Positions 1 to 64,000 of a DNA stretch of 64,000 bases are shown here, piece after piece. How positions within the stretch are numbered: position 1 is the stretch's first letter; every line of letters begins with the position of its first letter. The position numbers and the translations under genes were made by a program. The DNA is taken from NCBI GenBank assembly GCA_002441305.1, contig DJVT01000009.1, positions 12,839-76,838 of the forward strand, written 5' to 3'. The DNA comes from Candidatus Omnitrophica bacterium UBA6249 (lineage in GTDB: Bacteria > Omnitrophota > Gorgyraeia > Gygaellales > Profunditerraquicolaceae). The notes under the pieces were generated by a model that was not told where the DNA came from, searched no databases, and saw only the letters and a list, made by a program, of their open reading frames with translations.

Positions 1-2
1 GT

Positions 3-725
3 ACCGCTTCCGAGGCCTCAGGCGAGACCTGGAATAATATCGAAAAAAGCAAGCATTACATCATTTATTATCAGGACGCGCCGGCTAAATATATCAGGCG
101 CCTGGTAAGGGAAGCGGAACGCTGTTATAGGGATATTACCGGATACCTGGGGTTTGTCAGGTTCGATTTCTGGGTGTGGGATAACCGCTGTAAGATATTC
201 CTTTATCCCGACGCCGAGACTTACCGTTCTTCCACAGGCGCCCTGTCATGGTCGAGAGGCCATGTGCGCATATCCACCAAAGAGATCAGCACGTATATCG
301 GGCAGGAGATGTTTTTTGACACCATACTGCCGCATGAAATCGGGCATATCGTCTTCCGTGAATTCATAGGGTTCAACAGGCAGCTGCCCCTTTGGCTTGA
401 CGAGGGAGTAGCCTGTATGCAGGAGAAGGAAAGCAGGGATCGCCTGATTACGGCAAAGTGCCTGGTAGAGCTGAACTTGTATACGCATTTGGATGACCTC
501 TCCAGGATCAGCGATTCCAGCGTGATTATACCGTTTATTTTTTATAATGAATCCGCCAGTCTGGTGGATTTTCTTCTCAGGAGGTTCGGGAGGAATAAGT
601 TCGTTGATTTTTGCAGATCATTGCGCGACCAGCCGGATTGGGAGCAGTCTTTAAAGGGCGTATACAGGCTGAAGAATTTGGAAGAGCTGGAAAGGCTTTG
701 GGTCGCGGATTTGACCGAGAATTAG
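3..725 (+). CDS. Peptidase MA-like zinc metalloprotease, 5' end cut by window edge
   Basis: Frame is open from nt 3, with no stop before the listed Met at 174. HExxH motif in LPHEIGHIVF. C-terminal part resembles peptidase_MA_2-type proteins. Family call by eye only. Confidence 0.5.
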   Translation, partial: TASEASGETWNNIEKSKHYIIYYQDAPAKYIRRLVREAERCYRDITGYLGFVRFDFWVWDNRCKIFLYPDAETYRSSTGALSWSRGHVRISTKEISTYIGQEMFFDTILPHEIGHIVFREFIGFNRQLPLWLDEGVACMQEKESRDRLITAKCLVELNLYTHLDDLSRISDSSVIIPFIFYNESASLVDFLLRRFGRNKFVDFCRSLRDQPDWEQSLKGVYRLKNLEELERLWVADLTEN

Positions 726-748
726 ATTAGAATGGAGGAAATTTTTTT

Positions 749-1660
749 ATGAGGAACGATGTAAAGACGCGCGAATTCAACATTCTGGTAATCGAGGACG
801 ATGACAGAACATACAATACCATAAAGCAGGCTTTGATAAGCCCAGAGTATAAACTGCACAGAGTAACCAGCGGGGAAGAGGCGCTCAGGCTGGCCAAAGA
901 AGGGTATTTCGTCGCGATCATCACCGAGGTGCAGATCGGGGATATGAACGGGATAGAGCTTGTCCGCCGCCTGAGAAAGCTGGATCAGCGCATAAATATA
1001 ATCGGGCTTACCGTGTACGCTTTCGTCAATCTTGCGGTAGAGGCGATGAAGGAAGGGGTATATTCCTACCTGTTAAAACCTCTAAACACGGAGGAGCTGA
1101 ATTTGGTGGTGAGGCGTTCCATAGAGAACACTTTTCTTCTTATCCAGGCCGGGCAGAGGAAATATTACCAGGATATCGCCACTATGGACGGGCTTACCGG
1201 GGTATATAACCACCGCCATTTCCATGAGATGCTTGATTGGAATATCTCGCACTTGAACCGTTCCCCCCAGGCCTTCTCCCTGTTTATTATAGATATCGAT
1301 GATTTCAAGAAATATAACGATACCAAAGGGCATGTCGAAGGGGATAAGATATTGCATAATTTTGCCCAGCTTCTTGTCGCCTCTACCCGGGACAACGATA
1401 CGGTTTTCAGGTACGGGGGCGAGGAGTTTGCGGTAATCCTTTCCCAGACCGACCAGTGGGCGGCCCAAAAGGTGGCCGAGAGGCTGCTTGTCATAGTAAG
1501 GAGCAGGATGCCGGTAACCATGAGTATGGGGTTGGCCAGTTTCCCGATGAACGCGCAGGTAAAAAGCGACCTGGTTACCCGCGCCGACAAAGCGCTTTAC
1601 CGGGCGAAGGCGAGCGGCAAAAACAGGCTATGCACTTATGACGCGGGTTTAGACAAATGA
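749..1660 (+). CDS. Response-regulator receiver + GGDEF diguanylate cyclase
   Basis: N-terminal CheY-like receiver (VIEDDD, LLKP). C-terminal GGDEF domain with intact GGEEF and an RxxD I-site (RDND, 5 residues, GGEEF). Glu aligns where the phospho-acceptor Asp is expected (IITEVQIGDMNG). Confidence 0.85.
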   Translation: MRNDVKTREFNILVIEDDDRTYNTIKQALISPEYKLHRVTSGEEALRLAKEGYFVAIITEVQIGDMNGIELVRRLRKLDQRINIIGLTVYAFVNLAVEAMKEGVYSYLLKPLNTEELNLVVRRSIENTFLLIQAGQRKYYQDIATMDGLTGVYNHRHFHEMLDWNISHLNRSPQAFSLFIIDIDDFKKYNDTKGHVEGDKILHNFAQLLVASTRDNDTVFRYGGEEFAVILSQTDQWAAQKVAERLLVIVRSRMPVTMSMGLASFPMNAQVKSDLVTRADKALYRAKASGKNRLCTYDAGLDK

Positions 1661-1869
1661 AAAACTTTACCATTATTCTGATAATGCTGATCAGTACCCT
1701 GGGGCCTTCGGCGGTAATTGCGGCGGTGGGTTTTTCCGGGGTGAAGGCTATCGGCAGGAACCCTTCGGCTTCTCCGAAGATCCTGATTTCGATGATCCTG
1801 GCGTTTGTTTTCGCCGAGGCGATAGCGGTGATCGGGCTTTTGGTGGTTTACAACTTATTCGGGCAGTAA
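1657..1869 (+). CDS. atpE: F-type ATPase subunit c
   Basis: 70-aa two-helix hairpin with polar loop GRNPSA and a helix-2 carboxylate (FAEAIAV). Start overlaps the upstream stop (ATGA). Confidence 0.8.
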   Translation: MKNFTIILIMLISTLGPSAVIAAVGFSGVKAIGRNPSASPKILISMILAFVFAEAIAVIGLLVVYNLFGQ

Positions 1870-1942
1870 CCGGTTTGCGTTTCGGCAGGGATTGCCCCCG
1901 GGCGCGGTATCGGTTGGAAAGTTCGAAAACAGAGGAGCGGAC

Positions 1943-2701
1943 ATGCTGGTATGGCAGATAATCCTTATACAAATCGCTACTTTTACCCTGATCGTATTGT
2001 TTTTACGCTGGTTGCTTTATAGCCAGATCAGCCACGCGCTGGATAGGCTGCAAAGGCTCAACCAGCAGAATATGGAAAAAGAAAAGGCTTTGAAAGAGGA
2101 GTTCGAAAGAGCCAGGAAGCAGACGGAGATAGAGATACAGCGCGGCAAGGTCGAGGCCGAGAACATAAAAGAACAGGCCAAGGAAGACGCTGAAAAGACC
2201 AGGAGAAACCTGTTGGAATCCTCGAAAGACGAGGCAAAGAGGATCGTCAACGAAGGGGTAAGGGACAGCCAGAGGAAGTACAATGACCTGCTCCTTGAGA
2301 TGCAGGATAAGGCAGTTTACCTGGCGGTGGATATAGTAAAATACATTTTTACCGAAAGGATCCGTAAGAGCCTGCATTCCCAGGTTATCGAAGAATTGAT
2401 CGAGGATGTGGCCAGGCTGGACAAAGAGAAGATCAGGGCGCAGGGGGATAAAGCGGAGATTGTCTGCGCTTACAGCCTGGATGAAGGACAGAAGGAGCGC
2501 TTGCGCCAGGCGCTATCCAATAAGCTTGAGCGCAATATCGTGCTGGAAGAGACGCTCGACCCAGATGTGGTGGGAGGATTGATCATAAGATTGAGCGGAT
2601 TCGTGGTCATCGACGGCAGCATCAGGAATAAATTCAAGAGGATACTCCCGATGATGAAAGATAAGGCCAGGGCGGGGGTCGAACAGGCCGGGAAGGCTTA
2701 A
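1943..2701 (+). CDS. atpF: F-type ATPase subunit b fused to a delta (OSCP)-like C-terminal domain
   Basis: N-terminal TM helix plus a long charged coiled coil (b-like). The last ~65 aa align with the delta/OSCP C-terminus (VVGGLIIRLSGFVVIDGSIRNKFKRI). ATG 1943 is preceded by AGAGGAG. The ORF is open from 1892, but that extension looks non-coding. Confidence 0.7.
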   Translation: MLVWQIILIQIATFTLIVLFLRWLLYSQISHALDRLQRLNQQNMEKEKALKEEFERARKQTEIEIQRGKVEAENIKEQAKEDAEKTRRNLLESSKDEAKRIVNEGVRDSQRKYNDLLLEMQDKAVYLAVDIVKYIFTERIRKSLHSQVIEELIEDVARLDKEKIRAQGDKAEIVCAYSLDEGQKERLRQALSNKLERNIVLEETLDPDVVGGLIIRLSGFVVIDGSIRNKFKRILPMMKDKARAGVEQAGKA

Positions 2702-4201
2702 ATGCAGGAAATCAATTTAACCCCGTTAGAAATAAAAGACGTGGGGACGGTCAGGGAGATTAAGGGCGGGGTCATCAAGATAGACGGCCTTACGTCCTGC
2801 GTAAACGGTCAGTTGATCGAACTGGCCCCTGACCTGATGGGCATGGTCATCGGTTTCACCAAGAAGGATGTGCTTGTATTGGTTCTTGGCGATGAGAACA
2901 AGGTCCATATAGGGGATACCGTGTATGGCGAAGAAGGCGTTTTCGAGATCCCCGTAGGCAGTAATTTTCTCGGCAGGGTAGTCAATACCTTCGGCCAGCC
3001 GCTTGACGGCAAGGGGAAGATTGAGGGGGTAGACACTTATCCTATATTCAGGAGCGCTCCCGGAGTATTGGACAGGACTCCTATCGTCGAACCTTTTCTT
3101 ACCGGCACAAAGATAATCGATACCTGCATACCTTTGGGCAAGGGGCAGAGGGAGTTAATCCTGGGAGACCGGGTTACCGGCAAGACCACCCTGGTGATAG
3201 ACGCGATCATAAACCAGAAAGGGAAGGATGTAATCTGTATTTACTGCTGGATAGGCGGCAGCCAATCGGCCTTCCTGAAGATCATGGAGCAGCTTAAAGC
3301 CAGCGGCGCCCTGGAATGGACTATCGTGGTTACCGCTTCCGCTTCCGCGTCTCCGGCTGAACAATACCTTGTGCCTTACGCCGCCTGCGCGCTGGGCGAG
3401 TATTTCATGGACCACGGGCGCGACGTATTCTGCGCTTTCGATAACCTGAGTCGCCACGCCTGGATTTACCGCGAGATATCCCTGCTTCTGGAAAGGAGCC
3501 CGGGAAGAGAAGCTTACCCCGGGGATATATTCTATATCCATTCCCAGCTTATGGAAAGGGCAGGCAAGCTCAACGAAGAAAAGGGCAGCGGTTCGATGAC
3601 CTTCCTGCCGATCGTGGAAACCCAGGAAGGGGATATCACCGGCCTGGTGCAGTCCAACCTTGTCTCCATAACCGACGGGCAGATATACCTGAGTTCATCA
3701 CTTTTTAACGAAGGTTTCCGTCCGGCCATAGACCTGGGCCTTTCCGTCTCCCGTATCGGCAGCAAGGTGCAGTGCGATGCCATAAAAAAGGTGAGCCGTT
3801 CTTTGAAACGGGAGTTTGCCCAGTTCAAGGAATTGGCCGCGCTTACTACCATCAGGACCAAGCTTTCCCCGGAAATCGAACTCAGGCTTAAAAAGGGCCA
3901 GACCTTGAAGGACTTCCTGATCCAGGATAAGTCTAAACCGCTTTGCGTAGAGGAGATGATCGTGCTTTTCTATGCTTTCAGCAAGGAGCTTCCGCAGATA
4001 CTCGAGGAGTCGCAAAGGAGCAATTTCAAAAACAATATATACCCTTACCTGCTCAAGCATCATTCGGATATAATCGAGGAGTTGACCATCCAAAAGCTCC
4101 TTACCGGTGGGATAGAAAGAGGGCTGGACAAGGCCTTTGAGGATTTCTTCTCTGATTCCGAGGAAGAGAGCCAGGTTGTCCAAGAGCAGGAGGCGCAATG
4201 A
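2702..4201 (+). CDS. atpA: F1 ATPase alpha subunit (divergent)
   Basis: P-loop GDRVTGKTT. Conserved blocks SLLLERSPGREAYPGDIFYIHSQLMERA and PIVETQEGDITGLVQSNLVSITDGQIYL. Confidence 0.85.
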   Translation: MQEINLTPLEIKDVGTVREIKGGVIKIDGLTSCVNGQLIELAPDLMGMVIGFTKKDVLVLVLGDENKVHIGDTVYGEEGVFEIPVGSNFLGRVVNTFGQPLDGKGKIEGVDTYPIFRSAPGVLDRTPIVEPFLTGTKIIDTCIPLGKGQRELILGDRVTGKTTLVIDAIINQKGKDVICIYCWIGGSQSAFLKIMEQLKASGALEWTIVVTASASASPAEQYLVPYAACALGEYFMDHGRDVFCAFDNLSRHAWIYREISLLLERSPGREAYPGDIFYIHSQLMERAGKLNEEKGSGSMTFLPIVETQEGDITGLVQSNLVSITDGQIYLSSSLFNEGFRPAIDLGLSVSRIGSKVQCDAIKKVSRSLKREFAQFKELAALTTIRTKLSPEIELRLKKGQTLKDFLIQDKSKPLCVEEMIVLFYAFSKELPQILEESQRSNFKNNIYPYLLKHHSDIIEELTIQKLLTGGIERGLDKAFEDFFSDSEEESQVVQEQEAQ

Positions 4202-5094
4202 TCCCATTGACCATATTGCGCAAGGATCTCGCCTTTAACAAGGTAATGGAGAGCATTATCGATGTTTTGAAAGGCGTGGCCGCAACCGAGTATTTTCATC
4301 TCCAGAGCAAGAGAAAGAGTTTCGATGAGTTTGAGGCTTACCTGAGGGACATCTTTGCAATGGTGGATATAAATAATTTCCAGCATCCTTTTCTGGGCGG
4401 GGTCTCGGGAGGCAATAATATTATCCTGATTACCTCCGACAGCGGGTTTCTCGGCGAACTCAACATGTCGGTGGTAAATTACGGCCTGGCGCAGTACAGG
4501 AGCGGGGATACGCTTACGGTCGTGGGCAACGAAGGGGCGCGGTATATAAGCGAGAATGAAGCCAAGTATAAGAGTTTCCCGGGGATTGACGACGATATTT
4601 CTTATGACCTGGTGTTAAAACTCAGGGAGCATATAATCAAGGAGTTTACGAGTAAGAAGTTAAGCAATACCGTGATCATTTATCCGCATTTCGTTTCTTT
4701 CTCGGTGCAGAAAATAGAGCAATTCCAGCTTTTTCCCTGCCGTTTCTTGTTTCCCCAGGCCGCGCTGTCCGAAGGCTCCCATGGTAGGAAACCGGGCCTC
4801 TGGGAGATAGACCCTGAAGACAAGGTCGTGCTGGATTCTCCGCTTAAAGTGACTGTGGAGTACCTGGTGAGAATATGGATCGGACAGCTCCTGCATCTCA
4901 TATTCTGGGAGAGCAAACTTTCGGAGTGGGCGGCCAGGGTCATGCACCTGGAGCGGAGTACCAATGAGATCAAGGACCAGCAGAAGAAGCTGAGGCTTCA
5001 GTATTTCAGGACCATGCACGAGAGAAGCGACAAAAGCACCAGGGAAATCTTTGTGAGCAGGATGGCCTTGATCAAGACCGGGGCTATAGTGTAG
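4198..5094 (+). CDS. atpG: F1 ATPase gamma subunit (divergent)
   Basis: 298 aa in the gamma position between alpha and beta. Helical N- and C-termini, with a C-terminal LRLQYFRTMHERSDKSTREIF block resembling the gamma C-helix. ATGA overlap with atpA. Confidence 0.65.
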   Translation: MIPLTILRKDLAFNKVMESIIDVLKGVAATEYFHLQSKRKSFDEFEAYLRDIFAMVDINNFQHPFLGGVSGGNNIILITSDSGFLGELNMSVVNYGLAQYRSGDTLTVVGNEGARYISENEAKYKSFPGIDDDISYDLVLKLREHIIKEFTSKKLSNTVIIYPHFVSFSVQKIEQFQLFPCRFLFPQAALSEGSHGRKPGLWEIDPEDKVVLDSPLKVTVEYLVRIWIGQLLHLIFWESKLSEWAARVMHLERSTNEIKDQQKKLRLQYFRTMHERSDKSTREIFVSRMALIKTGAIV

Positions 5095-5115
5095 TTTTAT
5101 AAAAAGGGGGCAGGG

Positions 5116-6528
5116 ATGCAGCAGATGGGGAAAGTGGTTTCGGTACAAGGGCCAATCGTGGACGTGGAGTTTCCTCCCGATGTGTTGTTCCCCGCCGTTT
5201 ACGATATTATCGAGACCACTACTTTTGACGGGCAGAGGATAGTGCTCGAGGTAGTCGAGTATTTGAGCAAGGCGGAAACGGATAAGAATAATACCATGAG
5301 ATGCATCAGCCTTACTCCGAATTTCGGCCTGCGCAGGAACGCCAAGGCGGTCGCCACCGGTTCGACCATCTGTGTGCCGGTAGGTGAAAAGACCTGTTCC
5401 CGGATCCTTAATGTACTGGGAGAACCGCTGGATAAGGGCGGGCCCGTGGATGTGACGCCGGATATGACCCGGCCTACCCACCGTAACCATACTATTCCTA
5501 CCGTAGATACGAGCGAAGGCAAAGAGAAGAAATTCGAGGTGATGCAGACAGGGATCAAAATGTTCGATCTGCTTTTCCCCCTGATCAAAGGGTCGCGGAA
5601 CGGGATCCTGGGAGGCGCGGCCTGCGGCAAGAGCGTTATCATACTTGAGCTTATGCACAATATCATCAAGATGCAGAAAGGCTACTGCGTGTTTACCGGA
5701 GCGGGAGAGAGGACCAGGGAGGGTAATGAGCTTTATTACGAGATGGAGAAGCAGGGCATCCTGAACAGGGCGGCGCTTGTTTTCGGGCAGATGAACGAGT
5801 CTCCCGGGGCGAGGTTCGAGATCGTGCACACCGGCCTGACGCTGGCGGAGAATTTCGCCGAGGGCGGGGATGACGTGCTTCTATTCGTGGACAATGTTTA
5901 CAGATTCGCCCAGGCGGGTACCGAGCTTTCCACTCTTTTGGGCAGGATCCCCTCGGAGACCGGTTACCAGCCGACGCTTCCCTCGGAGATGGCCGAGTTC
6001 CAGGAACGCATACGTTCCCAGGGGCAGTCATCGATTACCGCTATGGAGGCCGTATATGTGCCTTCCGACGACCTTACCGACCCGGCGGTAGTCTGTATCT
6101 TCAGTTATCTGGATTCTATCGTTATTTTGTCCCGCCGCTACGTACAGTTGGGGCTTTTCCCCGCTATCGACGCCTTGACTTCTTCATGTTCATTCCTTGA
6201 TCCGATGATTATCGGTAAGAGGCATTTCAAGACAGCCCAGGATGTCTTGAGAATACTCAACCGTTACGAGGAACTCAGGAGGATAGTAGCTATCGTGGGG
6301 GTGGAGGAACTTTCCGGAGGGGACAGGATTATATTCGAACGCGCGCAGAAACTGCAGAATTTCCTTACCCAGCCGTTTTTCTGCGCGGAGGCTTACACCG
6401 GGAAAAAGGGGGAGTATGTTTCCTTGGACGCTACGCTGGAAGGCTGCGAAAGGATAGTCAGCGGACAGGTGGATAAAGTCCCTGCGGAAAAATTTTATAT
6501 GATCGGGGCCCTGCTGGAGAATCCTTAA
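5116..6528 (+). CDS. atpD: F1 ATPase beta subunit (divergent P-loop)
   Basis: GGAACGKS P-loop, [11 protein letters not shown] catalytic block, Walker B DVLLFVDN, and [13 protein letters not shown]. The DELSEED region reads EELSGGD. Confidence 0.85.
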
Positions 6529-6590
6529 AAGGCCGTCTGCCCAGGGCTTTGGGCCTAAAATCCCGGCGGTGAAAACAGGAGAAGGAAAAG

Positions 6591-8306
6591 ATGATTAAAA
6601 TCGGACAGATACTGATGGATAAGGGACTGGTTACTCCTGAACAGATGGAGATCGTTATCCAGGAGCAGGAGAGGACCGGCGAGCCGCTGGATACCATCCT
6701 GGTGAAAAAGAATTTCCTGAGCGAGGAGAGCTTCCTGAAAGTGCTCTCGGAACAGTTCAATATCCCGTTCATCAGGCTGAAGGAGACTTCTATCGACCCC
6801 CAGGCGGTAAAGAAGGTGCCGGCGAAGTTCGCCTGGTATTACAAGGTGATGCCGGTAAAATTCTCGGATAACAAACTGGTGATCGCATCCTCGGATCCCT
6901 TGCGCTCTCTGGATGATTTGAGGATATTCCTGGGGTATGATTTAAGCCCCGCCCTGGCCTCGGAGGCTGAAATCATGGAGGTGATCAAGGAGAACTACGG
7001 GGTTGGCGCAGAGACGGTGGAAGGGATAATCGCCAAGGCCCCCAAGGAGACCCCGGCGGCAAAGGAGTCCGGGGGCAAGATCGAGGACATAGAGAAGATG
7101 GCCGAGGATGCCTCGGTAGTCAAGCTGGTCAACCAGATAATCCTCGAGGCTTACGAAAAGAGGGCGACCGATATACATATCGAGCCGTTCCGGGGGAAGA
7201 TGAACATAAGATACCGTATCGACGGCGTGCTTTATAACGCTAACGTCCCGGCGGACATCGAGCGTTTCTTTTTGGCTATTGTCTCGCGTATAAAGATTAT
7301 GTCCCGGCTCAATATCGTTGAGCGCCGCCTCCCGCAGGACGGGCGCGCGGTTATAAAAATAGGCAGCGAAGAGCTGGACCTGAGGATTTCGATTATCCCC
7401 ACGCGTTACGGCGAAGGAATGGTAATAAGGATCCTGCCTATGAGTATGCTTTTCAGCCTGGAGCGCCTGGGTCTGGCGCCGGAGGACCTGGAGACCCTGG
7501 CGAAATTGATCAAGAAGCCGCACGGGATCATCCTGGTCACCGGGCCTACCGGCAGCGGAAAGAGTACTACGCTGTACGGATGCCTGAACGAGATAAAAAG
7601 CAGCCGGAACAAGATCATTACTATCGAGGACCCTATAGAATATGAGCTGGAGGGGATTACCCAGATACAGGTCATCCCGGAGATAGGTTTTACTTTTGCC
7701 CAGGGGTTAAGGAGCATATTGAGGCATGACCCGGATATCATGATGGTGGGCGAAATCAGGGATTTCGAGACAGCCGAGCTGGCCATCAGAAGCGCCTTGA
7801 CCGGGCATTTGGTTTTTTCTACCTTGCACACCAATGATGCCGCCGGAGCGGTCGCCAGGCTTTTGAATATCGGCATAGAGCCTTACCTGGTTGCCTCTTC
7901 CGTGGAGGCGTTTATCGCCCAGAGACTGGTGCGGCTTATCTGCCCCCAGTGTAAGCAGATAGACGAGAATGTCCCCGAGAATATAAGGACGATAATAAAA
8001 CAGGATATCGAGAGCAGCAAGTTCGGACGGGAGCATATAAAAGTTTCCGACTTCAAGATTTACAAGGGCCGCGGGTGCAAGGAATGCAATTTTACCGGGT
8101 ACAAAGGCAGGACGGCTATCCATGAGATCCTGGTTGCGGATAAGGGGATAAGGGATTTGATGCTGCGCAAGGCTTCTACTGATGAGCTGCGCGAGAAGGC
8201 GGTAGATGAAGGGATGAAGACCCTGCGCATCTGCGGGTGGAAAAAGATGATCGACGGCCTGACTACGCCCGAGGAGATCCTCAGGGTGACCCAGTCGGAG
8301 GAATAA
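6591..8306 (+). CDS. gspE: Type II secretion / type IV pilus assembly ATPase (GspE/PilB family) with N-terminal T2SSE_N (MshEN-like) domain
   Basis: Walker A GPTGSGKST, Asp/His boxes, and a tetracysteine region (CPQC...CKEC). The N-terminal ~110 aa resemble the T2SSE_N fold. Confidence 0.85.
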   Translation: MIKIGQILMDKGLVTPEQMEIVIQEQERTGEPLDTILVKKNFLSEESFLKVLSEQFNIPFIRLKETSIDPQAVKKVPAKFAWYYKVMPVKFSDNKLVIASSDPLRSLDDLRIFLGYDLSPALASEAEIMEVIKENYGVGAETVEGIIAKAPKETPAAKESGGKIEDIEKMAEDASVVKLVNQIILEAYEKRATDIHIEPFRGKMNIRYRIDGVLYNANVPADIERFFLAIVSRIKIMSRLNIVERRLPQDGRAVIKIGSEELDLRISIIPTRYGEGMVIRILPMSMLFSLERLGLAPEDLETLAKLIKKPHGIILVTGPTGSGKSTTLYGCLNEIKSSRNKIITIEDPIEYELEGITQIQVIPEIGFTFAQGLRSILRHDPDIMMVGEIRDFETAELAIRSALTGHLVFSTLHTNDAAGAVARLLNIGIEPYLVASSVEAFIAQRLVRLICPQCKQIDENVPENIRTIIKQDIESSKFGREHIKVSDFKIYKGRGCKECNFTGYKGRTAIHEILVADKGIRDLMLRKASTDELREKAVDEGMKTLRICGWKKMIDGLTTPEEILRVTQSEE

Positions 8307-8309
8307 AGA

Positions 8310-8549
8310 TTGTTCAAGACCTCGGTGCTCGATATCAAAACCGCTTCCGTCGTCTTCCAGGGGCTGGTTTCTTCGGTGACCCTTCCCGGAGAAGAGGGGG
8401 AGCTTTCCCTCCTGGACTTTCATGAACCGATCATTATCTGCCTGAAGGAAGGCGCGGTGAAGATAGATGACAATTCTCCTATGCCCATAAAGAGCGGCAT
8501 CGCGAGCATGAAAAATAATGAGCTGATAATGCTGCTGGAGAAAAAATAA
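8310..8549 (+). CDS. atpC: ATP synthase epsilon-like protein, N-terminal beta-sandwich domain only
   Basis: 79 aa, TTG start. LDIKTASVVFQGLVSSVTLPGEEGELSLLDFHEPIIICLKEGAVKI aligns by eye with E. coli AtpC [47 protein letters not shown]. No C-terminal helical hairpin. Confidence 0.6.
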   Translation: MFKTSVLDIKTASVVFQGLVSSVTLPGEEGELSLLDFHEPIIICLKEGAVKIDDNSPMPIKSGIASMKNNELIMLLEKK

Positions 8550-8550
8550 T

Positions 8551-9783
8551 ATGCCGTTATTCGCCTATAAAGCAAAAAAGGGCCCGCAGGAGATCGTGGA
8601 AGGGGTTGTTGAAGCCGGCTCCAAAGAGATAGCCGTGAGCAAGGTCGAGCAAATGGGTTATGTGCCCATACGTATCGAACCCAGGGGTGCCGGTGGCCAG
8701 AGCCAGCCTGTCAAGGCGCCTGTTTCGAAAGAGCCGGGATGGTTTGACAGGATAGGCTCGCGCGATTTGAACGTATTTACCGAACAGCTGGCTACGCTGG
8801 TAAAATCGAAGGTCCCGCTTTTTGAAGCAATAAACATTTTGTCCTCCCAGACGGAAAATCCAAAACTCAGGAATATAGTCGTATCTATAGCCGGGGACCT
8901 GAAAGACGGGAGGACTTTTTCGGAGGCTTTAAGCAGGTACCCGCATGTTTTTCCGCTCCTTTACGTGAATATGGTGCGTTCCGGGGAATCGGGGGGCGTG
9001 CTTGATGCGACGCTTACCAGGCTCGCCAAATTCAGAGAGGAGCAGGAGGAGATAAAGGCGAACATCACCTCAGCCCTGGCTTATCCCATATTTATAATTG
9101 TGGTAGGGATCCTGGTAGTGATAGTCCTGCTCACTTACGGCATTCCCCGTCTTGTCACGATGTTCAGCGAGACTAAACAAGTTCTGCCTCTTCCTACGCG
9201 GATACTTATCTCCATAAGCGACGGGATCAGGCATTATTGGTATCTTGGCATACTGCTCCTGTTTTTTATTTTTTCGGCGTTTAGGCAGAAGCAGCTCGCT
9301 GAAAAGAAAAAGGCCTTCCTCGACAGGATCAAATTGAGACTGCCTCTCCTGGGCGCCTTTAACAAAAAGGCTATGCTCGCGGAGTTCACGCGTACTTTTG
9401 CCTTGCTGCTGGAAAACGGAGTCCCCGTGCTGGAGGCTCTCCAGATAACCATCCCTACGATCAATAACGAGGTATTCCGGGTTGAGCTGGAGAAGGTGCA
9501 TGGCGATCTGCTTGTGGGCACGCCTCTTTCCCAGGGGATGAAAAAGTCAGACTGGTTCCCTCCGTTCCTTACCGACATGATAGCCGTAGGGGAAAGGGGA
9601 GGGAATCTGCAGGAGGTCCTGCTGGAAGTAGCGGTATTCTATGAACGCGAGGTAAAGAAGATAAATAAAATCTTGACCTCGTTGCTTGAACCGGCGATAA
9701 TCTTGGTTATGGGGATTGTGGTAGGGTTCATCGTGATGGCGATGCTCCTGCCCGTATTCGAGATAAATATGGGTATCAGATAA
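8551..9783 (+). CDS. gspF: Type II secretion / T4P platform protein (GspF/PilC family)
   Basis: 410 aa with a duplicated T2SSF-type cytoplasmic domain and three TM segments. Sits immediately downstream of the ATPase. Confidence 0.85.
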   Translation: MPLFAYKAKKGPQEIVEGVVEAGSKEIAVSKVEQMGYVPIRIEPRGAGGQSQPVKAPVSKEPGWFDRIGSRDLNVFTEQLATLVKSKVPLFEAINILSSQTENPKLRNIVVSIAGDLKDGRTFSEALSRYPHVFPLLYVNMVRSGESGGVLDATLTRLAKFREEQEEIKANITSALAYPIFIIVVGILVVIVLLTYGIPRLVTMFSETKQVLPLPTRILISISDGIRHYWYLGILLLFFIFSAFRQKQLAEKKKAFLDRIKLRLPLLGAFNKKAMLAEFTRTFALLLENGVPVLEALQITIPTINNEVFRVELEKVHGDLLVGTPLSQGMKKSDWFPPFLTDMIAVGERGGNLQEVLLEVAVFYEREVKKINKILTSLLEPAIILVMGIVVGFIVMAMLLPVFEINMGIR

Positions 9784-9803
9784 CTGCAGAACAAGGGGGA
9801 AAA

Positions 9804-10220
9804 ATGAGAGAGAAAAAAGGTTTTACCCTTATAGAACTTATGCTTGTTGTGGTCATTATTGGAGTCTTGGGGGCGATGGTCTTGCCGCGGCTTGCCGGGC
9901 GCTCCGACCAGGCTAAAACGGCGGTAGCTAAGTCCGATATAAACGCAAATATCGCCACTGCCCTTGACCTTTATGAGCTGGATAACGGGCGGTATCCCAC
10001 TACCGAACAGGGTTTGAGCGCGTTATCGACCAAGCCGGGTGACCTGTCCGAGGGGGCAAACTGGAATGGGCCCTATCTTAAGAAGGAGCCGCTTGACCCA
10101 TGGGGCAAGGCTTATCAGTATAAAAATCCGGCTACCCATGAAGGAGAGGATTACGATTTATATTCCATGGGAGCCGACGGCATAGAGAGCGATGATGATA
10201 TCGGAAATTGGGAAAAATAG
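9804..10220 (+). CDS. gspG: Major pseudopilin GspG
   Basis: Prepilin signal KKGFTLIELMLVVVIIGVL with Glu+5. GspG-type C-terminal block DPWGKAYQYK. Confidence 0.85.
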   Translation: MREKKGFTLIELMLVVVIIGVLGAMVLPRLAGRSDQAKTAVAKSDINANIATALDLYELDNGRYPTTEQGLSALSTKPGDLSEGANWNGPYLKKEPLDPWGKAYQYKNPATHEGEDYDLYSMGADGIESDDDIGNWEK

Positions 10221-10593
10221 AGCTTTTACTTTGATAGAGATAATGGTTGCCGTGGCCATCCTGTCGATGGGGTTGATTTTTGTGCTCCAGGGGCTTACCA
10301 AGTGCCTCGGGGTATTGAATACGGCGCGCTGCAGCCTTGAGGCAGGGCTTCTCGCAGAGGAGAAGATGGCGGAAGCGGAGATATCTTTCAGGAACGAAAA
10401 GAATGCCGCATTTACGGGTTTAAGCGGGCAGTCGGAAGCGGGAAACGTAGAATTCAGCTGGCAGGTAGGATTAGAGAGCGATGCGGAATACGACAACCTT
10501 TATCTGGTGCGCGATACAGTCCGCTGGAGAGAGGGGAAAAGAAGCGGGATAACCCCTTTGGTCACTTATTTTATGTCCGTAAATGTCAAGTAA
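10192..10593 (+). CDS. Minor pseudopilin (GspI/GspH-like)
   Basis: N-terminal KNRAFTLIEIMVAVAIL prepilin-type signal (Ala at -1). ~130 aa. Exact start uncertain. Confidence 0.5.
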   Translation: MMISEIGKNRAFTLIEIMVAVAILSMGLIFVLQGLTKCLGVLNTARCSLEAGLLAEEKMAEAEISFRNEKNAAFTGLSGQSEAGNVEFSWQVGLESDAEYDNLYLVRDTVRWREGKRSGITPLVTYFMSVNVK

Positions 10594-11200
10594 ACGCAGG
10601 CGCGGCATGAAGGGCAAGGGTTTTACCCTGCTTGAACTTATTATCAGCGGAGCGATAATCGTCCTGGTGTCGGTTACCGTATATTCCGTCTTCTCCGGTG
10701 GTATCGCGGTCTGGAAAAAGGCCTATCTTGCCCGGAATCAGGGGCACAAGTTGAGGCTGGCCATCGATAAGATGAGTGTGGAGGTAAGGAATTCTTTCCG
10801 GTTTTCTTCCATACCTTTCGAAGGCACAGAAGACTCTGTTTCTTTTCCTTCTGTCTGCGAAGGGAACGTAAGCAGGGTAAGCTATTTTCTGAATGAAGAT
10901 AAGGTTTTTTGCCGCGCGGTGGAGAGTTATGCGCAGGTTTTTAAAAAGGATGAGCAGGGGAGCGTCTATGCCATTTTGTCCCCGGTGGCGGAGTTGAAGT
11001 TCAGCTATTGTTATCTTGATAACGCCAGCGGGGAATACAAATGGAAGGACGACTGGGTCAGGGATGAACAGGATACCCTGCCCCGGGCGTTGAGGGTAGA
11101 GTTGTTTTTCGGAGAGAAAGCCGGGGAAGAAGCCGATCTTGTCAAGACTATCTTTATCCCCATCGGCACGGGGGGACAGAAGAAGGAGCTTGTGCAATAA
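10583..11200 (+). CDS. Minor pseudopilin (GspJ-like)
   Basis: KGKGFTLLELIISGAIIV prepilin-type signal. ~200 aa, in the position between the I-like and K genes. An alternative ATG lies a few codons downstream. Confidence 0.45.
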   Translation: MSSKRRRGMKGKGFTLLELIISGAIIVLVSVTVYSVFSGGIAVWKKAYLARNQGHKLRLAIDKMSVEVRNSFRFSSIPFEGTEDSVSFPSVCEGNVSRVSYFLNEDKVFCRAVESYAQVFKKDEQGSVYAILSPVAELKFSYCYLDNASGEYKWKDDWVRDEQDTLPRALRVELFFGEKAGEEADLVKTIFIPIGTGGQKKELVQ

Positions 11201-12237
11201 TGCTTCTTACCGGGAAAACAAAGGCTTATTCTACCCGCGCAAGCATACTGATTATCGTATTGTGGATCCTGGCTTTTTTGACCATGCTTGTGGTGAATCT
11301 GGGCTTTATGGTCAGGTCGCAGCTGCAGTTTGCCAGGCACCTCCAGGACAGGATGAAGATGTATTATCTTGCGCGGGCCGGCATAGAAAGGGCGATTGTC
11401 GAATTGTACGAGGATGAAAGCCCGAGCTGCGATACGCTCAACGAGACCTGGGCGAATAATGGCGAGTTCTTCGATAGTTTCCAGTTGGGCGGGGGGTTCT
11501 TTACCGTCAGTTATCCCTCCGGGGGCAAAGACCAGGAGGACGAAGACGCTTTCGTGCTTTACGGGGCGATGGATGAAAGCGCAAGGATAGATATAAACAG
11601 CGCGCAGGAGGATATAATAGTTAATTTGCTTGAGCGCGTGGGCGGGATGGATAAGGAGGACGCCATAGATACGGCGCGCTGTATCGCAGATTGGCGCGAT
11701 AAAGATGTCGCGCTTTCCGTGGGAGGGGCGGAGAACGATTATTACCAGGGGCTTTCTTCGCCCTATGAGTGCAAAAACGGCAAATTCCAGGTGGCCGAAG
11801 AGTTGCTTTTGGTTAAAGGGATGAGCGAAGAGGTTTTTTCCAGGATCAAGGATGTGATTACAGTGTATGATACCGAAAAAGTCAATATCAATACCGCCGG
11901 GTTTAAATGCCTGTATGCCCTGGGGCTGGAAAGCGGGCTCTGCGAGGATATAATCGAATACAGGAACGGGGGAGACGGAGTCCCGGGCACGGAGGATGAC
12001 CCGGTTTTTAATTCGCCTTCGGAATTGATGAATATTGGTTCTTTATTCACGGAAGAAGCGGCACAGATAAACACCTTGGTCTCGCGGAATATACTTACGG
12101 TGAGGTCAGATACCTTCAGGATTATCTCTTTGGGCCAGATGAAGGATGACAGCGCCACGCGTTCCAGGCAGATCGTCTGCGTGCTCAAGCGCCAGAATAC
12201 CAAGGATCCTAAAATATTATATTGGCATGAAAATTGA
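11200..12237 (+). CDS. gspK: Minor pseudopilin GspK-like
   Basis: N-terminal hydrophobic helix ASILIIVLWILAFL without Glu+5, ~345 aa, a DESARIDINSA block and helix-hairpin-helix-like repeats typical of GspK. Confidence 0.65.
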   Translation: MLLTGKTKAYSTRASILIIVLWILAFLTMLVVNLGFMVRSQLQFARHLQDRMKMYYLARAGIERAIVELYEDESPSCDTLNETWANNGEFFDSFQLGGGFFTVSYPSGGKDQEDEDAFVLYGAMDESARIDINSAQEDIIVNLLERVGGMDKEDAIDTARCIADWRDKDVALSVGGAENDYYQGLSSPYECKNGKFQVAEELLLVKGMSEEVFSRIKDVITVYDTEKVNINTAGFKCLYALGLESGLCEDIIEYRNGGDGVPGTEDDPVFNSPSELMNIGSLFTEEAAQINTLVSRNILTVRSDTFRIISLGQMKDDSATRSRQIVCVLKRQNTKDPKILYWHEN

Positions 12238-13729
12238 CCTGAACAACATATTTCAAAAACAAGAAAAAATCGTCACCGTCCTTCAGATGGACAATAACTG
12301 GCTGAGGCTTATCCAGGTAAAACAGATCAAGAAGGATAAAAAGGTCTGCATGATCAAGGCGCTGGGGATTTCCTCTTTGCCTGATGAGGAGATCTCGCGC
12401 AGGGTCACCGGGCTGGCCGCAGAGCTCAAGATAAACTCCCGTTACCTGGTCCTTTCCGTGCCCAGGCACCTTACCACTACCAGGAATCTGGATCTCCCTT
12501 CTGCCAATCCCTCGGAGATAAAAGATATGATCGAGCTCCAGATCGGCAAGCAGACTCCATATGCCAGCGACGAGGTAATCAAGGATTACCAGATTCTGGG
12601 AAGCAACGCGGACGGTTATAGCAGCGTGCTCCTGGTTATTGTGCATAAGGATATAGTCTCCAGGTATTTCAAGATCCTGGAGAACGCCGGGCTCAAGGTG
12701 CAAAAGGTAAGTTTCAGCTCGGAGGGGCTGCTCAACTGGAAAAACCTGGTCTGCCGGGACAAGGTGCCCTCGGACAAGGTGCAGATCCTCATAGACGTGG
12801 ATTGCGATACCAGCGATTTCGAGGTCGTGCTTAATGAAAAACTGGTTTTCGGCAGGAGCATATCCCTGGGGATTTCGCAGTTCCCCGGGCAGATCGAACA
12901 ATGGCAGAAGAAGTTTATCGAGGAGATAGGGCATTCCATATACGCCTACCAGAACGAGATTACGGGCAAGGAGGTGGCCAAGATAATCATCAGCCGCCCC
13001 CGCCTTCTCGCGGACAGCCTGGATAAAGAAACGCTGGAGAAAGAGCTTGGCGCTCCCGTGGAGATAATGGACCAGTTTAAGGGCATCCCCCTGACCGAAG
13101 AGGGGCTGGTTTCTTACAATAACCTGGTAAGGACCGACCTGTCTTACGCCGGGTTGATCGGGCTCGGGCTTCCCGCCGGGGAGCACAAGATCGACCTTAT
13201 CCCCCAGGAGCACCAGATCGGCAGGGCGGTTAAGGAGAAGGGGAAAGACCTGTATCTTATGGGCATACTGCTTGTCTTCATACTGGTTGCCGTATCCGGC
13301 GTATTCCTCGGCAGGATGTATAACAAGGAAAGGTACCTTGGGCAATTGAAGCGCCGCCTGGCGGATATACAGTCCAAGACCAAGGAATTGAACGGGATGA
13401 TCCGCGGCATAGAAGCGATAAAAGAAAGGGTTTATACGCGGGGCAGCGCGTTGAACCTGATTTATGAGGTCCATAAGGCGCTTCTTCCGGAGATGCACTT
13501 GACCTCGATAAGTTTCGAAGGCAAAGAAGAGATGACCTTAAGAGGCCAATCCAACGAGATGTCCGAGGTGTTCAGTTTTGTCAGCAAGCTGGAGGAGTCC
13601 GGGTATTTCCAGAATGTCAAGTCCAAGTACGCCACAAAGCGCAAGGTAGGGGATAAAGAGGTAACCGAATTCGAGATATCCTGTCCCCTGGAGAATAAAT
13701 ACAAGATAAAGGACAAGTACGAACTTTAG
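12227..13729 (+). CDS. GspL-like assembly protein (PilM-type actin-like domain + TM + PilN-like periplasmic part)
   Basis: The in-frame ATG at 12227 overlaps the gspK stop. N-terminal PilM-like ATPase fold, then a single TM (LYLMGILLVFILVAVSGVFL), then a C-terminal alpha/beta region. The ORF is open from 12146, but that part overlaps gspK. Confidence 0.55.
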   Translation: MKIDLNNIFQKQEKIVTVLQMDNNWLRLIQVKQIKKDKKVCMIKALGISSLPDEEISRRVTGLAAELKINSRYLVLSVPRHLTTTRNLDLPSANPSEIKDMIELQIGKQTPYASDEVIKDYQILGSNADGYSSVLLVIVHKDIVSRYFKILENAGLKVQKVSFSSEGLLNWKNLVCRDKVPSDKVQILIDVDCDTSDFEVVLNEKLVFGRSISLGISQFPGQIEQWQKKFIEEIGHSIYAYQNEITGKEVAKIIISRPRLLADSLDKETLEKELGAPVEIMDQFKGIPLTEEGLVSYNNLVRTDLSYAGLIGLGLPAGEHKIDLIPQEHQIGRAVKEKGKDLYLMGILLVFILVAVSGVFLGRMYNKERYLGQLKRRLADIQSKTKELNGMIRGIEAIKERVYTRGSALNLIYEVHKALLPEMHLTSISFEGKEEMTLRGQSNEMSEVFSFVSKLEESGYFQNVKSKYATKRKVGDKEVTEFEISCPLENKYKIKDKYEL

Positions 13730-13735
13730 AAAAAT

Positions 13736-14269
13736 ATGGATTTTTTGTCACGTTTGTCAAAAAAAGAAAAGCGCCTGTTCTACATAACGGTGGCAGTGGT
13801 CGCCCTGGTTTTGTTCGACAGGGTAGTATTCAGGCCGGTGATGGAGAAACTCGACGACCTCAACGAGAAGATTTCTATCGAGGAGAAGAAGCTCGAGAAG
13901 TCCATGCTCATAATTGCCCAGGATGCAACGATAAGCGAGGAGTATAAGAAGTTCGCCCAAAGCATAAAGCAGGAGCAGTCCGATGAAGAGGCGATAGCCG
14001 GGCTGCTCAGCAGCATCGAAAAGATGGGCAAGAGCGTCGCCGTTTTCATACAGGATATAAAGCCTAACGCGGTGGATAAATCGGAATTCTACAAGAAATA
14101 TTCCGTCAAGATTGAGGCGGAGACAAAAATTAGCAACCTGGCTGATTTTATCTATCAGCTGGAGAATTCCCCGCAGCTGCTCAGGGTTTCCGATTTCCGC
14201 CTTACCCCGCAGAAAAAGGAAGGTCTCCTTAAGGTCAATATGACGGTTACCGAAATCCTGATAAATTAA
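13736..14269 (+). CDS. GspM/PilO-like bitopic membrane protein
   Basis: 177 aa with one N-terminal TM and a coiled coil. The call rests on its position after the L-like gene; no strong motif. Confidence 0.35.
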   Translation: MDFLSRLSKKEKRLFYITVAVVALVLFDRVVFRPVMEKLDDLNEKISIEEKKLEKSMLIIAQDATISEEYKKFAQSIKQEQSDEEAIAGLLSSIEKMGKSVAVFIQDIKPNAVDKSEFYKKYSVKIEAETKISNLADFIYQLENSPQLLRVSDFRLTPQKKEGLLKVNMTVTEILIN

Positions 14270-14313
14270 GATCCCATGCCCGCCGTTTTTCTTCCCGTTT
14301 CAGGATTAAACGA

Positions 14314-15447
14314 GTGATGAAAGTAGCTATTCAGTTCGAAAGAAAACCTCTTCTTTTTTCCGATCCGGATTTTATAATTTCCTGCACTGGACCTTCTTCG
14401 CTGGATAGTTGTTTTGAGGAGATGGAGAGGGCTGTTTCGGCGGGGTATTTTCTTGCCGGATTCTTCTCTTATGAAGCGGGGTATTCTTTCGAGGATAAAC
14501 TGCGCCGCAACAGGCAGGGGCATGATTTTCCCCTGCTTTGTTTCGGGGCTTACAAAAATGCTCAGAGGAGGAGCCTTGCTGCGCCTCCGGGCCGGGGTTC
14601 TATCCCGGAGAATATCCGGCTTAATATCAGTTATGGCCAGTATGCCTCGAATATCGATACCATCCGGGGATATATAGCCAGGGGCGAGGTTTATCAAATT
14701 ACCTATTGCATAAAGCTCCTTTTCGAATTTGCAGGAGATTCGCTCTCCCTTTATAAGAGGCTGCTGGCTGCTCAGCCGGTGCCTTACCCGTCATATATCC
14801 GCGCCGGCGGGTTCGATATCCTTTCCCTTTCCCCGGAGTTATTCATCAAGAAGTCCGGGGGGCATGTGACGACCAAGCCGATGAAGGGCACCTGGCCCAG
14901 GGGCAAAGGGGCCTTGCCCGGAATGATTTCTTCCCTGCGCCTGAAGCATGACCCGAAGAACCGGGCGGAGAATGTGATGATCGCCGACCTCTTGAGGAAT
15001 GATTTGGGCAGGTTTGGTTCGCTTGTCAGGGCCCCCGCGCTTTTTGAGGTAGCCAGGTATAACACCCTCTGCCAGATGACCTCTACGGTTAAGGCAAGAG
15101 TAGACAGGGATATGGAATTTCGCAGGTTCTTTACCGCGCTTTTTCCTTCAGGCTCGGTAACCGGGGCACCAAAAATCCGCGCTATGGAGATTATCAGGGA
15201 ATTGGAAAAAGAGGAGCGCAGGATATATACCGGCGCTATAGGCTATATTACTCCGCAGAGGGATATGTTTTTCAATATACCCATACGCACGCTTCTCATA
15301 AAGGACGGGCGGGGAGAGATGGGAATTGGCGGGGGCATCGTCTGGGATTCTACTGCCGAAGGGGAATGGGAAGAGGGGCTGCTCAAGGCGCGCTTTCTTA
15401 CCGATTTAGCTAAAACCCCCGGAGCATGTAAAAATGATTGGCTTTAG
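14314..15447 (+). CDS. pabB: Aminodeoxychorismate/anthranilate synthase component I family (PabB-like)
   Basis: Chorismate-binding blocks PELFIK, TKPMKGTWPRG, DPKNRAENVMIADLLRNDLGR and FPSGSVTGAPKIRAMEII. Confidence 0.75.
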   Translation: MMKVAIQFERKPLLFSDPDFIISCTGPSSLDSCFEEMERAVSAGYFLAGFFSYEAGYSFEDKLRRNRQGHDFPLLCFGAYKNAQRRSLAAPPGRGSIPENIRLNISYGQYASNIDTIRGYIARGEVYQITYCIKLLFEFAGDSLSLYKRLLAAQPVPYPSYIRAGGFDILSLSPELFIKKSGGHVTTKPMKGTWPRGKGALPGMISSLRLKHDPKNRAENVMIADLLRNDLGRFGSLVRAPALFEVARYNTLCQMTSTVKARVDRDMEFRRFFTALFPSGSVTGAPKIRAMEIIRELEKEERRIYTGAIGYITPQRDMFFNIPIRTLLIKDGRGEMGIGGGIVWDSTAEGEWEEGLLKARFLTDLAKTPGACKNDWL

Positions 15448-15477
15448 AGGGAAATAAGAAGTATAATAATCGGGAAA

Positions 15478-16653
15478 GTGAAAAATATGAATAAAGACAA
15501 TATTGCTCAAAACAATCAGACTTTTTACGGATTGGGTATCGCTCCCAAGATACTGGATATTCTGGAGCGCATAAAATTCAAGACACCTACTCCTATACAG
15601 TTTAAAGCTATCCCGCTGGCCATATCCGGCAAGGATATCGTTGGAATAGCGCAGACTGGTACCGGGAAAACGCATTCGTTCCTTATTCCGATGGTTCAGC
15701 GCCTGGTGCAGAAGGAGGGGGTGGGCCTGGTGCTTGCGCCTACAAGGGAGCTGGCTATCCAGATACACGAAGCCTGCCAGCCGTTAGCCTGCGCTTTCGG
15801 CATGAAAACAGCCTGCCTTATCGGGGGAGCCCCTATGGAACCGCAGGTGCATGCTTTGCGTAAAGATCCCCGCATGGTAATTGCCACTCCGGGCAGGCTG
15901 ATCGACCATATGTCGCAGTGGAATTTCATTCCGGATAATGTGGTAATGCTTGTGCTCGATGAGGCGGACCGTATGCTCGATATGGGGTTTGCCCCGCAGA
16001 TAGACAAGATACTGCGTTTTCTCCCCCGGGACAGGCAAACTATGCTTTTTTCGGCGACTATGCCCAAGGAAATCATGAATATCGCCTCGCGCCATATGAA
16101 GCTTCCTTTAAGCGTGGAGATAGCCCCGTCGGGTACCACCGCGGAAAAGGTGACGCAGGAATTGTTCATCTTAAAGAAGGAAGCCAAACCGCGCTTGCTT
16201 AAACAGCTGCTTTCGCAGTACCACGGTTCGGTGCTCCTTTTTTCGCGCACCAAGTATAACGCCAGGAAGATTGTCAGGTCTATACGCGAGATGGGGCATT
16301 CCGTTTCCGAGATCCATTCGAACCGTTCTCTCGTCCAGCGTAAAGATGCCCTCGAAGGTTTCCGGTCGGGTAAATACAGGATCCTGGTCGCTACGGACAT
16401 AGCCTCGCGCGGCATAGACGTAACCGGGATAGAATTGGTGCTCAACTACGACCTTCCGGAAGACGCGGATAATTATGTGCACCGTATAGGCAGGACAGCC
16501 CGAGCGGGCCATAAAGGACATGCTATCTCTTTCGCCACTCCCGATCAGGAAAGGGATGTGCGGGAAATAGAAAAACTCATTAAGGCCAACCTTCCGGTTT
16601 CCAAACATTCCGATATCACATTAGACAAATTCTCTAAAAAACGGCAGAGATAA
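15478..16653 (+). CDS. DEAD-box ATP-dependent RNA helicase
   Basis: Q motif, AQTGTGKT, DEAD, SAT and HRIGRTARAG. The last codons overlap a solo repeat arm. Confidence 0.9.
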   Translation: MKNMNKDNIAQNNQTFYGLGIAPKILDILERIKFKTPTPIQFKAIPLAISGKDIVGIAQTGTGKTHSFLIPMVQRLVQKEGVGLVLAPTRELAIQIHEACQPLACAFGMKTACLIGGAPMEPQVHALRKDPRMVIATPGRLIDHMSQWNFIPDNVVMLVLDEADRMLDMGFAPQIDKILRFLPRDRQTMLFSATMPKEIMNIASRHMKLPLSVEIAPSGTTAEKVTQELFILKKEAKPRLLKQLLSQYHGSVLLFSRTKYNARKIVRSIREMGHSVSEIHSNRSLVQRKDALEGFRSGKYRILVATDIASRGIDVTGIELVLNYDLPEDADNYVHRIGRTARAGHKGHAISFATPDQERDVREIEKLIKANLPVSKHSDITLDKFSKKRQR

Positions 16654-16700
16654 TTCTTTTCTAACCCTCTGAATATGAATACCTTGGATAAACTGTCTAC
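16647..16700 (+). repeat. Solo right arm of the two-box repeat (contains the MFS start codon)
   Basis: Inner GAGATAATTCTTTTCTAAC at 16647..16665, a 17-nt linker, then outer-like CTTGGATAAACTGTCTAC ending at 16700. No matching left arm is seen upstream. Confidence 0.6.
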
Positions 16701-17916
16701 AAATAAGCGGGCGGCGTTCCAGTTGATTTTTCTTTTCGGGCTGGTCAGCCTCTTCGGGGATATGGTTTATGAAGGGGCGCGCAGCGTAAACGGGCCGTAC
16801 CTGAAAATACTCGGGGCCAACGCCGCGGCGGTAGGGGTGGCGGCAGGGATCGCCGAATTCCTCGGTTATGCCATCCGTCTTTTCTCGGGCTATTTCGCCG
16901 ACAGGACAAAGGCTTACTGGTTTTTTACTTTTCTCGGTTACGGGCTCTTGGTCAGCGTGCCTTTGCTTGCCTTGGCCGGCATCTGGCAGGTGGCTGTGGT
17001 TTTTATTATCGTTGAGAGGATGGGGAAGGCCATGCGCAGCCCGGCCAAGGATACCATACTTTCCCAGGCTACGAAACAGGTAGGGACGGGATTCGGATTT
17101 GCCATAGCCGAAGTGCTTGATCAGATAGGGGCGATTGCCGGGCCGTTGGTTTTCAGCCTGCTTTTTCTCGCTATCGGTTCGGGAAGCGGAGCGCTGCGGG
17201 ATTACCAGCATGGTTATTCTTTGCTCTGGATCCCTCTTTTTCTGGTGATTGCCTGTGTTTTTCTTGCCTACCGGCGCCTCCCGGACCCGGAGTCACTGGA
17301 GGCCTCTTCGGAAAGAAAAGGCCTGGCTACCGATAAGCTGGGCAGGGTTTTCTGGATATACACTTTTTTTACCTTTGTAACTACTCTTGGTTTCGCCAAT
17401 TTTGCCCTGGTAGGGTATCATCTTAAAGCCAGGCATATATTGAGCGATGCGCAGATACCGCTTTTTTACGCGCTGGCTATGGGGGTGGATGCCGTTGCGG
17501 CCTTAATTATCGGCAAGGCCTATGATATATTCAAGATAAGGCACAATAACGAAAAAGCCGGTTTAGTCACTTTGCTGGTTATTCCCGTGTTTTCCCTGGT
17601 TATCCCGGTCCTGGTGTTTTCCTCGGGTCTTATTACAGTGTTGTGCGGGGTGGTCGTTTGGGGAGTGGTCATGGGCGCCCATGAGACAATCATGAAATCC
17701 GCTATCGCTGACTTGACCCCTCTGAAGAAACGGGGGACCGGTTACGGGATATTCAATACCGCTTATGGCCTGGCTATCTTTGCCGGGAGCGCCGTTTGCG
17801 GCCTGCTCTATGAACATTCCATATTGTCGGTGATTATCCTCAGCGTGCTTGTCGAACTGGCGGCTTTGCCGGTATTCTTGATTTTGAGAAAAGAGGCTTT
17901 GACAGATACAGCCTGA
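16675..17916 (+). CDS. MFS transporter
   Basis: 413 aa with ~12 predicted TM helices. The first ~9 codons (MNTLDKLST) lie inside a repeat arm. Confidence 0.7.
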   Translation: MNTLDKLSTNKRAAFQLIFLFGLVSLFGDMVYEGARSVNGPYLKILGANAAAVGVAAGIAEFLGYAIRLFSGYFADRTKAYWFFTFLGYGLLVSVPLLALAGIWQVAVVFIIVERMGKAMRSPAKDTILSQATKQVGTGFGFAIAEVLDQIGAIAGPLVFSLLFLAIGSGSGALRDYQHGYSLLWIPLFLVIACVFLAYRRLPDPESLEASSERKGLATDKLGRVFWIYTFFTFVTTLGFANFALVGYHLKARHILSDAQIPLFYALAMGVDAVAALIIGKAYDIFKIRHNNEKAGLVTLLVIPVFSLVIPVLVFSSGLITVLCGVVVWGVVMGAHETIMKSAIADLTPLKKRGTGYGIFNTAYGLAIFAGSAVCGLLYEHSILSVIILSVLVELAALPVFLILRKEALTDTA

Positions 17917-17954
17917 TATGTTAAATTATTTGAATTAATACACCATCGGAGAGC

Positions 17955-18365
17955 ATGCCTTTAATCAGATTCGGGGTTTCTATAGAAAAAGACCTATTAG
18001 CCAAATTCGACCGCTTGCTGAAGCAAAGGAAATATACCAGCCGGTCGGAGGCCTTTCGTGACCTTATCCGCAATGAGCTGATCTGTGAGCAGTGGTCGGG
18101 GAACCAGGCGGTCGCGGGGGCGGTTACCCTGCTTTATAACCATCATAAGCGGGAGCTGGTGAACAGGCTCATGGATATCCAGCATAACTTCGGCGATATC
18201 ATAATCTCTTCCCAGCACGTACACCTGGACCATGATAATTGCTTAGAGGTAATTACGGTAAAGGGTTCCCCCCGGCAGGCGCAGAAACTTGCGCATACCC
18301 TGAAATCGGTAAAAGGAGTAAAGCATGGCACTCTGAGCATGTCGGCCACGGGGAAAGGCGTGTAA
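17955..18365 (+). CDS. nikR: Nickel-responsive regulator NikR
   Basis: N-terminal ribbon-helix-helix (RFGVSIEKDLLAKFD) plus a C-terminal ACT-like metal-binding domain with His-rich HHKRE...H...H. Confidence 0.75.
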   Translation: MPLIRFGVSIEKDLLAKFDRLLKQRKYTSRSEAFRDLIRNELICEQWSGNQAVAGAVTLLYNHHKRELVNRLMDIQHNFGDIIISSQHVHLDHDNCLEVITVKGSPRQAQKLAHTLKSVKGVKHGTLSMSATGKGV

Positions 18366-18462
18366 TTTATTTTTTTCTCCACCGGTAACACGAAATAATT
18401 ATTAATAACACTATTTCCCGGCGCATGATGTTTTCCGGCCGGGCGCGCAAACAGGAGGAAGG

Positions 18463-19146
18463 ATGCATATTCCAGACGGATACTTAGGCCCGGAGACCTG
18501 TGGTTTTTTCTATCTCGTCATGTTTCCCTTATGGACTGCCGCTTCGCGTATCGTTAAGAAGACGCTTAGCGCCAGGAAGATCCCTTTTTTGGCGGTGGGG
18601 GCGGCATTCAGTTTCGTGATCATGATGCTTAATGTGCCTATACCCGGGGGGACTACCGGGCATGCCGTGGGAGGGGCGCTCGTAGCCATACTGGTCGGCC
18701 CCTGGGCGGCATGTATCGCCATCAGCGTAGCCCTGGTTATCCAGGCCCTGCTGTTTGGGGACGGAGGGATTACCGCGATAGGGGCTAATTGTTTTATCAT
18801 GGCCTTTCTACTTCCTTTTTCCGGTTATTATATTTACAGGCTGATAAGCGGGAAATCCGCATTAACCTCTGCAAGGAGGGTGTTTGCCGCCGGTATAGCC
18901 GGTTACGCGGCGATAAATATCGCCGCTGCGACAGCGGGGTTTGTTTTCGGCATCCAGCCCCTATTGCACAAATCCGCAAGCGGCCTGGCGCTTTACTGCC
19001 CGTATGGGCTGAATGTAGCCTTGCCCGTCATGCTGGGAGAGCATCTTCTTGTTTTCGGATGGATAGAGGCTTTGGTGACCGCGGCCGTAGTCGCATACCT
19101 GCAGAAGCATGAACCGGAATTGCTCGCGGAAGGGGGGCAGGCATAA
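18463..19146 (+). CDS. cbiM: ECF transporter substrate-capture component CbiM/NikM
   Basis: Hallmark N-terminus MHIPDGYL; ~7 TM. Confidence 0.85.
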   Translation: MHIPDGYLGPETCGFFYLVMFPLWTAASRIVKKTLSARKIPFLAVGAAFSFVIMMLNVPIPGGTTGHAVGGALVAILVGPWAACIAISVALVIQALLFGDGGITAIGANCFIMAFLLPFSGYYIYRLISGKSALTSARRVFAAGIAGYAAINIAAATAGFVFGIQPLLHKSASGLALYCPYGLNVALPVMLGEHLLVFGWIEALVTAAVVAYLQKHEPELLAEGGQA

Positions 19147-19478
19147 TGAAGACGATTAGCAAGTTTTGGCTCTTGATCGCCGTATTGGTTTTGCTTTCTC
19201 CTTTAGGCCTGTTCCTGCCTGACTATTTCAAGGCGGGTTCCGCCTGGGGGGAATGGGGAACCGAAGAGATGCCCGGCTTAGTCGGATATGTGCCGGCCGG
19301 GCTGGCAAGACTTTCGGCTGCCTGGAACGCCCCTGTGCCGGATTACGCCTTTAGGGGGCAGGAGGGGGCTTCTTTGTTTGTCTTGAGCCTGGAGTATATT
19401 TTTTCCGCGCTGTTGGGTATTGCTGCCTGCGCGGGAGTTGTTTTTATGATGGCGAAATTATTTGGCAGGAAACAATAA
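19146..19478 (+). CDS. CbiN/NikN-like small membrane component (PDGLE-type)
   Basis: 110 aa with N- and C-terminal TM helices. ATGA-type overlap with cbiM. Family call tentative. Confidence 0.45.
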   Translation: MKTISKFWLLIAVLVLLSPLGLFLPDYFKAGSAWGEWGTEEMPGLVGYVPAGLARLSAAWNAPVPDYAFRGQEGASLFVLSLEYIFSALLGIAACAGVVFMMAKLFGRKQ

Positions 19479-19498
19479 CTTTTTAAGGCGGGAGAGAT

Positions 19499-20464
19499 AT
19501 GGATATATTGACCGGCGGGGCAGGGTTTATCGGGAGTTGCTTCCTTGCCAAGCTTAACAGCAAGGGGATAGATGATATTATTGTAGTGGATAACCTCAAG
19601 GAGGGGGCAAATAAAAGCCGCAACCTCCTGGGCAAGCATTTCCGGGATTATATCCCCAAGGAAAAGTTCCTGGCTTACCTGGAATCTAACCGTTTCCCCA
19701 AGCCCGGGCATATCATCCATATGGGAGCCTGCAGTTCCACGATGGTTTCTGACCGGGACTATCTGATGAGCAACAACTATGAATATTCCCGCAGGGTGAG
19801 CAGCTGGGCTTTCGAGCGCGCTGTTCCTTTTATCTATGCCTCCAGCGCGGCAACCTATGGAGATGGCGGGTTCGGCTATGACGACAGCGACGAGAACACC
19901 CTGAAACTCAAACCGCTTAACCTGTACGGCCTCTCCAAGCACATATTTGACCTCTGGCTGCTCAAGAACAGGCGCAGCAGCATGGCGGCCGGCCTGAAAT
20001 TCTTCAATGTCTTCGGCCCGAATGAATACCATAAAGGCGAGATGATGAGCGTTGTCTGCCGCTGTTTCGACCAGCTTAAAAGCGGTCAGCCGATGCGCCT
20101 TTTCAAATCATATCTCCCCGAGTACCCGGACGGGGAGCAGAAGAGGGACTTTGTGTACATAAAGGATGTGACGGAGGTGATGTTTTATTTCTACGAGCAT
20201 CCCGAGGCATGCGGAATCTACAATCTTGGCACGGGCGTGGCGCGCAGCTGGAATGATCTGGCTAAAGCGATGTTTTCCGCCCTGAAGATGAAGCCGAAGA
20301 TAGAATACATAGAAATGCCCGAGAAGATACGCGGCAAATACCAGTATTTTACCCAGGCGGATATGAAAAAACTGCGTTCCTGCGGCTGCCGGCACGAGTT
20401 TATGACCCTGGAACAGGCGGTTAAAGACTATTCTTCCTACCTAAGCTCCAAATCCTATATATAA
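19499..20464 (+). CDS. hldD: ADP-L-glycero-D-manno-heptose 6-epimerase
   Basis: TGGAGFIGS...IIVVDNLKEG N-terminus and YGLSK, resembling E. coli HldD/RfaD along its length. Confidence 0.8.
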   Translation: MDILTGGAGFIGSCFLAKLNSKGIDDIIVVDNLKEGANKSRNLLGKHFRDYIPKEKFLAYLESNRFPKPGHIIHMGACSSTMVSDRDYLMSNNYEYSRRVSSWAFERAVPFIYASSAATYGDGGFGYDDSDENTLKLKPLNLYGLSKHIFDLWLLKNRRSSMAAGLKFFNVFGPNEYHKGEMMSVVCRCFDQLKSGQPMRLFKSYLPEYPDGEQKRDFVYIKDVTEVMFYFYEHPEACGIYNLGTGVARSWNDLAKAMFSALKMKPKIEYIEMPEKIRGKYQYFTQADMKKLRSCGCRHEFMTLEQAVKDYSSYLSSKSYI

Positions 20465-20518
20465 GGTAAAGTTCCCCTGTTTTGCCCCGCGCGCACTGTT
20501 TTTGCCCCATTATGGAGC

Positions 20519-20547
20519 TTGACATAAGGGGGTTTTCTTGTTATAAG
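20519..20547 (+). promoter_or_regulatory. Sigma70-like promoter upstream of gcvT
   Basis: TTGACA (20519..20524), 17-nt spacer, TATAAG (20542..20547), about 60 nt upstream of ATG 20608. Confidence 0.45.
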
Positions 20548-20607
20548 TATAAGTCAACCCTGTAATAAGACACGCATTTTTCATTCTACCGGGATAAAAA
20601 CCAAGAA

Positions 20608-21717
20608 ATGGAAGAAAATTCGGTTCTGCTCAAGACGCCTCTTCTCCGCCAACATGAAAAGCTGGGCGCTAAGATGTCCCCTTTTGGGGGCTGGCTTATG
20701 CCTATCCAGTACAGCGGCATAATTGAGGAGCATAATTGGACGCGCAAGAACGTCGGCCTGTTCGATATCTGCCATATGGGCGAGTTTGCCCTGCGCATGG
20801 ACCCGGAAAAGGGCAATCTCGATACTCTGGTTACTATTTCCCTTAAGCGTATGCCTTTATTCTCCTGCCGTTATGGTTTTATGCTCGATGAGAAGGGGAG
20901 AGTTATCGACGACCTGATTATCTACAGGATAGACCGCGAACATTGGATGATCGTAGTAAATGCCGCCACTACGCAAGGTGATTTTTCTTATCTCCGCAGC
21001 CGGCTTGAAGGCGCCGGTTCCTTTGAGGACATTTCTGCTTCTATGGGTAAACTTGACCTGCAGGGGCCGCTTTCCGCAGAGGTGCTGTCGGTCTTGGCCG
21101 GGCCCGGGATCAGGAAGCTGAAATACTACACTTTCGGATATTTCGACCTGCTGGGTGAGAGGATAATTATCAGCCGTACGGGTTACACCGGGGAACTGGG
21201 GTATGAACTTTATATGCCTGCAAGCAAGGTCGCCCTTTTATGGGACAGACTTCTTGAGGATGACAGGGTAAAGCCTGTAGGCCTGGGCGCCCGCGATACT
21301 CTGCGTCTGGAGATGTGCTATAGTCTTTACGGCCAGGATATCAACAGGAATACCACTCCTGTTGCGGCGGGACTGGGTAATTTTATCGATTGGGACAAGG
21401 AGTTTACGGGCAGGCAGGCGCTCCTGGAGGAGAAGAATTCGGGAAGCGGGATGAGGATGATATACTTTATGGCGCAATCTCGCCGCTGCCCAAGGCATAA
21501 TTACCGGATAAAATACGCAGGCAGGGATGTGGGCGCGGTGACCAGCGGTTCTTTTTCGCCCAGCCTCGGCTGCGGGATCGGCATGGGCTATGCGGATAGG
21601 GAGATTGCCCCGGGGGAGACCGTGGCCCTCGGCGACGGCTCGGTTTCCATAGATGCGGAAGTTACGCTTAAACCTTTTTACAAAGACGGCAGCGCGAAAT
21701 CAGGAGAGGCAAAATGA
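20608..21717 (+). CDS. gcvT: Glycine cleavage system T protein (aminomethyltransferase)
   Basis: KTPL..HEKLGAKM and FDICHMGEF blocks. First gene of the gcvT-H-PA-PB string. Confidence 0.9.
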   Translation: MEENSVLLKTPLLRQHEKLGAKMSPFGGWLMPIQYSGIIEEHNWTRKNVGLFDICHMGEFALRMDPEKGNLDTLVTISLKRMPLFSCRYGFMLDEKGRVIDDLIIYRIDREHWMIVVNAATTQGDFSYLRSRLEGAGSFEDISASMGKLDLQGPLSAEVLSVLAGPGIRKLKYYTFGYFDLLGERIIISRTGYTGELGYELYMPASKVALLWDRLLEDDRVKPVGLGARDTLRLEMCYSLYGQDINRNTTPVAAGLGNFIDWDKEFTGRQALLEEKNSGSGMRMIYFMAQSRRCPRHNYRIKYAGRDVGAVTSGSFSPSLGCGIGMGYADREIAPGETVALGDGSVSIDAEVTLKPFYKDGSAKSGEAK

Positions 21718-22103
21718 ATGTACCGGAAGATCTTTTGTACACCAAGGACCACGAATGGGCCAGGATAGAAGGAGATAATGCGGTTATCGGGATAACCGAT
21801 TTCGCCCAGGATTCACTCGGGGATATTACTTTTATAGACCTTCCCAAGCAGGGGGCAGAATTAAAGCAGTCCGAATGGTGCGCTACCGTTGAGTCGGTAA
21901 AAGCGGCTTCGGATGTATACGCTCCTTTATCCGGCCAGGTGGTTAAGGTAAACAGCGAACTGGCGGAGCACCCGGAACTGGTGAATAAATCGGCCTATGA
22001 TAAAGGATGGTTTGCGGTAATCAAGATTTCCGATATGAGCCAGAAGGGCAAGCTTATGAGCCCGGCCCAGTATAAAGAATATACGGAAGGGTTGTCCAAG
22101 TGA
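21714..22103 (+). CDS. gcvH: Glycine cleavage system H protein
   Basis: 129 aa with lipoyl-lysine motif VESVKAASD. Confidence 0.9.
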   Translation: MNVPEDLLYTKDHEWARIEGDNAVIGITDFAQDSLGDITFIDLPKQGAELKQSEWCATVESVKAASDVYAPLSGQVVKVNSELAEHPELVNKSAYDKGWFAVIKISDMSQKGKLMSPAQYKEYTEGLSK

Positions 22104-23437
22104 ATTATATCCCCCATACGGATTCGGAAAAGGAGCAGATGCTCGATGCCATCGGGGTCAAAAGCGTTGGCGAGTTGTTTGAGCACATCTTGCCGGAATT
22201 GCGCCCCAAGTCCTTTGATCTCCCCGCGGGCAGGTCCGAGTTCGAGGTAATCGAATACCTGAAATCCCTCGGGCGCAAGAACTCTTCGCACCTTACGGAT
22301 TTCATCGGGGGAGGGTTTTACGATCACTATATTCCATCTGCGGTAGATGCCTTAGCGGGGCGTTCCGAGTTTTATACCGCTTATACCCCTTACCAGCCGG
22401 AGTGCTCCCAGGGATGGCTCCAGGCGATATACGAATATCAGACGGTGATTTGCGAGCTGACCGGGCTGGACGTCTCCAACGCTTCGCTTTATGACGGGGG
22501 TACCGCCCTTTACGAGGCGGCGATGATGGCGGTAAGGCTTACCGGAAGGAAGAAGATAATCGTGGACAGCGGGGTGAATCTCATCTACCGCACCATGCTC
22601 TATACTTATACCTCCAATCTTTGCGTGGAATTTGTGGAGACTCCTGTGGTACATGGCCAGAGCTGCAGGGAGGATATATATAAACATCTGGATGATAAGA
22701 CCGCCGCGGTAATCGTGCAAAACCCCAATTTTTTTGGGGCGGTGGATGATTTTTCGGACATAGTCAGGCAGTCGCACAAGTCAGGGGCGCTGGTGATTGC
22801 ATCGGTGTATCCCGTGTCCCTGGGCATGCTCAAGACTCCGGCCGAGATGGGGGTGGATATCGCTACCGGAGAGGGCCAAAGTATGGGTATCCCGCTTTCT
22901 TTCGGAGGGCCTTACCTGGGGTTCATCGCGGTAAAAAAAGAGCATATGCGCCAGCTTCCCGGCAGGATAGCCGGGGCTACAGTGGATAAGGACGGTAAAA
23001 GAGGTTTTGTGCTTACCTTGCAGGCGAGGGAACAGCATATCCGCAGGGAGAGAGCTACTTCGAACATCTGTTCCAATGAGGCTCTTTGCGCCCTGCGCGC
23101 TCTCATTTATTCTTCGCTTCTGGGCAAGGAGGGTTTCCGCCAGCTTGCCTCGATGAATTACCAGAAGGCGGAATTTGCCAAGAAAGTTTTGAGCAAAATA
23201 AAAGGAGTGGAAGTAAAACGCAGTTCTCCCACATTTAACGAATTTACCGTATGCCTTCCCATAAATGCCGATGAGGCTGTCTGCAGGATGATAGATAAAG
23301 GTTTTGCCTGCGGTTTTCCGCTGGGCAGGTTTTATAAAGGATTGGATAATTACCTCCTGGTGGCGGTTACGGAAAAACGCAGCAGGGAGGAAATTATGCG
23401 TTTTGCCAACAGTCTGGAGTCCGTATTATGCGCTTGA
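22100..23437 (+). CDS. gcvPA: Glycine dehydrogenase (decarboxylating) subunit 1
   Basis: N-terminal half of a split P protein. Overlapping junctions with gcvH and gcvPB. Confidence 0.9.
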   Translation: MNYIPHTDSEKEQMLDAIGVKSVGELFEHILPELRPKSFDLPAGRSEFEVIEYLKSLGRKNSSHLTDFIGGGFYDHYIPSAVDALAGRSEFYTAYTPYQPECSQGWLQAIYEYQTVICELTGLDVSNASLYDGGTALYEAAMMAVRLTGRKKIIVDSGVNLIYRTMLYTYTSNLCVEFVETPVVHGQSCREDIYKHLDDKTAAVIVQNPNFFGAVDDFSDIVRQSHKSGALVIASVYPVSLGMLKTPAEMGVDIATGEGQSMGIPLSFGGPYLGFIAVKKEHMRQLPGRIAGATVDKDGKRGFVLTLQAREQHIRRERATSNICSNEALCALRALIYSSLLGKEGFRQLASMNYQKAEFAKKVLSKIKGVEVKRSSPTFNEFTVCLPINADEAVCRMIDKGFACGFPLGRFYKGLDNYLLVAVTEKRSREEIMRFANSLESVLCA

Positions 23438-24888
23438 TTTTCGAAAAGAGTAGTCCCGGGCGCAGGGGGGTCAGTCTGCCTGAATTGGACGTGCCGTTTT
23501 CCGCGGTGCTGGATGAGAAATATTGCCGCAAGGAGCCGGCCTGCCTGCCGGAGGTTTCCGAACTGGACGCGGTGCGCCATTTTTCCAACCTGTCCCGCAT
23601 GAACTTTTCGGTGGATACGAATTTCTATCCTCTGGGCTCTTGTACTATGAAATATAACCCCAAGTTTACCGAGGCGGCGGCCGCGATGGATGAATTCTCC
23701 AGCCTGCATCCTTTGCTTCCCCAGCTCCTGGGGGGAGGCATGCTTGCCCAGGGGGCCCTTGAGGTACTTTATAATACCGAGCATTTACTCTGCGAGATTA
23801 CCGGGATGGATGCTTTTAGTACTCAACCTCTTGCCGGAGCCCACGGTGAGCTGACCGGGGTGATGCTGGTATCCGCTTATCATAAAGATAAGGGGAGAAA
23901 AAGAAAATATGTTATCGTTCCGGATTCTTCGCACGGTACAAATCCGGCAAGCGCCTCTATAGCCGGATACGATGTTGTGGTTGTGCCTACGGGTAAAGAC
24001 GGTTTTATGGACATGGAGCGTTATAAGCAAGTCTTGAGCGAAGATGTCGCCGCGGTAATGCTTACCTGTCCGGATACCCTGGGATTTTTCAATCCCGGGA
24101 TCAAGGAGATTACCGACCTGGCGCATAAGGCCGGGGCGCTCATGTATTACGACGGAGCAAACCTTAACGCCGTACTGGGAAAATGCCGCCCTGCGGACAT
24201 GGGCTTTGACATTATGCATATCAATTTACACAAGACTTTTGCCACTCCTCACGGCGGAGGCGGGCCCGGGTCCGGGCCGGTAGGCGTGCGCGGTGAGCTT
24301 GCCGATTTCCTTCCCATATCCCGGGTTGTCCGCCGGGATGACGGGACTTTTGCCTTGGATTACAGCCGGCGCAAGACGATCGGCTATATCGCGCCTTTCT
24401 ACGGCAATTTCGGGGTTATCCTTAAGGCCTACGCCTATATGCTTGCATTGGGAAAGGATGGGCTTATTCAGGTAAGCGAGAATGCGGTATTGAGCGCGAA
24501 TTATTGTCTCGCGCGGCTGAAAGAACATTATCTCCCGGCTTACGCTAAGGAAAGATGTATGCATGAATGTGTTTTATCCGCATCGGCGCAGCTTGGGAAG
24601 GGAGTGCATGCTTTGGATATCGCCAAATACCTCATTGATAAGGGGTTTCATCCCCCTACGATTTATTTTCCTTTGATCGTGAAAGAGGCGATGATGGTCG
24701 AGCCCACTGAAACCGAAAGCAAGGAGATGCTTGATACATTTATCGAGGCGATGATCGAGGCCTCCAAACTTGCCGGGGCCGATCCGGATGCCTTGCATTC
24801 GGCTCCGGTATCTATGCCGGTCAAGCGGCTTGACGAAACCGCTGCCGCCCGGCAGCCTGACCTGCGCTGGCAGGCGAAATCAAAATAA
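23428..24888 (+). CDS. gcvPB: Glycine dehydrogenase (decarboxylating) subunit 2
   Basis: PLP-lysine block INLHKTFATPHGGGGPG. Confidence 0.9.
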   Translation: MRLIFEKSSPGRRGVSLPELDVPFSAVLDEKYCRKEPACLPEVSELDAVRHFSNLSRMNFSVDTNFYPLGSCTMKYNPKFTEAAAAMDEFSSLHPLLPQLLGGGMLAQGALEVLYNTEHLLCEITGMDAFSTQPLAGAHGELTGVMLVSAYHKDKGRKRKYVIVPDSSHGTNPASASIAGYDVVVVPTGKDGFMDMERYKQVLSEDVAAVMLTCPDTLGFFNPGIKEITDLAHKAGALMYYDGANLNAVLGKCRPADMGFDIMHINLHKTFATPHGGGGPGSGPVGVRGELADFLPISRVVRRDDGTFALDYSRRKTIGYIAPFYGNFGVILKAYAYMLALGKDGLIQVSENAVLSANYCLARLKEHYLPAYAKERCMHECVLSASAQLGKGVHALDIAKYLIDKGFHPPTIYFPLIVKEAMMVEPTETESKEMLDTFIEAMIEASKLAGADPDALHSAPVSMPVKRLDETAAARQPDLRWQAKSK

Positions 24889-24893
24889 GGCTC

Positions 24894-25655
24894 ATGAAGA
24901 ATTTCAGGCTTATCCGTTCTATCCCCCAAAACGCGCAATACAATATGTCCTTCGATGAGAATATGTTTTTCCGTTATGCAGAGGACGGTATCCCGTCATT
25001 CCGCGTGTACGGATGGGACGGGCCGGCTTTTACTTATGGGGCCGGGCAGCATCCTGAAGGGCAGCTTGATCTCGAGAGGTGTTCGCGCGACGGGGTCCGG
25101 GTCGCAAAGAGGATCACCGGCGGTGGCGTGTTGTTCCACCATCGCGAGATTACTTATAGCCTTGTCTGTTCCAAGGAGGATATAGGAGAGGACGAGAGGT
25201 CGCTTGTTTCTTACAGGCAGGTCTGCGCCTTTTTGATAGAATTCTACAAATCTCTCGGTCTGGAGCCGCGTTTTGCGCTTGAGGCCGAAGGCTTCCGTGA
25301 CAAGTCGCTTCCGCACCCTTTGTGCAGCGCATCGCACGAAAAATACGATATTGTCATCGGCAGAAGGAAGATAGGCGGCAATGCGCAGAAGCGCAGGAGA
25401 AGAGTGGTATTTCAGCATGGTTCTATACCTGTAGCAATAGATTGGTCAATTCCTTCCAGGTACGTGTTGGATATGCCGGAGGGAATCTCTTCAGGAGCTA
25501 CTTCCCTGGAGGAGGAATTAAAAAGCGTTCCGGAAAGCCGGGAGCTTGAGCGCCTGCTTATAGATTCCTTTGCTGCAGCTTACGGAGTTGATTTTCTTAA
25601 AGAGGGCGAAGTGGAAGGCGAGAGGAATGTTTGTTTTGTAACTCAAGGAATATGA
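24894..25655 (+). CDS. Lipoate-protein ligase / octanoyltransferase family protein (LplA/LipM-like)
   Basis: BPL_LplA_LipB-type catalytic domain (RITGGGVLFHH..., RKIGGNAQKR). Sits between gcvP and lipA. The last codons lie inside a solo repeat arm. Confidence 0.65.
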   Translation: MKNFRLIRSIPQNAQYNMSFDENMFFRYAEDGIPSFRVYGWDGPAFTYGAGQHPEGQLDLERCSRDGVRVAKRITGGGVLFHHREITYSLVCSKEDIGEDERSLVSYRQVCAFLIEFYKSLGLEPRFALEAEGFRDKSLPHPLCSASHEKYDIVIGRRKIGGNAQKRRRRVVFQHGSIPVAIDWSIPSRYVLDMPEGISSGATSLEEELKSVPESRELERLLIDSFAAAYGVDFLKEGEVEGERNVCFVTQGI

Positions 25656-25677
25656 AGAAGTTGAATAAACTGTCTAC
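25624..25677 (+). repeat. Solo right arm of the two-box repeat (spans the lipoyl-ligase-like/lipA junction)
   Basis: Inner GGAATGTTTGTTTTGTAAC at 25624..25642, a 17-nt linker, then outer-like GTTGAATAAACTGTCTAC ending at 25677. No matching left arm is seen upstream. Confidence 0.6.
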
Positions 25678-26539
25678 AAAACCGGAGTGGTTGAAGAAGA
25701 AGATTTCGCTGGGAGGGTGCGCCCAGGTAAAGGGGATGCTTAAGGATTTGCGCCTGCATACCGTATGCGAAGAAGCGCTTTGCCCGAATATGGGGGAGTG
25801 TTTCGCCAGGCGCCAGGCCTCTTTCCTTATACTCGGGGATATCTGCACGCGTTCGTGCCGTTTCTGCGGCGTAAAGAAAGGCAGCCCTCTTCCCGTAGAC
25901 GGCGGCGAGCCGGAGCGCCTGGCCGAGGCCGTGCGCAGGCTCGGCCTGTCCCATGTGGTTATTACCAGTGTTACGCGCGACGATCTCCCGGACGGAGGCG
26001 CCGGGGTATTCGCCGGGACTGTTTCCTTGCTGCGCGCTGTATCGCCGGGGGTTTGCGTGGAGACGCTTATCCCGGATTTCAATGCGGATGAATGTGCCTT
26101 GCGCGTATTGGCCGCCGCATCCCCGGATATTATCGCCCATAACGTGGAGACCGTGCCCGCCCTTTACCGGAAAGTAAGGCCGAACGGGGCCCTTTACGCC
26201 AGATCTCTCGGTCTGCTGCGTTCCTTAAAAAAGATCGCTCCCCATATACCGCTCAAGTCCGGCTTGATGCTTGGTTTGGGTGAAAACAAGGAAGAGGTTC
26301 TTTCCGTATTCGATGACCTGGTTTCCGCGGGGTGCTCCTTTTTGAGTATCGGGCAATATCTTGCCCCCAGCGGCAGCCATGTTCCTGTGTCCGAATATAT
26401 CCATCCGGACGAGTTCGAGGAGTACGGGAAAGAGGCTATGGCGCGGGGTTTTGTCTATGTAAAAAGCGGACCCTATGTGCGCAGTTCCTACAACGCCTCC
26501 GATTACCGTAAGGCGCTTGAAGCGGCCGGGTGCGTATAA
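25652..26539 (+). CDS. lipA: Lipoyl synthase
   Basis: KPEWLKKK, CEEALCPNMGEC and radical-SAM CTRSCRFC motifs. ATG 25652 overlaps the upstream stop (ATGA). The listed TTG at 25631 is less likely. Confidence 0.9.
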   Translation: MKKLNKLSTKPEWLKKKISLGGCAQVKGMLKDLRLHTVCEEALCPNMGECFARRQASFLILGDICTRSCRFCGVKKGSPLPVDGGEPERLAEAVRRLGLSHVVITSVTRDDLPDGGAGVFAGTVSLLRAVSPGVCVETLIPDFNADECALRVLAAASPDIIAHNVETVPALYRKVRPNGALYARSLGLLRSLKKIAPHIPLKSGLMLGLGENKEEVLSVFDDLVSAGCSFLSIGQYLAPSGSHVPVSEYIHPDEFEEYGKEAMARGFVYVKSGPYVRSSYNASDYRKALEAAGCV

Positions 26540-26555
26540 TTTTAAGGGAGGATAA

Positions 26556-27290
26556 ATGCCTAAGTCTAAATTGAACGTTAAATTACTTGACCTGACGGAT
26601 AACGCCCTTGCGCTCATCTATGCTTCCTGCCGCCAGTGCTATTCGGCGGAGTTCGGAGGGGATATTTTCGAAAAGATAAAAGAGGACCGTAAGAAGCAGG
26701 CCGCTTTCATCGCTAAGATCGTCTCTTCCGGGCATGAAAGCCCGCTGGAGCATGTAAAATTTACTTTTGCCGTAGAAGGGGTTTCGCGCGCCCTGACGCA
26801 CCAGCTTGTGCGCCACAGGATGGCTTCTTATTCCCAGCAGAGCCAGCGTTATGTCAAGGAAAACGACTTCGATTATATTATTCCTCCTTCCATCGAATCC
26901 GATCCTTCTGCCCTGGAGGAGTTCGGCAGGACGATGTCCGCTATCCAGGGGAGTTATACCCGCATACTGGAGATGCTCGCGAAAAAAGGGGTAAGCGGTG
27001 AAGCCGCCAACCAGGACGCGCGTTTTGTGCTTCCCCAGGCCGCGGAAACCAAAATTATCGTGACTATGAATTGCCGCGAGCTTTTGCATTTTTTCAAGTA
27101 CCGCTGCTGCGCGCGCGCCCAATGGGAGATACGTAATCTTGCCCAAAAGATGCTCTCTGTCTGTCAGGAGAACCTCCCGGAGATCTTTTCGGCTGCCGGG
27201 GCCAAATGCGTATACCTGGGGTTTTGCCCGGAAGGGGAGCGTTTTACCTGCGGCAGGTTCCCCGTAAAAGAGGCCAATAAAAAGACGTAA
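26556..27290 (+). CDS. thyX: FAD-dependent thymidylate synthase
   Basis: ThyX motif RHRMASYSQQSQRY. Confidence 0.9.
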   Translation: MPKSKLNVKLLDLTDNALALIYASCRQCYSAEFGGDIFEKIKEDRKKQAAFIAKIVSSGHESPLEHVKFTFAVEGVSRALTHQLVRHRMASYSQQSQRYVKENDFDYIIPPSIESDPSALEEFGRTMSAIQGSYTRILEMLAKKGVSGEAANQDARFVLPQAAETKIIVTMNCRELLHFFKYRCCARAQWEIRNLAQKMLSVCQENLPEIFSAAGAKCVYLGFCPEGERFTCGRFPVKEANKKT

Positions 27291-27292
27291 AG

Positions 27293-28135
27293 ATGGGAGG
27301 CGGCGTTTTTAAAGAAAGATTTGTCGAACATTCGCTCTCTTCTTTTTTGGCATTCCTCAAGGATGCGCTTTTATCGGAAGAGGTATCCCTGCGCAGGGGG
27401 TTTGCGCAGTCCCTGGATCCGAGGATAAAGATACTATCCTTTTCATTTCTGATCGTCGCCGTCCTTTTTTCGAAGAGCATCCCCGTCCTTTTTTGCCTGT
27501 ATTCATTGAGTATCGCCCTGGCCTGCGTCTCCGGCATCGGGCTGTTTTTCTTCCTGAAACGCACCTGGGTGTTCATCCCTTTATTCTCCCTGTTCATCGC
27601 CCTTCCCGTATTGTCGGGGAATTTTTCCCCGGGGGAGAAGCTGTTTGCATTGAATTTGGGCCATGCGGCCATTACGGTTACCAGGGAGGGGGTGTATGTG
27701 TTTGTTTTGTTCATCCTGCGTATCGCCGCGATGGTTTCTTTTGCCGTGCTGCTTAATATAACCACGCGCCATTTTTCCCTGCTTAAGGCCTTGAGGGTCT
27801 TTAAGGTGCCCCAGGCTTTCGTGATGGTCATGGGTATCTGCTACCGTTACATTTATCTTTTTATCGGTATAATAGAAAATGCCCTGCTTTCTGTAAAAAG
27901 CAGGGTGGGGATGGTCCGGAATTATAAAACCGGGCAGAGGGTAGCCGGATGGAATATCGCTTCACTCTGGATCCGTTCATGCCGCCTCAGCGAAGAGGTA
28001 TATGCGGCGATGCTCTCCCGGGGCTATTGCGGCGAACCTGTACTGGAGGAAAGCTTCAGGGTTAAATTAAAGGATTGGATCTGGCTTTTGTTTACGGGGG
28101 GTGTGCTGGCATGCGGGATAAAGTTTTCTCTCTGA
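27293..28135 (+). CDS. cbiQ: ECF transporter transmembrane (T) component CbiQ
   Basis: 280 aa polytopic membrane protein immediately upstream of, and overlapping, the cbiO-type ATPase. Confidence 0.7.
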   Translation: MGGGVFKERFVEHSLSSFLAFLKDALLSEEVSLRRGFAQSLDPRIKILSFSFLIVAVLFSKSIPVLFCLYSLSIALACVSGIGLFFFLKRTWVFIPLFSLFIALPVLSGNFSPGEKLFALNLGHAAITVTREGVYVFVLFILRIAAMVSFAVLLNITTRHFSLLKALRVFKVPQAFVMVMGICYRYIYLFIGIIENALLSVKSRVGMVRNYKTGQRVAGWNIASLWIRSCRLSEEVYAAMLSRGYCGEPVLEESFRVKLKDWIWLLFTGGVLACGIKFSL

Positions 28136-28950
28136 AAGAGGTATATTTTTCTTATCTGGGCAGGTTTCCCGCCCTCTGCGGGATAGATGCGGAGATCTTG
28201 TCCGGCCAGAAGGTTGCCGTAGTCGGGGCGAACGGAAGCGGCAAGTCCACTTTCTTGAGCCTGCTCGACGGGCTTATCTTTGCCGATAAAGGCGAGGTCA
28301 GGTTCTTGGGCAGGGAGCTGAACGGCAGGGCATTCTCCGACGATAATTTCCTGCGCGATTTCCGGCGCAAGGTAGGGTTTGTTTTTCAGAACCCCGAAGT
28401 GCAGCTTTTCTGCCCGACCATAAAAGAGGATATTCTGTTCGGGCCGCTGCAGTTGGGTTTGGACAAGGCCAAGACCGAGTCCTGCCTGGAAAGGGTATCG
28501 GAGATGCTGGGCATCGGGGGATTGTTTGAGAGGTCCCCCCACCAGTTGAGCATAGGGGAAAAACGCAAAGCGGCGCTGGCCTCAGTGCTGGTCATGGACC
28601 CGGAGGTACTTATACTTGATGAGCCTACCGCGGGGCTCGACCCGTCTACTTCGCGCAATATCATCGACCTTCTCCTTGATGAGAGCTCCGCGGGCAAGAC
28701 AGTAGTGATCTCCACCCATGATCTGCACGTGGTGGAAGAAGTGGCTGAAGAAGTATATGTGCTCGGGCAGGACAGGAGGGTTGCCTCCTGCGGCAAGATG
28801 CGGGATATCCTTTCCGATGCCGCCCTGCTTGCCGCAAATAACTTGACGCATATCCACAGCCACAGGCACGGGGCCTTGTCGCATACGCATTCTCATTTAC
28901 ATTGTGAACAGAAAGGCTGCCGGGATGGCGGCCTAAACAAGAAAGGGTGA
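28111..28950 (+). CDS. cbiO: ECF/ABC transporter ATPase CbiO
   Basis: Walker A GANGSGKST, signature LSIGEKRK, Walker B VLILDEPT. ATG 28111 is preferred over the listed 28075. Confidence 0.85.
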   Translation: MRDKVFSLKEVYFSYLGRFPALCGIDAEILSGQKVAVVGANGSGKSTFLSLLDGLIFADKGEVRFLGRELNGRAFSDDNFLRDFRRKVGFVFQNPEVQLFCPTIKEDILFGPLQLGLDKAKTESCLERVSEMLGIGGLFERSPHQLSIGEKRKAALASVLVMDPEVLILDEPTAGLDPSTSRNIIDLLLDESSAGKTVVISTHDLHVVEEVAEEVYVLGQDRRVASCGKMRDILSDAALLAANNLTHIHSHRHGALSHTHSHLHCEQKGCRDGGLNKKG

Positions 28951-29276
28951 ATATGGCCAGGAGGAATGTTTTTTTTCTGAGTTTGAAGGGGTCGAAGAGA
29001 TTTACTCGTTTATACGCCGGAGCGGACAGGGATAAAGGGCTGCGCAGCGGGTTTGTCTGCCTGAAACCGAAGGAAAGCGTGGGAGAGCATGATACCGGCA
29101 GTAAAGAGGAGGCGCTTATCGTCATAAAAGGCAGTGCCGTCGTGCACTGCGGGAGGAAGAGCTTCAAGGTCTCCAAGGGCAGTTTCGTATATATCCCCCC
29201 GGCAACCAGGCATGACATAGAGAATGCCGGAAGGAAGGTCCTGCAGTATGTTTATGTCACCGCCCCCGCCGTATGA
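28947..29276 (+). CDS. Cupin-domain protein
   Basis: 109 aa small beta-barrel pattern (GEHDTGSKEEALIVIKG...YIPPATRHDIEN). Confidence 0.5.
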   Translation: MNMARRNVFFLSLKGSKRFTRLYAGADRDKGLRSGFVCLKPKESVGEHDTGSKEEALIVIKGSAVVHCGRKSFKVSKGSFVYIPPATRHDIENAGRKVLQYVYVTAPAV

Positions 29277-29395
29277 CCGGGATTATTTTAATTGCTAAAA
29301 GCGTATCCGGTTTGTATAATGGTTGAAATGCCTGCCTTGCGCAGGCTTAATTGTCGGTAGGGGTATTTGCCGGGAGGATTGGTTGGAGCGTGCTG

Positions 29396-30937
29396 ATGTT
29401 TAAAGGTCGAAGAAGGCGTATTACTTGTATCGATTTCGGCGGTTCATTCGTGAAGACCGCCTGCGTGGAGGTGGAAAAGGAAGCCTACCGGCTGCTCTCT
29501 TATGATATAGAAGAGTTCGATACGAGCTCTTCCGGGGAGCAGGAGATAGGTGCTTTCATTCTACGGTCTTTGAAGAAGTGTCCGGGGTTTGGCAGGAATA
29601 CCTTTATCAGTATCTCCGGCCCTGAAGGTTTTTTCGTCAAAAAGATGCTTCTTGCGCACGCTTCCAAAGACAGGATGATCAGTTTGGCAAAGCGCCGGAT
29701 CAAGGCGGAGATCCCTTTTGATTGCGAGGACATCCTGGCGGACCTGCAGATTATCCGCGAGTCACCCGCAGGCGGAAGGTCCAGAAAAGCCGAGGCCTAC
29801 TGTTTATTCGTCAAAAAGGATACGGTAGATAAGTATGTTTCTGCCTGCAGGGAATGCGGGCTTGTCCCCAGGAAGGTTTCCACCAGTATATTCAATTATT
29901 GCGGGATACTGGGGTCGCTTTTTTCTCTGCCGGAAACCAGCGCAGTTCTCGATATAGGCAATACCCATTCTTACCTTTCCATATACCGGGGGAGCAGGCT
30001 GAGTTTTGCCAAGAGCCTGGATTTTTCGGTTTCCCGGCTTTGCGGTTCGCTATGCGGTACCGTGAATACGGAAAACGGGGATGTGGAGATAGATTTTGAA
30101 AAGGCTGAACGCCTGGTGCGTTCGGAAGGATTGTTTTTAGGCGGAGAAGAAAAGGAGCTTGCCGAAGGGGTAAAAACCGGGCAACTTGCCAAGCTTATGC
30201 TTCCTTTGCTTGAAAAGGTTTCCCGGGAGGTATGGGAGCTGCTTTCCTCTTTTGCCTCAGAGCCGGGGTCATCGATGCCGGAGACCCTGTATATTACGGG
30301 GGGAGGGGCAGGTTTAAAGAACGCCGGGCAGTATTTCAACAGCAAGATAAACATAAAGGTAGAGAAGCTTCCTCTTCCCGGGACTCTCGATATCAGGGAA
30401 GTGGACGCGGAGAAGTTTTTTTTGGACGCAAGCCGGCTTTCCAGCGCGATCGGGCTTGCCATGCGTTACCCGGGAATAAACCTGATATCCATGGAGCTCA
30501 GGAAAGGGATGTTCAGGTCTCTTCGCCTGTGGCTGGTACGCATCTTTCTGATTTCAGCGCTGGCTGTTTCCATGTTTTTTTGGATCAGGAGGAATACTCT
30601 TATCGACGAACAGAATGGGCGGGCCGGCGCAGGACAGCGCGCGGTTGCGGATGGGGAGGTTTCTCCTGAGCTCTCCCGCACCGGAGCGTTGCTTGAGATG
30701 GTCGGTTCGGTAATCCCGGCGGGAGTGGCGCTTGATAAGTTCGAATTTGACCGCGCCCGCTGCCTTATGCGTATCGGAGGCACGGTTTCACCGGGCGGGG
30801 ACAGGGGGAGGGAAACCCTTGCTGGCTTTATCGGGGAATTGGAGAATATGGAGCCTGTTTTGCAAGCCAAACTTTCTTCTTTCAGGAGGAAGGGCCGGGG
30901 GAGCAAGTTTGAGATAGAGTGTTCCCTGAGAGAATAA
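29396..30937 (+). CDS. PilM-like actin-fold protein fused to TM + PilN-like region (second GspL-like paralog)
   Basis: ITCIDFGGSFVKTA, VLDIGNTHSYLSIY and LYITGGGAGLKN phosphate-binding-like blocks. TM segment LWLVRIFLISALAVSMFFWI. Start taken at the ATG 45 nt into the listed ORF. Confidence 0.55.
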   Translation: MFKGRRRRITCIDFGGSFVKTACVEVEKEAYRLLSYDIEEFDTSSSGEQEIGAFILRSLKKCPGFGRNTFISISGPEGFFVKKMLLAHASKDRMISLAKRRIKAEIPFDCEDILADLQIIRESPAGGRSRKAEAYCLFVKKDTVDKYVSACRECGLVPRKVSTSIFNYCGILGSLFSLPETSAVLDIGNTHSYLSIYRGSRLSFAKSLDFSVSRLCGSLCGTVNTENGDVEIDFEKAERLVRSEGLFLGGEEKELAEGVKTGQLAKLMLPLLEKVSREVWELLSSFASEPGSSMPETLYITGGGAGLKNAGQYFNSKINIKVEKLPLPGTLDIREVDAEKFFLDASRLSSAIGLAMRYPGINLISMELRKGMFRSLRLWLVRIFLISALAVSMFFWIRRNTLIDEQNGRAGAGQRAVADGEVSPELSRTGALLEMVGSVIPAGVALDKFEFDRARCLMRIGGTVSPGGDRGRETLAGFIGELENMEPVLQAKLSSFRRKGRGSKFEIECSLRE

Positions 30938-30953
30938 ACAGGAAGGAGAAGCT

Positions 30954-31361
30954 ATGAGTAAAAAAGGCCTTGCTTGGGTTGAGATAATCATCATGTTTGC
31001 CGTGGTAATTTTGTTGTCGGCGACCCTGATTCCGCACCTGGCGGATTTTTCGAATAATTCGGAAACGGCCAAGTCCGTATTGCGCAAGCTCTCTACCGCC
31101 GCGGAAAATTATGCCGTTTCCCATAAAGGGACCTATCCTTCCGATGTAGTAGAGCTTTCCGGCTTCATGCCGTTGGCAGGCAATTACTGCGCCAATGCTT
31201 CCGGGACCTCTACTATCGTGGGCGAATACAGCTATTCATGCATATTGACTCCCGGAGGGTACTCTTTCTCCGCGGGTATCGATTCCGGAGAGGACGAGCG
31301 GGAGGGGCTATGTACCGTTACTACCGGGGGGATATTCACTCCATTTCCATCTTCGCGCTGA
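30954..31361 (+). CDS. Atypical type IV pilin/pseudopilin-like protein
   Basis: N-terminus MSKKG/LAWVEIIIMFAVVILL has Gly then Glu at +5, but Leu at +1. The AENYAVSHKGTYPSDVVEL block resembles GspG-type pilins. Confidence 0.4.
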   Translation: MSKKGLAWVEIIIMFAVVILLSATLIPHLADFSNNSETAKSVLRKLSTAAENYAVSHKGTYPSDVVELSGFMPLAGNYCANASGTSTIVGEYSYSCILTPGGYSFSAGIDSGEDEREGLCTVTTGGIFTPFPSSR

Positions 31362-31529
31362 AGCGCCGGTACTGTCCGTATTCAGCGCAGAAGGCCTTCC
31401 ACCTAATTGTTTCTGGGGCAAAGAGTTAATAAAAAACCCTGCGCAATACTCCAAGGAAAAATTGGTTGCTAAAAAACCCCTTTATGCTAAAATTAAGAGA
31501 TAAGTTTTATCTTTAGAGAGGGAAGGAAT

Positions 31530-31943
31530 ATGCTCGGAAAAAAAGCGCGGAGTTTCGTGACTATAATGATCATTGTGGGTTTAAGCGCCCTGCTGCTGCG
31601 TACTGCAATCCAGAAGCTGATCGTTTATAACGTAGAACGCAATCAGTCGATAGCCCAGGTGAACCTCAAGCTTTTTTATACCGCCCTGGAGAATTACGCC
31701 AAGGACAATAAAGGGGTTTACCCGGACAACATCAGCCAGCTTACCAAAGGCAGCCCGGTTTATCTGGAGAGGGATTATCTGGCGGTATCTTCGGTGAGAG
31801 GGTATGAGTATGAATGCCGGCGCATGGATGCGGCTGGATACAACTGTTCGGCCGAGCCGGTTAATTGCAACCTTACGGGCCAGAAGATTTATACCATGTC
31901 CACCGGAGGGTTGATCATCACCGAGGATTGCGATAAAAAATAA
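31530..31943 (+). CDS. Pilin-like protein with degenerate signal
   Basis: Hydrophobic N-terminal helix FVTIMIIVGLSALLL without Gly-1 or Glu+5. Shares the LENYAKDNKGVYPDNISQL block with the preceding gene. Confidence 0.3.
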   Translation: MLGKKARSFVTIMIIVGLSALLLRTAIQKLIVYNVERNQSIAQVNLKLFYTALENYAKDNKGVYPDNISQLTKGSPVYLERDYLAVSSVRGYEYECRRMDAAGYNCSAEPVNCNLTGQKIYTMSTGGLIITEDCDKK

Positions 31944-31946
31944 CAG

Positions 31947-32261
31947 GTGGTTTTTGTGTACAGGGTTAATTTTATATTTTCCAAGAAAGGGCTGATGCGT
32001 TATATTTCGCATTTGGACCTTATGCGTCTGCTTACGCGCGCGATGCGCAGGGCCGATCTTCCGCTTAAAATGACGGAAGGTTTCAGCCCTCATCCCAAGC
32101 TCAGCCTGAAAAGGGCTTTGAAACTGGGGGTGGAGAGCGAGGGGGAGGAAGCTTCCATACTTTTGAGGTTCCCGGTAGAGCCGGGAGATTTCAGGGGCAG
32201 ATTGCAGAAACAACTACCGGAAGGGATAGAGATAAAAGATGTCCAAGGAAATTTTAATTAA
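31947..32261 (+). CDS. Short DUF2344-like (radical-SAM-linked, TIGR03936-type) protein
   Basis: RYISHLDLMRLLTRAMRRADLP...GFSPHPK block typical of this family, which commonly neighbours rne/rng. Only 104 aa here. Confidence 0.45.
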   Translation: MVFVYRVNFIFSKKGLMRYISHLDLMRLLTRAMRRADLPLKMTEGFSPHPKLSLKRALKLGVESEGEEASILLRFPVEPGDFRGRLQKQLPEGIEIKDVQGNFN

Positions 32262-33681
32262 TGCCGATTCTCAGGAAAAGCGTGTAGCCATAGTGCAGGA
32301 CGGCCAGCTGCTCGAGTTCCATATCGAGCGCCCGCAGGACCGCACCATCGTGGGCAACATTTATAAAGGCAGGATCGAGGCGGTAATGCCGTCTATCGGC
32401 GCCGCCTTCGTGGATATCGGCCTGGAAAAGAACGGTTTTCTTTATTTGTCGGAGATCGATTCGGCATATGAGTCGGTAGATTCCGAAAGGCAGACGCCTA
32501 TAAAAGAGGTCAAGAAAGGCCAGGAGGTGCTTGTTCAGGTAGTGAAGGAATCCTTCGGCACGAAGGGGCCGCGCCTTTCTACGCAGATCGGGCTTGCCGG
32601 CAGGTACCTGGTGATTATGCCCCTGGATAAACAGGGGGGGATTTCGCGCCGTATCGAAGACGACAAGGAGAGGCACCGCCTGCGCGATATCTTCAAGGGC
32701 CTGAAGTTTCCCGACCAGGTTGGTTTTATCGTGCGCACAGCCGCGAGCGGCCGTTCGGCGCAGGAGCTGACGCGCGACGCGCAGTTCCTTTATAAGCTGT
32801 GGAAACGCCTGGAAAAGACCGCCCAGGGGAAGAAAGCCCCGGCGCTTGTCTATGAAGAGTATGACCTTGCCCTGCGCGCCATCCGCGATTCGTTTACCGA
32901 AGACGTAAACAAGCTGATTGTCGATTCCAAGGCGGAGTTCTACCGCATCAGGCATTTTATGCGCACCTTCCTGAATTATCTATGCAGGAGGGTGGAGTTT
33001 TATAAAGGCGATGACCTGTTCGGGGCAAAGGATGTGGAGAAGCAGGTTAACCGTATTTTCGAAAGCCACGTATACATGAAGTCCAAGGCTTACCTGATTA
33101 TCGAGCCTACGGAAGGCCTGGTGGTCATAGACGTGAACAGCGGAGGATTCAAGAAAAAGGTCAACCAGGAGGATATGGCCTTCAAGGTCAATTCCGAAGC
33201 TGCGGTAGAGATAGCGCGCCAGCTGGTGCTGCGCGACCTGGGCGGCATCGTCGTAATCGATTTTATCGACATGGAGAAAGAGGGGCACCGGAGGGAGCTT
33301 TTGAACATATTGAAGAAGGCATTATCCCATGACCGGGCCAAGTATGATTTAGAGGGTATCTCCAAATTCGGGATTGTAGAGATGACCCGTGAACGCATCC
33401 ACAAGACAGTGCAGATGCTTTCTTACCACCCCTGCCCGTACTGCAAAGGAAAAGGCAAACTGCGCTCGCCCCAGACTTTGGGGATTTTCGCTTTGAAGGA
33501 ATTGAAGCGGTATCTCAAAGGCAAAACCCTGAAGCAGGCCTCGGTTACCCTGGCCCCTCCGGTAATCGACGAAATATTGAAAGACAAGGAGGCCTTGCGC
33601 GCGATCGAGCGCAAATACAGGGTTAAAATCAATCTGATTTCAAATCCGACCGCGCACCTGGAAGACATAAAAATATCCTGA
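32239..33681 (+). CDS. rng: Ribonuclease G/E family endoribonuclease
   Basis: N-terminal S1 domain (GNIYKGRIEAVMPSIGAAFVDIG), a DNase-I-like catalytic core (VVIDVNSG...) and a Zn-link CPYC. Confidence 0.85.
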   Translation: MSKEILINADSQEKRVAIVQDGQLLEFHIERPQDRTIVGNIYKGRIEAVMPSIGAAFVDIGLEKNGFLYLSEIDSAYESVDSERQTPIKEVKKGQEVLVQVVKESFGTKGPRLSTQIGLAGRYLVIMPLDKQGGISRRIEDDKERHRLRDIFKGLKFPDQVGFIVRTAASGRSAQELTRDAQFLYKLWKRLEKTAQGKKAPALVYEEYDLALRAIRDSFTEDVNKLIVDSKAEFYRIRHFMRTFLNYLCRRVEFYKGDDLFGAKDVEKQVNRIFESHVYMKSKAYLIIEPTEGLVVIDVNSGGFKKKVNQEDMAFKVNSEAAVEIARQLVLRDLGGIVVIDFIDMEKEGHRRELLNILKKALSHDRAKYDLEGISKFGIVEMTRERIHKTVQMLSYHPCPYCKGKGKLRSPQTLGIFALKELKRYLKGKTLKQASVTLAPPVIDEILKDKEALRAIERKYRVKINLISNPTAHLEDIKIS

Positions 33682-33708
33682 TATTAACGGGTTGCGTCAT
33701 TTTTAGCC

Positions 33709-33737
33709 TTGACCCGTTATTACGGCTGGTATATAAT
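33709..33737 (+). promoter_or_regulatory. Sigma70-like promoter upstream of rplU
   Basis: TTGACC (33709..33714), 17-nt spacer, TATAAT (33732..33737). GAGGAGG RBS precedes ATG 33783. Confidence 0.55.
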
Positions 33738-33782
33738 ATCCGTTTAAAACATTCGTATTAATTACCCTGAGGAGGAAGACAA

Positions 33783-34103
33783 ATGTATGCGATAGTTGAA
33801 GTTGGAGCAAAACAGTACAGTGTAAAAAAAGACGATATTCTTGCGGTAAACAAGCAGTACATCAAGGACGGGGAAAGCATAGTCCTGGATAAAGTAATGC
33901 TGGTTTCCGACGAGAAGACCGTAGAAGTGGGCCAGCCTTATGTCAAAGGCGCAAAAGTGGAGGCGGTTGTTTTAAAGCAGACCAAAGGCGAAAAGACCAC
34001 TGCCTATAAATACCGCCGGAGAAAAGGCAGTTCCGACTGGAAAAAGGGGCATCGCCCCCAGCTTACCGAGCTTAAGATAAAGTCTATCGCGCTCGGCCTA
34101 TAG
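33783..34103 (+). CDS. rplU: 50S ribosomal protein L21
   Basis: MYAIVEVGAKQYSVKKDD N-terminus; 106 aa. Confidence 0.9.
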   Translation: MYAIVEVGAKQYSVKKDDILAVNKQYIKDGESIVLDKVMLVSDEKTVEVGQPYVKGAKVEAVVLKQTKGEKTTAYKYRRRKGSSDWKKGHRPQLTELKIKSIALGL

Positions 34104-34107
34104 GAAA

Positions 34108-35061
34108 GTGTTTGTTGACAGCGTTAAAGTTGATATCCGGGCAGGAAACGGGGGAAATGGATGTAAAAGCCTTTACCACGACAGGTATGAGCGGAAAGGC
34201 AGGCCTGACGGAGGGGATGGAGGAAAAGGCGCGGATATTGTCTTTTGCGTCGACCATAACCTTCTTACTCTCCTGGATTTTCAGCATCACCGGCATTTTT
34301 TCGGGGCCCACGGCGGCCACGGAGGGAGCAACCGCAAGAAGGGGCGCTCTGCGGAAGATGTAATCGTGCGCGTCCCGGCCGGGACAATTATCAAAGACGC
34401 TTCAAGCGGGGCCATACTGCGTGATTTAAGCCAGGACGGGCAGAGCGTGGTTGTGGCTAAGGGCGGCAAGGGAGGATTGGGGAACTGGCATCGCATGGAT
34501 GCTGCTCCGGGAGAACCCGGGGAAGAGAGGACCGTCCTGCTTGATTTGAAACTGATTGCCGATGTGGGCGTGGTGGGTTTTCCCAACGCGGGAAAATCCA
34601 CTCTTGTTTCGGCGGTATCCCACGCCAGGCCGAAAGTCGCCGCTTATCCTTTTACGACAACCGCTCCGGTATTGGGAGTAGCCGATTCGCGCAAGGGGAA
34701 ATTCGTGATTGCCGATGTCCCGGGCCTGATTGCCGGCGCCTGGGAAGGGCGCGGGCTGGGCGATAAATTCCTGAAGCACATAGAGCGCACCAGGGTGCTC
34801 ATACACCTTTTGGATATGGCGGGTTTCGAAGGCAGGGATCCGGTCGACGATTATAAGAAAATAAACCTGGAGCTGAAGAATTACGGAAACGGGGTAAACA
34901 AAAAACCGCAGGTTATTTGCGCCAACAAGATGGATATCGGCGATGCGGCAAAGAACCTGAAGAGATTTAAGAGCCTGGTGCGTAAACCGGTTTATCCGAT
35001 ATCGGCCCTGGAGGGAAAAGGGCTGGAGGAATTGGTGGATGCAGTCGCAAAAAAGCTGTAA
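34108..35061 (+). CDS. obg: GTPase Obg (short form)
   Basis: Glycine-rich Obg fold (GGDGGKGADIVF), G1 GFPNAGKST, G3 DVPGLI, G4 NKMD. GTG start. Confidence 0.9.
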   Translation: MFVDSVKVDIRAGNGGNGCKSLYHDRYERKGRPDGGDGGKGADIVFCVDHNLLTLLDFQHHRHFFGAHGGHGGSNRKKGRSAEDVIVRVPAGTIIKDASSGAILRDLSQDGQSVVVAKGGKGGLGNWHRMDAAPGEPGEERTVLLDLKLIADVGVVGFPNAGKSTLVSAVSHARPKVAAYPFTTTAPVLGVADSRKGKFVIADVPGLIAGAWEGRGLGDKFLKHIERTRVLIHLLDMAGFEGRDPVDDYKKINLELKNYGNGVNKKPQVICANKMDIGDAAKNLKRFKSLVRKPVYPISALEGKGLEELVDAVAKKL

Positions 35062-36103
35062 GAGGATTGTAGTCAAGATCGGCTCGAGCCTGTTTTCCGG
35101 GCAGAAACAGAAGCCGGATATGTCCCTGCTGGATTCGATCGCCGGCCAGATATCCGCCTTGGTCAGGCAGGGCAGGGAGGTGCTGTTGGTTTCCTCCGGA
35201 GCGGTCGCCCTGGGGATGTCCACTTTAAAACTGTCCAGCCGGCCTAAGGAGTTGCGTTACCTGCAGGCTGCGGCAGCCGCCGGCCAGCATGAGCTCATGC
35301 GCGTTTATCACCGTGAGTTCAGTAAATACGGGCTGGATTGCGCTCAATTGCTCCTGACCTGGGATGATTTTTCCGGGAGGAGTCGTTATCTGAACGCAAA
35401 GAATACTTTGAACACCCTGCTTTCTTTAAAGTGCGTTCCCGTGATAAACGAGAACGATACCGTATCTACCGAGGAGATAAAATTCGGGGATAACGATAAA
35501 CTTTCCGCGCTGGTTGCGATACTGGCAGGTGCGGAGTTGTTGATTATTCTTTCTGATGTGGACGGGCTTCTCGATAAAGAGAAGAAGGTTATCCGCCTGG
35601 TGGACAAGATTACCGGGCAGGTCAAGTCGCTCGCTTCCCCGGCCAGCAAGAAGACTTGCGTGGGGGGGATGGCTGCCAAGATCGAGGCGGCGCGCATCGC
35701 GGTGGATTCCGGTATTCCATGCGTGATCGCCAACGGGCATGCCGGGGATGTAATAACCAGGCTTGCCGCCGACCATTTCGACTGCGGTACGCTTTTTTCG
35801 CCCGGCAGGAATATGCTCGATGAGAAAAGGCGCTGGATGGCTTTCGGGACCAGGCCCAAAGGCAGGATAATCGTGGACGACGGGGCGAAGAAGGCATTGT
35901 GCGCCAAAAAGAGCCTGCTTGCCGTGGGGGTAGTTTCCTGCGAAGGAAATTTTTATTCCGGGGATGTAGTCAGCATATGCGATAAGGGAAGCCTCGAGAT
36001 CGGGCGGGGGAAGGCCGGGATTGCTTCCAGGGAGCTCGATAAAATAAAAGGCGAGCGTTTTTCCAGGGAAGTCGTTCATTGCGATAATCTGGTGATTTTG
36101 TAA
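35039..36103 (+). CDS. proB: Glutamate 5-kinase with PUA domain
   Basis: RIVVKIGSSLF N-terminus, amino-acid kinase fold, C-terminal PUA-like region. Confidence 0.9.
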   Translation: MQSQKSCKRIVVKIGSSLFSGQKQKPDMSLLDSIAGQISALVRQGREVLLVSSGAVALGMSTLKLSSRPKELRYLQAAAAAGQHELMRVYHREFSKYGLDCAQLLLTWDDFSGRSRYLNAKNTLNTLLSLKCVPVINENDTVSTEEIKFGDNDKLSALVAILAGAELLIILSDVDGLLDKEKKVIRLVDKITGQVKSLASPASKKTCVGGMAAKIEAARIAVDSGIPCVIANGHAGDVITRLAADHFDCGTLFSPGRNMLDEKRRWMAFGTRPKGRIIVDDGAKKALCAKKSLLAVGVVSCEGNFYSGDVVSICDKGSLEIGRGKAGIASRELDKIKGERFSREVVHCDNLVIL

Positions 36104-36104
36104 G

Positions 36105-37370
36105 GTGGCTGCGATGAAGAACGGCATAAAACAAGAGATGCAGGATATAGCCAGGGGCGCTTTAGAGGCGTCCAGGGTGCTGGCGGGAGTATCCTCCGGG
36201 CGGAAAAACGCGGCGCTCAAAGATATGGCGCGCGCTCTCCTTGCGGATAAGCCATCTATCTTGAAGGCAAACAGGAAGGATCTTGCCGGCTGTTCCGCCA
36301 AAGGCAAGGCTTTTACCGACAGGTTGACTCTTAACGCGGACAGGATAAAGCAGATGGCCGGCGGACTGCTCGATGTTGCGAAGTTAGACGACCCGGTGGG
36401 AGAGGTTATGCGCAATTGGGAGACTCCCGGAGGACTGCGCATAAACAAGGTGCGTACGCCGATCGGGGTTATTGCCATAATTTATGAGTCGCGTCCGAAC
36501 GTTACCGCGGATTGCGCCGGCTTGTGCCTTAAGTCCGGCAACAGCGTGATTTTGCGCGGGGGCAGCGAGTCGTTGAATTCCAATATCGCCATATACAAGG
36601 TTTTGGTCTCGGTGTTGAAAAAGCATTCCCTGCCTTGCGCCTGCATCAGCTTGGTCCAGACGCGCGACCATAAGGCGGTGGATGCGCTGCTCAAGCTGGA
36701 TAAATATATCGATGTAGTCATACCGCGCGGAGGGGAAAGTTTAATCAGGAAGGTGGTTTCCTCTTCCCGTATTCCGGTAATCAAACACTATAAAGGCATC
36801 TGCCATGTTTATGTGGATGCCTGGGCGGATTTGAATATGGCCGAGAAGGTGTGTTTTAACGCCAAGGTGCAGAGGCCGGGGGTATGCAATGCGATGGAAT
36901 GCATGCTGGTGCACCGCGATGTTGCGGCAAGATTCCTTCCCGGAATGCTTAAGAAATTCCGCGAGGCGGGAGTTGAAATCCGCGGCTGTGATTTCACAAG
37001 GAAAATAGCCGGTTGGGCAAAGCGTGCTAGCGAGAAGGATTTCCGCAGCGAATACCTGGACCTGATTCTTTCGGTCAAGGTGGTGGGGGATATAGAGGAG
37101 GCGGTTGCGCATATCAATAATTACGGTTCGCACCATTCGGACAGCATAATTACTGATGAGCCGGAGGAGGCCGAGAAGTTCCTGAGAAGGGTGGATTCGG
37201 CCTGCGTTTACCATAACGCTTCGACCCGTTTTACCGACGGCAACCAGTTCGGGATGGGCGCGGAGATCGGTATCTCCACGGATAAATTGCACGCCCGCGG
37301 CCCGATGGCCCTTGAGGAGCTGACTACGTATAAATACGTGGTGTTCGGCAGCGGCCAGGTGCGTAATTGA
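36105..37370 (+). CDS. proA: Gamma-glutamyl phosphate reductase
   Basis: ALDH-fold protein with the PGVCNAMECMLVH catalytic-Cys block, adjacent to proB. Confidence 0.9.
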   Translation: MAAMKNGIKQEMQDIARGALEASRVLAGVSSGRKNAALKDMARALLADKPSILKANRKDLAGCSAKGKAFTDRLTLNADRIKQMAGGLLDVAKLDDPVGEVMRNWETPGGLRINKVRTPIGVIAIIYESRPNVTADCAGLCLKSGNSVILRGGSESLNSNIAIYKVLVSVLKKHSLPCACISLVQTRDHKAVDALLKLDKYIDVVIPRGGESLIRKVVSSSRIPVIKHYKGICHVYVDAWADLNMAEKVCFNAKVQRPGVCNAMECMLVHRDVAARFLPGMLKKFREAGVEIRGCDFTRKIAGWAKRASEKDFRSEYLDLILSVKVVGDIEEAVAHINNYGSHHSDSIITDEPEEAEKFLRRVDSACVYHNASTRFTDGNQFGMGAEIGISTDKLHARGPMALEELTTYKYVVFGSGQVRN

Positions 37371-37375
37371 CAAAG

Positions 37376-37954
37376 ATGAAAATAGGCGTTATCGGCGGGA
37401 CGTTTAACCCCGTACATATAGGCCATCTGATACTTGCGGAAGAGGCAAGGGAAAAACTGGGGCTGGATAAGGTAATCCTTATCCCCACGGCTATGCCTCC
37501 GCATAAAGATGCCTCCGGGATCGCTCCCGCGGAAGACCGGCTTAAAATGCTTAAGCTGTCCGTAAAGGGGAATAAATTCTTCTCCGTTTCGGATATGGAG
37601 ATCAGGCGCCGGGGTCGTTCTTATACAATCGACACGCTGAGGGAGTTGAAACGCAGGTTTGCCCGCGATGAGATATATTTTATTATCGGGTCGGATCTGT
37701 TAAAGTACCTGAATGAGTGGAAAGACCTGGGGCAGATACTTGAGATGGTCAAGTTCGTCGCTGCGACGCGCCCGGGGTACCCTCTTGAGCAGATACCGGA
37801 TTGCATAGATACTATACCTATCCGAGCGGTGGATATTTCGGGTTTTGAGGTAAGAGAGTGTGTGCTTAAGGGCAGGTCGTTCCGTTACCTGGTACCCGAA
37901 GCAGTTTTTAACTACATAACCAAAAACAAACTGTACAGTAGACAGTTTACGTAA
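37376..37954 (+). CDS. nadD: Nicotinate-nucleotide adenylyltransferase
   Basis: GGTFNPVHIGH motif. ATG 37376 is preferred over the listed TTG 37367. The last 5 codons and the stop lie in the repeat outer box. Confidence 0.85.
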   Translation: MKIGVIGGTFNPVHIGHLILAEEAREKLGLDKVILIPTAMPPHKDASGIAPAEDRLKMLKLSVKGNKFFSVSDMEIRRRGRSYTIDTLRELKRRFARDEIYFIIGSDLLKYLNEWKDLGQILEMVKFVAATRPGYPLEQIPDCIDTIPIRAVDISGFEVRECVLKGRSFRYLVPEAVFNYITKNKLYSRQFT

Positions 37955-38060
37955 CTCTTTGATAATAATATTGTTACAAAACAAATATTCCCGGAACCTA
38001 CAAGGGGGTGTATTTCTTTTGTAACTATTGTATTTACATAATGTTATATAAACTGTCTAC
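37938..38060. repeat. Repeat unit A: empty two-box inverted-repeat element (123 bp palindrome-like)
   Basis: L arm: outer GTAGACAGTTTACGTAAC at 37938..37955, inner GTTACAAAACAAATATTCC at 37973..37991. A ~14-nt spacer follows. R arm: inner GGTGTATTTCTTTTGTAAC at 38007..38025, outer TTACATAA[TGTTATATAA]ACTGTCTAC at 38034..38060. Confidence 0.85.
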
Positions 38061-38069
38061 AATAATAGG

Positions 38070-38720
38070 ATGAAGATAAAAGTAGCGCCGTCAATACTGT
38101 CAGCTGATTTTGCCAATCTTGCCGCGGAGCTTAAGAAGATCGAGAAGGCGGGGGCGGATCTGGTGCATGTGGATATTATGGACGGCCACTTCGTGCCGAA
38201 TATAACCATAGGCCCGGTGGTGGTAAAATATATCCGCAAGGCGACAAGCCTTCCGCTGGATGTCCACTTGATGATCGAGAACCCGGCAAAATATATAGAC
38301 GCCTTTGTTTCTGCCGGAGCGGACATGATCACTGTGCACGTAGAGACGCTTACGCTTCGCACGCTGGCAGCGATAGCGGATGGCTTGAAGAAGAGAAAGG
38401 TTAAACTTGGCATCTCTTTGAATCCTCCGACGCCGTTCAGCAAAATTAAAAAGGCCCTGCCTTATGTAGATTTTGTCCTGGTAATGTCGGTGAATCCGGG
38501 TTTCGGCGGGCAGGCATTTATTCCGTCTGCTTTGGACAAGATAAGGCAGCTGCGCGTCGTCTTTAAGAAGGATATCGCCGTGGACGGCGGGATAAACAGC
38601 ATTACCGGTAAACTGGTCAGGGAGGCGGGGGCGAATGTCCTGGCCGCCGGTTCTTATATTTTCGGTGCCACAGACACTAAAAAAGCAATCAACAGTTTAA
38701 GAGAAGGAGAGCTTCGATGA
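38070..38720 (+). CDS. rpe: Ribulose-phosphate 3-epimerase
   Basis: APSILSADF, HVDIMDGHFVPN and MSVNPGFGGQ blocks. Confidence 0.9.
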   Translation: MKIKVAPSILSADFANLAAELKKIEKAGADLVHVDIMDGHFVPNITIGPVVVKYIRKATSLPLDVHLMIENPAKYIDAFVSAGADMITVHVETLTLRTLAAIADGLKKRKVKLGISLNPPTPFSKIKKALPYVDFVLVMSVNPGFGGQAFIPSALDKIRQLRVVFKKDIAVDGGINSITGKLVREAGANVLAAGSYIFGATDTKKAINSLREGELR

Positions 38721-40108
38721 GCAATGCAACTGCGCAAATCAAATTCGGGACCGATGGATGGAGGGCGATCATCGCCGATACCTATACCCTGGAGAACGTG
38801 AAGATATTGAGCCAGGCGGTGGCGGATTACCTGGGCAGCGGTAAAAAAGTGGCAGTGGGTTATGATACGCGTTTTATGTCCGCCAAATTCGCCGAGGCCG
38901 CCGGGGCAGTGTTGAAGAATAACGGCATGGAGGTGGTTCTTTCCGACAGGCCGACCCCTACGCCGGCATTGAGCTTTATCGTCAAATCCCGCAAGCTTGA
39001 CCTGGGGATTATGATTACCGCTTCGCATAACCCGGCCGAATATAACGGTTTCAAGATCAAGAATGCCGCAGGAGGCGGGGCGAGCCAGGAGCTGACCAGG
39101 CAGGTCGAGGCTTTATTATGCAAGAATCCGGTTAAGGATGCCGCTCTTGCCGAGCCTCTTGTTACGACGGATATTACCAAGGATTACATAAAATTCATCC
39201 GCGGTTATGTTGACCTTAAAAAAATCAAGAATAAGAAATTTAAAGTGCTGGTCGATTCCATGTACGGTTCGGGCGACAGCTTTATCGCCCAGGTGCTCAA
39301 AGGCACGAGCATTAAGCTGGAGTTTATGCGTAATACTATCAATCCCTCTTTTGGCGGGGGCAGGCCGGAGCCGATAGAGGAGAACTTGAAAGAGCTTAAG
39401 GAGCGCGTAAAAAAGGAGAAATTTGACCTGGGTATTGCCCTGGACGGGGATGCGGACAGGATTGCCGCGGTAGCCCCCGGAGGCGTGTTTATCCATCCGC
39501 AGAAAATACTGGGCTTGCTTGCCCTGCATTTGAACCAGGACCGTCACTGGAGCGGCGGGCTGGTCAAGACCATCTGCGGTACGACGATGATGGACAATAT
39601 CGCAAAATTCCTGGGGATCAAGCTTTACGAGACCCCGGTAGGGTTTAAATACATATCCAATCTTATGGAGACCGAGGATATCGTCGCCGGAGGTGAAGAG
39701 GCGGGCGGTATGGGCGTAAAAGGCTATATACCCGAGCGTGACGGGACTATGGCCGGGCTCCTGCTTATCGAGATGATGGTTTACCGCAACAAGAATATAC
39801 TCAAGATCCTGAATGAGACCGAGGAGAAATTCGGCAAATATTATTATGTGCGCCAGGATTTCCATCTGGCAAAAAGAGTGGAGCCGAAGAAAGAGAATCT
39901 TCCCGCCGAGCTCTTGGGCAAGAAGGTTGTCGACGTCAAAGATTACGACGGCGTGAAGCTGATCTGCGAGGATGAAAGCTGGCTGATGTTCCGCGGTTCC
40001 GGCACCGAGCCGATTATGCGTACCTACGCGGAGGCAAAAAGCCTGGCCCGGGCCAGGAAACTGCTCGCCGTGGGTAAAGAAATAATCCTTAAGGATGTAC
40101 AGATTTAG
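38717..40108 (+). CDS. Phosphoglucomutase/phosphomannomutase family protein
   Basis: Phosphoserine loop TASHNPAEYNGFK and Mg site LDGDADR. Confidence 0.85.
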   Translation: MSNATAQIKFGTDGWRAIIADTYTLENVKILSQAVADYLGSGKKVAVGYDTRFMSAKFAEAAGAVLKNNGMEVVLSDRPTPTPALSFIVKSRKLDLGIMITASHNPAEYNGFKIKNAAGGGASQELTRQVEALLCKNPVKDAALAEPLVTTDITKDYIKFIRGYVDLKKIKNKKFKVLVDSMYGSGDSFIAQVLKGTSIKLEFMRNTINPSFGGGRPEPIEENLKELKERVKKEKFDLGIALDGDADRIAAVAPGGVFIHPQKILGLLALHLNQDRHWSGGLVKTICGTTMMDNIAKFLGIKLYETPVGFKYISNLMETEDIVAGGEEAGGMGVKGYIPERDGTMAGLLLIEMMVYRNKNILKILNETEEKFGKYYYVRQDFHLAKRVEPKKENLPAELLGKKVVDVKDYDGVKLICEDESWLMFRGSGTEPIMRTYAEAKSLARARKLLAVGKEIILKDVQI

Positions 40109-40682
40109 CAGATTTATAATTCTGGTAATACTGAAGATTTTTTTCAGGTTCAAAGTGGAAGGCAGGGAGAACATCCCCGAAAGAGGAGGTTTTATTCTTG
40201 TCTCCAATCATATAAGCTATCTTGATCCGCCCGCCGTAGGTTCGGCCTGCCGGCGGCCGGTGCATTTTATAGCCAGGGATAACCTGTTCGATATCCCGTT
40301 GTTGAAATTCTGGCTTAAGGCGGTGGGGGTAATCCCGCTTAAAAGGGATTCCGCGGATACGTCCGCGATAAAGAAAGGATTGAAGGTTTTGCGTAACGGC
40401 GAGGGGCTTGCATTGTTTCCTGAGGGTACACGCAGGAGTAAAGAGGATAGATACTTGAATCCCGAGCCGGGAGCTGGTTTTTTGGCGGCAAAGGGAGGCG
40501 TGCCGGTAATCCCGGCATTTGTCTCCGGAACGGATGAAGCTTTGCCGCGCCATGCGCATTCGCTGCGTTTGACCAAGATACACGTGCGCCTGGGAAAAGA
40601 AATTCTTATAGAAAGGGGGAAGCCTTATCAGGAAATCTCCGACTTGATAATGGCTAAGATAAAAGAATTATCGAATAACTGA
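40095..40682 (+). CDS. plsC: 1-acyl-sn-glycerol-3-phosphate acyltransferase
   Basis: HX4D motif NHISYLD and FPEGTRR. Confidence 0.85.
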   Translation: MYRFSRFIILVILKIFFRFKVEGRENIPERGGFILVSNHISYLDPPAVGSACRRPVHFIARDNLFDIPLLKFWLKAVGVIPLKRDSADTSAIKKGLKVLRNGEGLALFPEGTRRSKEDRYLNPEPGAGFLAAKGGVPVIPAFVSGTDEALPRHAHSLRLTKIHVRLGKEILIERGKPYQEISDLIMAKIKELSNN

Positions 40683-40737
40683 TACGAAAAACGCATAGAA
40701 TAAAAAATAAAAATAAAAAGAAAGGAAGTATCTGAAA

Positions 40738-42282
40738 ATGTCAAGTACTACGAGAGAAGAATTGGAGCAGTTGTATAACCAGAGCATCAAAGAAATGAAA
40801 GAGGGCCAGGTGGTCACGGGTAAGATCGTGGGCATCAAGAATAAAGAGGTCCTGGTGGATGTCGGTTTTAAATCCGAAGGGATAGTCCCGATCACGGAGT
40901 TCAATACCGCTGACCTTGAGATGGGCAGAGAGATGGAGTTCCTCCTGGAGAATATGGAGAATGACGCCGGGGTAATGACCCTTTCCCGCGAGAAGGCGAT
41001 GCGTATGCAGGGCTGGGACAAGATCGTAAAGATCTCCAACGAAGGTTCCCTGGTGGAAGGCAAACCGGTCAAGAAGGTAAAGGGCGGTTTTCTCGTGGAT
41101 ATCATGGGTATCGAAGGCTTCCTGCCCAGTTCCTTGTCCGCTTTCCGCAATATACCCGATAAGGATATCCTGTATAAGGTATTCAAGTTCAAGATCGTCA
41201 AGGTAAACAACCTGCGCCGCAGCATCATCGTCAGCCGCCGTGAAGCGGTACAGGCGGACAGGGACTTGGCCAAGAGCAAGATCTGGAGCGAGCTTAAGAT
41301 CGGCAACATCTATCCCGGCACGGTCAAGGCGATTACCGATTTCGGAGCCTTCATCGACCTGGGCGGGGTGGACGGGCTTTTGCATATCACCGATATGTCC
41401 TGGTCCAAGATCAGCCATCCGAGCGAGATCGTGGCTATCGGGGACAAGATCGAGATCATGGTCCTGAATATGGACCAGGCCTCGGGCAAGGTATCCTTAG
41501 GCCTCAAGCAGAGGCAGGCGGATCCCTGGCAGGATATCGAGAACAAGTTCAGCGTCGGCGCCAAGGTTAAGGGCAAGGTGGTCAATATCCTTCCTTACGG
41601 TATCTTCGTGGAGCTGGAGAAGGGGATCGAGGGATTGGTGCATGTCTCGGAGATCTCCTGGACCAAGCGCGTGAACAATCCCGGAGAGATGTTCGCCGTA
41701 GGCGATATACTGGAGACCCAGATACTCAGCGTGGAGAAGGATTCGCGCAGGATATCCTTGAGCCTTAAACAGCTCGAGCAGAATCCGTGGACCGAGGCGG
41801 AAGCCAAGTACCCGGTGGGTTCCACTGTATCGGGCAAAGTGCGCGGTTTTACGGATTACGGCGCATTCGTGGAGCTGGATTCCAACCTGGAAGGGATGAT
41901 CCATGTTTCCGACCTTTCCTGGACCAAAAGGATCGGGCATCCGCAGGATGTATTGAAAAAAGGCCAGAAGGTGGACGTTTATGTACTTTCGGTCGATGCC
42001 TCAAGCCGCAGGATCGCCCTGGGGTTAAAACAGCTGCAGGAGAATCCCTGGCCGAAGATCGCCGAGAAGTATCCTCTGGATACGGTGTTGGAAGCCGAGG
42101 TATCCAGCATTACGGAGTTCGGGGTATTCGCGAATATCGACAGCGAGCTGGAAGGGTTGATTTATTCTAGCGAGATAGATAAAGAAGCGGTTGCCAACCT
42201 GAAACCGGGTGATAAGGTAAACGTCAAGATAATCAAGGTCGACGTGGAGCAGGCAAAAATCGGCCTGACTGCGCGCCTTTAA
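40738..42282 (+). CDS. rpsA: 30S ribosomal protein S1
   Basis: 514 aa made of six tandem S1 (OB) repeats. Confidence 0.9.
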   Translation: MSSTTREELEQLYNQSIKEMKEGQVVTGKIVGIKNKEVLVDVGFKSEGIVPITEFNTADLEMGREMEFLLENMENDAGVMTLSREKAMRMQGWDKIVKISNEGSLVEGKPVKKVKGGFLVDIMGIEGFLPSSLSAFRNIPDKDILYKVFKFKIVKVNNLRRSIIVSRREAVQADRDLAKSKIWSELKIGNIYPGTVKAITDFGAFIDLGGVDGLLHITDMSWSKISHPSEIVAIGDKIEIMVLNMDQASGKVSLGLKQRQADPWQDIENKFSVGAKVKGKVVNILPYGIFVELEKGIEGLVHVSEISWTKRVNNPGEMFAVGDILETQILSVEKDSRRISLSLKQLEQNPWTEAEAKYPVGSTVSGKVRGFTDYGAFVELDSNLEGMIHVSDLSWTKRIGHPQDVLKKGQKVDVYVLSVDASSRRIALGLKQLQENPWPKIAEKYPLDTVLEAEVSSITEFGVFANIDSELEGLIYSSEIDKEAVANLKPGDKVNVKIIKVDVEQAKIGLTARL

Positions 42283-42296
42283 AGTTAGAATGACTG

Positions 42297-42337
42297 CTGC
42301 CGCGGGCCGGGAATGTCCCGGTTCCGGCGGCAGTTTA
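42297..42337 (+). terminator. Possible intrinsic terminator after rpsA
   Basis: Nested GC-rich hairpin: CTGCCGC (42297..42303) pairs with GCGGCAG (42327..42333), and an inner CCGGGA/TCCCGG stem lies inside. It is followed by only a short TTTA run. Confidence 0.4.
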
Positions 42338-42343
42338 TAAAAG

Positions 42344-43510
42344 ATGAAAAACGTCGAAGAACAGCTTAAGCTTATCAGGCGCGGGGTAGTAGAGGTAATC
42401 TCCGGGGATGAATTGCGCAAGAAGCTTGAGTGGAGCGTTAAGTCCGGGCGCCCGTTGAAGGTAAAAGCGGGATTCGACCCTACCGCTCCTGACCTGCACC
42501 TGGGGCATACCGTGCTTCTGAGGAAGCTGCGCCAGTTTCAGGATCTGGGGCATGAGGTATATTTCCTGATCGGCGATTTTACCGGCCGTATAGGGGATCC
42601 CACAGGGCGTTCGGAGATCAGGAAACAGCTTACCAGGCAGGAGGTAGCCAAGAATGCCAGGACTTATAAGAAACAGGTTTCCAAGATCCTGGACGTAAAG
42701 AAGCTGAAGATAGTCTTTAACAGCAGGTGGTTTGAGCGCATGCAGGTAGCCGATATGCTCAAACTTACTACGCTTGCCTCGGTTTCCCAGATGCTTGCCC
42801 GGGAGGATTTCAAAAAGCGTTATTCCCAGGGCGAGAATATCTCCATCCTCGAGTTCATTTATCCTCTTATGCAAGGCTATGATTCGGTTATGCTCAAGGC
42901 AGATATCGAGCTCGGCGGGACGGACCAGATATTCAACCTTTTGGTAGGGCGCGACCTGCAAAAGGATTTTAACCAGCACCAGCAGGTGGTCCTGACCATG
43001 CCCCTCCTGGAAGGCACCGACGGCGTGCAGAAGATGAGCAAGTCGTACGGGAACTATATCGGCATAAACGAGACCGCAAAAGAAATGTTCGGCAAGGTGA
43101 TGTCGGTCTCCGATGAGCTGATGCTCAAGTACTACGAGCTGCTTACCGACGAGGACATGGATGCGGTAAAGAAGATGCATCCCAGGGAGGCCAAGGTAAA
43201 ACTGGCCAAGATTATCATTACGCAGTACCATTCGGCGCAGGCGGCAGAAAAAGAGGCGGCGGAGTTTACTCGCGTATTCTCCCAAAAGGAAGTGCCGCAG
43301 GATATGCCGGTTTTTAAGGCCAGCGGCAAAAAGAGCGTATTGGCTATCCTCCTGGAGAGCAAGCTTGTCGCCAGCGGCAACGAGGCGCGCCGCCTGATCA
43401 AGCAGGGCGCGGTAAGCTTCAACAACGTAAAAATAGACAAAGATGACTTTATCCCCGGCGAGCCGGGTATCCTCAAGGCCGGTTCCCGCCGCTTCCTCAA
43501 AATCCTGTAG
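42344..43510 (+). CDS. tyrS: Tyrosyl-tRNA synthetase
   Basis: HIGH-type [13 protein letters not shown], and a C-terminal S4-like domain. The TAG stop is the TAG of the repeat head GTAG. Confidence 0.9.
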
Positions 43511-43622
43511 ACAGTTTACGTAACTCCATATCCTTCACTTAGATCCAAAAGAAATATTCCCATACTTAAAAATAATTCCGTTAGACTCATCTTCCTTTTT
43601 CGTCAATTGCGGTAAAAGGAGG

Positions 43623-44315
43623 ATGACCATGCCGTCACATGCGCGCAGGCACCAGTTGCAGCAATCGTTGGTATATCATGCATTCAGCAGAAGCAGCGGG
43701 CGCAGGGAGATTTTTCATAACTCCCGGGACTTCGCATACTTCAAGAAATTAATCAAGGATTATACAGATAAATTTGGGATCAGTGTGTATCATTGGGTGA
43801 TCATGCCGAATCATTACCATCTTGTTCTTGAGCTTGATGTTCCTGAATCGATCTCCGGTTTTATGGCAGGATTGCACCGGGCGTATAGCCATTATTACTG
43901 CAGGAGATACGATACGGTGGGATTCTTGTGGCAGGGGAGATTCAAATTACAGCCGGTGCAGAAAGAGGCGTATTTGAAGAATTGCGGCAGGTATGTGGAA
44001 AGGAATCCGGTGCGTTCCGGGTTCGTTAAAGAGGCCTGTGAATATAACTATGGCAGCGCGCGATTCTATTGTTTGGGAGAAGAGGACGGGATAACAAAAA
44101 TGAGCCCTTATTTCGATGAATTCGGGAATAATATCAGGGCCAGGCAGGTGGCCTATAAAGAGTTCTTAAGCGTCCTTGACCGGGGGGATGAAGATCGTTT
44201 TTCCGGTGCGGGTATTATTTGCGGCGATAAGGTTTTTATCGGGAAACTGGTAAAAATGAACGGGCATTATTTTCCGAGAAGGAGCGGAAGAAGAAGGCTT
44301 TCTGGAGAGAGTTAA
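43623..44315 (+). CDS. REP-associated tyrosine transposase (RAYT; IS200-like Y1/HUH transposase family)
   Basis: HUH motif in MPNHYHLVL, WQGRF block, and the catalytic-Tyr context RYVERNPVR. AAAGGAGG RBS precedes the start. Confidence 0.8.
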   Translation: MTMPSHARRHQLQQSLVYHAFSRSSGRREIFHNSRDFAYFKKLIKDYTDKFGISVYHWVIMPNHYHLVLELDVPESISGFMAGLHRAYSHYYCRRYDTVGFLWQGRFKLQPVQKEAYLKNCGRYVERNPVRSGFVKEACEYNYGSARFYCLGEEDGITKMSPYFDEFGNNIRARQVAYKEFLSVLDRGDEDRFSGAGIICGDKVFIGKLVKMNGHYFPRRSGRRRLSGES

Positions 44316-44356
44316 TTTATCTTTATTTCCCCTCCGTTTGGATATATAATCAAAAC

Positions 44357-44626
44357 ATGTTCTGGACTTTTATCGGGGCGCTCGCCGCTACCTTAACCAT
44401 GTTTTCATTTATTCCCCAAATAGCCAAATCCATGCGGACAAGGTCTGTTAAAGATGTGAGCCCGGTTACTTTGTTCCAGCTTTCTACGGGAGTATTTCTC
44501 TGGATGGTGTATGGCTTTGCGCGCAAGGACCCTATAATAATCGGGGCTAACCTGATTACCTTCGCCAGCCTTACGGTGCTCATTTTCCTATACTTTAAAT
44601 ATAAAAGGATAAAAGTTTCTTCATAG
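44357..44626 (+). CDS. SemiSWEET / PQ-loop small membrane transporter
   Basis: 89 aa with three TM helices and a PQ motif (FIPQIAKS). Confidence 0.7.
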   Translation: MFWTFIGALAATLTMFSFIPQIAKSMRTRSVKDVSPVTLFQLSTGVFLWMVYGFARKDPIIIGANLITFASLTVLIFLYFKYKRIKVSS

Positions 44627-44700
44627 CCGGAGTATTTCTTTTACAACTTTATATAAATCAACGGATTACATAAACTGTCTACGGAGCTGCGGAGCAGGGG

Positions 44701-45564
44701 ATGAAGGGGATAATTTTAGCGGGGGGAAGGGCTACAAGATTATATCCGATCACCAAGAGTGTCTGTAAGCAGATGCTTCCTGTTTACGACAAGCCGATGA
44801 TATACTATCCTTTGTCGGTGTTGATGCTCGCCGGGATAAAGGACATCCTGCTTATCTCTTCCTCCAAAGAGCTCCCCAGGTTCAAGGACCTGCTGGGAAG
44901 CGGAAAAGACCTGGGCATCAGGATCTCTTATGCGGAGCAAAAAAAGCCGGAAGGGATCGCCCAGAGCCTGATTATAGCCGAGGATTTTATCGGCAGGGAC
45001 AGTATCTGTCTTATCCTGGGGGATAACATCTTCTACGGCTACAACCTGGTCAAACTTCTTCAGAACCACGCCAAATTGAAAAAGGGTGCGGTTGTCTTCG
45101 GCTACTGCGTGAAAGACCCCGCCCGCTACGGGGTATTCAAGTTCGACAAAAAAGGGCAAGTTGCCTCGATAGAAGAAAAACCCGCCCACCCCAAGTCCAG
45201 CTGGGCTGTTTCAGGGCTGTATTTTTACGACAACGATGCGCCTAAAATCGCCAAAAGGATAAAACCGTCCGCAAGGGGGGAGCTTGAAATTACCTCGGTA
45301 AATAATGAATATATAAAAAGAGGGGGGCTGAAGGCTGAGTTCCTCGGCCGGGGGCACGCCTGGCTCGATACAGGGACTTATGAATCCCTCATCGATGCCT
45401 CCGTGTTCATCAAGACCATCGAGGAGCGGCAAGGGCTGAAGATCGGGTGCATAGAAGAAGTCGCTTACCGGATGAAATATATAAACAAAGGCCAGCTTAT
45501 CAGGCTTGCAAAGAGGATGCCCGCTGCCTACGGGAACTATTTAAGGAACCTGTCCCGAGAGTGA
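44701..45564 (+). CDS. rfbA: Glucose-1-phosphate thymidylyltransferase
   Basis: GIILAGGRATRLYPIT N-terminus and RmlA-type blocks throughout. Confidence 0.9.
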   Translation: MKGIILAGGRATRLYPITKSVCKQMLPVYDKPMIYYPLSVLMLAGIKDILLISSSKELPRFKDLLGSGKDLGIRISYAEQKKPEGIAQSLIIAEDFIGRDSICLILGDNIFYGYNLVKLLQNHAKLKKGAVVFGYCVKDPARYGVFKFDKKGQVASIEEKPAHPKSSWAVSGLYFYDNDAPKIAKRIKPSARGELEITSVNNEYIKRGGLKAEFLGRGHAWLDTGTYESLIDASVFIKTIEERQGLKIGCIEEVAYRMKYINKGQLIRLAKRMPAAYGNYLRNLSRE

Positions 45565-46406
45565 GAAAAAACATACTTGTTTTAGGAAAAGGTTTTATCG
45601 GAGAAAGGATAGGCAGGGAGCTTGGCTGCCGGGTCTCCGGCGCAGTGATAAATTCTTTTAGCGATGCGGATAGGCTGCTCGGCCGCTACAGGCCTGAGAT
45701 AGTGATTAACTGCATCGGCTCCAGCGGAAGGCGCAATGTCGATGACTGCGAGGAGGATAAAGAGGCGACTTTGCTTGCCAACAGCTTTATTCCGTTGATG
45801 CTTGCCGAGGCCTGCCTGCGCCGGGGGATCAAGCTCGTGCATATCAGTACCGGCTGCATCTTCAATTTCGATTACAGAAAAGATAAGCCTATCAAAGAAG
45901 GGGAAAGGAATTATTTTCTCAAGCTGTTCTACAGCCGCAGCAAGATTTATTCCGAGGCCGCTCTCGAGGCCCTTTCTGCAAAAGCGGGCATACTTATCCT
46001 CAGGATCAGGATACCCTTGCTCGATGAAAGCCACCCCAGGAATATTCTGGACAAGCTTGTTAAATACGAAAAGATTGTCGATGTCCCAAACTCGGTGACC
46101 TATCTGCCTGATTTTATCAGGGCGTTAAAACATTTGATTGGGGTTGGCGCAGTAGGGGTGTATAATGTAGTGAATAAAGGCGGCCTGCGTTATTCCGAGC
46201 TGATGAAGGTTTACCGGAAGTATCTGCCCGGGCCGGATTTTAAGTTTGTCTCTGTGCGCAAACTTCCTTTAACCAGGACAAACCTGCTTTTGTCTGTCGC
46301 CAAGCTTGAGAGAACGGGTTTTAAGGTCAGAGATATCCATTCCGTTCTTGACGAATGCCTCAAGCATTATGTAGACAGTTTACGTAACCCTGTTAAACAT
46401 AAGTAA
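45561..46406 (+). CDS. RmlD-like NAD(P)-dependent sugar-nucleotide reductase (divergent dTDP-4-dehydrorhamnose reductase-like)
   Basis: Rossmann LVLGKGFIG and YxxxK as YSRSK. GTG 45561 overlaps the rfbA stop (GTGA). The listed ORF start 45447 overlaps rfbA. The last 11 codons run through repeat arm C. Confidence 0.5.
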   Translation: MRKNILVLGKGFIGERIGRELGCRVSGAVINSFSDADRLLGRYRPEIVINCIGSSGRRNVDDCEEDKEATLLANSFIPLMLAEACLRRGIKLVHISTGCIFNFDYRKDKPIKEGERNYFLKLFYSRSKIYSEAALEALSAKAGILILRIRIPLLDESHPRNILDKLVKYEKIVDVPNSVTYLPDFIRALKHLIGVGAVGVYNVVNKGGLRYSELMKVYRKYLPGPDFKFVSVRKLPLTRTNLLLSVAKLERTGFKVRDIHSVLDECLKHYVDSLRNPVKHK

Positions 46407-47483
46407 TTACAAAAGAAATATTATGGGGAAGAAAAGACACAGCAGCGTTTTAGTTACCGGCGGGGCCGGATTTATCGGCAGCGCCTTTGTCCGGCTTCTG
46501 GCGGAGCAGGGAGTTCCCGTTGCCGTCTTGGACAAGCTTACTTATTCGGGGGATCTGAAGCGCCTTGAAGGTACAGGCGGCAGGTTCAGGTTTTACAAAA
46601 CCGATATCTGTAATAAGAGGGCAGCAGGTGCGGTCTTTGCCAGCGAAAGGCCAGACACAGTGGTGCATTTTGCCGCAGAGAGCCATGTTGACCGCAGTAT
46701 CAAGGACGCTGCGCCATTTATCGAGACCAATATCAAGGGCACTCAGGTGCTTCTCGATGTAAGCCGTAAATACAGCGTAAACAGGTTTGTGTTTATTTCC
46801 AGCGATGAGGTCTATGGAGAGATTGCCGACGGTAAGTTTAAAGAGGACTTTCCCCTTAAACCGAACAGCCCTTATGCCGCATCCAAGGCTGCGGCGGATC
46901 TCCTGGTGCAGGCTTATATCAGGACGAATAAATTTCCCGCGATAATCGTAAGGCCGTCAAATACCTATGGCCCATGGCAATACCCGGAAAAGCTGATCCC
47001 GCTTGCCATACTCAGGATACTCGGGAAGGAAAAAGTTCCGGTTTACGGGAAAGGCAAGAATATACGCGAATGGCTGTATATCGACGATTGCGTGCGCGGT
47101 ATCGCGGAAATTATGGACAAAGGCAGGCTCGGGCAGATCTATAATCTGGGCGGTTCATGCGAAAGCAGGAATATAGATACGGTCAAACTTCTCTTGAGGC
47201 TGCTCGGGGAAAAGGCGGACAGGTTCAAATTTGTGAAAGACCGGCCGGGCCATGATATAAGATACAGCTTAAACTCCGGGAAGGCGGCGAAAGAACTCGG
47301 CTGGAGGCCTAAGGTAAAACTTGCCGAAGGGCTTAAATCGACCGTAGCCTGGTCGCTCGGCCACAGGGATTGGCTGAAGAGTAAGCTGGCGGACGTAAAC
47401 AAACTGTACGGTAAATAGTGCTGCGATAGGGAATGTTTCTTTTGTAACTTTATAATATCAAGCTGGTTACATAAACTGTCTAC
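46371..47483. repeat. Repeat unit C: rfbB bracketed by the two-box inverted arms
   Basis: L outer GTAGACAGTTTACGTAAC at 46371..46388; L inner TTACAAAAGAAATATT at 46407..46422, abutting ATG 46423. R inner GGAATGTTTCTTTTGTAAC at 47430..47448; R outer GTTACATAAACTGTCTAC at 47466..47483. Confidence 0.75.
46423..47418 (+). CDS. rfbB: dTDP-glucose 4,6-dehydratase
   Basis: TGGAGFIGS, HFAAESHVDRS, SSDEVYG and YAASKAAAD. Confidence 0.9.
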   Translation: MGKKRHSSVLVTGGAGFIGSAFVRLLAEQGVPVAVLDKLTYSGDLKRLEGTGGRFRFYKTDICNKRAAGAVFASERPDTVVHFAAESHVDRSIKDAAPFIETNIKGTQVLLDVSRKYSVNRFVFISSDEVYGEIADGKFKEDFPLKPNSPYAASKAAADLLVQAYIRTNKFPAIIVRPSNTYGPWQYPEKLIPLAILRILGKEKVPVYGKGKNIREWLYIDDCVRGIAEIMDKGRLGQIYNLGGSCESRNIDTVKLLLRLLGEKADRFKFVKDRPGHDIRYSLNSGKAAKELGWRPKVKLAEGLKSTVAWSLGHRDWLKSKLADVNKLYGK

Positions 47484-47487
47484 AAAA

Positions 47488-48552
47488 ATGGCAACGGTTA
47501 TTGTTACAGGTTCATGCGGGTTAATCGGTTCTGAGACGGTAAGCTTCTTTGCCGACAAGGGCTTCGATATCGTCGGTATCGATAACAATATGCGCAGGAA
47601 TTTCTTCGGCTCCGACGGTTCGGTGCTCTGGAACCGGAAACGCCTGCAGAAGCTGCATAAGAATTACCGCCATTATTCCGTGGATATCCGGGATTCCGGT
47701 AAAATAAATTCTTTGTTCAAGAAATACTCCAAAGACATAGCCCTGATCGTGCATGCGGCTGCCCAGCCTTCGCATGACTGGGCGGCAAGGGATCCTGAGG
47801 TTGACTTCGGGGTGAATGCCCAGGGGACGCTGGTCATGCTTGAGGCCGCGCGTAAGTTTTCTCCGTGGGCAGTATTTATCTTTACTTCTACGAACAAGGT
47901 CTACGGCGATACGCCGAACCGCCTGCCGCTGGTTGAGAAAGAGAAGCGTTTTGAGATTGCCGACAGCCATCAGTATTCCAAAGGCATAGATGAATCCATG
48001 AGCATAGATAACTGCCTGCATTCCGTGTTTGGCGCTTCCAAGGTTGCCGCCGATATCATGGTGCAGGAGTACGGCAAATATTTCCATCTGCGCACAGGCG
48101 TATTCCGCGGGGGCTGCCTTACCGGCCCGGCGCACTCCGGGGCGGAGCTGCACGGTTTTCTGTCCTACCTGGTGAAATGCTGCGTGACCGGACGCAAATA
48201 CAAAATCTACGGTTACAAAGGAAAGCAGGTCAGGGACAATATCCATTCTTACGACCTGGTGAATGCCTTTTACCATTATTTCCAGAATCCACGCTGCGGA
48301 GAGGTTTACAATATGGGCGGCGGCAGGTTTGCCAATGTTTCCATCCTTGAGGCCATCGAGTTGTGCGAGAAATTAAGCGGCAGCAGGCTGTCTTATGACT
48401 ATGTAGACACCAACCGTATCGGAGACCATATCTGGTGGGTAAGCGACGTCTCCAAATTCAAGTCGCACTATCCTTCCTGGCAGTATGCCTTCAATATTGA
48501 ATCCACTCTTTCCCAAATCATAGACAGTGTACGTAACTCCATAAAATACTAA
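47488..48552 (+). CDS. NAD-dependent epimerase/dehydratase (CDP-paratose 2-epimerase-like)
   Basis: Rossmann TGSCGLIGS and [12 protein letters not shown]. The expected YxxxK reads FGASK. The last 10 codons run through repeat arm D. Confidence 0.65.
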
Positions 48553-49204
48553 TAGTTACAAAACAATTATTCCATGATGCTGCGTTAGATTATTCCTCTT
48601 TCTGCGTCTATTGACGTTAGAAAGGAGAGAATATGAGTAAAAGAATAGCTTCTGTGGAGGTTGTGGCGGGTAAGATTATATTACTAAGAGGGAAAAGGGT
48701 AATGTTGGATTCTGACTTAGCGGAGCTATATGGGGTAAAAACATTTAACTTTAACAAAGCCGTTAAACGCAATATAAGGCGTTTCCCGGAAGATTTTATG
48801 TTTCAACTTACCACGGAGGAATATAGGAACTTGATATTCCAAAATGGAAGGTCAAGATGGGGCGGCAGGCGATATGCTCCTTATGTTTTTACTGAGCAAG
48901 GCGTAGCCATGTTATCCAGCGTGCTCAAATCGAAGCGGGCTATTGAAGTTAACATAGCAATAATGCGTGCTTTCGTGAAGTTACGGGAGTTATTATTGAC
49001 ACATAAAGAATTAGCAAAAAAGATTGAGGAGTTAGAGCGTAAGTACCAACTGCATGAAACGGACATTCAGACAATATTTGAGGTAATTAAAAAACTTCTT
49101 GAGCCTCCGCAGAAACCTCCTAAACCGCGATTCGATATAAATTAATGATACGAATAGATTTTTTATAATTTCATAGGAATGATAAGGTTACGTAAACTGT
49201 CTAC
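48520..49204. repeat. Repeat unit D: ORF6N-domain gene bracketed by the two-box inverted arms
   Basis: L outer ATAGACAGTGTACGTAAC at 48520..48537; L inner GTTACAAAACAATTATTCC at 48555..48573. R inner (degenerate) GAATAGATTTTTTATAAT at 49152..49169; R outer GTTACGTAAACTGTCTAC at 49187..49204. Confidence 0.75.
48633..49145 (+). CDS. ORF6N-domain (KilA-N-related DNA-binding) protein
   Basis: [18 protein letters not shown]...[21 protein letters not shown]...[18 protein letters not shown] is the typical ORF6N pattern. C-terminal coiled coil. Confidence 0.7.
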
Positions 49205-49211
49205 ATAAATA

Positions 49212-49240
49212 TTGACAGGGAGAGGGGATGAAAGTAAGAT
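49212..49240 (+). promoter_or_regulatory. Possible sigma70-like promoter for the 49272 gene
   Basis: TTGACA (49212..49217), 17-nt spacer, TAAGAT (49235..49240), just after the R outer box of unit D. Confidence 0.35.
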
Positions 49241-49271
49241 AAATAAATAAACTTTAGCTAAGGGCAGATAG

Positions 49272-50315
49272 ATGAGATATAGAAACATACTGATTACCGG
49301 AGGGGCCGGGTTCGCGGGGAGCAACCTGGCTGTGTATTTTAAAGAGAGGTATCCTAAAACAGAAGTCTTTTCCCTGGATAACCTTGTCCGAAGGGGCAGT
49401 GAATTCAACCTTCCCAGGCTAAAGAAGGCCGGGGTTAAGTTTATCCGGGGAGACGTCAGGCGGCCAAAAGACCTTGATTTTATACCCGGTATCGACCTGG
49501 TGATAGAATGCTCTGCCGAGCCCTCGGTTTTGGCAGGATATGAAAAGCCCGCTTATATTATCGATACCAACTTGAACGGTACGGTAAACTGCCTTGAGTT
49601 TTGCCGCAGACGCAAAGCGGATATTATCTTTATCTCCACCAGCAGGGTATACCCTTACGACAGGATAAACGCGATCGGGCGCAGAGAGAAGGCAACCCGG
49701 TTTGAATGGAAGGATTTTTCCGGAGTTGGAACGGGTTTTCCGCTCACCGGCCTGCGCACATTGTATGGGGCGACCAAGCTTTCCTCGGAACTTATCCTCC
49801 AGGAGTATGCGGCGGCATACGGGTTTAAATCGGTAGTCAACCGTTGCGGGGTGCTGGCCGGGCCGTGGCAGTTCGGCAAAGTTGATCAGGGGGTATTTAC
49901 ATACTGGATGCTGGCGCACTATTTCAAAAGGCCGCTTAAATATATCGGCTTTGGCGGCGAGGGCAAGCAGGTGCGCGACCTCCTGCACGTAGATGACCTG
50001 TGCAGCCTGGTGGATATGCAGGCGGGTATCCTGGATAAAATAAACGGCAATACGTATAATGTCGGCGGGGCGGGCGAGGTGAACCTTTCTCTCCTTGAGG
50101 CCACCGGATTATGCCGCAAGATCACCGGCAACAAGATCAAAATCGGCAGCGATAAACGCAACCGCCCGGGAGATATCGCAATCTACATTACGGATAATCG
50201 TGAAGTTACCCGGCAGCTAAAGTGGAAGCCTCGCAAGCAGCCTGTTGCGATCCTGAAAGATATCTTCGGCTGGATCAGGAGGCATGAGCCGATGCTGAAG
50301 AAGCTGATAATGTAG
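49272..50315 (+). CDS. NAD-dependent epimerase/dehydratase (CDP-paratose/tyvelose 2-epimerase-like)
   Basis: ITGGAGFAGSNL, YGATK and SLDNLVRRGS blocks. The TAG stop is the TAG of the repeat head GTAG. Confidence 0.65.
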   Translation: MRYRNILITGGAGFAGSNLAVYFKERYPKTEVFSLDNLVRRGSEFNLPRLKKAGVKFIRGDVRRPKDLDFIPGIDLVIECSAEPSVLAGYEKPAYIIDTNLNGTVNCLEFCRRRKADIIFISTSRVYPYDRINAIGRREKATRFEWKDFSGVGTGFPLTGLRTLYGATKLSSELILQEYAAAYGFKSVVNRCGVLAGPWQFGKVDQGVFTYWMLAHYFKRPLKYIGFGGEGKQVRDLLHVDDLCSLVDMQAGILDKINGNTYNVGGAGEVNLSLLEATGLCRKITGNKIKIGSDKRNRPGDIAIYITDNREVTRQLKWKPRKQPVAILKDIFGWIRRHEPMLKKLIM

Positions 50316-50638
50316 ACAGTTTATGTAACTCTATGATAATATAGCAGTTACAAGATAAATATTACCGGTTTAAACACAGCAGGAGGCTATCGGGGAGGGC
50401 GCATGAGCGACGAAGGCGGGTTCCTGGTGAAGTTTGACAACAAAAAATCGCTTCGTTGTTACAAGATTGAATTCGATTACGATGAATACCGGTATGTGAT
50501 TAACGGCAAGGAAAAACACAAGCTTCCCCCGCGTGTAAAAGAGATCAATATCAAGGTCGAAGGTTAGCTGCCGGCGTATCAGGAGGAGTAATTCTTTTGT
50601 AACCTATGAGGCCTTAGATAGTTACGTAAACTGTCTAC
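50312..50638. repeat. Repeat unit E: 54-codon ORF bracketed by the two-box inverted arms
   Basis: L outer GTAGACAGTTTATGTAAC at 50312..50329; L inner GTTACAAGATAAATATTACC at 50347..50366. R inner GGAGTAATTCTTTTGTAAC at 50585..50603; R outer GTTACGTAAACTGTCTAC at 50621..50638. Confidence 0.75.
50403..50567 (+). CDS. Small hypothetical protein (54 aa) inside repeat unit E
   Basis: Translated by hand: MSDEGGFLVKFDNKKSLRCYKIEFDYDEYRYVINGKEKHKLPPRVKEINIKVEG. AGGAGG/GGGAGGG lie upstream. It is not in the ORF track and I recognise no homology. Confidence 0.3.
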   Translation: MSDEGGFLVKFDNKKSLRCYKIEFDYDEYRYVINGKEKHKLPPRVKEINIKVEG

Positions 50639-50653
50639 AGCATACACAAAGAT

Positions 50654-52291
50654 ATGAAGATTGCGATTTTACAACTTAACTTTACCGTCGGCGACATTAC
50701 CGGCAACGCTGAGAAGATTATTTCAGCCGTGAAGGATGCGGCTTCCTCTGGCGTAGACTTGTTTATCACCTCCGAGCTTGCCCTGACAGGCTATCCGCCG
50801 AGAGACCTGCTTTTAAATAAGTCTTTTATCGAAAAGACCTGGCAGGCGGCTTCAGTCCTGGCCAAGAGTCTGTCAGGTTATCCGCCGCTTCTTCTTGGCG
50901 TGCCCGAGGCGAATACTTCAGGAGGAGGCAAGCCTCTCTATAATTCCGCAGCACTCTTAAAAGACGGAGCGGTATCCCGGGTCTTCAGGAAAACCCTTTT
51001 GCCCACTTACGACGTATTCGACGAATACCGCTATTTTGAGCCGGCCGAACCTTCAGCCGCCCTTGAATTAAGCGGGCTCAAGATCGGCGTTACTATTTGC
51101 GAAGACATTTGGAACGACAGGGATTGTTCGCCCCTGCATCTTTATAAGCTCGACCCGCTCGAAAAACTTTTCTCTTCCGGCATAGACTGTATCGTCAACA
51201 TATCTGCTTCTCCGTTTTTCCTGGGCAAACAGAAGATCAGGGAGGAGATGCTGGGTAAAATCGCCGCCAAATACAAGATTCCCCTGGTTTACGTAAACCA
51301 GTGCGGAGGCAACGATGATTTGGTGTTTGACGGCAGGAGCTGCGTTTTTTCCGCCGATGGCAAATTGGCCAGCCGGGCAAAGCCGTTTAGCGAAGATACC
51401 CTTATCGTAGATGTGCCGGGCTCATCCGGGCGCAGAGAGCCGTATATTGAACTTCCGGAGGAGGAAATCTGGGAGGCGCTGGTTTCCGGGACAAGGGATT
51501 ATGCCGCAAAGTGCGGTTTTAAGAAAGTCCTGCTGGGCCTTTCCGGGGGCATAGACTCCGCGCTTACCGCCGCAATCGCCGCGGAGGCGTTAGGCAAAGA
51601 GAATGTATTTGGCGTCCTTCTTCCTTCTCCTTATTCCAGTAAAGGGAGTATCGATGATGCGCTCGCCCTGGCCAGGGGGTTGGGGATTAAGGAACTCAAG
51701 GTCCCGATTAAAGGCGTGATGTCCGCTTTTGCCAAAGCCTTGCGCCCTGCCTTCAGAGGCTGCAGGAAGGATACCACCGAGGAGAATATCCAGTCCCGCA
51801 TAAGAGGCAACATACTTATGGCGCTCTCCAACAAGTACGGAGCGCTCCTTTTGACTACCGGCAATAAATCCGAGCTTGCCGTCGGCTACTGCACTATTTA
51901 CGGGGATATGTCCGGCGGCCTTGCGGTCATCGCCGACGTGAGTAAAACTATGGTCTACCGTATCGCCAATTGGCTGAACCAAAAAAAAGGCGGCATCATA
52001 CCGCAGAATTCCATCGACAAGCCGCCGTCTGCCGAACTGCGCCCCAACCAGACAGACCAGGACAGCCTTCCGCCGTATGAAATCCTTGATAAGATCCTTT
52101 ATAACTACATAGAGCTGCATAAAAGCGCCGAGGAAATAACAGAAATGGGCTTTGACAAAGAAACTGTGGTAAAGGTTTTATCTCTGGTCAAGAAAGCCGA
52201 ATTCAAACGCAAGCAGGCCGCACCCGGCATCAAGATTACCGATTGCGCCTTTGGCACAGGTTGGCGCATGCCTATTGCGGCAAAGAAGTAA
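50654..52291 (+). CDS. nadE: Glutamine-dependent NAD+ synthetase
   Basis: N-terminal CN-hydrolase domain (GVTICEDIW) plus a C-terminal NAD synthetase with the PP-loop SGGIDS. Confidence 0.9.
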   Translation: MKIAILQLNFTVGDITGNAEKIISAVKDAASSGVDLFITSELALTGYPPRDLLLNKSFIEKTWQAASVLAKSLSGYPPLLLGVPEANTSGGGKPLYNSAALLKDGAVSRVFRKTLLPTYDVFDEYRYFEPAEPSAALELSGLKIGVTICEDIWNDRDCSPLHLYKLDPLEKLFSSGIDCIVNISASPFFLGKQKIREEMLGKIAAKYKIPLVYVNQCGGNDDLVFDGRSCVFSADGKLASRAKPFSEDTLIVDVPGSSGRREPYIELPEEEIWEALVSGTRDYAAKCGFKKVLLGLSGGIDSALTAAIAAEALGKENVFGVLLPSPYSSKGSIDDALALARGLGIKELKVPIKGVMSAFAKALRPAFRGCRKDTTEENIQSRIRGNILMALSNKYGALLLTTGNKSELAVGYCTIYGDMSGGLAVIADVSKTMVYRIANWLNQKKGGIIPQNSIDKPPSAELRPNQTDQDSLPPYEILDKILYNYIELHKSAEEITEMGFDKETVVKVLSLVKKAEFKRKQAAPGIKITDCAFGTGWRMPIAAKK

Positions 52292-52292
52292 A

Positions 52293-53051
52293 ATGAGTCT
52301 ATCTAAGCCAAAAGATACCTTCCGCAGGCGTTTCATCGCCGCAAAGTCCGATTCCCTCGTCATAGAAACTATCCAGACATTTTCCAAAACCAAACGCCAG
52401 AGATTACGCATTGTTACGGTTAAAGGCACCTGGCATGCCAACGAGCATAACGAACTCGTCTTTCAAGCCAAGGCGCGCCGCGGCTCGGCAAAGAAACCCG
52501 ATAAGTACACCTTTAAAGGTACCTGGAGGATCAACAAGAACCAGCAGATAGAATATAATTGCGGAGAGGGCCCGGATGTTTTGACCTTCAAAGGCCACTG
52601 GAATATATCCTCCACAAACAAGCTTGTTTATATTCTTGAAGGCAGTTCAACCTCGCGTTTTGAATTCAAGGTTCAGCTTGAATCCCCTTCGCTTTATCCC
52701 AAAAAAGGCCAGATCCGTTACCGTATCGGAATCGGCACGCGCAAGAGCCGCTTAAGCGGAGGCCAGTTGATTATTCTCTATGGCCAGTGGAAGCTCGGCC
52801 GCAACTTAACCCTTTCATTTCAAATGGATTACGGGCAGGGCAGGGTAAAGGCTATAGAGTTCGGAGCCTCGGTTAGTTTTGGGCACAACAAGGTTATTTT
52901 TAGCCTGGAAAACGAGTTCGGCAAACCTTTGGGGATAACCCTTACTATGACGCACAGATTCCTTGAGCATTTTGATGTGGAGGCGTTTATCAGACTTAAA
53001 TCCCGCCGGAGCGAGCAGGCAATAGAAGGCGGAGTAAAAATACCATTCTAA
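52293..53051 (+). CDS. Hypothetical beta-rich repeat protein
   Basis: Four copies of a (F/V/L)(K/Y)G(T/H/Q)W..N/G...L.(F/Y) strand motif. Basic, with no signal peptide; ends ...GGVKIPF. ATG 52293 is preferred over 52251, which overlaps nadE. Confidence 0.4.
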   Translation: MSLSKPKDTFRRRFIAAKSDSLVIETIQTFSKTKRQRLRIVTVKGTWHANEHNELVFQAKARRGSAKKPDKYTFKGTWRINKNQQIEYNCGEGPDVLTFKGHWNISSTNKLVYILEGSSTSRFEFKVQLESPSLYPKKGQIRYRIGIGTRKSRLSGGQLIILYGQWKLGRNLTLSFQMDYGQGRVKAIEFGASVSFGHNKVIFSLENEFGKPLGITLTMTHRFLEHFDVEAFIRLKSRRSEQAIEGGVKIPF

Positions 53052-53082
53052 CCAGAAATTTCTTTATTTTCCTTCGTATAGT

Positions 53083-53163
53083 GGTATAATATTACCCATT
53101 GTTCTTAATATGGTATTTCTTTTCTAACCACTTAGTTTTGTTTAAGTTACATACTTTATTTAC
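53083..53163 (+). repeat. Degenerate copy of the two-box repeat at the start of the glycan island
   Basis: Inner-like TGGTATTTCTTTTCTAAC at 53111..53128, a 17-nt linker, then GTTACATACTTTATTTAC at 53146..53163 (first 8 and last 3 nt match the outer box). A possible left-inner remnant GGTATAATATTACC lies at 53083..53096. Confidence 0.3.
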
Positions 53164-53184
53164 TGGACTAAATTTGGGGGATAG

Positions 53185-54144
53185 ATGAAGAAAGCGTTGG
53201 TTACCGGGGCGGGTGGGTTTATTGGCAGTCATCTGGTCAAGAGGCTGAAAAAAGAAGGTTTTTGGGTGCGGGGGGTTGACCTGAAATATCCGGAATTCAG
53301 CAAGACCGGTGCGGATGACTTTGTGATCGGCGATTTGCGCCAGCAGCAGGTGGTGCGCAAGGTGGTCGACCAGCCTTTCGATGAAGTATACCAGCTTGCC
53401 GCGGATATGGGAGGGGCCGGCTACATTTTTACCGGTGAACACGACGCGGACGTAATGCATAACTCTGCTACCATTAACCTTAATATGGCCGAGCAGTGCC
53501 GCTTGGCCAAAGTCAAAAATATTTTCTACTCCTCTTCAGCCTGCATATATCCCGCCTACAATCAGGAGGATCCCGATAACCCCAAATGTTCCGAAAATTC
53601 CGCATATCCTGCTGCTCCTGACAGCGAATACGGCTGGGAAAAACTGTTCAGTGAAAGACTTTATCTTTCTTATAGCCGTAATTACGGTATGAATGTGCAT
53701 ATCACGCGTTTTCATAACATATTCGGCCCGGAAGGTACCTGGCGGGGCGGCAAGGAGAAAGCACCCGCGGCGATCTGCCGTAAGGTTGCTGAGGCAAAAG
53801 ACGGGGGTCAGATCGAGATCTGGGGGGACGGCCTGCAGACCCGTTCCTTTCTTTATATCGACGAATGCCTGGAAGGCGTCTTAAGGCTGATGCGTTCGGA
53901 TTTTTCCGGCCCGGTCAACATAGGCTCGGAGGAAATGGTCACTATCAATCAACTTGTTGAAATTGTGTCTAAAGTGGCAGGCAAAAAAATAACGATTAAA
54001 CATATCGAAGGACCACTTGGGGTAAGGGGCAGGAATTCCGATAATCGGCTTATCCGCCAGAAGCTCGGCTGGGCGCCTTCGGCAAGGCTGGAGGATGGGC
54101 TTAAGATTACTTACAACTGGATAAAATCCCAGTTGTCTGAATGA
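53185..54144 (+). CDS. NAD-dependent epimerase (GDP-mannose 3,5-epimerase-like)
   Basis: TGAGGFIGSHL, ADMGGAGYIF, SSSACIYP and YGWEK, as in the GME family. Confidence 0.7.
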   Translation: MKKALVTGAGGFIGSHLVKRLKKEGFWVRGVDLKYPEFSKTGADDFVIGDLRQQQVVRKVVDQPFDEVYQLAADMGGAGYIFTGEHDADVMHNSATINLNMAEQCRLAKVKNIFYSSSACIYPAYNQEDPDNPKCSENSAYPAAPDSEYGWEKLFSERLYLSYSRNYGMNVHITRFHNIFGPEGTWRGGKEKAPAAICRKVAEAKDGGQIEIWGDGLQTRSFLYIDECLEGVLRLMRSDFSGPVNIGSEEMVTINQLVEIVSKVAGKKITIKHIEGPLGVRGRNSDNRLIRQKLGWAPSARLEDGLKITYNWIKSQLSE

Positions 54145-54157
54145 TTTTTTGTTCGAT

Positions 54158-55291
54158 ATGGATAAAATTGATATTGTAATTATAGGGGCTGGGGTGGTTG
54201 GCCTTGCGATAGCGGAAAAGCTATCTTCCGTTAAGAAGAGCATCCTCATTCTTGAGAAGAATAAATCGTTCGGGCAGGAAACCAGCTCTCGTAACAGCGA
54301 AGTTGTCCATGGAGGGATGTATTATCCGCAAGATAGCTTAAAAGCTTCTCTTTGTGTCGAAGGGAGGCATTTATTATACGAGTTCTGCGAGAAAAACAAG
54401 ATTGCCTATAAAAAAATAGGCAAGCTTATTGTTGCCGTTGATGAAAGCGAACTAACGGCATTGGAGAGCATATTTAAGCAGGGAAGGAAGAACGGTGTAG
54501 AAGGGCTTAAATTTCTCACGGAAGAAGAAATAAGAAGGTTTGAGCCGCAAGTAAGAGGCTTAACCGCGATTTATTCCCGGGAGACAGGTATAGTCGACTC
54601 GCATCATCTGATGGATTGCCTTTTGGCGCTTGCCAGGAATAACGGGGTTTCAATAGTTTATGACGCGGAAGTCTTATCTGTCCGTAGGGATAAAGACGGT
54701 TATATTTTATCCGTTAAAAATAATGGGGAGGATGTTGCAATAGAGTCTTTAGCGGTAATAAATTGCGCGGGCCTTGATTCGGATAGCGTTGCCGCTTTGG
54801 CGGGTATTGATGCTGTTAAAGAAGGTTATGCCCTGCATTATTGCAAAGGGCAGTATTTCCGTGTTGCTCTGGGTAAGTCGCAATCTGTAAAACGCCTTGT
54901 TTATCCAGTCCCAAGGCCGAAAGGCGGTGGGCTGGGGGTGCATGTTACTCCTGACTTAAACGGCAGTTTGCGCCTTGGTCCCGATGATTTTTATCTTAGC
55001 AATAGGTTAAAGGATTATTCTGTTGATGAGGGCAAAAGACCGGATTTTTATGCCTCGGTATCCAGATTTATCCCCTCGTTGAAAGAAGATTATCTATCTC
55101 CGGATATATCAGGGATAAGGCCTAAATTACAAACGGAGAACGGAGGGTTCCGCGATTTCGTTATCCATAACGAGTCAGATAAAGGATTGCCGGGTTTTGT
55201 AAACCTGATAGGTATCGAATCTCCTGGATTGACCGCTTCGCTTGCGATAGCGCGAATGGTTAAAGATATTGTATTGAAGGATCTGCAATGA
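54158..55291 (+). CDS. FAD-dependent oxidoreductase (L-2-hydroxyglutarate oxidase/DAO family-like)
   Basis: Dinucleotide-binding IVIIGAGVVGLA and the SSRNSEVVHGGMYY block. A TTG at 54149 is an alternative start. Confidence 0.6.
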   Translation: MDKIDIVIIGAGVVGLAIAEKLSSVKKSILILEKNKSFGQETSSRNSEVVHGGMYYPQDSLKASLCVEGRHLLYEFCEKNKIAYKKIGKLIVAVDESELTALESIFKQGRKNGVEGLKFLTEEEIRRFEPQVRGLTAIYSRETGIVDSHHLMDCLLALARNNGVSIVYDAEVLSVRRDKDGYILSVKNNGEDVAIESLAVINCAGLDSDSVAALAGIDAVKEGYALHYCKGQYFRVALGKSQSVKRLVYPVPRPKGGGLGVHVTPDLNGSLRLGPDDFYLSNRLKDYSVDEGKRPDFYASVSRFIPSLKEDYLSPDISGIRPKLQTENGGFRDFVIHNESDKGLPGFVNLIGIESPGLTASLAIARMVKDIVLKDLQ

Positions 55292-56487
55292 AGAATCTTT
55301 GCATCGTCGAACCTGATTTAAATTCATATATGGGGCATATGTTTAATTATTGTCGCAGTATTTATTCGGCCGCCCGCAGGGATAATATTAATGTCAGGGT
55401 CTTTGGAAGCAAGGAATATAAGATTGAAACAACGGTAGGAATGCCCGTAGAAGGCATATTTGATTCATTCCTTGCCGGTAAAATGCTTCCTTCCAGAATT
55501 AAAGGTTATTTCTTGAGGCCTTTTCAATGTAATCGCTCTTTTTACAATGGAATGGTTTCTCCAAAAACGGGTTTCCTCAATCAGGACTGGGTGGTTTTTG
55601 TATGTTCCGCCACGACACATAATTTATTAGGGTTATATTTTTGGCTCAAGAGATATGAGCGCGAAAAAGCTCCCACCCTTGTCCTGTTCATGCGTTTTAG
55701 CTGTTCAAGAAACGGGCGGCCGGGTATTTCGCTTATTTTATTGGCGCTCTGGAAATTCCTGTTGATACCTGTAGTAAAGAAACTTTCCCGTAAGTATCAA
55801 ATCCGCCTTGTGACCGACAGCCAGAAATTAGCCGGGGAATACAGGAGCTTTACCGGATTGCCGGTAAGCGTATTGCCGATTCCGCATACGAGTTATTTAA
55901 AAACGGGCAGGGCTTGCCATGGGGATAAAATTGTATTTTTGAATCCCGGAGGGGCAAGAAGTGATAAAGGCTTTAGCCTGCTGGCAAGCGCTATAAGACT
56001 GTTGCATCAGAGGAATCAGCTCACAGGTATAGATTTTTTACTGCATTGTTATAGTTTCAAGAATGATAAAGGTTCTTTGCGTTCGATAGCGTTGCTGAAA
56101 AGCCTGGGTTTACCTAATGTGAAATTGATCGAACATACCGTGGACGAGATGGTTTACCAGAAGATGATCGGGAATTCAGATATTATAGTCCTGCCTTATC
56201 TGAAGTGGAGGTATTCCTCCAGCACTTCGGGTATCCTTGCCGAGGCATTGGCCCTGGGTAAGCCGGTAGTCGCAACCGATGGCACATGGATGAGCGATCA
56301 GTTGAAAGATTCAGGAGCCGGTGTTTGTTTCAAGGATAATAACGTTGAGGATCTGGCTCGGGCTATGCTTGAGGCAAAAAATATCTATCCGCAGTTGGCG
56401 AAACAGGCTGAAGACTTTAGAAGCAAGTGGGCCGCTTTTCATAACCCGGATAATTTTATCCGTGAATTGGCTAATACGGCAAATTAG
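55288..56487 (+). CDS. GT-B fold glycosyltransferase-like protein
   Basis: C-terminal block SGILAEALALGKPVVATDGTW resembles the GT1/GT4 donor-binding region. The N-terminal half is unrecognised. Confidence 0.5.
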   Translation: MKNLCIVEPDLNSYMGHMFNYCRSIYSAARRDNINVRVFGSKEYKIETTVGMPVEGIFDSFLAGKMLPSRIKGYFLRPFQCNRSFYNGMVSPKTGFLNQDWVVFVCSATTHNLLGLYFWLKRYEREKAPTLVLFMRFSCSRNGRPGISLILLALWKFLLIPVVKKLSRKYQIRLVTDSQKLAGEYRSFTGLPVSVLPIPHTSYLKTGRACHGDKIVFLNPGGARSDKGFSLLASAIRLLHQRNQLTGIDFLLHCYSFKNDKGSLRSIALLKSLGLPNVKLIEHTVDEMVYQKMIGNSDIIVLPYLKWRYSSSTSGILAEALALGKPVVATDGTWMSDQLKDSGAGVCFKDNNVEDLARAMLEAKNIYPQLAKQAEDFRSKWAAFHNPDNFIRELANTAN

Positions 56488-56496
56488 AAGGAAGAT

Positions 56497-57489
56497 ATGA
56501 TTATTTCAAAGACACCGGTAAGGATAAGTTTTTTTGGCGGCGGGACTGATTACCGGGAATATTTTGAAAGAGAAGGTGGCGCGGTAATCGGCACGGCTAT
56601 CGATAAGCATACTTATATCAGCGTCAACAGATTAAGCGACTTTTTCGAATACAAGATACGCGTGGGTTATTCCAAAGCCGAGCTTGTCAACGATGTCAGC
56701 CAGATAAAACATCCCAGCGTGCGTGAAACCCTGAAATTCAAGAAAATCAACGGCAATTTGGATATCCACATATTCTCCGATCTTCCCGCCCGGACCGGCC
56801 TGGGATCTTCTTCGTCGTTTACGGTAGGTTTTTTAAACGCCTTGTATGCCCTGGAAGGGAAGACGGTATCTTCAAAACAGCTTGCCGAAGAAGCGACTTA
56901 TATCGAACAGGAATTGATAAAAGAAAACGTGGGATGCCAGGACCAGATACACGCGGCTTACGGAGGGTTGAACAAAATTGAATTCGATAAATTCGGGGTA
57001 TCGGTAAAACCGGTGGTAATAACAAAAGAGAAATACGATTATCTGAACGAATCATTGATGATTTTCTACACCGGTCTGACCCGTTATGCGAGCGAAATAG
57101 CCAGAGAGCAAACCGAGAATACCAAATCCTGTAATCTGGATTCATACCTTAAAAGAATGCGCCAGATGGTTTATGATGCGGAAAAGGTCATTTCCGACGA
57201 GGATCCTCCTGGTATGGTAAGGCGCCTGGGGGAATTGCTTGATGAGGGATGGGATCTTAAAAAATGCCTTTCAAGCAAGATAACAAATAAGGCTATCGAT
57301 GATAACTATCGTTTCGCTAAGGAAGCCGGCGCTTGCGGAGGGAAATTAGCCGGGGCGGGAGGGGGAGGTTTTATGTTTTTGCTTGTGCCTAAGGACAGGC
57401 AGCCTGCCGTGAGGAAAGCTCTGAACCTGATGGAAGTAAGCTTTAAGTTTGAGAAAGAAGGTTCGAAAATAATCTATTTTACAGGTTAG
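56497..57489 (+). CDS. GHMP sugar kinase (D-glycero-D-manno-heptose 7-phosphate kinase HddA-like)
   Basis: TPVRISFFGGGTDY N-terminus and the GHMP motif PARTGLGSSSS. Confidence 0.7.
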   Translation: MIISKTPVRISFFGGGTDYREYFEREGGAVIGTAIDKHTYISVNRLSDFFEYKIRVGYSKAELVNDVSQIKHPSVRETLKFKKINGNLDIHIFSDLPARTGLGSSSSFTVGFLNALYALEGKTVSSKQLAEEATYIEQELIKENVGCQDQIHAAYGGLNKIEFDKFGVSVKPVVITKEKYDYLNESLMIFYTGLTRYASEIAREQTENTKSCNLDSYLKRMRQMVYDAEKVISDEDPPGMVRRLGELLDEGWDLKKCLSSKITNKAIDDNYRFAKEAGACGGKLAGAGGGGFMFLLVPKDRQPAVRKALNLMEVSFKFEKEGSKIIYFTG

Positions 57490-57496
57490 CTTCTCC

Positions 57497-58207
57497 ATGC
57501 ATAAAATAGACGCGATCATTTTAGCCGGCGGCAAAGGAAAAAGATTGAGGAAACTTGTTAAAAATGTCCCGAAGCCGATGGCGCAGGTCCATGGCAAGCC
57601 GTTCTTGGATATTTTGTTTTCGCAGCTGGATGAATGCGGATTGATTGATGGTGTCGCATTGGCGTTAGGGTATAAGGCCAGTAAAATAATTGATAAATAT
57701 AAGAGTGTTTTCCCTTACAGGTTTTCTTTAGATTTTTGTGTTGAGAAGAAGCTGCTTGGCACCGGAGGAGCGGTTAAGAATGCCATCGGGCATACCAAAA
57801 GCAACCCGGTTCTGGTCATGAACGGGGATTCTTATACCGATATTGATTTGAAGGATTTTATAAGATTCCACAAAAAACATAAAGCAAAATTGACTATCGC
57901 GTTGTTCCGAAAGAACGGTTCCGGCAGGTATGGGAGTATCCAGGTTGATGCACGAGGGAAAATTGTTTCTTTCCAAGAGAAAATTAAAACAAACAAGAAT
58001 GCCTTAATAAACGCGGGCCTGTATCTTATGGACAGGGGTATTTTCGATAATGTTAGAAATGGCAAGATCTTATCTCTTGAAAAAGACCTGATGCCGTCAT
58101 TCGTAACCAGGTTTAAGAATAGTGTTTTCGGGTATTTGGCTAAGGGGAGATTTATTGATATTGGGACTCCTCGTAGTTATGTTTCGGCAGATAAATATTT
58201 AAGATAA
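57497..58207 (+). CDS. Sugar-1-phosphate nucleotidyltransferase (HddC-like)
   Basis: AIILAGGKGKRLRKL...PKPM signature. Adjacent to the GHMP kinase. Confidence 0.75.
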   Translation: MHKIDAIILAGGKGKRLRKLVKNVPKPMAQVHGKPFLDILFSQLDECGLIDGVALALGYKASKIIDKYKSVFPYRFSLDFCVEKKLLGTGGAVKNAIGHTKSNPVLVMNGDSYTDIDLKDFIRFHKKHKAKLTIALFRKNGSGRYGSIQVDARGKIVSFQEKIKTNKNALINAGLYLMDRGIFDNVRNGKILSLEKDLMPSFVTRFKNSVFGYLAKGRFIDIGTPRSYVSADKYLR

Positions 58208-59689
<1,482 letters not shown>

Positions 59690-59705
<16 letters not shown>

Positions 59706-60199
59706 ATATTAAGGAGTGTGAAGATCGAAGGGGAAAAATAAAAATACTTGATGTGGATGTTGTAAAAGTAGTCAAGAAACCTTGGGGGTGGGAGAAATGG
59801 ATTGCTGATGGCTATCCGGAGTTTCCTTATGCTCTAAAAGAAATCTTTATAAAGGCCCCATATAGATCTAGTGTACAATTCCATAGGAATAAGCAAGAAA
59901 CAAATTATATACAAAAAGGAAAGGGATTACTATATTATTCTCGCATGACTATTGATGTAAATAAATTTGTTAAGGGGGGGTATACCCAGCCGGAGATTAA
60001 TCGTTTTGTATCGGATTTAGCTAGTGAAGAATTGTCTCCAGGGAAAATATTCCATATCTATCCCGGTTTTATCCATAGAGTAGAAGCATTAGAAGATCTT
60101 CTAATGATAGAGACTTCTTCTATAGAGCTAGATGATGTTTTTCGTTTACAAGATGATACCGGTAGGGAACATGGTAGAATTATGGGTGAACATAAATGA
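59690..60199 (+). CDS. Cupin-domain protein (sugar isomerase/epimerase-like)
   Basis: WGWEKW...SVQFHRNKQETNYIQKG...HRVEA cupin pattern. Confidence 0.5.
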
Positions 60200-61779
60200 A
60201 ATATAAAGTTTGTATTAAAGCTGCTGGTAGGGGGAGTCGTTTAAGTTACGCTAAGGATTTTAATAAGTCTCTTCTACCTGTTGGGGGAAAAGCCGTAATA
60301 TCTAGACTTATAGAAAAATTCCCCGTAGATGTCGAAATAATTATTCCAGTAGGTTATAATGCAAATTATGTAAAAGATTTTTTAGACATTGCTCACCCTG
60401 AACGTAAAATAACTTTTGTCAATGTTGATAAATATGATGGTTTAGGCAGTGGTCCCGGATATTCCTTGCTTTGTTGTAAAAAACATTTGCAGTGTCCTTT
60501 CATTTTTTTAGCATGTGATACCATTGTTCTGGAAGATATACCAAAGCCGGACTATGATTGGATAGGTGTTTCTAATATCGCAGACTCGAAAAACTATTTG
60601 GTTGCCGGGGTTAAGAATGGTGTAGTGCTAGAATTTTTCGATAAGATGCAAAATAGTATTCTAGAAAAAAAATGTTCGAATTATGACAGTTTCCTAAATA
60701 ATGCTTTTATCGGTTTAGCCGCCATAAAGAATTACGATGACTTTTGGAATGGCCTAGAAGCGAATAATTCTTTAGTGTGTGGAGAACTTCAAGTCGCGAA
60801 TGGTTTGGCAGCATTAATAAAAAATGGCTTAAAGACTATTAATTTTTCCTGGTTTGATACTGGTACTGACCCTGGATATGAACGTACAAGAGAGTATTTT
60901 AAAAATAACGCAATATTACCTAAATCCGGAGAATTCACTTATTTTGAGGGTGGAAAAGTCATTAAATTCTTTACTAATGCTGAAAAGGTTCTAGGTCGTT
61001 TAGAAAAAGCAGGATTTTTGAAGAAATCGATTCCGGAAATTACAGACCGAAAGAATAACTTTTATGCATATCGTTATAAAAATGGAAGTATGCTGTCAGA
61101 TACATGGAATGATAGCGATTTTAAGGAATTTCTAGAATTTTGTAAAGATACGATTTGGGTTAAACAAAGGCTTACAAAAAAACAAGAAAAAGAATTTAAA
61201 AGAGCTTGTTGGAAGTTTTACTTTGAAAAAACATTAGAAAGAATTAACTTGTTTTATAGGAATACCAGCATTAGTGATTTAAAAGAGGATATTAATGGGG
61301 TTTCCGTTCCGAAGTTGAGCTCAATATTCAAAAAAATAGACTGGGAGTATCTTTGTGCTGGCATACCAGTTCTTTTTCACGGAGATCCGCAGCCGGAAAA
61401 TATTATAATTAGCGAGGGTAAATTTTATTTACTTGACTGGAGAGAAGATTTTGGGGGTATGCGGGCATGCGGTGATATTTATTATGATTTAGCAAAAATC
61501 TACCACGCTTTAATTATTTCAGGGGAAATTATAAGGAATAATCAATTTAAGGTTACGGTTAAAGATGGCCAAGTCCAACTGTTTTTTTTGTTAAAGAGCA
61601 ACCTTCTCAAATTTAAACATATATTAGAGGATTTTATAAAGAACGAAAGATTAGATTTGAATAAAGTCAGATTACATTCTGCATTGATATATCTTAATAT
61701 TTGTGCACTTCACCACAATCCATATAATTTATTACTTTATTATTTTGGGAAAAAGTTATTGAAGGAGGTCGTTGATTAA
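60196..61779 (+). CDS. Fusion: N-terminal sugar-phosphate nucleotidyltransferase + C-terminal APH/choline-kinase-fold kinase
   Basis: N-terminus KAAGRGSRLS...NKSLLPV (NTP_transferase). C-terminus LFHGDPQPENIII...LLDWRED (Brenner/APH catalytic loop and DxD-like). Confidence 0.65.
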   Translation: MKYKVCIKAAGRGSRLSYAKDFNKSLLPVGGKAVISRLIEKFPVDVEIIIPVGYNANYVKDFLDIAHPERKITFVNVDKYDGLGSGPGYSLLCCKKHLQCPFIFLACDTIVLEDIPKPDYDWIGVSNIADSKNYLVAGVKNGVVLEFFDKMQNSILEKKCSNYDSFLNNAFIGLAAIKNYDDFWNGLEANNSLVCGELQVANGLAALIKNGLKTINFSWFDTGTDPGYERTREYFKNNAILPKSGEFTYFEGGKVIKFFTNAEKVLGRLEKAGFLKKSIPEITDRKNNFYAYRYKNGSMLSDTWNDSDFKEFLEFCKDTIWVKQRLTKKQEKEFKRACWKFYFEKTLERINLFYRNTSISDLKEDINGVSVPKLSSIFKKIDWEYLCAGIPVLFHGDPQPENIIISEGKFYLLDWREDFGGMRACGDIYYDLAKIYHALIISGEIIRNNQFKVTVKDGQVQLFFLLKSNLLKFKHILEDFIKNERLDLNKVRLHSALIYLNICALHHNPYNLLLYYFGKKLLKEVVD

Positions 61780-62436
61780 ATGAAAAATAATACGATTGAT
61801 TTAATTAACCTTTATCTTCAGGAAAAAGTGTCTATCGCTCAATCATTCCCCATTAATGGAGTCGTTAAGCTTATTGAGGCAATTTGGTGTACTTATGAGC
61901 ACGATGCGACAGTATACGTTTTTGCAAACGGAGGTCCTGCTGGCATAGCGGATGGTTTTGCTACAGATTTAAAGATCCACCCATTCGTTTCCGATGACAA
62001 AAAGATAACGAGCAAGATTAGAAGAATAAAAGTAAATTGCTTAAATGAATCACCATCTGTTTTAACCGCGATTTCAAATGATTTAGGTTTTTCGTATATT
62101 TTTGTAGAGCAACTTAAGAATTATTTAAGGAGCAAGAAAGAAAATAAATTTGATCTAATGGTTGGGTTTTCGGGGAGTGGAAATTCCGAAAACGTTATTC
62201 AGGCATTCCTTTATGCTAAGAAATTTATGGTAACTACTTGTTGCATATCGGGGAGAGGGGGCGGGAAAGCTAAGGATGTTGTAGACATTCCTATTGTCAT
62301 CCCGGGTTCTTCCGGTTTTCCTGGACAGAGGTATGGAAATGATAATAACTTTCATATAGAAGATTTTCAAACTTCAATAACGCATATGGTTACTGGTATC
62401 TTTAAAGATAAGGTTAATAAAAAATATGGAAGATAG
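61780..62436 (+). CDS. SIS-domain sugar-phosphate isomerase (GmhA-like)
   Basis: VYVFANGGPAGIADGFATDL and GFSGSGNSENV blocks, as in phosphoheptose isomerase. Confidence 0.65.
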   Translation: MKNNTIDLINLYLQEKVSIAQSFPINGVVKLIEAIWCTYEHDATVYVFANGGPAGIADGFATDLKIHPFVSDDKKITSKIRRIKVNCLNESPSVLTAISNDLGFSYIFVEQLKNYLRSKKENKFDLMVGFSGSGNSENVIQAFLYAKKFMVTTCCISGRGGGKAKDVVDIPIVIPGSSGFPGQRYGNDNNFHIEDFQTSITHMVTGIFKDKVNKKYGR

Positions 62437-63232
62437 AATATCTTATCTGAAGGAAAAAGCAAATAATATTAGAATAAATATTATAGAATCTCTTTATAGG
62501 GCTAAATCTGGACATCCTGGCCCCGCGTTGTCCATAGTAGAAATAGTTACAGTTCTTTATTTCTCTGAAATGAATTTAAACCAAAGGATAAAGGATCGTT
62601 TAGTGTTGTCTAAAGGGCATGGGGTGGCTGCTATATATGGCGCATTAACTGAGTTAGGTTTAATTGATAAGGAAGAATTATATACTCTGAGAAAAATCGG
62701 CAGCCGTTTGCAAGGTCATCCTGATATGACTAAACTTCCTCTTTTGGATGCAGGAACAGGTGCATTGGGGCAAGGCTTATCGATAGCCATCGGATATGCG
62801 TTGGCAGCACGCTTATTAAATTCACCAAGTAGGGTGTATTGTATTATTGGGGATGGCGAAACACAAGAGGGGCAAATTTGGGAAGCTGCGATGTTTGCGC
62901 CGGTACAAAAGTTAGATAGTATAGTCGTTATATTAGATAATAACAAATTGCAAAATGAAGCTTCTGTAGTGAATACCTTATCAATTGAACCCATTGCTGA
63001 CCGCTGGAATTCTTTTGGATGGAAGGTAATAAGTATTGATGGGCATGATATTAGTCAAATAAAGATGGCGTTTGCAGTAGCTCGTGATACTAAAGAAAAA
63101 CCAACAATTATTGTTGCCAATACGGTTAAAGGTAAAGGTATTCCATTTATGGAAAATAATATGGCTTGGCATAGTAAAACTTTAGAAAAAGATGAATATA
63201 CAAGAGCTTTAGAATATCTAAAGAGAGTATAA
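62426..63232 (+). CDS. Transketolase, N-terminal (TPP-binding) subunit
   Basis: SGHPGPALS and GDGETQEGQIWEA motifs; 268 aa split form. Confidence 0.85.
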   Translation: MEDRISYLKEKANNIRINIIESLYRAKSGHPGPALSIVEIVTVLYFSEMNLNQRIKDRLVLSKGHGVAAIYGALTELGLIDKEELYTLRKIGSRLQGHPDMTKLPLLDAGTGALGQGLSIAIGYALAARLLNSPSRVYCIIGDGETQEGQIWEAAMFAPVQKLDSIVVILDNNKLQNEASVVNTLSIEPIADRWNSFGWKVISIDGHDISQIKMAFAVARDTKEKPTIIVANTVKGKGIPFMENNMAWHSKTLEKDEYTRALEYLKRV

Positions 63233-63237
63233 AATAA

Positions 63238-64000
63238 ATGGAAATCAGAGAAGCTTTTGGTCAAGCATTACTTGAGGTAGGCAAAAAACACAAAGATATC
63301 GTTGTTGTTAGTTGTGATTTGAAAGGGGCAACGCGTACAAAATACTTTTTTAAAGCATTCCCCAAGCGCTCATTTGAGGTGGGAATAGCAGAGGCGAATG
63401 GTATAGGGATAAGTGCTGGTTTAGCTTTAGCTGGGTATAGGCCGTTCATCAGTAGTTTTGGTTCTTTTATTACAGGGAAAAACGTAGAAATCAGAACGTC
63501 AATTGCCTACAATAATGCTCCTGTAGTAATAGTAGGTACACATGGGGGGTTAATTGGTCCGGATGGGACTACCCAAGCCGGGATTCAGGATATTACTACC
63601 ATGCGAGCCATGCCTAGTTTCTTGCTTCTTCAACCGGCAAGTCCTATTGAGACAGTGGCGATGGTGAAATATTTGGCAGTTTCAAGGGAAATGGCCTATT
63701 TGCGAATAGCTAGAAATAATGTTCCGGAAATTTATGATAAAGAGTATCGTTTTAACCTTGGTAAGGGGTATGTAATACGCGACGGAAACGATATTACTGT
63801 TATTTCTTCCGGTCCTATGGTGCATAATGCGATAAGTGCTGCGGATATGCTTAGAAATGATGTTGGTGTTAGAGTGATTAACCTGCCTACGCTTAAGCCG
63901 ATAGATAAAGAAATTATTCTATCTTCTGGCGTAAAAACTAAGGCTATTCTTGTTGTAGAAGATCATACTGTAGAAGGGGGACTGGGAAGTATGGTTTGTG
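63238..64000 (+). CDS. Transketolase, C-terminal (pyrimidine-binding) subunit, 3' end cut by window edge
   Basis: Hand translation from ATG 63238: MEIREAFGQALLEVGKKHKDIVVVSCDLKGATRT...FEVGIAEANGIGISAGLALAGYRPF... The frame is open to the window end. It is not in the ORF track because there is no stop. Confidence 0.8.
   Translation, partial: MEIREAFGQALLEVGKKHKDIVVVSCDLKGATRTKYFFKAFPKRSFEVGIAEANGIGISAGLALAGYRPFISSFGSFITGKNVEIRTSIAYNNAPVVIVGTHGGLIGPDGTTQAGIQDITTMRAMPSFLLLQPASPIETVAMVKYLAVSREMAYLRIARNNVPEIYDKEYRFNLGKGYVIRDGNDITVISSGPMVHNAISAADMLRNDVGVRVINLPTLKPIDKEIILSSGVKTKAILVVEDHTVEGGLGSMVC

Follow-up and report, generated by a model that had tools for sequence, protein, structure and literature searches.

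A RAYT transposase gene and its two-box repeat arms in a Candidatus Omnitrophota genome: a probable, unusual REPtron/REPIN-RAYT system

The 64-kb stretch of DNA analysed here (the window), which comes from a Candidatus Omnitrophota genome, carries an intact gene for a Y1/HUH transposase of the RAYT type together with twelve copies, as compared with none expected, of a bipartite 54-nt repeat that we call the arm (Table 1). In each arm, box 1 (GTAGACAGTTTACGTAAC) is followed after exactly 17 nt by box 2 (GTTACAAAAGAAATATTCC); box 1 has 11 matches in the window with up to three mismatches, against 0.00 expected from shuffled sequences, and box 2 has 10 against 0.01. The arm consensus reads RTAGACAGTnTAYRTAAY, a 17-nt linker with T at position 5, and RTTAYrwAAsAAATAy, the head being of the GTAG or ATAG type, with the sequence GTAGACAG in the canonical clade. 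A preliminary description of this DNA had arranged ten arms into five inverted units of 123, 1176, 1113, 685 and 327 bp, and all ten positions and the unit sizes proved correct, as did the unit contents, for which domain searches returned Y1_Tnp, SemiSWEET, dTDP-glucose 4,6-dehydratase and ORF6N, besides the 54-codon ORF. Certain details required amendment: the right boxes ending at 38060 and 44682 have two mismatches and the one at 47483 has one; box 2 is degenerate (ATTATAAAAAATCTATTCG) in the arm ending at 49204; and the strict left/right alternation (p = 2/1024 for ten independent orientations) holds only within 37938-50638, since two more right-orientation arms lie outside it, at 25624-25677 and about 16650-16700. 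Nor is the linker freely variable: 94% of 137 distinct arms have a T at linker position 5, and linkers are conserved inside subfamilies and at orthologous sites; overall identity is 0.85 in box 1 and 0.69 in box 2, compared with 0.39 for linker positions and 0.27 for the flanking sequence. Pairwise comparison of the window arms revealed that no two of them share more than 11 of the 17 linker bases; hence, the arms give no indication of having spread recently within this genome. Rfam covariance models gave no match at gathering thresholds anywhere in the window.

Table 1. Arms and associated genes in the 64-kb window.
Feature	Position	Strand	Remarks
Degenerate single arm	16650..16700 (about)	-	DEAD-helicase/MFS junction; nhmmer E 1.9e-4; exact GTAGACAG head
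Single arm, right orientation	25624..25677	-	lplA/lipA junction
Left arm of empty 123-bp doublet	37938..37991	+	nadD/rpe; nadD stops at the TAA in box 1
Right arm of 123-bp doublet	38007..38060	-	pairs with 37938..37991
Left arm of RAYT unit	43507..43560	+	TAG of GTAG head is the tyrS stop; RAYT-left subfamily, divergent box 2
RAYT	43623..44315	+	Y1/HUH transposase, 230 aa; H64-Y65-H66, catalytic Tyr Y124 in RYVERNP
SemiSWEET transporter gene	44357..44626	+	precedes rfbA in all relatives
Right arm closing 1176-bp unit	44629..44682	-	SemiSWEET/rfbA junction; arm there in L005/L063 too
Left arm	46371..46424	+	rmlD/rfbB; encodes last 11 codons and stop of rmlD; rfbB ATG within box 2
rfbB (dTDP-glucose 4,6-dehydratase)	46423..47418	+	TIGR01181 398 bits; resident core gene
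Right arm	47430..47483	-	rfbB/epimerase-1; common to L013; absent in L009, L020, L170
Left arm	48520..48573	+	epimerase-1/ORF6N; ATAG head; encodes last 10 codons and stop of epimerase-1
ORF6N-domain gene	48633..49145	+	PF10543 E 3e-35; accessory
Right arm after ORF6N	49151..49204	-	box 2 degenerate
Left arm	50312..50365	+	epimerase-2/small ORF; TAG of GTAG head is the epimerase-2 stop
54-codon ORF	50403..50567	+	GGAGG ribosome-binding site; after epimerase-2 in four lineages
Right arm before nadE	50585..50638	-	

The predicted transposase matches PF01797 at 56.4 bits (E 4e-15; cut-off 23), as the preliminary description had anticipated. Its best NCBIfam model is REP_Tyr_transpos (REP-associated tyrosine transposase), at 66.8 bits and below the 80-bit cut-off of that model, and its match to the TnpAREP structure in PDB 4ER8 is weak (E 1.5e-3). 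Among 22 homologues the HUH (H-Y-H) and Y-x-E-R-N-P motifs are invariant, and the proteins, of 228-230 aa, possess a conserved C-terminal extension. Each homologue cluster is found on about one contig, all named ones being from Omnitrophota, and the order tyrS-arm-RAYT-arm is kept in 10 lineages. Judging by these comparisons, the RAYT is a single-copy, vertically inherited gene at a fixed locus. An IS200/IS605 element was rejected, as the gene is single-copy and syntenic, its ends are inverted repeats and the NCBIfam IS200 model gives only 22.4 bits (cut-off 55). All lineages examined have a left arm on one side of the RAYT and a right arm on the other, and the homologue P0062 is arm-flanked too, in a different genomic context. 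Moreover, the arms flanking P0069, a homologue of 52% identity, are headed AAGACGC and not GTAGACAG, as expected for enzyme/repeat pairs; each RAYT clade would thus appear to have its own repeat family, as seen in this one example. The PF01797 match, the arms on both sides of the gene and the other head in the 52%-identity clade all uphold the earlier proposal that the arms are the cognate repeats of this RAYT. The DEAD-helicase/MFS site, which holds a degenerate arm in the window, is occupied in the syntenic position of lineage L158 by a second RAYT with AAGACGC-headed arms.

Across 10 lineages the gene order is nadD-[arm doublet]-rpe...tyrS-[arm-RAYT-arm]-SemiSWEET-rfbA-rmlD-rfbB-epimerases, its junctions having gained and lost arms. 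An arm stands at the tyrS/RAYT junction in all 10, the nadD/rpe doublet recurs at the matching junction in L003, L032 and L143, and the arm between epimerase-1 and ORF6N is orthologous to arms in L009, L069, L146, L105 and L170; the lplA/lipA site holds a doublet in L120, L158 and L076 and a single arm in L045. The arm between rmlD and rfbB occurs only in this species: the two genes overlap without it in six other lineages (L005, L009, L013, L020, L028 and L170), just one of which has the right arm after rfbB. Since rfbB thus keeps its place without a left arm, with an identity to its relatives (69-78%) similar to that of the neighbouring genes, the earlier idea of arms that enclose and mobilise cargo of gene size, rfbB for example, finds no support; alignment of orthologous junctions reveals arms gained or lost around unchanged genes. 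SemiSWEET was likewise discarded as cargo, because it is resident before rfbA in all relatives; it falls inside the RAYT unit because this lineage lacks the arm that relatives have directly after the RAYT. The 54-codon ORF keeps its place in the four lineages that have it, with or without arms. On these alignments, rfbB, SemiSWEET and the 54-codon ORF are resident genes, and the gene-carrying units of the window appear to be mostly arm pairs at successive junctions of a conserved gene row. ORF6N is complete in L146 and L170, a remnant in L105 and absent in L009, L069 and L020; in Omnitrophota it is multi-copy and variable, with more than 8000 homologues. The small accessory genes of relatives (ORF6N, BrnTA, HEPN/MNT, Fic) are repeatedly arm-bounded, often by direct rather than inverted arms, and the arms may have a part in their gain or loss.

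Complete two-box arms are present in 15 MAGs of Omnitrophota and on 45 contigs from metagenomes, both singly, wedged tightly into intergenic junctions, and as doublets of about 120 or 140 bp; viral contigs contained no doublets. In the metagenomes we counted 27 distinct doublets in at least 18 genomic contexts. Doublets are composed of one arm of the RAYT-left type and one of the RAYT-right type, so that in sequence they look like the RAYT unit minus its gene, i.e., REPIN-like non-autonomous copies. No target-site duplication was seen in 18 of 25 doublets and none was consistent in the rest, as expected for HUH enzymes. The 123-bp doublet of the window folds as a long hairpin (z -5.0 as DNA, -6.2 as RNA); variable positions of partner arms in doublets exhibit no covariation. 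Single arms, folded as ssDNA (-0.7 to -5.8 kcal/mol), form no stable or conserved hairpin and share no common structure, and box 1 does not covary with box 2. Hence, the classical palindromic REP needed by TnpAREP is absent, and the pattern of conservation indicates that the boxes, not a hairpin, are under constraint. It would therefore be the sequence of each arm that a protein recognizes, and the likeliest candidate is the RAYT, whose C-terminal extension is conserved.

REPtrons are RAYT genes that do not move and have inverted REPs on either side; TnpAREP of E. coli cuts single-stranded REP/BIME DNA and joins it again (PMC3333891; PMC6006769; PMC5581495). We consider it probable (roughly 70%) that the Omnitrophota locus is a REPtron/REPIN-RAYT system, in which the RAYT, seated between tyrS and the rfb genes and bordered by inverted copies of its cognate 54-nt arm, would cut and rejoin single-stranded arm DNA as TnpAREP does, and would so spread, maintain or reshuffle the arms. 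The doublets would be non-autonomous copies that lack the gene, and the single arms further copies of the repeat. Comparison of sequences shows that the arms form one repeat family linked to the RAYT, that this family is old, that its doublets occupy many contexts across metagenomes and that arms turn over at junctions; the locus would be an unusual form of a known RAYT/repeat system. Against this reading stand the lack of a hairpin and of covariation in the arms, the absence of signs of recent spread, the sub-threshold NCBIfam score of the RAYT and the clustering of the arms, 10 of the 12 in the window lying within 7 kb of the gene; the persistence of arms at orthologous junctions would fit a host function as well.

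It is possible, albeit unlikely, that the arms serve a RAYT-driven cassette platform as its recombination sites, the platform hence being of HUH (Y1) and not tyrosine-recombinase type, and that from it a small accessory gene plus one arm is excised as ssDNA and reinserted at another arm in an integron-like or IS200/IS605 peel-and-paste-like manner. Several arrangements with left (L) or right (R) arms agree with this: R-BrnTA-R in 7-8 lineages, R-MNT/HEPN-R, L-HTH-R, R-ORF6N-R, L-ORF6N-R (in the window, L146 and L170), doublet-Fic-doublet with a 112-nt direct repeat at 98% identity, L-GDSL-L'R with the arm and 9 nt of flank duplicated, and a row of modules in L170 divided by same-orientation arms. 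In the additional arms that follow BrnTA and HTH, 10 nt from the 3' end of the RAYT are included, and many ORF6N contigs measure 658-763 nt, about one unit, which suggests repeat collapsing in assembly. A 604-nt BrnTA indel separates L005 from L063, both junctions lying inside an arm and the flanks being identical from about 870 nt upstream and 99.9% identical downstream. However, this is the only such polymorphism among all loci, and an imperfect direct repeat of 9 nt (AAAGCYGCA) bounds it, for which reason it can be put down to simple slippage or homologous deletion. In no case did a unit of cargo plus arm turn up in more than one genomic context; arms are missing around the ORF6N copies in JAQURC01, the zeta-toxin module of L033 was inserted armless, and accessory genes cluster in variable regions anyway; besides, rfbB, SemiSWEET and the 54-codon ORF are resident.

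We give somewhat less credence still to the arms being host cis-elements, i.e., sites where an architectural or regulatory protein binds, placed as punctuation along gene rows and kept by host selection, the RAYT link being historical only. The long conservation of arms at orthologous junctions, in lineages with only 65-85% protein identity, would also fit such a host function, as would boxes that are kept as linkers drift, the fixed 17-nt spacing and the two doublet size classes (119-120 and 136-140 bp), the overlap of arms with stop and start codons of neighbouring genes, and the promoter-like TAGACA-16/17-GATAAT matches in some arms. Yet arm presence at a given junction differs between lineages, the arm head tracks the RAYT clade, the doublets resemble miniature RAYT units, and Rfam offers no match. 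Arms show no preferred orientation with respect to the direction of genes (23:19), making a strand-specific promoter or terminator role unlikely, and right arms would give antisense transcription.

It seems very improbable that the arms are the inverted-repeat ends of a MITE or IS mobilised by a DDE transposase, or sites at which a tyrosine recombinase acts (Xer/dif modules, integron attC), even though the 54-bp repeats are inverted and alternate strictly within the units of the window, the doublets are MITE-like and the arm-bounded toxin-antitoxin modules recall dif modules and integron cassettes: the lack of a consistent target-site duplication led us to reject a MITE or DDE-type IS, an integron or Xer-type array was rejected because neither the 51 window ORFs tested (Pfam) nor the precomputed Pfam annotation of neighbouring loci contains an integrase domain (nor any recombinase domain in the window) and box 1, read directly, has no 11-6-11 Xer-type layout, the Y1/HUH transposase is the only enzyme gene recurrently enclosed, and relatives have arm pairs in direct as well as inverted orientation.

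Compared with known systems, the locus resembles the E. coli REPtron tnpAREP (yafM) in its single-copy Y1/HUH gene at a fixed site with inverted copies of the seemingly dispersed repeat around it, the GTAG head, the occurrence of paired inverted repeats (BIME/REPIN) along with single copies, repeat subtypes comparable to y and z REPs, and a tendency for toxin-antitoxin genes to replace the locus or to become associated with it (PMC3333891; PMC3479197; PMC6006769). Unlike E. coli REPs, which are 30-40-nt imperfect palindromes with a stem mismatch required for binding, the Omnitrophota arms are 54 nt long, bipartite and hairpin-free, overlap coding ends and appear to be low in copy number; the protein differs as well, in its C-terminal extension and weak similarity to 4ER8. 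With the Pseudomonas REPIN-RAYT systems (PMC3116915; PMC5581495) it shares inverted-repeat doublets, of which the one in the window folds as a hairpin, vertical inheritance of the RAYT, apparently with one repeat family per RAYT clade, and long persistence at orthologous sites; in contrast to them, the doublet hairpin shows no maintaining covariation, there is no evidence of recent proliferation within a genome, and the boxes are nearly invariant over many species, whereas the sequence of a REP usually changes from one species to another. The Y1/HUH catalytic core and the absence of target-site duplications are common to IS200/IS605, which, however, is multi-copy rather than single-copy and syntenic, and has distinct left and right subterminal hairpins rather than inverted repeats; the Omnitrophota locus also lacks tnpB. 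In integron attC arrays and Acinetobacter pdif modules, short, co-oriented, often toxin-antitoxin genes are likewise split by conserved imperfect-palindrome sites, and Acinetobacter dif sites also alternate in orientation; the Omnitrophota locus differs in having no tyrosine recombinase, in the sequence and layout of its sites and in bounding core genes too.

RAYT/REPIN systems are the prime example of a transposase whose domestication took in its non-autonomous repeats as well, and to our knowledge they have been studied almost only in Proteobacteria. The REPtron/REPIN-RAYT reading would place a RAYT-repeat partnership in an uncultured phylum with small genomes. Its distinctive features are a repeat conserved in the form of two boxes a constant distance apart rather than as a hairpin, and arms that sit at matching gene junctions across deep divergence and overlap stop and start codons; such arms call into question the notion that a RAYT can act only on palindromic REPs. 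The arm-bounded toxin-antitoxin and ORF6N modules, along with the strain-level indel, raise the question of whether HUH enzymes shuffle host genes. If the arms did serve as sites of cassette exchange, Omnitrophota would have an integron-like route to gain and lose toxin-antitoxin, ORF6N, Fic and comparable genes beside a domesticated RAYT.

The arms and the RAYT gene that they border constitute, with a probability of about 0.7, a REPtron (REPIN-RAYT) system in Candidatus Omnitrophota. In the window, box 1 (GTAGACAGTTTACGTAAC, allowing up to three mismatches) was matched 11 times and box 2 (GTTACAAAAGAAATATTCC) 10 times, compared with 0.00 and 0.01 matches, respectively, predicted from shuffled sequences, and the spacing between the two boxes was exactly 17 nt in the window arms. 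These searches confirmed all the arm coordinates of the preliminary description as well as its five unit sizes (123, 1176, 1113, 685 and 327 bp), and domain and family searches of the ORFs recovered the enclosed genes as it had described them. Its claim that left and right arms alternate strictly holds within the span it reported but not beyond, since a profile search revealed two further right-oriented arms (see the table). The packing of the arms against the genes is very tight: the stop codon of both tyrS and epimerase-2 is the TAG within the arm's GTAG head, that of nadD is a TAA within box 1, the rfbB ATG falls within box 2, and rmlD and epimerase-1 extend 36 nt (46371-46406) and 33 nt (48520-48552) into their respective arms. 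The C-terminal tail of the rmlD product, VDSLRNPVKHK, is encoded by the arm, in the same box 1 frame as the arm-encoded tail of epimerase-1. All ORFs with a family assignment across the window (1-64000) lie on the + strand, an extreme co-orientation. A promoter-like TTGACA-17-TAAGAT site (49212-49240), downstream of the right arm of the ORF6N unit and upstream of epimerase-2, is also kept in the related locus L146 (approximately 2085-2115).

Arms, unit contents and gene junctions in the window and in related loci
Feature	Window	Relatives	Basis or match
Extra arm, right orientation	25624-25677		arm profile search of window
Extra arm, right orientation, weak match	~16650-16700		arm profile search of window
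Unit content: Y1_Tnp protein (RAYT)	43623-44315
Unit content: SemiSWEET transporter
Unit content: dTDP-glucose 4,6-dehydratase (rfbB)			TIGR01181, 398 bits
Unit content: ORF6N protein	48633-49145
Unit content: 54-codon ORF with good ribosome-binding site
tyrS/RAYT junction	left arm	left arm in every lineage, always giving tyrS stop
nadD/rpe junction	doublet	doublet in L003, L032, L143
rmlD/rfbB junction	left arm	armless in six lineages, rmlD and rfbB overlapping
rfbB/epimerase-1 junction	right arm	right arm in L013 only
RAYT/next gene junction	armless, 41 nt, no remnant	arm immediately after RAYT, encoding its last residues

A scan with box 1 of one genome per species yielded 35 loci, in which the full two-box arm was confined to MAGs of Candidatus Omnitrophota (15 assemblies); the remaining matches, including those outside this phylum, were box 1 alone, at about the rate expected by chance for the pattern. 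The metagenome scan gave at least 120 loci, 45 of them with true two-box arms among the matches listed. The consensus of 137 distinct arms reads RTAGACAGTnTAYRTAAY, nnnnT plus 12 nt, and RTTAYrwAAsAAATAy, with a mean pairwise identity of 0.85 for box 1, 0.69 for box 2 and 0.39 for the linker, against 0.27 outside the arm. The box 1 value is inflated for seed copies, because the search was seeded with that box; the conservation of box 2 and of the linker T is independent of the seed. No mention of such repeats in Omnitrophota was found in the literature searched.

The RAYT ORF carries an HUH motif (H64-Y65-H66) and a tyrosine motif (R-Y124-V-E-R-N-P) and matches PF01797 (Y1) with 56 bits. Its best NCBIfam model is REP_Tyr_transpos (66.8 bits, under the 80-bit cut-off of that model), the IS200 model scores 22 bits, and E. 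coli TnpAREP (4ER8, E 1.5e-3) is its sole relative with a solved structure. Homologues at E ≤1e-5 number 329, all of about 228 aa; those that are named all come from Omnitrophota, with approximately one contig per cluster, and 22 homologues of 51-65% identity to the window RAYT all keep both catalytic motifs and several positions of the C-terminal extension unchanged. From this distribution and invariance, the gene is intact, present in single copy and under purifying selection. The proposal of the preliminary description that the arms are the cognate repeats of this enzyme is borne out, as RAYTs are flanked by arms in other contexts and the arm head differs with the RAYT clade. A RAYT of 57% identity, in an unrelated context of RHS and aconitase genes, is again bordered by one left and one right arm, and the homologue P0069 (52% identity), whose neighbours are a DEAD helicase and an MFS gene (L158, 675-1547), is flanked by arms of the same layout with the head AAGACGC rather than GTAGACAG, on a contig whose lplA|lipA junction carries a canonical GTAGACAG doublet. 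A repeat head that co-varies with the enzyme clade is the expectation for cognate RAYT/REP pairs (PMC3116915; PMC6006769). At the helicase|MFS junction orthologous to this one, the window (15478-17916) has just the weak single arm, which suggests that a second REPtron may have been lost there from the window lineage.

Alternatively, the arms might bracket and move gene-sized cargo, as the preliminary description had suggested. Mapping of the arm profile and of the proteins encoded in the window onto all loci revealed one gene row kept in 10 lineages: proA-nadD-[doublet]-rpe-pgm-(acyltransferase)-rpsA-tyrS-[L RAYT R]-...-SemiSWEET-rfbA-rmlD-rfbB-epimerase-1-epimerase-2, where L and R are left and right arms. 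SemiSWEET appears to be inside the RAYT unit of the window because the window is without the arm that directly follows RAYT in the relatives, and rfbB shows 69-78% identity to its counterparts, similar to its neighbours. Given this synteny, identity and the junction states, the cargo idea is refuted for both genes, which are residents with arms gained and lost around them. The window is collinear across 33.6-50.07 kb with two strain-level assemblies that belong to its own species (99% identity). The independent same-species assemblies L160 and L161 both stop within epimerase-2 (window approximately 50047-50074), some 240-265 nt short of the arm at 50312, which hints at strain variation or a downstream repeat. 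In L033 (5341-6100), a zeta-toxin-like AAA gene and a 71-codon ORF lie between rmlD and rfbB without arms, and hence accessory genes enter the row also independently of arms. In L020 (6418-6502), the two epimerase genes are separated not by the arm that other lineages carry there but by an unrelated perfect 22-bp hairpin (GGGACCGTTTCTATTTTCCTAG...CTAGGAAAATAGAAACGGTCCC).

Arms repeatedly enclose small accessory genes: BrnT/BrnA, downstream of RAYT and with a right arm on either side (7-8 lineages), an HTH gene that has a left arm at one end and a right arm at the other (L033), MNT/HEPN genes between direct arms, a Fic gene flanked by two doublets 98% identical to each other, a GDSL-like gene at which the left arm and 9 nt of flank are duplicated, and a PD-(D/E)XK gene and a PIF1 helicase (the latter next to a small ORF that lacks a family assignment); L170 has a row of modules with same-orientation arms between them. 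At epimerase-1|epimerase-2, ORF6N is present with both arms as a full copy in the window, L146 and L170 and as a remnant in L105, and L009 and L069 have the left arm only. Elsewhere ORF6N has direct arms (L163) or none (JAQURC01), so that it is seen with inverted arms, direct arms or none, and neither ORF6N nor the 54-codon ORF was found together with arms at a second site. The ORF6N proteins (approximately 170 aa) are extremely abundant, with more than 8000 matches at E <1e-20, 70-83% identical across Omnitrophota and multi-copy, two copies occurring in some loci; many of their contigs measure just 658-763 nt, as if a repeated unit were breaking the assemblies. A precise 604-nt BrnT/BrnA indel distinguishes L005 (5242-5250) from L063 (1525-2129); upstream of it, starting at approximately 870 nt, the two sequences do not differ, and downstream they are 99.9% identical. 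Both junctions of the indel, GCA|CTGTCTAC and AAAGCCGCA|ATATTTG, lie inside the arm after RAYT, the indel is bounded by a 9-nt imperfect direct repeat (AAAGCYGCA), and the first arm of L063 is reduced to CTGTCTAC; all-against-all BLAST of the loci disclosed no other strain-level indel at arms. Such comparisons fit the arms being hot spots of gain and loss. The pattern of arm-bounded accessory genes does not show RAYT-mediated cassette movement, and a cargo function limited to these small genes is an unlikely, minority possibility.

The doublets may be understood within the REPtron reading. The 27 distinct inverted doublets of the window and the loci each combine one arm of the RAYT-left subtype with one of the RAYT-right subtype, and some include 10 nt of the RAYT 3' end; on this composition, doublets would be the RAYT unit minus its gene. 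They fall into two size classes (119-120 and 136-140 bp), the gap between which is about two helical turns, and occupy 18 or more genomic contexts that are unrelated to one another. The arms were rejected as promoters or terminators: despite promoter-like TAGACA-16/17-GATAAT matches in some arms, single arms are oriented without bias relative to gene direction (23:19), right arms would be antisense, and the arms contain no terminator-like sites. A long hairpin is predicted for the doublet of the window (z -5.0 as DNA, -6.2 as RNA), and selection for such a hairpin was rejected, as the variable positions of partner arms match no more often than in shuffled pairs; the linkers of partner arms resemble each other no more than randomly chosen linkers do. 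Nor does a within-arm hairpin hold, since single arms have weak and inconsistent ssDNA folds, none of them stable or common, and YRTAAY at the end of box 1 and RTTAYR at the start of box 2 do not covary despite their apparent complementarity, Watson-Crick counts equalling the expectation under independence. As neither single arms nor doublets yield a conserved pairing, the constraint would be on two sequence boxes at fixed spacing and not on a hairpin. Recent within-genome copying was rejected because no two arms of the window have more than 11 of the 17 linker bases in common, so the arms are old, and a MITE with target-site duplication because doublets show no consistent duplication of this kind. 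A known RNA family (no Rfam match) and a phage-borne element (of the 27 viral contigs with a box 1 match, none has a two-box arm) were likewise dismissed.

In its architecture, its inheritance and the pairing of enzyme with repeat, the Omnitrophota REPtron works like those of E. coli and Pseudomonas, but its arms are not palindromic as REPs are there. E. coli TnpAREP depends on GTAG and on a REP hairpin with a mismatch in its stem (PMC3333891), whereas the Omnitrophota arms conserve two boxes instead of a hairpin.

Follow-up and report, generated by a model that had tools for sequence, protein, structure and literature searches.

The repeat arms that overlap gene ends in the window (the whole 64,000-nt stretch of Candidatus Omnitrophica bacterium UBA6249 analysed here) most probably represent the ends of a small REP/REPIN-like non-autonomous family, specific to Candidatus Omnitrophota and paired with a RAYT-type Y1/HUH transposase, with the overlap arising through survival of insertions and erosion of their boundaries (probability roughly 0.75).

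Ten strong arm copies of 52–55 nt each lie at 37.9–50.6 kb of the window in strictly alternating orientation (Table 1). They share the layout (G/A)TAGACAGTTTAYGTAAC, ~17 variable nt and GTTACAAAASAAATATT. The 18-mer outer box had 11 matches with ≤3 mismatches in the window vs. none in 100 shuffles, and a profile search with nhmmer returned 11 strong arms and one weak arm, 10 of these 12 clustering within 7 kb of the transposase gene. One architecture is common to 119–128 unique arms, whose boundary is sharp at position 1, i.e. at the terminal (G/A)TAG. Across 119 unique arms, TAG at box positions 2–4 and TAA at positions 15–17 are 93–100% conserved, while the third frame is open (VDSLRN) and continues into the A+T-rich variable stretch; an ORF entering the box thus stops at once, after 5, or after ~8–11 codons. 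The arm alignment contained no conserved target motif upstream of the box, only a weak T at –1 (50%). Full arms were present in all 27 Omnitrophota loci, and one partial match was found among 68 chance-matched loci of other taxa.

The arms come in three forms: inverted doublets of 119–139 bp, single arms, and inverted flanks of the transposase gene. None of the 19 distinct doublets collected showed a consistent target duplication. The doublet in the window (L arm 1 plus R arm 1, 123 bp) is predicted to fold at –21.7 kcal/mol (z = –5.0). Single arms folded no better than shuffles (z about 0), and the palindrome within an arm is evident at consensus level only (71% of cells pairable vs. 30–43% in slid registers), its covariation not being significant. 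Arm copy number looks low.

Table 1. Repeat arms, associated genes and the transposase leader in the window (L and R, left and right arms).
Feature	Position	Strand	Remarks
Weak diverged arm	16647..16700	-	nhmmer E 0.015
Single arm	25624..25677	-	lipB/lipA junction, beyond clustered range; nhmmer E 4e-9
nadD	37367..37954	+	NCBIfam nicotinate-nucleotide adenylyltransferase, 212 bits; ends ...KLYSRQFT; last 4-5 codons and stop in L arm 1
L arm 1	37938..37992	+	outer box 37938-37955; nadD stop TAA 37952-37954 inside; encodes tail (S)RQFT
R arm 1	38006..38060	-	inverted-doublet (REPIN-like) partner of L arm 1; rpe ATG 9 nt past outer end
tyrS	42344..43510	+	TIGR00234, 378 bits, residues 3-387 of 388; stop TAG 43508-43510 in L arm 2
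L arm 2	43507..43560	+	tyrS stop is TAG of GTAG head (43507-43510); left flank of RAYT-like gene
Conserved leader	43561..43622	+	L arm 2 to transposase gene; motifs GTTAGAyT ... CGTCAATT ... AAGGAG
RAYT-like Y1/HUH transposase gene	43623..44315	+	230 aa as ORF; 228 aa in database calls
R arm 2	44628..44682	-	rfbA ATG 18 nt past outer end; inner end 1 nt after SemiSWEET stop
rmlD-like SDR gene	45558..46406	+	281 aa; last 11 codons and stop in L arm 3
L arm 3	46371..46422	+	encodes VDSLRNPVKHK tail of rmlD-like protein
R arm 3	47429..47483	-	epimerase ATG 47488 after 4 nt
NAD-dependent epimerase/dehydratase gene	47488..48552	+	last 10 codons and stop in L arm 4
L arm 4	48520..48573	+	head ATAG; encodes 10-aa tail of 47488 epimerase
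R arm 4	49151..49204	-	downstream of ORF6N gene; 49272 ATG after 67 nt
NAD-dependent epimerase/dehydratase gene	49272..50315	+	stop TAG 50313-50315 in L arm 5
L arm 5	50312..50366	+	TAG of GTAG head (GTAG at 50312) is stop of 49272 epimerase
R arm 5	50584..50638	-	nadE (NAD synthase) ATG 50654 after 15 nt

The transposase matches Pfam Y1_Tnp (4e-15), and its best NCBIfam match is REP_Tyr_transpos (66.8 bits, under the curated cut-off of 80), as it is for all 23 family members. In the PDB it matches E. coli TnpA-REP 4ER8 alone (profile E 4.9e-5), the HUH and Y..NPV (catalytic Tyr) motifs of the two being aligned; a C-terminal extension of ~65–85 aa (228 vs. 146–165 aa) is absent from characterised RAYTs. 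Judged by these matches, the enzyme is closest to the REP-associated tyrosine transposases (RAYTs). It has more than 300 homologues; among the 120 listed, every source-named one stems from Omnitrophota, except one labelled only 'bacterium', and each protein cluster is represented on 1–4 contigs. In more than 10 syntenic Omnitrophota genomes the gene lies just downstream of tyrS with inverted arms on both sides (among them seven syntenic MAG loci, L008, L016, L022, L038, L069, L090 and L093, as well as L169 and at least one metagenome contig, L097), and the tyrS/L arm 2 junction recurs in at least 10 other genomes. An 11-genome alignment and leader comparison defined the conserved leader. The ORF6N unit and a toxin-antitoxin-like unit each bear a copy of this leader together with the L arm that precedes it at the transposase gene.

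An earlier note on this DNA had claimed that every left arm supplies the stop codon or C-terminal tail of the upstream gene. Indeed, the upstream stop lies inside all five plus-strand arms of the cluster, and the coordinates reported there for these stops and tails, as well as the distances of 9, 18, 4, 15 and 67 nt from right arms to the next ATG, proved correct. The nadD stop is the TAA at box positions 15–17. For tyrS and the 49272 epimerase, the arm contributes no more than the stop codon and the third base of the codon before it. The rmlD-like gene, whose true start is near 45561 and whose ORF ends ...HYVDSLRNPVKHK plus stop at 46406, and the 47488 epimerase both run through the box in its third frame (VDSLRN... 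and IDSVRN..., respectively); the rfbB ATG (46423) follows directly at the inner end of L arm 3. Each of the three frame usages was seen again in other genomes, at junctions unrelated to these. Stop supply is not universal among relatives, where 43 arms with the outer box facing a gene 3′ end carried the stop inside the arm in 25 cases, ≤10 nt upstream in nine and 17–58 nt upstream in nine. The TAG frame was commonest among in-arm stops (15/25), nine of these 15 being one orthologous tyrS junction. Arms faced gene starts in 39 cases vs. gene ends in 45. At such starts, R arm 3 stands where arm-free relatives have an AAGGAG-TAA-T-ATG junction. At the outlying lipB/lipA junction, the inner half of the arm encodes the LipB tail (...NVCFVTQGI), and LipA likely starts at ATG 25652 within the arm (MKKLNKLST/KPEWL; Pfam LIAS_N match from residue 10). 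ATG 16675 of an MFS transporter gene (MNTLDKLST..., MFS_1 match) is located inside the weak arm.

Comparison with orthologues localised where homology stops. About 100 of the 120 nearest homologues of the rmlD-like protein end ...ECVKEYLKS; the protein from the window departs exactly at the box (...ECLKHY/VDSLRNPVKHK) and has 8 additional residues. In other lineages (L169, L171), the protein tail at this rmlD/rfbB junction is RQST or RQCT and comes from the second box frame. Arm-free orthologues of the 47488 epimerase end ...KQIFEETRGRN, ...KQIFDAQA or ...KQIYEAQSK, whereas the protein in the window reads ...SQI followed by 10 repeat-encoded residues. The nadD/doublet/rpe arrangement is orthologous in three genomes (related doublets occur in L004 and L086), and their nadD genes terminate 9 nt short of the box, on its TAG or on its TAA, such that orthologues in two relatives end earlier. 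The idea that host proteins carry repeat-encoded termini was thereby borne out. At the 49272 epimerase, an old TAA is visible out of frame in the window (cTGATAATGTAG) vs. CTATAAT/ATAG in L014. The nadD and 49272 junction series show stop capture through small indels after insertion.

The genome is extremely compact, with many genes overlapping. Arm-bearing junctions (69–126 nt) consist of the arm(s) plus a few nt, compared to a median spacer of 3.5 nt at arm-free junctions in the window, in agreement with the earlier proposal that the units fill the intergenic space. At orthologous arm-free junctions, neighbouring genes overlap or lie 2–10 nt apart. In a random-insertion-plus-survival model, the insert supplies the stop in 50–70% of cases; about half was observed in the wider sample, and the 5/5 overlaps in the window are somewhat above expectation (p about 0.03–0.18). 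An ORF running into the box stops quickly by necessity, given the conserved TAG and TAA. With so short a median spacer and a box that has stops in two frames, a survival filter combined with boundary erosion should lead to arms overlapping gene ends.

By analogy to TnpA-REP and IS200/IS605 enzymes, the arms would have been mobilised or copied by the transposase in single-stranded form, leaving no target duplication. A 55–120-nt insert in a ~0–10-nt junction would survive only if the upstream ORF stayed nearly whole and the downstream start was spared, so that surviving inserts would lie on or beside the stop codon. With the back-up stops of the box in place, a small indel at the boundary, or a native stop lost there, would do no harm, and the boundary would erode until the arm provides stop or tail, after which arms would stay long at the same junctions. 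Several arm junctions are conserved across species, and a strain contig (L126, 99% identical) carries every arm in the same place. Arm movement was not directly observed, including in that contig, and the elements may have been exapted or may hardly move at all. A host function for the overlap itself need not be assumed.

Such a function is nevertheless conceivable. The arms could be host-selected 'punctuation', i.e. sites for binding of a host protein or domesticated transposase, or for RNA processing or stability, that regulate the flanking cistrons; the stop/start overlap would then be part of the function, e.g. in translation uncoupling or attenuation, like E. coli REPs near stops. The long hairpin formed by the doublet and the R arms taking the place of the downstream gene's Shine-Dalgarno sequence would fit, as would the junctions occupied in several species alike (nadD/rpe, tyrS/RAYT, before SemiSWEET, before the 47488 epimerase, after a 497-aa gene). 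At orthologous junctions the boxes are also far better conserved than their surroundings (proteins only 65–80% identical), but recognition by the transposase explains this equally well. We consider such a role unlikely: syntenic relatives of identical gene order differ in which arms they have, the box offset is not constant at one and the same junction, and a relative without the transposase at the locus (L170) has arms that seem decayed or missing. Moreover, promoter-like and terminator-like sites do not exceed the shuffled level (22 vs. 18.4 and 16 vs. 17.4, respectively), and the arms had no match in Rfam. An origin of the box as a conserved C-terminal coding motif (VDSLRN-like) that was copied around, rather than as an invading repeat, might be suggested by two paralogous SDR-family genes in the window ending V/IDSL/VRN. 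It is refuted by the rmlD-like and epimerase orthologue tails, i.e. the prevailing ...EYLKS ending, the unrelated epimerase termini and the lack of VDSLRN in any arm-free orthologue; moreover, unrelated genes border this same box, some by their 3′ and some by their 5′ ends, in each of the three frames and on either strand.

Whether the units were targeted to gene ends or selected there had been left undecided by the earlier note. That the transposase actively seeks out stop codons or gene 3′ ends, e.g. by inserting 3′ of a short motif as IS608 does with TTAC, seems improbable to us: beyond the –1 T, enriched to 50%, the box lacks a conserved upstream motif, starts are faced as often as ends, and the prevalence of the TAG frame owes nine of its 15 cases to the single tyrS junction. 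The rmlD/rfbB junction, occupied in three registers across lineages (KHY/VDSLRN, KAY/RQST, VRS/RRQST), could reflect repeated hits, yet boundary indels as in the nadD and 49272 series can also produce register differences. Taking the missing motif, the survival model and the indel series together, selection and erosion are sufficient, and targeting appears not to be needed. The alternating arms might instead be sites at which cassettes recombine or segments invert (as in integron-like capture or in invertible DNA), with the gene-sized L-to-R stretches as the mobile or invertible units. Strict +/– alternation over 10 arms has a random probability of only 2 × 0.5^10, about 0.002, and accessory genes lie beside or between arms (ORF6N in the window; BrnT/BrnA, HTH antitoxin-like and Zeta-toxin-like genes in relatives), two such units bearing the arm-plus-leader copies described above. 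Such a system is nonetheless very hard to reconcile with rfbB, a core pathway gene that has an L arm on one side and an R arm on the other but is ancestral at that place. In relatives, arms occur singly (R only in L022 and L145; L only in L169 and L171) and alternation is lost (L R R L in L016, + + + + in L083); about 11 syntenic genomes contained no inverted segment, and the annotated ORFs of the locus include no integrase or invertase gene.

The REP/REPIN-like reading is in line with GTAG REPs and REPtrons (Di Nocera et al. 2013, BMC Genomics 14:522, PMC3733652; Messing et al. 2012, PMC3479197; Corneloup et al. 2021, PMC8266576), which share the conserved terminal GTAG, the occurrence as singletons and inverted dimers, and a Y1/HUH transposase gene with inverted copies on both sides. 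GTAG REPs likewise lie between co-directional genes, <20 bp from 3′ ends, and their GTAG termini often give the TAG stop of the flanking ORF (PMC3733652); GTAG is the guide tetranucleotide for TnpA-REP cleavage (PMC8266576). In contrast to classical REPs (20–40-nt stem-loops), the arms are 52–55 nt long, comprise two conserved boxes and a variable segment of fixed ~17-nt length, and have a weak palindrome; the ~228-aa transposase differs from REPtron RAYTs in its C-terminal extension and sub-cut-off NCBIfam score, and, besides TAG, gene ends make use of the box's own TAA and of a third-frame tail that recurs. Members of the PVC superphylum were already known to carry GTAG repeats (PMC3733652, PMC3479197, PMC8266576); a literature search pairing Omnitrophota with REPs found no paper. 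As in the REPIN-RAYT systems of Pseudomonas and Enterobacteria (Bertels & Rainey 2011, PMC3116915; Bertels et al. 2017, PMC5581495), inverted doublets form long hairpins, the transposase occurs on few contigs in a fixed chromosomal neighbourhood, and repeats persist long at orthologous sites, with apparent decay where the transposase is missing. Here, however, copy number appears to be tens, not hundreds, arms cluster around the transposase gene, and vertical inheritance is deduced from conserved synteny rather than phylogeny. TIR-associated tyrosine transposases (TIRYT) and their TIR families (Di Nocera et al. 2013) resemble the present system in having Y1 genes with long inverted flanks in place of short hairpins, and moderately abundant repeats as dimers, but the GTAG tag and consensus-level palindrome place our arms between the REP and TIR categories of that study.

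Repeat-derived codons enter host proteins also from Rickettsia palindromic elements, Neisseria Correia elements and enterobacterial MITEs, where they are tolerated because the frame either remains open or soon terminates. Most of those insertions lie in frame within a gene, or else belong to DDE-type MITEs that duplicate their target; in the present family, the changes are confined to protein termini, duplication was not seen and the partner enzyme is Y1/HUH. In E. coli, REPs lying up to about 15 nt from a stop reportedly stall terminating ribosomes. The arms similarly sit on or just after the stop, which may have functional consequences for the five genes; unlike those REPs, single arms are not stable hairpins. 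Rickettsia elements are also mentioned in the GTAG-REP survey (PMC3733652). The supply of stop codons is real, yet a documented habit of this repeat class (GTAG REPs, Di Nocera et al. 2013), and five host proteins now take their stop codon or last few residues from a mobile-type repeat.

A search for the 18-nt box GTAGACAGTTTACGTAAC revealed ten copies between 37.9 and 50.6 kb, each with 0–2 mismatches and alternating strictly in strand (Table), whereas chance expectation for such a box in the window is none. Repeat finding and profile searches identified the box as the outer end of a 52–55-nt arm, in which ~17 variable nt separate it from an inner box, GTTACAAAASAAATATT; the profile further called one strong and one weak arm outside this stretch. 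Alignment of 119 unique arms showed G (82%) or A (18%) at position 1 and TAG at positions 2–4 (97–98%), i.e. one arm end bears the conserved GTAG tetranucleotide of repetitive extragenic palindromic (REP) elements. Across 119–128 unique arms, the conserved stretch has a sharp onset at (G/A)TAG and runs to about position 52. GTAG REPs, their REP-associated tyrosine transposase (RAYT) genes and a long-inverted-repeat variant, 'TIRYT', have been described, the REPs lying ≤20 bp from 3′ ends between co-directional genes (Di Nocera et al. 2013, PMC3733652), and GTAG guides cleavage-site choice by TnpA-REP (Corneloup et al. 2021, PMC8266576). In L068, a 53-nt 'mini' element has a single variable segment enclosed by two outer boxes in facing orientation (GTAAACAGTTTATATAAC...GTTACATAAACTGTCTAC), which suggests an origin of the inner box as a degenerate outer box turned around.

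Scanning ~185,000 species genomes for the box returned 95 loci. Twenty-seven came from ~17 Candidatus Omnitrophota MAGs, all with full arms; the 68 loci outside Omnitrophota held only seeded 17-mer matches, save one partial match. Metagenomes yielded further copies, including a strain contig (L126) 99% identical to the window, which differed from it at 7 of 434 arm nt and at 143 of 14,052 nt overall, with no recent arm insertion or loss between the two. Ten of the 12 window arms lie within ~7 kb of a transposase-like gene, mostly in a dTDP-sugar/polysaccharide gene cluster, suggesting either local spread or local tolerance.

Gene identities at the arm-bearing junctions were assigned with Pfam and NCBIfam (nadD, tyrS, rfbA, a weak rmlD-like SDR, rfbB, two SDR epimerases, here named by start coordinate, and nadE). 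The earlier note had placed the stop codons of nadD, tyrS and the 49272 epimerase inside the outer box and had the rmlD-like gene and the 47488 epimerase reading through it, and its coordinates proved correct throughout: the nadD TAA occupies box positions 15–17, the TAGs of tyrS and the 49272 gene positions 2–4, and the two read-through genes use the third box frame (V/IDSL/VRN), reaching a stop 8–11 codons after entry. Likewise as described there, the five minus-strand arms are followed by an ATG after 9, 18, 4, 15 and 67 nt. When the gene ends were aligned with orthologues, the check that the note had called for, the window tails departed from arm-free orthologues at the box. Owing to these tail comparisons, the repeat-encoded termini, 4–11 C-terminal residues in three enzymes, can be considered real, and derivation of the box from conserved coding sequence is ruled out.

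In six syntenic genomes that are arm-free at the junction, the rmlD-like protein ends ...SVLEECVKEYLKS and rfbB starts within its last 10 codons; the window protein is homologous up to ...SVLDECLKHY and continues with VDSLRNPVKHK instead. About 100 of its 120 closest database homologues end in EYLKS or a one-residue variant at 273 aa (281 aa in the window) and a few in ...KAY-RQST, ...VRS-RRQST or ...KAY-RQCT, and in two of these few (L169, L171) the DNA has an L arm at this junction that is read in the second box frame, in differing registers. Arm-free orthologues of the 47488 epimerase end ...TIKQIFEETRGRN, ...TIKQIFDAQA or ...TIKQIYEAQSK, those in L016 and L145 end ...KQIHDNY-RQST, and the window protein reads ...TLSQI followed by ten arm-encoded residues. 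The nadD–doublet–rpe arrangement, a doublet being two inverted arms close together, is orthologous in three genomes, which differ in where nadD stops: 9 nt ahead of the box in L004, on the box TAG in L086 and on the box TAA in the window. For the 49272 epimerase, the orthologue without an arm (L038) ends ...AKLRKL and that in L014 keeps its native TAA one nt ahead of the box; the window retains a recognisable old TAA, now out of frame (CTGATAATGTAG), and therefore the box TAG terminates the protein (...KKLIM). The tyrS gene stops at the box TAG in the window and in at least 10 other genomes or metagenome contigs examined, with variable tails of 2–5 residues after ...RRFLK. In L069 its stop lies 55 nt upstream; in L170, where both transposase gene and arm are absent, TyrS ends ...RRFLKVEK, 8 nt before SemiSWEET.

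At the window's 50 arm-free junctions the spacer has a median of 3.5 nt and is ≤20 nt in 70%. At orthologous empty sites, rmlD and rfbB overlap, rfbB and the epimerase are 2 nt apart, and 8 nt separate tyrS from SemiSWEET. Under a minimal random-insertion model, in which an insert survives only if ≤3–11 C-terminal codons are lost, 50–70% of surviving inserts are predicted to supply the stop. This matches a wider sample of 43 arms facing a gene 3′ end: 25 contain the stop, and in the remaining 18 it lies ≤10 nt (nine arms) or 17–58 nt (nine arms) upstream. All three frame usages, which the earlier note had proposed to look for in other genomic copies, are present among the 25 in-arm stops (TAG in 15, nine of them at the tyrS junction; TAA in four; third frame in six). 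Active targeting found no support 5′ of GTAG, where unique arms share no conserved target motif, only a T at –1 (50%). The nadD and 49272 series point to a second route, in which an arm inserts just after a stop and small indels then bring the back-up stop of the box into use.

L arm 2 and R arm 2 enclose a 230-aa ORF with a Pfam Y1_Tnp domain. NF047646 (REP-associated tyrosine transposase) was the top NCBIfam match for 23 of 23 family members (E ~1e-18); at 66.8 bits the window protein stays below the equivalog cut-off of 80 and hence outside the RAYT family so defined. Judged by sequence, the family is related to RAYT but divergent. Twenty-three homologues share H64-Y-H66 and Y124 (in ...RYxERNPV...) without exception, and the sole PDB match, E. 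coli TnpA-REP (4ER8, E 4.9e-5), aligns at the HUH and catalytic Tyr (Y..NPV) motifs, making the HUH/Y1 fold closest to TnpA-REP rather than to IS200/IS608 TnpA. Homologues number >300 (~228 aa); among the 120 listed, every source-named one belongs to Omnitrophota, except one labelled only 'bacterium', and each listed cluster occurs on 1–4 contigs. The gene is fixed beside tyrS in >10 genomes. Directly after tyrS, the order L arm, transposase gene, R arm recurs in seven syntenic MAG loci (L008, L016, L022, L038, L069, L090, L093), in L169 and in at least one metagenome contig (L097), so that relatives hold a Y1/HUH gene between two inverted repeats as in a REPtron. The window lacks the proximal R arm, and the next one stands after SemiSWEET. 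The relatives' protein ends ...RKAAIFVL, its last 5–6 codons and TAA (of GTAAC) lying in the R-arm inner box; where the window has lost this arm, the protein ends ...RRLSGES and SemiSWEET follows directly.

In total, 19 distinct inverted doublets of 119–139 bp were found, comparable to REPIN/BIME inverted pairs; the window doublet forms a long hairpin (–21.7 kcal/mol, z = –5.0 vs. shuffles). Thirteen of the 19 have no flanking direct repeat and the rest only 1–4-nt matches of inconsistent length, unlike the fixed-length target-site duplications of a DDE-type MITE, which we rejected. The ten single arms, folded as DNA, perform no better than shuffles (z –2.2 to +1.4, mostly ~0), and because they lack a stable hairpin, the idea of the arm as a classical REP stem-loop or terminator was dropped. 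A palindrome within the arm is visible at the consensus level only, positions 8–18 and 36–45 being pairable in 71% of cells vs. 30–43% in slid registers, with no significant covariation. On this sequence evidence, arms and transposase gene are built like a REPtron that includes REPIN-like doublets.

Coordinates of arms and associated features in the window and in related loci (nt)
Feature	Locus	Position	Remark
L arms 1–5	window	37938, 43507, 46371, 48520, 50312	+ strand, starts
R arms 1–5	window	38060, 44682, 47483, 49204, 50638	– strand, outer ends
Doublet	window	37938–38060
Eleventh, strong arm	window	25624–25677	– strand, single
Weak, diverged arm	window	16647–16700	nhmmer E 0.015
nadD stop	window	37952–37954	TAA
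tyrS stop	window	43508–43510	TAG
49272 epimerase stop	window	50313–50315	TAG
Transposase-like gene	window	43623–44315
Region of lost R arm	window	44316–44356
Transposase end within R arm	L016	2270–2339
Transposase end within R arm	L008	5235–5301
Transposase end within R arm	L022	2140–2207
Transposase end within R arm	L090	2090–2158
~60-nt leader	window	43561–43622, 48574–48632
~60-nt leader	L170	5985–6050
~60-nt leader	L090	2783–2860
~60-nt leader	L130		reverse strand
ORF6N	window	48633–49145
Accessory genes at arm-bounded junctions	L016	2397–2913
Accessory genes at arm-bounded junctions	L090	2208–3242, 5341–6100
Accessory genes at arm-bounded junctions	L038
Accessory genes at arm-bounded junctions	L022
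Accessory genes at arm-bounded junctions	L069
Accessory genes at arm-bounded junctions	L093
lipB	window	24894–25655
ATG of lipA	window	25652	inside arm
ATG of MFS transporter gene	window	16675	inside arm
ORF from rfbB ATG of arm-free relatives	window	46355–46387	11 codons
rfbB start	window	46423	arm inner end
Sigma-70-like match	window	49212–49240
54-aa ORF	window	50403–50567	between L arm 5 and R arm 5
54-aa ORF counterpart	L014	1392–1556
Mini element	L068	3480–3532
Low-G+C segment	window	59000–64000

At gene 5′ ends, R arms take the place of the native Shine-Dalgarno sequence, e.g. AAGGAGTAATATG in relatives and CTGTCTACAAAAATG in the window at the 47488 epimerase junction, rpe being another gene so affected, and the two arms outside 37.9–50.6 kb hold the probable start codons of lipA and an MFS transporter gene. 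The inner half of the arm between lipB and lipA encodes the LipB tail ...ERNVCFVTQGI. Since no start other than the ATG inside this arm precedes the conserved KPEWLKKK, LipA probably starts with the arm-encoded MKKLNKLST (predicted peptide across the start: MKKLNKLSTKPEWLK), which the N-terminus of the 413-aa MFS transporter, MNTLDKLST, resembles. At rfbB, the ATG that serves as start in arm-free relatives is kept and opens a short ORF, MPQALCRQFT, ending at the box TAA; the window protein begins MGKKRHSS vs. MRKRIPK in those relatives. The 9-mer ACACAGCAG follows the rmlD–rfbB arm and likewise L arm 5. Nearly identical in L170, the 67 nt separating R arm 4 from the 49272 epimerase contain a good match to a sigma-70-like promoter (TTGACA-17-TAAGAT, 10 of 12), and the 54-aa ORF (MSDEGGFLVKFDNKKSLRCYKIEFDYDEY...), which matched no Pfam family, has a ~52% identical counterpart in an equivalent arm-bounded position. 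In its final 5 kb the window drops in G+C from ~0.50 to 0.33–0.39, with high GC skew; this segment may be a foreign or glycan-related island.

A ~60-nt leader with the motifs GTTAGAyT ... CGTCnATTG ... AAGGAG connects the tyrS-proximal L arm to the transposase gene, recurs behind the L arm ahead of ORF6N and, in relatives, precedes a toxin-antitoxin-like module whose antitoxin is of the HTH type; it is as though 'L arm plus leader' served as a reusable left end. In relatives, arm-bounded junctions that closely follow the transposase gene hold toxin-antitoxin or related genes (BrnT/BrnA, an HTH_3 antitoxin-like gene, a Zeta-toxin-like P-loop protein), and ORF6N has a comparable setting in the window. 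L170 (Ga0416708_000069), syntenic with the window's 40–50 kb, has no transposase gene between tyrS and SemiSWEET, and its arms are either absent or degraded, with GTAAACAGCCTGCAT... at rmlD–rfbB, an outer box cut short ahead of ORF6N and three changes in an R arm, a state that fits repeat decay without the enzyme at this single locus.

Conservation of boxes at orthologous junctions across species could reflect a regulatory role of the arms for the host. We regard such a role as improbable. Speaking against a function required at every site, syntenic relatives differ in arm presence, box registers vary at one junction and arms look decayed in L170, where the locus lacks the transposase gene. 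Likewise, promoter and terminator counts over 37–52 kb equal the shuffled expectation, a promoter-like TAGACA-N16–18-(A/T-rich) match inside several arms is not above chance, and an Rfam scan of the whole window returned no family match. Less likely still are arms as sites of a cassette or inversion system, a reading that draws on their strict alternation and on the accessory genes beside them (ORF6N; BrnT/BrnA, an HTH gene and a Zeta-like gene in relatives). The alternation is not kept in relatives, and arm-bounded segments have the same orientation in ~11 syntenic genomes, which rejects invertible segments or a shufflon; L...R pairs were likewise rejected as mobile units carrying rfbB, since relatives can have each arm without the other and rfbB occupies this position ancestrally. 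Integron attC cassettes were discarded as well: none of the annotated ORFs of the locus was identified as an integrase, genes lie between the two arm halves where an intact site would follow each cassette, and on inspection GTAAC/GTTAC does not fit the core consensus RYYYAAC/GTTRRRY expected at cassette 3′ ends.

A bolder and unlikely proposal is that arms and leader form a transposase-dependent platform that punctuates the operon and captures or exchanges small accessory modules at its junctions, an HUH-based cassette system selected in Omnitrophota. If true, built-in stops and, in places, starts (lipA, the MFS gene, rfbB) would keep host genes functional through cutting and rejoining, the modules being ORF6N, BrnTA, the toxin-antitoxin-like module with HTH antitoxin and the Zeta-toxin-like gene.

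That repeats of the REP type supply stop codons is a known phenomenon, as Di Nocera et al. (2013) reported it, and the principle of repeats becoming gene ends is unchanged by the window. A literature search combining Omnitrophota and repetitive extragenic palindromic sequences returned no paper with both. New are the two-box arm family with its divergent 228-aa RAYT-like enzyme in Omnitrophota, the use of a second built-in stop and of a recurrent third-frame tail, and the long-term reliance of tyrS on a repeat-borne stop; the finding as a whole is well supported and of modest interest. For annotation, tails such as VDSLRN..., RQFT and RQST in Omnitrophota are repeat-derived, and start codons inside arms call for care. 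The window offers a clean, orthologue-verified case, in a highly compact genome, of a REP-type repeat becoming part of host genes. With it, the known range of REP/RAYT-type systems comes to include Candidatus Omnitrophota. It also provides junction series (nadD, the rmlD-like gene, two epimerases) along which insertion, boundary erosion and decay can be traced, and shows an essential gene, tyrS, ending on the TAG of a repeat's GTAG in at least 11 genomes or metagenome contigs examined.

Follow-up and report, generated by a model that had tools for sequence, protein, structure and literature searches.

The DNA analyzed here is a 64,000-nt stretch (the window) from Candidatus Omnitrophica bacterium UBA6249 (GCA_002441305.1, DJVT01000009.1, positions 12,839-76,838, forward strand). 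Within it, a gene for a RAYT-like transposase (unit B) and a gene for an ORF6N-domain protein (unit D) are each bracketed by inverted arms of a short repeat, and each is preceded by a leader that follows the left arm. The features of the two units are listed below.

Unit B
43507..43563, + strand: left arm, ~55-nt repeat unit; the outer box is GTAGACAGTTTACGTAAC, the inner box is degenerate, and the arm supplies the TAG that stops TyrS
43580..43586, + strand: motif box 1, RAYT copy, GTTAGAC, a candidate -35-like element (GTTAGA invariant)
43587..43600, + strand: 14-nt pyrimidine-rich spacer TCATCTTCCTTTTT, RAYT copy, predicted anti-Shine-Dalgarno half of a hairpin (fold and covariation)
43601..43608, + strand: motif box 2, RAYT copy, CGTCAATT, candidate -10-like element and also loop sequence of the hairpin (GTC.ATT invariant)
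43614..43622, + strand: Shine-Dalgarno sequence AAAAGGAGG of the RAYT gene, sequestered in the predicted hairpin (fold)
43629..44315, + strand: RAYT-like Y1 (HUH) transposase gene (Pfam Y1_Tnp, E 4e-15)
44629..44682, - strand: right arm, inverted relative to the left arm (repeat comparison)

Unit D
48520..48576, + strand: left arm, ATAGACAGTGTACGTAAC..., encoding the last 10 residues and the stop codon of the upstream epimerase
48584..48590, + strand: motif box 1, ORF6N copy, GTTAGAT (pattern scans, alignment)
48591..48604, + strand: 14-nt spacer TATTCCTCTTTCTG, ORF6N copy, predicted anti-Shine-Dalgarno half of a hairpin (fold)
48605..48612, + strand: motif box 2, ORF6N copy, CGTCTATT (pattern scan, alignment)
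48621..48627, + strand: Shine-Dalgarno sequence AAAGGAG of the ORF6N gene, sequestered in the predicted hairpin (fold)
48633..49145, + strand: ORF6N-domain protein gene, 170 aa (Pfam PF10543, E 3e-35)
49152..49204, - strand: right arm (repeat comparison)
49212..49240, + strand: for contrast and outside the motif, a canonical sigma-70-like promoter, TTGACA-N17-TAAGAT, 5′ of the next epimerase gene; kept in the related loci L009, L010, and L012

The translation of the RAYT gene contains both the HUH motif and the catalytic Tyr of Y1 transposases (NHYHLVL and GRYVERNPV), and its best NCBIfam family is REP_Tyr_transpos (NF047646), at 66.8 bits against a family cut-off of 80. Orthologues with 66-67% identity lie between TyrS and PQ-loop/rfbA genes in L013, L015, and L018, and the gene thus has the appearance of a single-copy, vertically inherited resident of a conserved locus. 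Translation almost certainly starts at the second of two in-frame ATG codons (43629, the other being at 43623), because all orthologues begin with MPS(Y/H)AR and are called at 228 aa, and because this start lies 6 nt past GGAGG.

The ORF6N protein matches PF10543 with 120.7 bits (gathering cut-off 27.8), and its class in PHROGs is anti-repressor. In L009 and L010, the gene is flanked by the same pair of epimerase genes, and the same context is found in eight contigs from other samples. In L012, a 64-aa fragment occupies this place and a full copy is found one gene further on. The identities among relatives, 76-80% for ORF6N and 66-67% for RAYT, fit vertical descent with the neighboring genes.

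The first-pass annotation had noticed that units B and D share a stretch of ~45 nt just upstream of their first open reading frames, and had proposed a formal pairwise alignment. This stretch is real. Local alignment of the sequences 3′ of the left arms pairs positions 43579-43622 (B) with 48583-48632 (D) in 34 identical columns out of 45 with two gaps, and the score of 31 is reached by none of 2000 dinucleotide shuffles (12.1 ± 2.1; maximum 26). The GGAGG-ATG junction described for unit B needs correction, as it stops 6 nt short of the start codon given above. The leader is also kept 5′ of the RAYT orthologues in L013, L015, and L018 and of the ORF6N orthologues in L009, L010, and L012 (two copies in the last), all of which were found by protein identity rather than by the motif.

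A module shared across Omnitrophota

In the window, only the B and D copies are recovered, whether the search uses a degenerate pattern of 30 nt, a pattern of the two boxes, or a covariance model (0.00-0.04 expected). Across Omnitrophota, the search for further copies that the first-pass annotation had also proposed yields several hundred loci. Pattern scans find the module at least 120 times in a genome collection and at least 120 times in a metagenome collection, with an estimated ~15 chance matches in 596 Gb. The genome-scan matches listed all come from Omnitrophota MAGs or from MAGs labelled "uncultured Planctomycetales," "Planctomycetales," or unclassified "bacterium"; the metagenome contigs carry no taxonomy. 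No Rfam covariance model overlaps either leader at E values up to 10 within 43400-50800, and in the literature searched, we found nothing relevant on the motif, on promoters or regulons of Omnitrophota, or on RAYT regulation.

The order of elements is GTTAGA(T/C), 14 nt, CGTC(T/A)ATT, 5-11 nt, Shine-Dalgarno sequence, and start codon. GTTAGA is invariant both in the alignment and in 10 copies found by gene orthology alone. GTC.ATT is likewise invariant, and the C that precedes GTC carries 1.8 bits. The distance between the boxes is strict: when the spacing was left free, 23 of the 24 copies recovered had GTTAGAT-14 nt-CGTC. In contrast, the distance from box 2 to the Shine-Dalgarno sequence varies from 5 to 11 nt. 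A scan of viral contigs that allowed spacers of 10-16 nt gave 15 true copies, 14 of them with the same spacing, located 5′ of open reading frames of 44-58 aa. One of these elements (L023) was examined and carries integrase and primase genes.

About a dozen unrelated gene families carry the module. Among the matches listed, the downstream families (genome/metagenome counts) are ORF6N (18/22), Y1_Tnp (17/19, with several Y1-transposase families represented), zf-HC2 (13/12), BNR (12/11), ComEA (11/6), SpoVG (7/4), ComM (5/6), RadC (2/2), and MTase (2/2), and these families recur in both collections. A toxin-antitoxin component and small genes of integrative elements are also found behind the module. 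The scans required a Shine-Dalgarno sequence near box 2, and the closeness of the module to genes is therefore partly by construction. None of dprA, comEC, comF, or pilus genes occurs among 269 sampled copies.

The likeness between the two leaders must be read against this background. The first-pass annotation described them as a homologous expression module, and added that its reading of the two units would be refuted if the leader were a generic promoter or ribosome-binding site found upstream of many unrelated genes. The same type of module indeed precedes both genes, far beyond chance, but it also stands before many unrelated genes, the outcome that the annotation had named as refuting. 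Nor is the likeness particular to the B-D pair. The two spacers agree at 8 of 14 positions; where motif copies belong to unrelated genes in other genomes, the mean is 7.4. D also aligns better to 62% of the non-ORF6N leaders of other MAGs than to B. Thus, the B and D leaders are no closer to each other than to copies of unrelated genes. The leader is not a generic housekeeping promoter either: the 64 kb contain just two copies, and promoters of the canonical sigma-70-like type are present next to it. On balance, we favor the view that each leader is a copy of a cis-regulatory module that is spread across Candidatus Omnitrophota and marks co-regulated genes, rather than the remnant of a common cassette.

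Candidate promoter boxes and a predicted hairpin at the ribosome-binding site

In both leaders, the spacer between the boxes is predicted to pair with the ribosome-binding region. Positions 43587-43603 pair with 43609-43626 in the RAYT leader (-19.6 kcal/mol, z -4.1), and 48591-48608 pair with 48613-48633 in the ORF6N leader (-17.8 kcal/mol, z -3.2). The Shine-Dalgarno sequence lies in the stem in all six copies folded first, and four orthologues have z values of -1.7 to -3.2. Spacers pair with their own Shine-Dalgarno sequence at -13.5 kcal/mol, compared to -10.4 ± 0.2 for swapped partners. In an alignment of 101 copies that was fitted to the structure, 83.7% of cells pair versus 73.7 ± 0.9 in shuffles, and double-sided changes number 152 versus 73 ± 11 (0 of 500 shuffles). 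Controls at slid positions give 0.09-0.20, compared to 0.48 for the hairpin register. These results indicate that the hairpin, with the spacer as its anti-Shine-Dalgarno half, is real. The stems include G·U pairs, which point to selection at the RNA level, although this would fit equally well with a hairpin in every transcript.

The copies that precede zf-HC2 anti-sigma genes are different. Here, part of the spacer is coding sequence and only a weak hairpin is predicted (-5.4 kcal/mol), but both boxes remain at their usual distance, which suggests that the boxes are the core element. At 11 loci, the motif ahead of zf-HC2 directly follows a sigma gene, and in L147 it overlaps the stop codon of that gene. 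The sigma gene passes the TIGR02937 (sigma70-ECF) model with 59 bits (cut-off 42.9). Moreover, a mapped ECF regulon, that of the Streptomyces coelicolor sigma-E targets, has CGTCT as its -10 element, in promoters that read AAC-N16/17-CGTCT (PMC6767563).

Given two boxes at fixed spacing, CGTC in the candidate -10 element, and the link to a sigma/anti-sigma pair, the module is probably a promoter of an ECF-sigma-type regulon whose spacer doubles as an anti-Shine-Dalgarno sequence. An ECF-type sigma factor would recognize the two boxes as its -35 and -10 elements, and its gene ends within the copy of the motif from which the partner zf-HC2 anti-sigma gene would be expressed. Transcripts that this factor initiates just 3′ of CGTCTATT would be translatable because the anti-Shine-Dalgarno sequence, which sits between the boxes, would not be part of them. 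In contrast, RNA that reads through from an upstream start would form the hairpin and mask the Shine-Dalgarno sequence. RAYT and ORF6N would then be co-regulated within a single regulon, and each would be shielded from transcription of the neighboring genes.

The SigW, SigM, and SigY regulons of Bacillus are comparable ECF regulons. Like the module, ECF (group 4) regulons use two short boxes at a fixed distance with a downstream CGTC(T), control scattered genes, and are genetically linked to an ECF sigma gene with a zf-HC2 anti-sigma gene behind it. However, the AAC core of most described ECF -35 elements is absent from the module, in which box 1 is GTTAGA(TT) in every copy. The motif also precedes the anti-sigma gene rather than the sigma gene, which is an unusual ECF layout, and the module spacer is constrained as an anti-Shine-Dalgarno sequence. 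In addition, the genes behind the module relate to DNA handling or mobile elements (ComEA, ComM, RadC, methylases, Y1 transposases, ORF6N) rather than to envelope stress. Another point against the promoter model is that a start 6-8 nt past CGTCTA would place the Shine-Dalgarno sequence at the extreme 5′ end of the mRNA. No sigma homologue, and likewise no sigma/anti-sigma pair, is present in the 64-kb window.

The proposed logic has a parallel in the fold-back inhibition reportedly described for IS10 and IS50 by Davis, Simons and Kleckner in 1985 and by Krebs and Reznikoff in 1986, in which read-through transcripts hide the transposase ribosome-binding site. There, the element's own promoter starts within the inverted repeat, and only externally initiated transcripts fold and are silenced. 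This is a device of single insertion sequences, whereas here it is proposed to reside in the spacer of a regulon-wide promoter.

An alternative that we consider unlikely, while giving it serious weight, is that transcription starts 5′ of GTTAGA and that a hairpin in every transcript keeps the Shine-Dalgarno sequence closed, as in IS200 tnpA, with GUUAGAUU and CGUCUAUU as conserved binding sites through which a protein or small RNA acting in trans would open or lock this structure. The strong covariation, G·U pairs included, the location of conserved sequence in the loop, and a TAAAAT-like hexamer 4-10 nt upstream in 13 of 35 RAYT copies and also in viral copies are all consistent with this arrangement, and the IS200 precedent concerns a related Y1 transposase (PMC4513863). 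As with IS200, the module places a hairpin that occludes the Shine-Dalgarno sequence 5′ of a Y1/HUH transposase gene, and in some copies a terminator-like hairpin directly upstream would block impinging transcription. However, the IS200 structure is private to its element and its promoter is undefined, whereas the module has invariant boxes common to about a dozen unrelated chromosomal and mobile genes phylum-wide. The anti-sigma family, which keeps boxes and spacing with the hairpin nearly absent, also argues against an element that acts only on RNA, and the combination of strict box spacing with a variable distance from box 2 to the Shine-Dalgarno sequence is promoter-like.

The region upstream of the motif bears on this alternative as well. 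A terminator-like hairpin with a T-run abuts GTTAGA in 27 of 265 copies (~10%), leaving no room for an upstream promoter, and a suitably placed sigma-70 -10-like hexamer is found upstream in only 43 of 265 (16%), compared to 22 in a control window. Because of this low share, an upstream sigma-70 promoter with its start at GTTAGA was rejected. Scanning for sigma-70-like promoters gave none before B, and before D one weak match in the left arm, no more than in shuffles. The boxes themselves were also considered as a sigma-70 promoter (TTAGAT-N18-TATTAT), and this was rejected since the start would fall inside the Shine-Dalgarno sequence.

It is improbable that the two boxes instead form an operator for the ORF6N protein, a KilA-N-like DNA binder that would regulate its own gene and also control RAYT and other genes. 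No gene is found behind the motif more often than ORF6N (40 of 269 sampled instances), and the ORF6N product is predicted to be a DNA-binding or anti-repressor-type protein. Nevertheless, a simpler regulator is at hand in the linked ECF sigma/anti-sigma pair, and the boxes are neither palindromic nor direct repeats, unlike many operators of dimeric binders.

The flanking arms and the cassette reading

The window contains 11 outer boxes and at least 13 arms, which are GTAG-tagged and intergenic and which abut or overlap the ends of coding genes. The arms around RAYT are inverted, at 43507 (+) and 44682 (-). In this respect, the arms, though not the leader, resemble REP/REPIN-RAYT systems, in which GTAG-tagged intergenic repeats are inverted around a single-copy, vertically inherited Y1 transposase (PMC3733652, PMC8049555, PMC3479197). 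Unlike REPs, the single arms of ~55 nt are not stable palindromes (9 of 10 fold no better than shuffles, z ~0) and abut or overlap coding-gene ends. Classical REP hairpins were consequently rejected as a description of the arms. A further likeness to REP/REPIN-RAYT systems is an empty inverted arm doublet (37938-38060), which is predicted to form a long hairpin (-21.7 kcal/mol, z -5.1).

Two other resemblances were set aside. CGTC and GTAG also occur inside the motif, where we treat their likeness to REP tags (PMC3733652) as a coincidence, CGTC being in the loop and GTAG in the uAGGAGG Shine-Dalgarno context. GTTAGAC and GTTAGAT fit the integron core site GTTRRRY, but an integron reading was dropped because the arms alternate in orientation, no attC-like pairing is seen, and the box stands at a fixed distance from CGTC phylum-wide.

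The first-pass annotation suggested that B and D are otherwise equivalent elements, with ORF6N standing in for, or alternating with, the transposase. On this model, both would be mobile units of arm, leader, cargo, and arm, which RAYT could mobilize in trans. In the window, both genes are indeed bracketed by inverted arms with the leader after the left arm. Furthermore, L015 contains a second left arm and leader, near-identical to those of its RAYT gene, followed by an HTH gene and a right arm with no RAYT.

The orthologous arms vary in how well they are kept. The left arm of unit B is in the same place in L013, L015, and L018, and the two outer-box substitutions of the unit-D left arm recur in the orthologous arm of L012. 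The right arm of unit D has degenerated in L010 and is missing from L009, which keeps the leader without any arms. In L012, the full ORF6N copy has its leader behind a right-orientation arm.

These last two arrangements run counter to a mobile unit with fixed ends, and the same is true of the wider survey. By a mismatch-tolerant test, used in place of an exact-match one (at least 14 nt) that missed unit D itself, flanking inverted repeats are found at 0 of 14 ORF6N genes in other genomes, compared to 14 of 17 RAYT genes elsewhere in the phylum. The arm family of the unit is present at only 1 of 15 ORF6N loci, so that the same ends do not flank the cargo wherever it is found. Nothing in these results links ORF6N to the arms, on which the first-pass annotation had suggested that it could act as a partner or regulator. 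Rather than occupying different sites in related genomes, ORF6N stays between the same epimerase genes, and both it and RAYT hold their positions in the same TyrS...rfb...NadE locus in relatives, diverging in step with their neighbors. Arms also bracket rfbB, plainly a resident operon gene. It was considered as captured cargo and rejected, as it is orthologous at 69-82% identity and its flanking arms are absent in L009. Together with B and D leaders that are no more alike than copies from unrelated genes, these findings already largely refute the cassette model, which we regard as highly improbable. A gene bracketed by REP-like repeats should not automatically be annotated as a "cassette."

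Chance likeness of two AT-rich, Shine-Dalgarno-containing upstream regions, for which one could cite background local scores of up to 26-27 in the window, is already refuted by shuffles that never reach the observed score and by the recurrence of a motif with invariant boxes at several hundred loci of one phylum.

A proposed regulon

Returning to the ECF-sigma promoter, we speculate more tentatively that Omnitrophota possess an ECF-sigma regulon for DNA uptake and the handling of single-stranded DNA. This possible regulon, which we regard as doubtful in this full form, would comprise ComEA, ComM, RadC, DNA methylases, domesticated RAYTs, an expanded ORF6N family, and genes of integrative elements, with an anti-Shine-Dalgarno spacer in each promoter and translation only from sigma-started transcripts. 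Known competence regulons include those of Haemophilus (CRP-S/Sxy) and Streptococcus (ComX, "cin-box"). They share with the module the placement of comEA, comM, radC, a DNA methylase, and a toxin-antitoxin component behind one promoter motif. However, the module sequence differs, and its regulator would be an ECF sigma factor rather than CRP/Sxy or ComX.

How RAYT genes are turned on, and what ORF6N proteins do, is poorly understood, and the motif places both beside competence-type DNA-handling genes and an ECF sigma/anti-sigma pair. It provides a concrete regulon, searchable by sequence with covariance model R1, in an uncultivated phylum. It also suggests an unusual design, wherein a promoter spacer doubles as a translational insulator. 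If this is true, the module would insulate a whole regulon against read-through, in a manner so far known only for individual insertion sequences, and would constitute the first defined regulatory input for RAYT genes.

The leader shared by units B and D

The first-pass annotation had described a common stretch just upstream of the first ORFs of two arm-flanked units, B (with a RAYT gene, encoding a Y1, or HUH, transposase-like protein; leader at 43579-43622) and D (with an ORF6N gene; leader at 48583-48632). This stretch is indeed present in both places. The two leaders, located 3′ of the left arms, are identical in 34 of 45 columns of a local alignment, and its score of 31 was reached by none of 2000 dinucleotide-preserving shuffles (12.1 ± 2.1). 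A degenerate 30-mer, a two-box pattern and a later-built covariance model each recover exactly the B and D sites in the 64-kb window. The RAYT gene most likely starts at the second ATG (43629), since every orthologue and the gene callers agree on a 228-aa protein with the N-terminus MPS(Y/H)AR, beginning 6 nt past GGAGG.

Each leader consists of GTTAGA(T/C) (box 1), a 14-nt spacer, CGTC(T/A)ATT (box 2), a Shine-Dalgarno sequence (SD) and a start codon. The B and D spacers agree at 8 of 14 positions, and copies from different gene families and genomes agree at 7.4 on average, with 48% of pairs reaching 8. Among non-ORF6N leaders, 62% align to the D leader better than the B leader does, and the best partner of D is the leader of a SpoVG gene in another MAG. 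On sequence comparison, there is no special relationship between B and D.

Resident genes and inserted arms

Homologue names point to a Candidatus Omnitrophota bacterium as the source of the window. The arms are repeats of ~55 nt in which ~17 variable nucleotides separate an outer box (GTAGACAGTTTACGTAAC) from an inner box (GTTACAAAAGAAATATTCC). Ten copies in the window form five inverted pairs (left arm +, right arm −), and three are solo or degenerate.

Arm copies in the window and what they enclose
Pair A, 37938-38060: inverted arms 13 nt apart, gene-free; one long hairpin (−21.7 kcal/mol, z −5.1)
Pair B: Y1_Tnp/RAYT gene and PQ-loop gene
Pair C: rfbB
Pair D: ORF6N gene
Pair E: conserved 54-aa ORF (50403-50567)
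16648-16706: solo or degenerate arm, right orientation
25625-25683: solo or degenerate arm, right orientation
53113-53153: solo or degenerate arm, right orientation

Pair A resembles a REPIN doublet. Single arms form no stable palindrome and fold no better than shuffled sequences. Unit B has most of the features of a RAYT/REPIN system, but its arms are not stand-alone palindromes; its protein falls short of the curated RAYT cut-off.

Left arms contribute the ends of the genes that precede them (43507-43510, 48520-48552 and 46371-46406). The TyrS stop codon is the TAG of GTAGACAG (43507-43510), as it is in the related loci L013, L015 and L018, and arm sequence encodes the last 10 residues of an epimerase (47488-48552) and the last 12 of RfbD. 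The arm at 25625-25683 seems to overlap the putative start of an apparent lipoyl-synthase gene (ATGAAGAAGTTGAATAAACTGTCTAC...).

The first-pass annotation had proposed that the ORF6N gene replaced, or alternates with, the transposase gene in an otherwise equivalent element. Synteny argues against this proposal. An identical ORF6N protein occurs on at least 10 contigs (8 places shown, from different samples) in the same context every time, and homologues with 76-80% identity occupy the same position, between two epimerase genes, in three other genomes (L009, L010 and L012). The host cluster reads PQ-loop/rfbA/rfbD/rfbB/epimerase/epimerase/54-aa/NadE. Similarly, RAYT homologues with 66-67% identity lie between the TyrS and PQ-loop/rfbA genes in three further genomes (L013, L015 and L018). 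Because neighboring genes are 61-89% identical, both genes diverge in step with their locus, and they appear to be residents rather than cargo. Flanking inverted repeats that match the level of those in the window accompany 14 of 17 RAYT genes, none of 14 ORF6N genes and no other gene family. Among the matches listed, the arm family is found in just 5 of 120 genome loci, four with an orthologous RAYT gene and a fifth (L067) with no called gene behind the motif. Window rfbB (46371-47483) is bracketed by inverted arms, whereas in L009 (1039-3888) rfbD, rfbB and an epimerase gene abut or overlap without arms; this means that the arms were inserted around rfbB, one per side and in inverted orientation, and that rfbB itself is no passenger.

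All these orthologues keep the leader, including both the full ORF6N copy and a 64-aa fragment in L012. It persists despite a degenerate or missing left arm (L009 and L010) and behind an arm of opposite orientation (the full ORF6N copy of L012). The one observation that fits an exchange comes from L015 (6296-6886), where a second left arm and a leader nearly identical to that of RAYT, with a degenerate SD, precede small ORFs, an HTH_37/HTH_3 gene in place of RAYT, and a right arm.

Several neighboring features accompany these loci. The 54-aa ORF of pair E, at 64-83% identity, holds the same position in L009, L010 and L012, and has no match in Pfam or NCBIfam. In the relatives, RAYT and its right arm are separated from the PQ-loop gene by a BrnT toxin gene and a small overlapping ORF (L013 5785-6289, L015 5791-6289 and L018 5777-6302), followed by another right arm; this gene pair is absent from the window. 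The small ORF, a presumed antitoxin, has no Pfam match. Duplication of ORF6N genes is common, with either a fragment and a full copy or a tandem pair, and every member carries its own copy of the motif (L012 2384-2760 and 3893-4513; L070, L101 and L143). The family yields at least 8000 matches (E below 1e-10), many of them on very short contigs, a pattern suggestive of high copy number per genome.

Distribution and fold of the two-box motif

With the spacing fixed and an SD demanded near box 2, the motif gave at least 120 matches in a species-representative genome collection, where ~15 are estimated to arise by chance, and at least 120 in a metagenome collection. Among the genome matches listed, all records are titled Omnitrophota, 'uncultured Planctomycetales', 'Planctomycetales' or unclassified 'bacterium' MAGs, with placement as labelled; the metagenome contigs carry no taxonomy. 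Together, the two samples hold at least 269 instances, and the downstream families are the same in both collections. Among the 269 listed, these are ORF6N (40), Y1 transposases of several subfamilies (36), zf-HC2 (25), Sortilin/BNR (23), ComEA-like HHH_3 (17), ComM/YifB (11), SpoVG (11), a small ORF family (11), a ~134-aa family (5), DNA methylases (4), BrnT-like proteins (4), RadC (4) and singletons such as Bro-N. The same leader therefore precedes many unrelated families, a finding that the first-pass annotation had itself named as incompatible with its reading. The presence of ComEA, ComM, RadC, methylases and a toxin recalls competence regulons, and no dprA, comEC or pilus genes are among the motif matches listed.

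A spacer-tolerant scan of IMG/VR returned 17 loci, of which 15 are true copies upstream of a family of 44-58-aa ORFs. The one examined (L023 1-9300; IMG/VR 3300035659_002352) is an integrative element with two tyrosine integrases, a resolvase, a NikA-like gene, a D5-type primase and a CHC2 zinc-finger protein. Its motif precedes a 51-aa ORF of a conserved family (..KKLIEETKRIIRWRLFLDECGLS..) that has no database match.

GTTAGA and GTC.ATT do not vary, even among the ten copies identified through orthology alone. Of 24 copies recovered with the spacing left free, 23 have 14 nt between GTTAGAT and CGTC, and box 2 lies 5 to 11 nt from the SD. Pyrimidines make up 82% of the spacer, which pairs with the SD of its own gene and the bases that follow; all six first copies fold with the SD in a stem. 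Duplexes between a spacer and its own SD average −13.5 kcal/mol, compared to −10.4 ± 0.2 for swapped partners and −9.8 for shuffled spacers. In 101 model-aligned copies, an alignment fitted to the structure, paired cells amount to 83.7% (73.7 ± 0.9 expected), double-sided changes to 152 (73 ± 11), and the covariation score to 0.48 (0.31; reached in 0 of 500 shuffles, with slid registers at 0.09-0.20). Because of that fitting, the swap test gives more independent support for the pairing. Rfam has nothing overlapping either leader.

Promoter or RNA element

Four observations favor the view that the motif acts as a promoter. In the zf-HC2 family, it lies where a ~200-aa gene ends, overlapping the stop codon in L147, and the product of this gene scores 59 bits on the curated ECF sigma model TIGR02937, above the cut-off of 42.9. 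These two genes are predicted to encode an ECF sigma factor and its anti-sigma, the latter expressed from the motif. These copies lack a pyrimidine-rich spacer and form a weak hairpin (−5.4 kcal/mol vs −12 to −20 elsewhere), and yet the boxes and their spacing persist. Moreover, a mapped ECF regulon has CGTCT as its −10 element (PMC6767563). Among the matches listed, a terminator-like hairpin and T-run abut GTTAGA in 27 of 265 copies, as also seen in L009 and L012, so that no room is left for an upstream promoter in those copies, and a −10-like hexamer lies 4-10 nt upstream in just 43 of 265 (22 in a control window).

A conserved neighborhood in L147 (3244-7950), also seen in L113 and L138, runs from the ECF sigma gene through a motif and zf-HC2 anti-sigma gene and a CHAT-TPR protein to a second motif and a secreted Sortilin/BNR protein. 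Upstream of the sigma gene is a sigma-70-like TGGTATAAT and no motif.

The motif is not a housekeeping promoter type, because only two copies occur in 64 kb and a canonical TTGACA-N17-TAAGAT promoter is nearby (49212-49240). The latter, conserved in L009, L010 and L012, begins 8 nt past the right arm of unit D, which is evidently tolerated directly upstream of what is probably a working promoter.

Some features fit an ECF promoter poorly. An AAC core in the −35 element, one defining feature of described ECF promoters, is absent from box 1; we therefore call the motif a variant and do not assign it to any known ECF group. It also precedes the anti-sigma rather than the sigma gene, the SD would lie at the very start of the mRNA, and the 64-kb window contains no sigma gene. 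The main rival, that every transcript contains the motif as a 5′-UTR element on which a trans factor acts, strikes us as unlikely, if a good deal short of negligible. Literature searches turned up no account of the motif, of promoters in Omnitrophota or of sigma-factor control of RAYT genes.

We favor an element resembling an ECF-type promoter combined with the translational insulator of insertion sequences. Extrapolating from sequence conservation and covariation, we infer that a sigma factor would start transcription a few nucleotides past CGTC(T/A)ATT and yield an mRNA with a free SD, and that transcripts entering from upstream would include the spacer and fold onto themselves, masking the SD. 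This proposed silencing of read-through follows the logic of fold-back inhibition in IS10 and IS50. The mechanism would likewise resemble that of IS200, in which a terminator is combined with an SD-occluding stem (PMC4513863).
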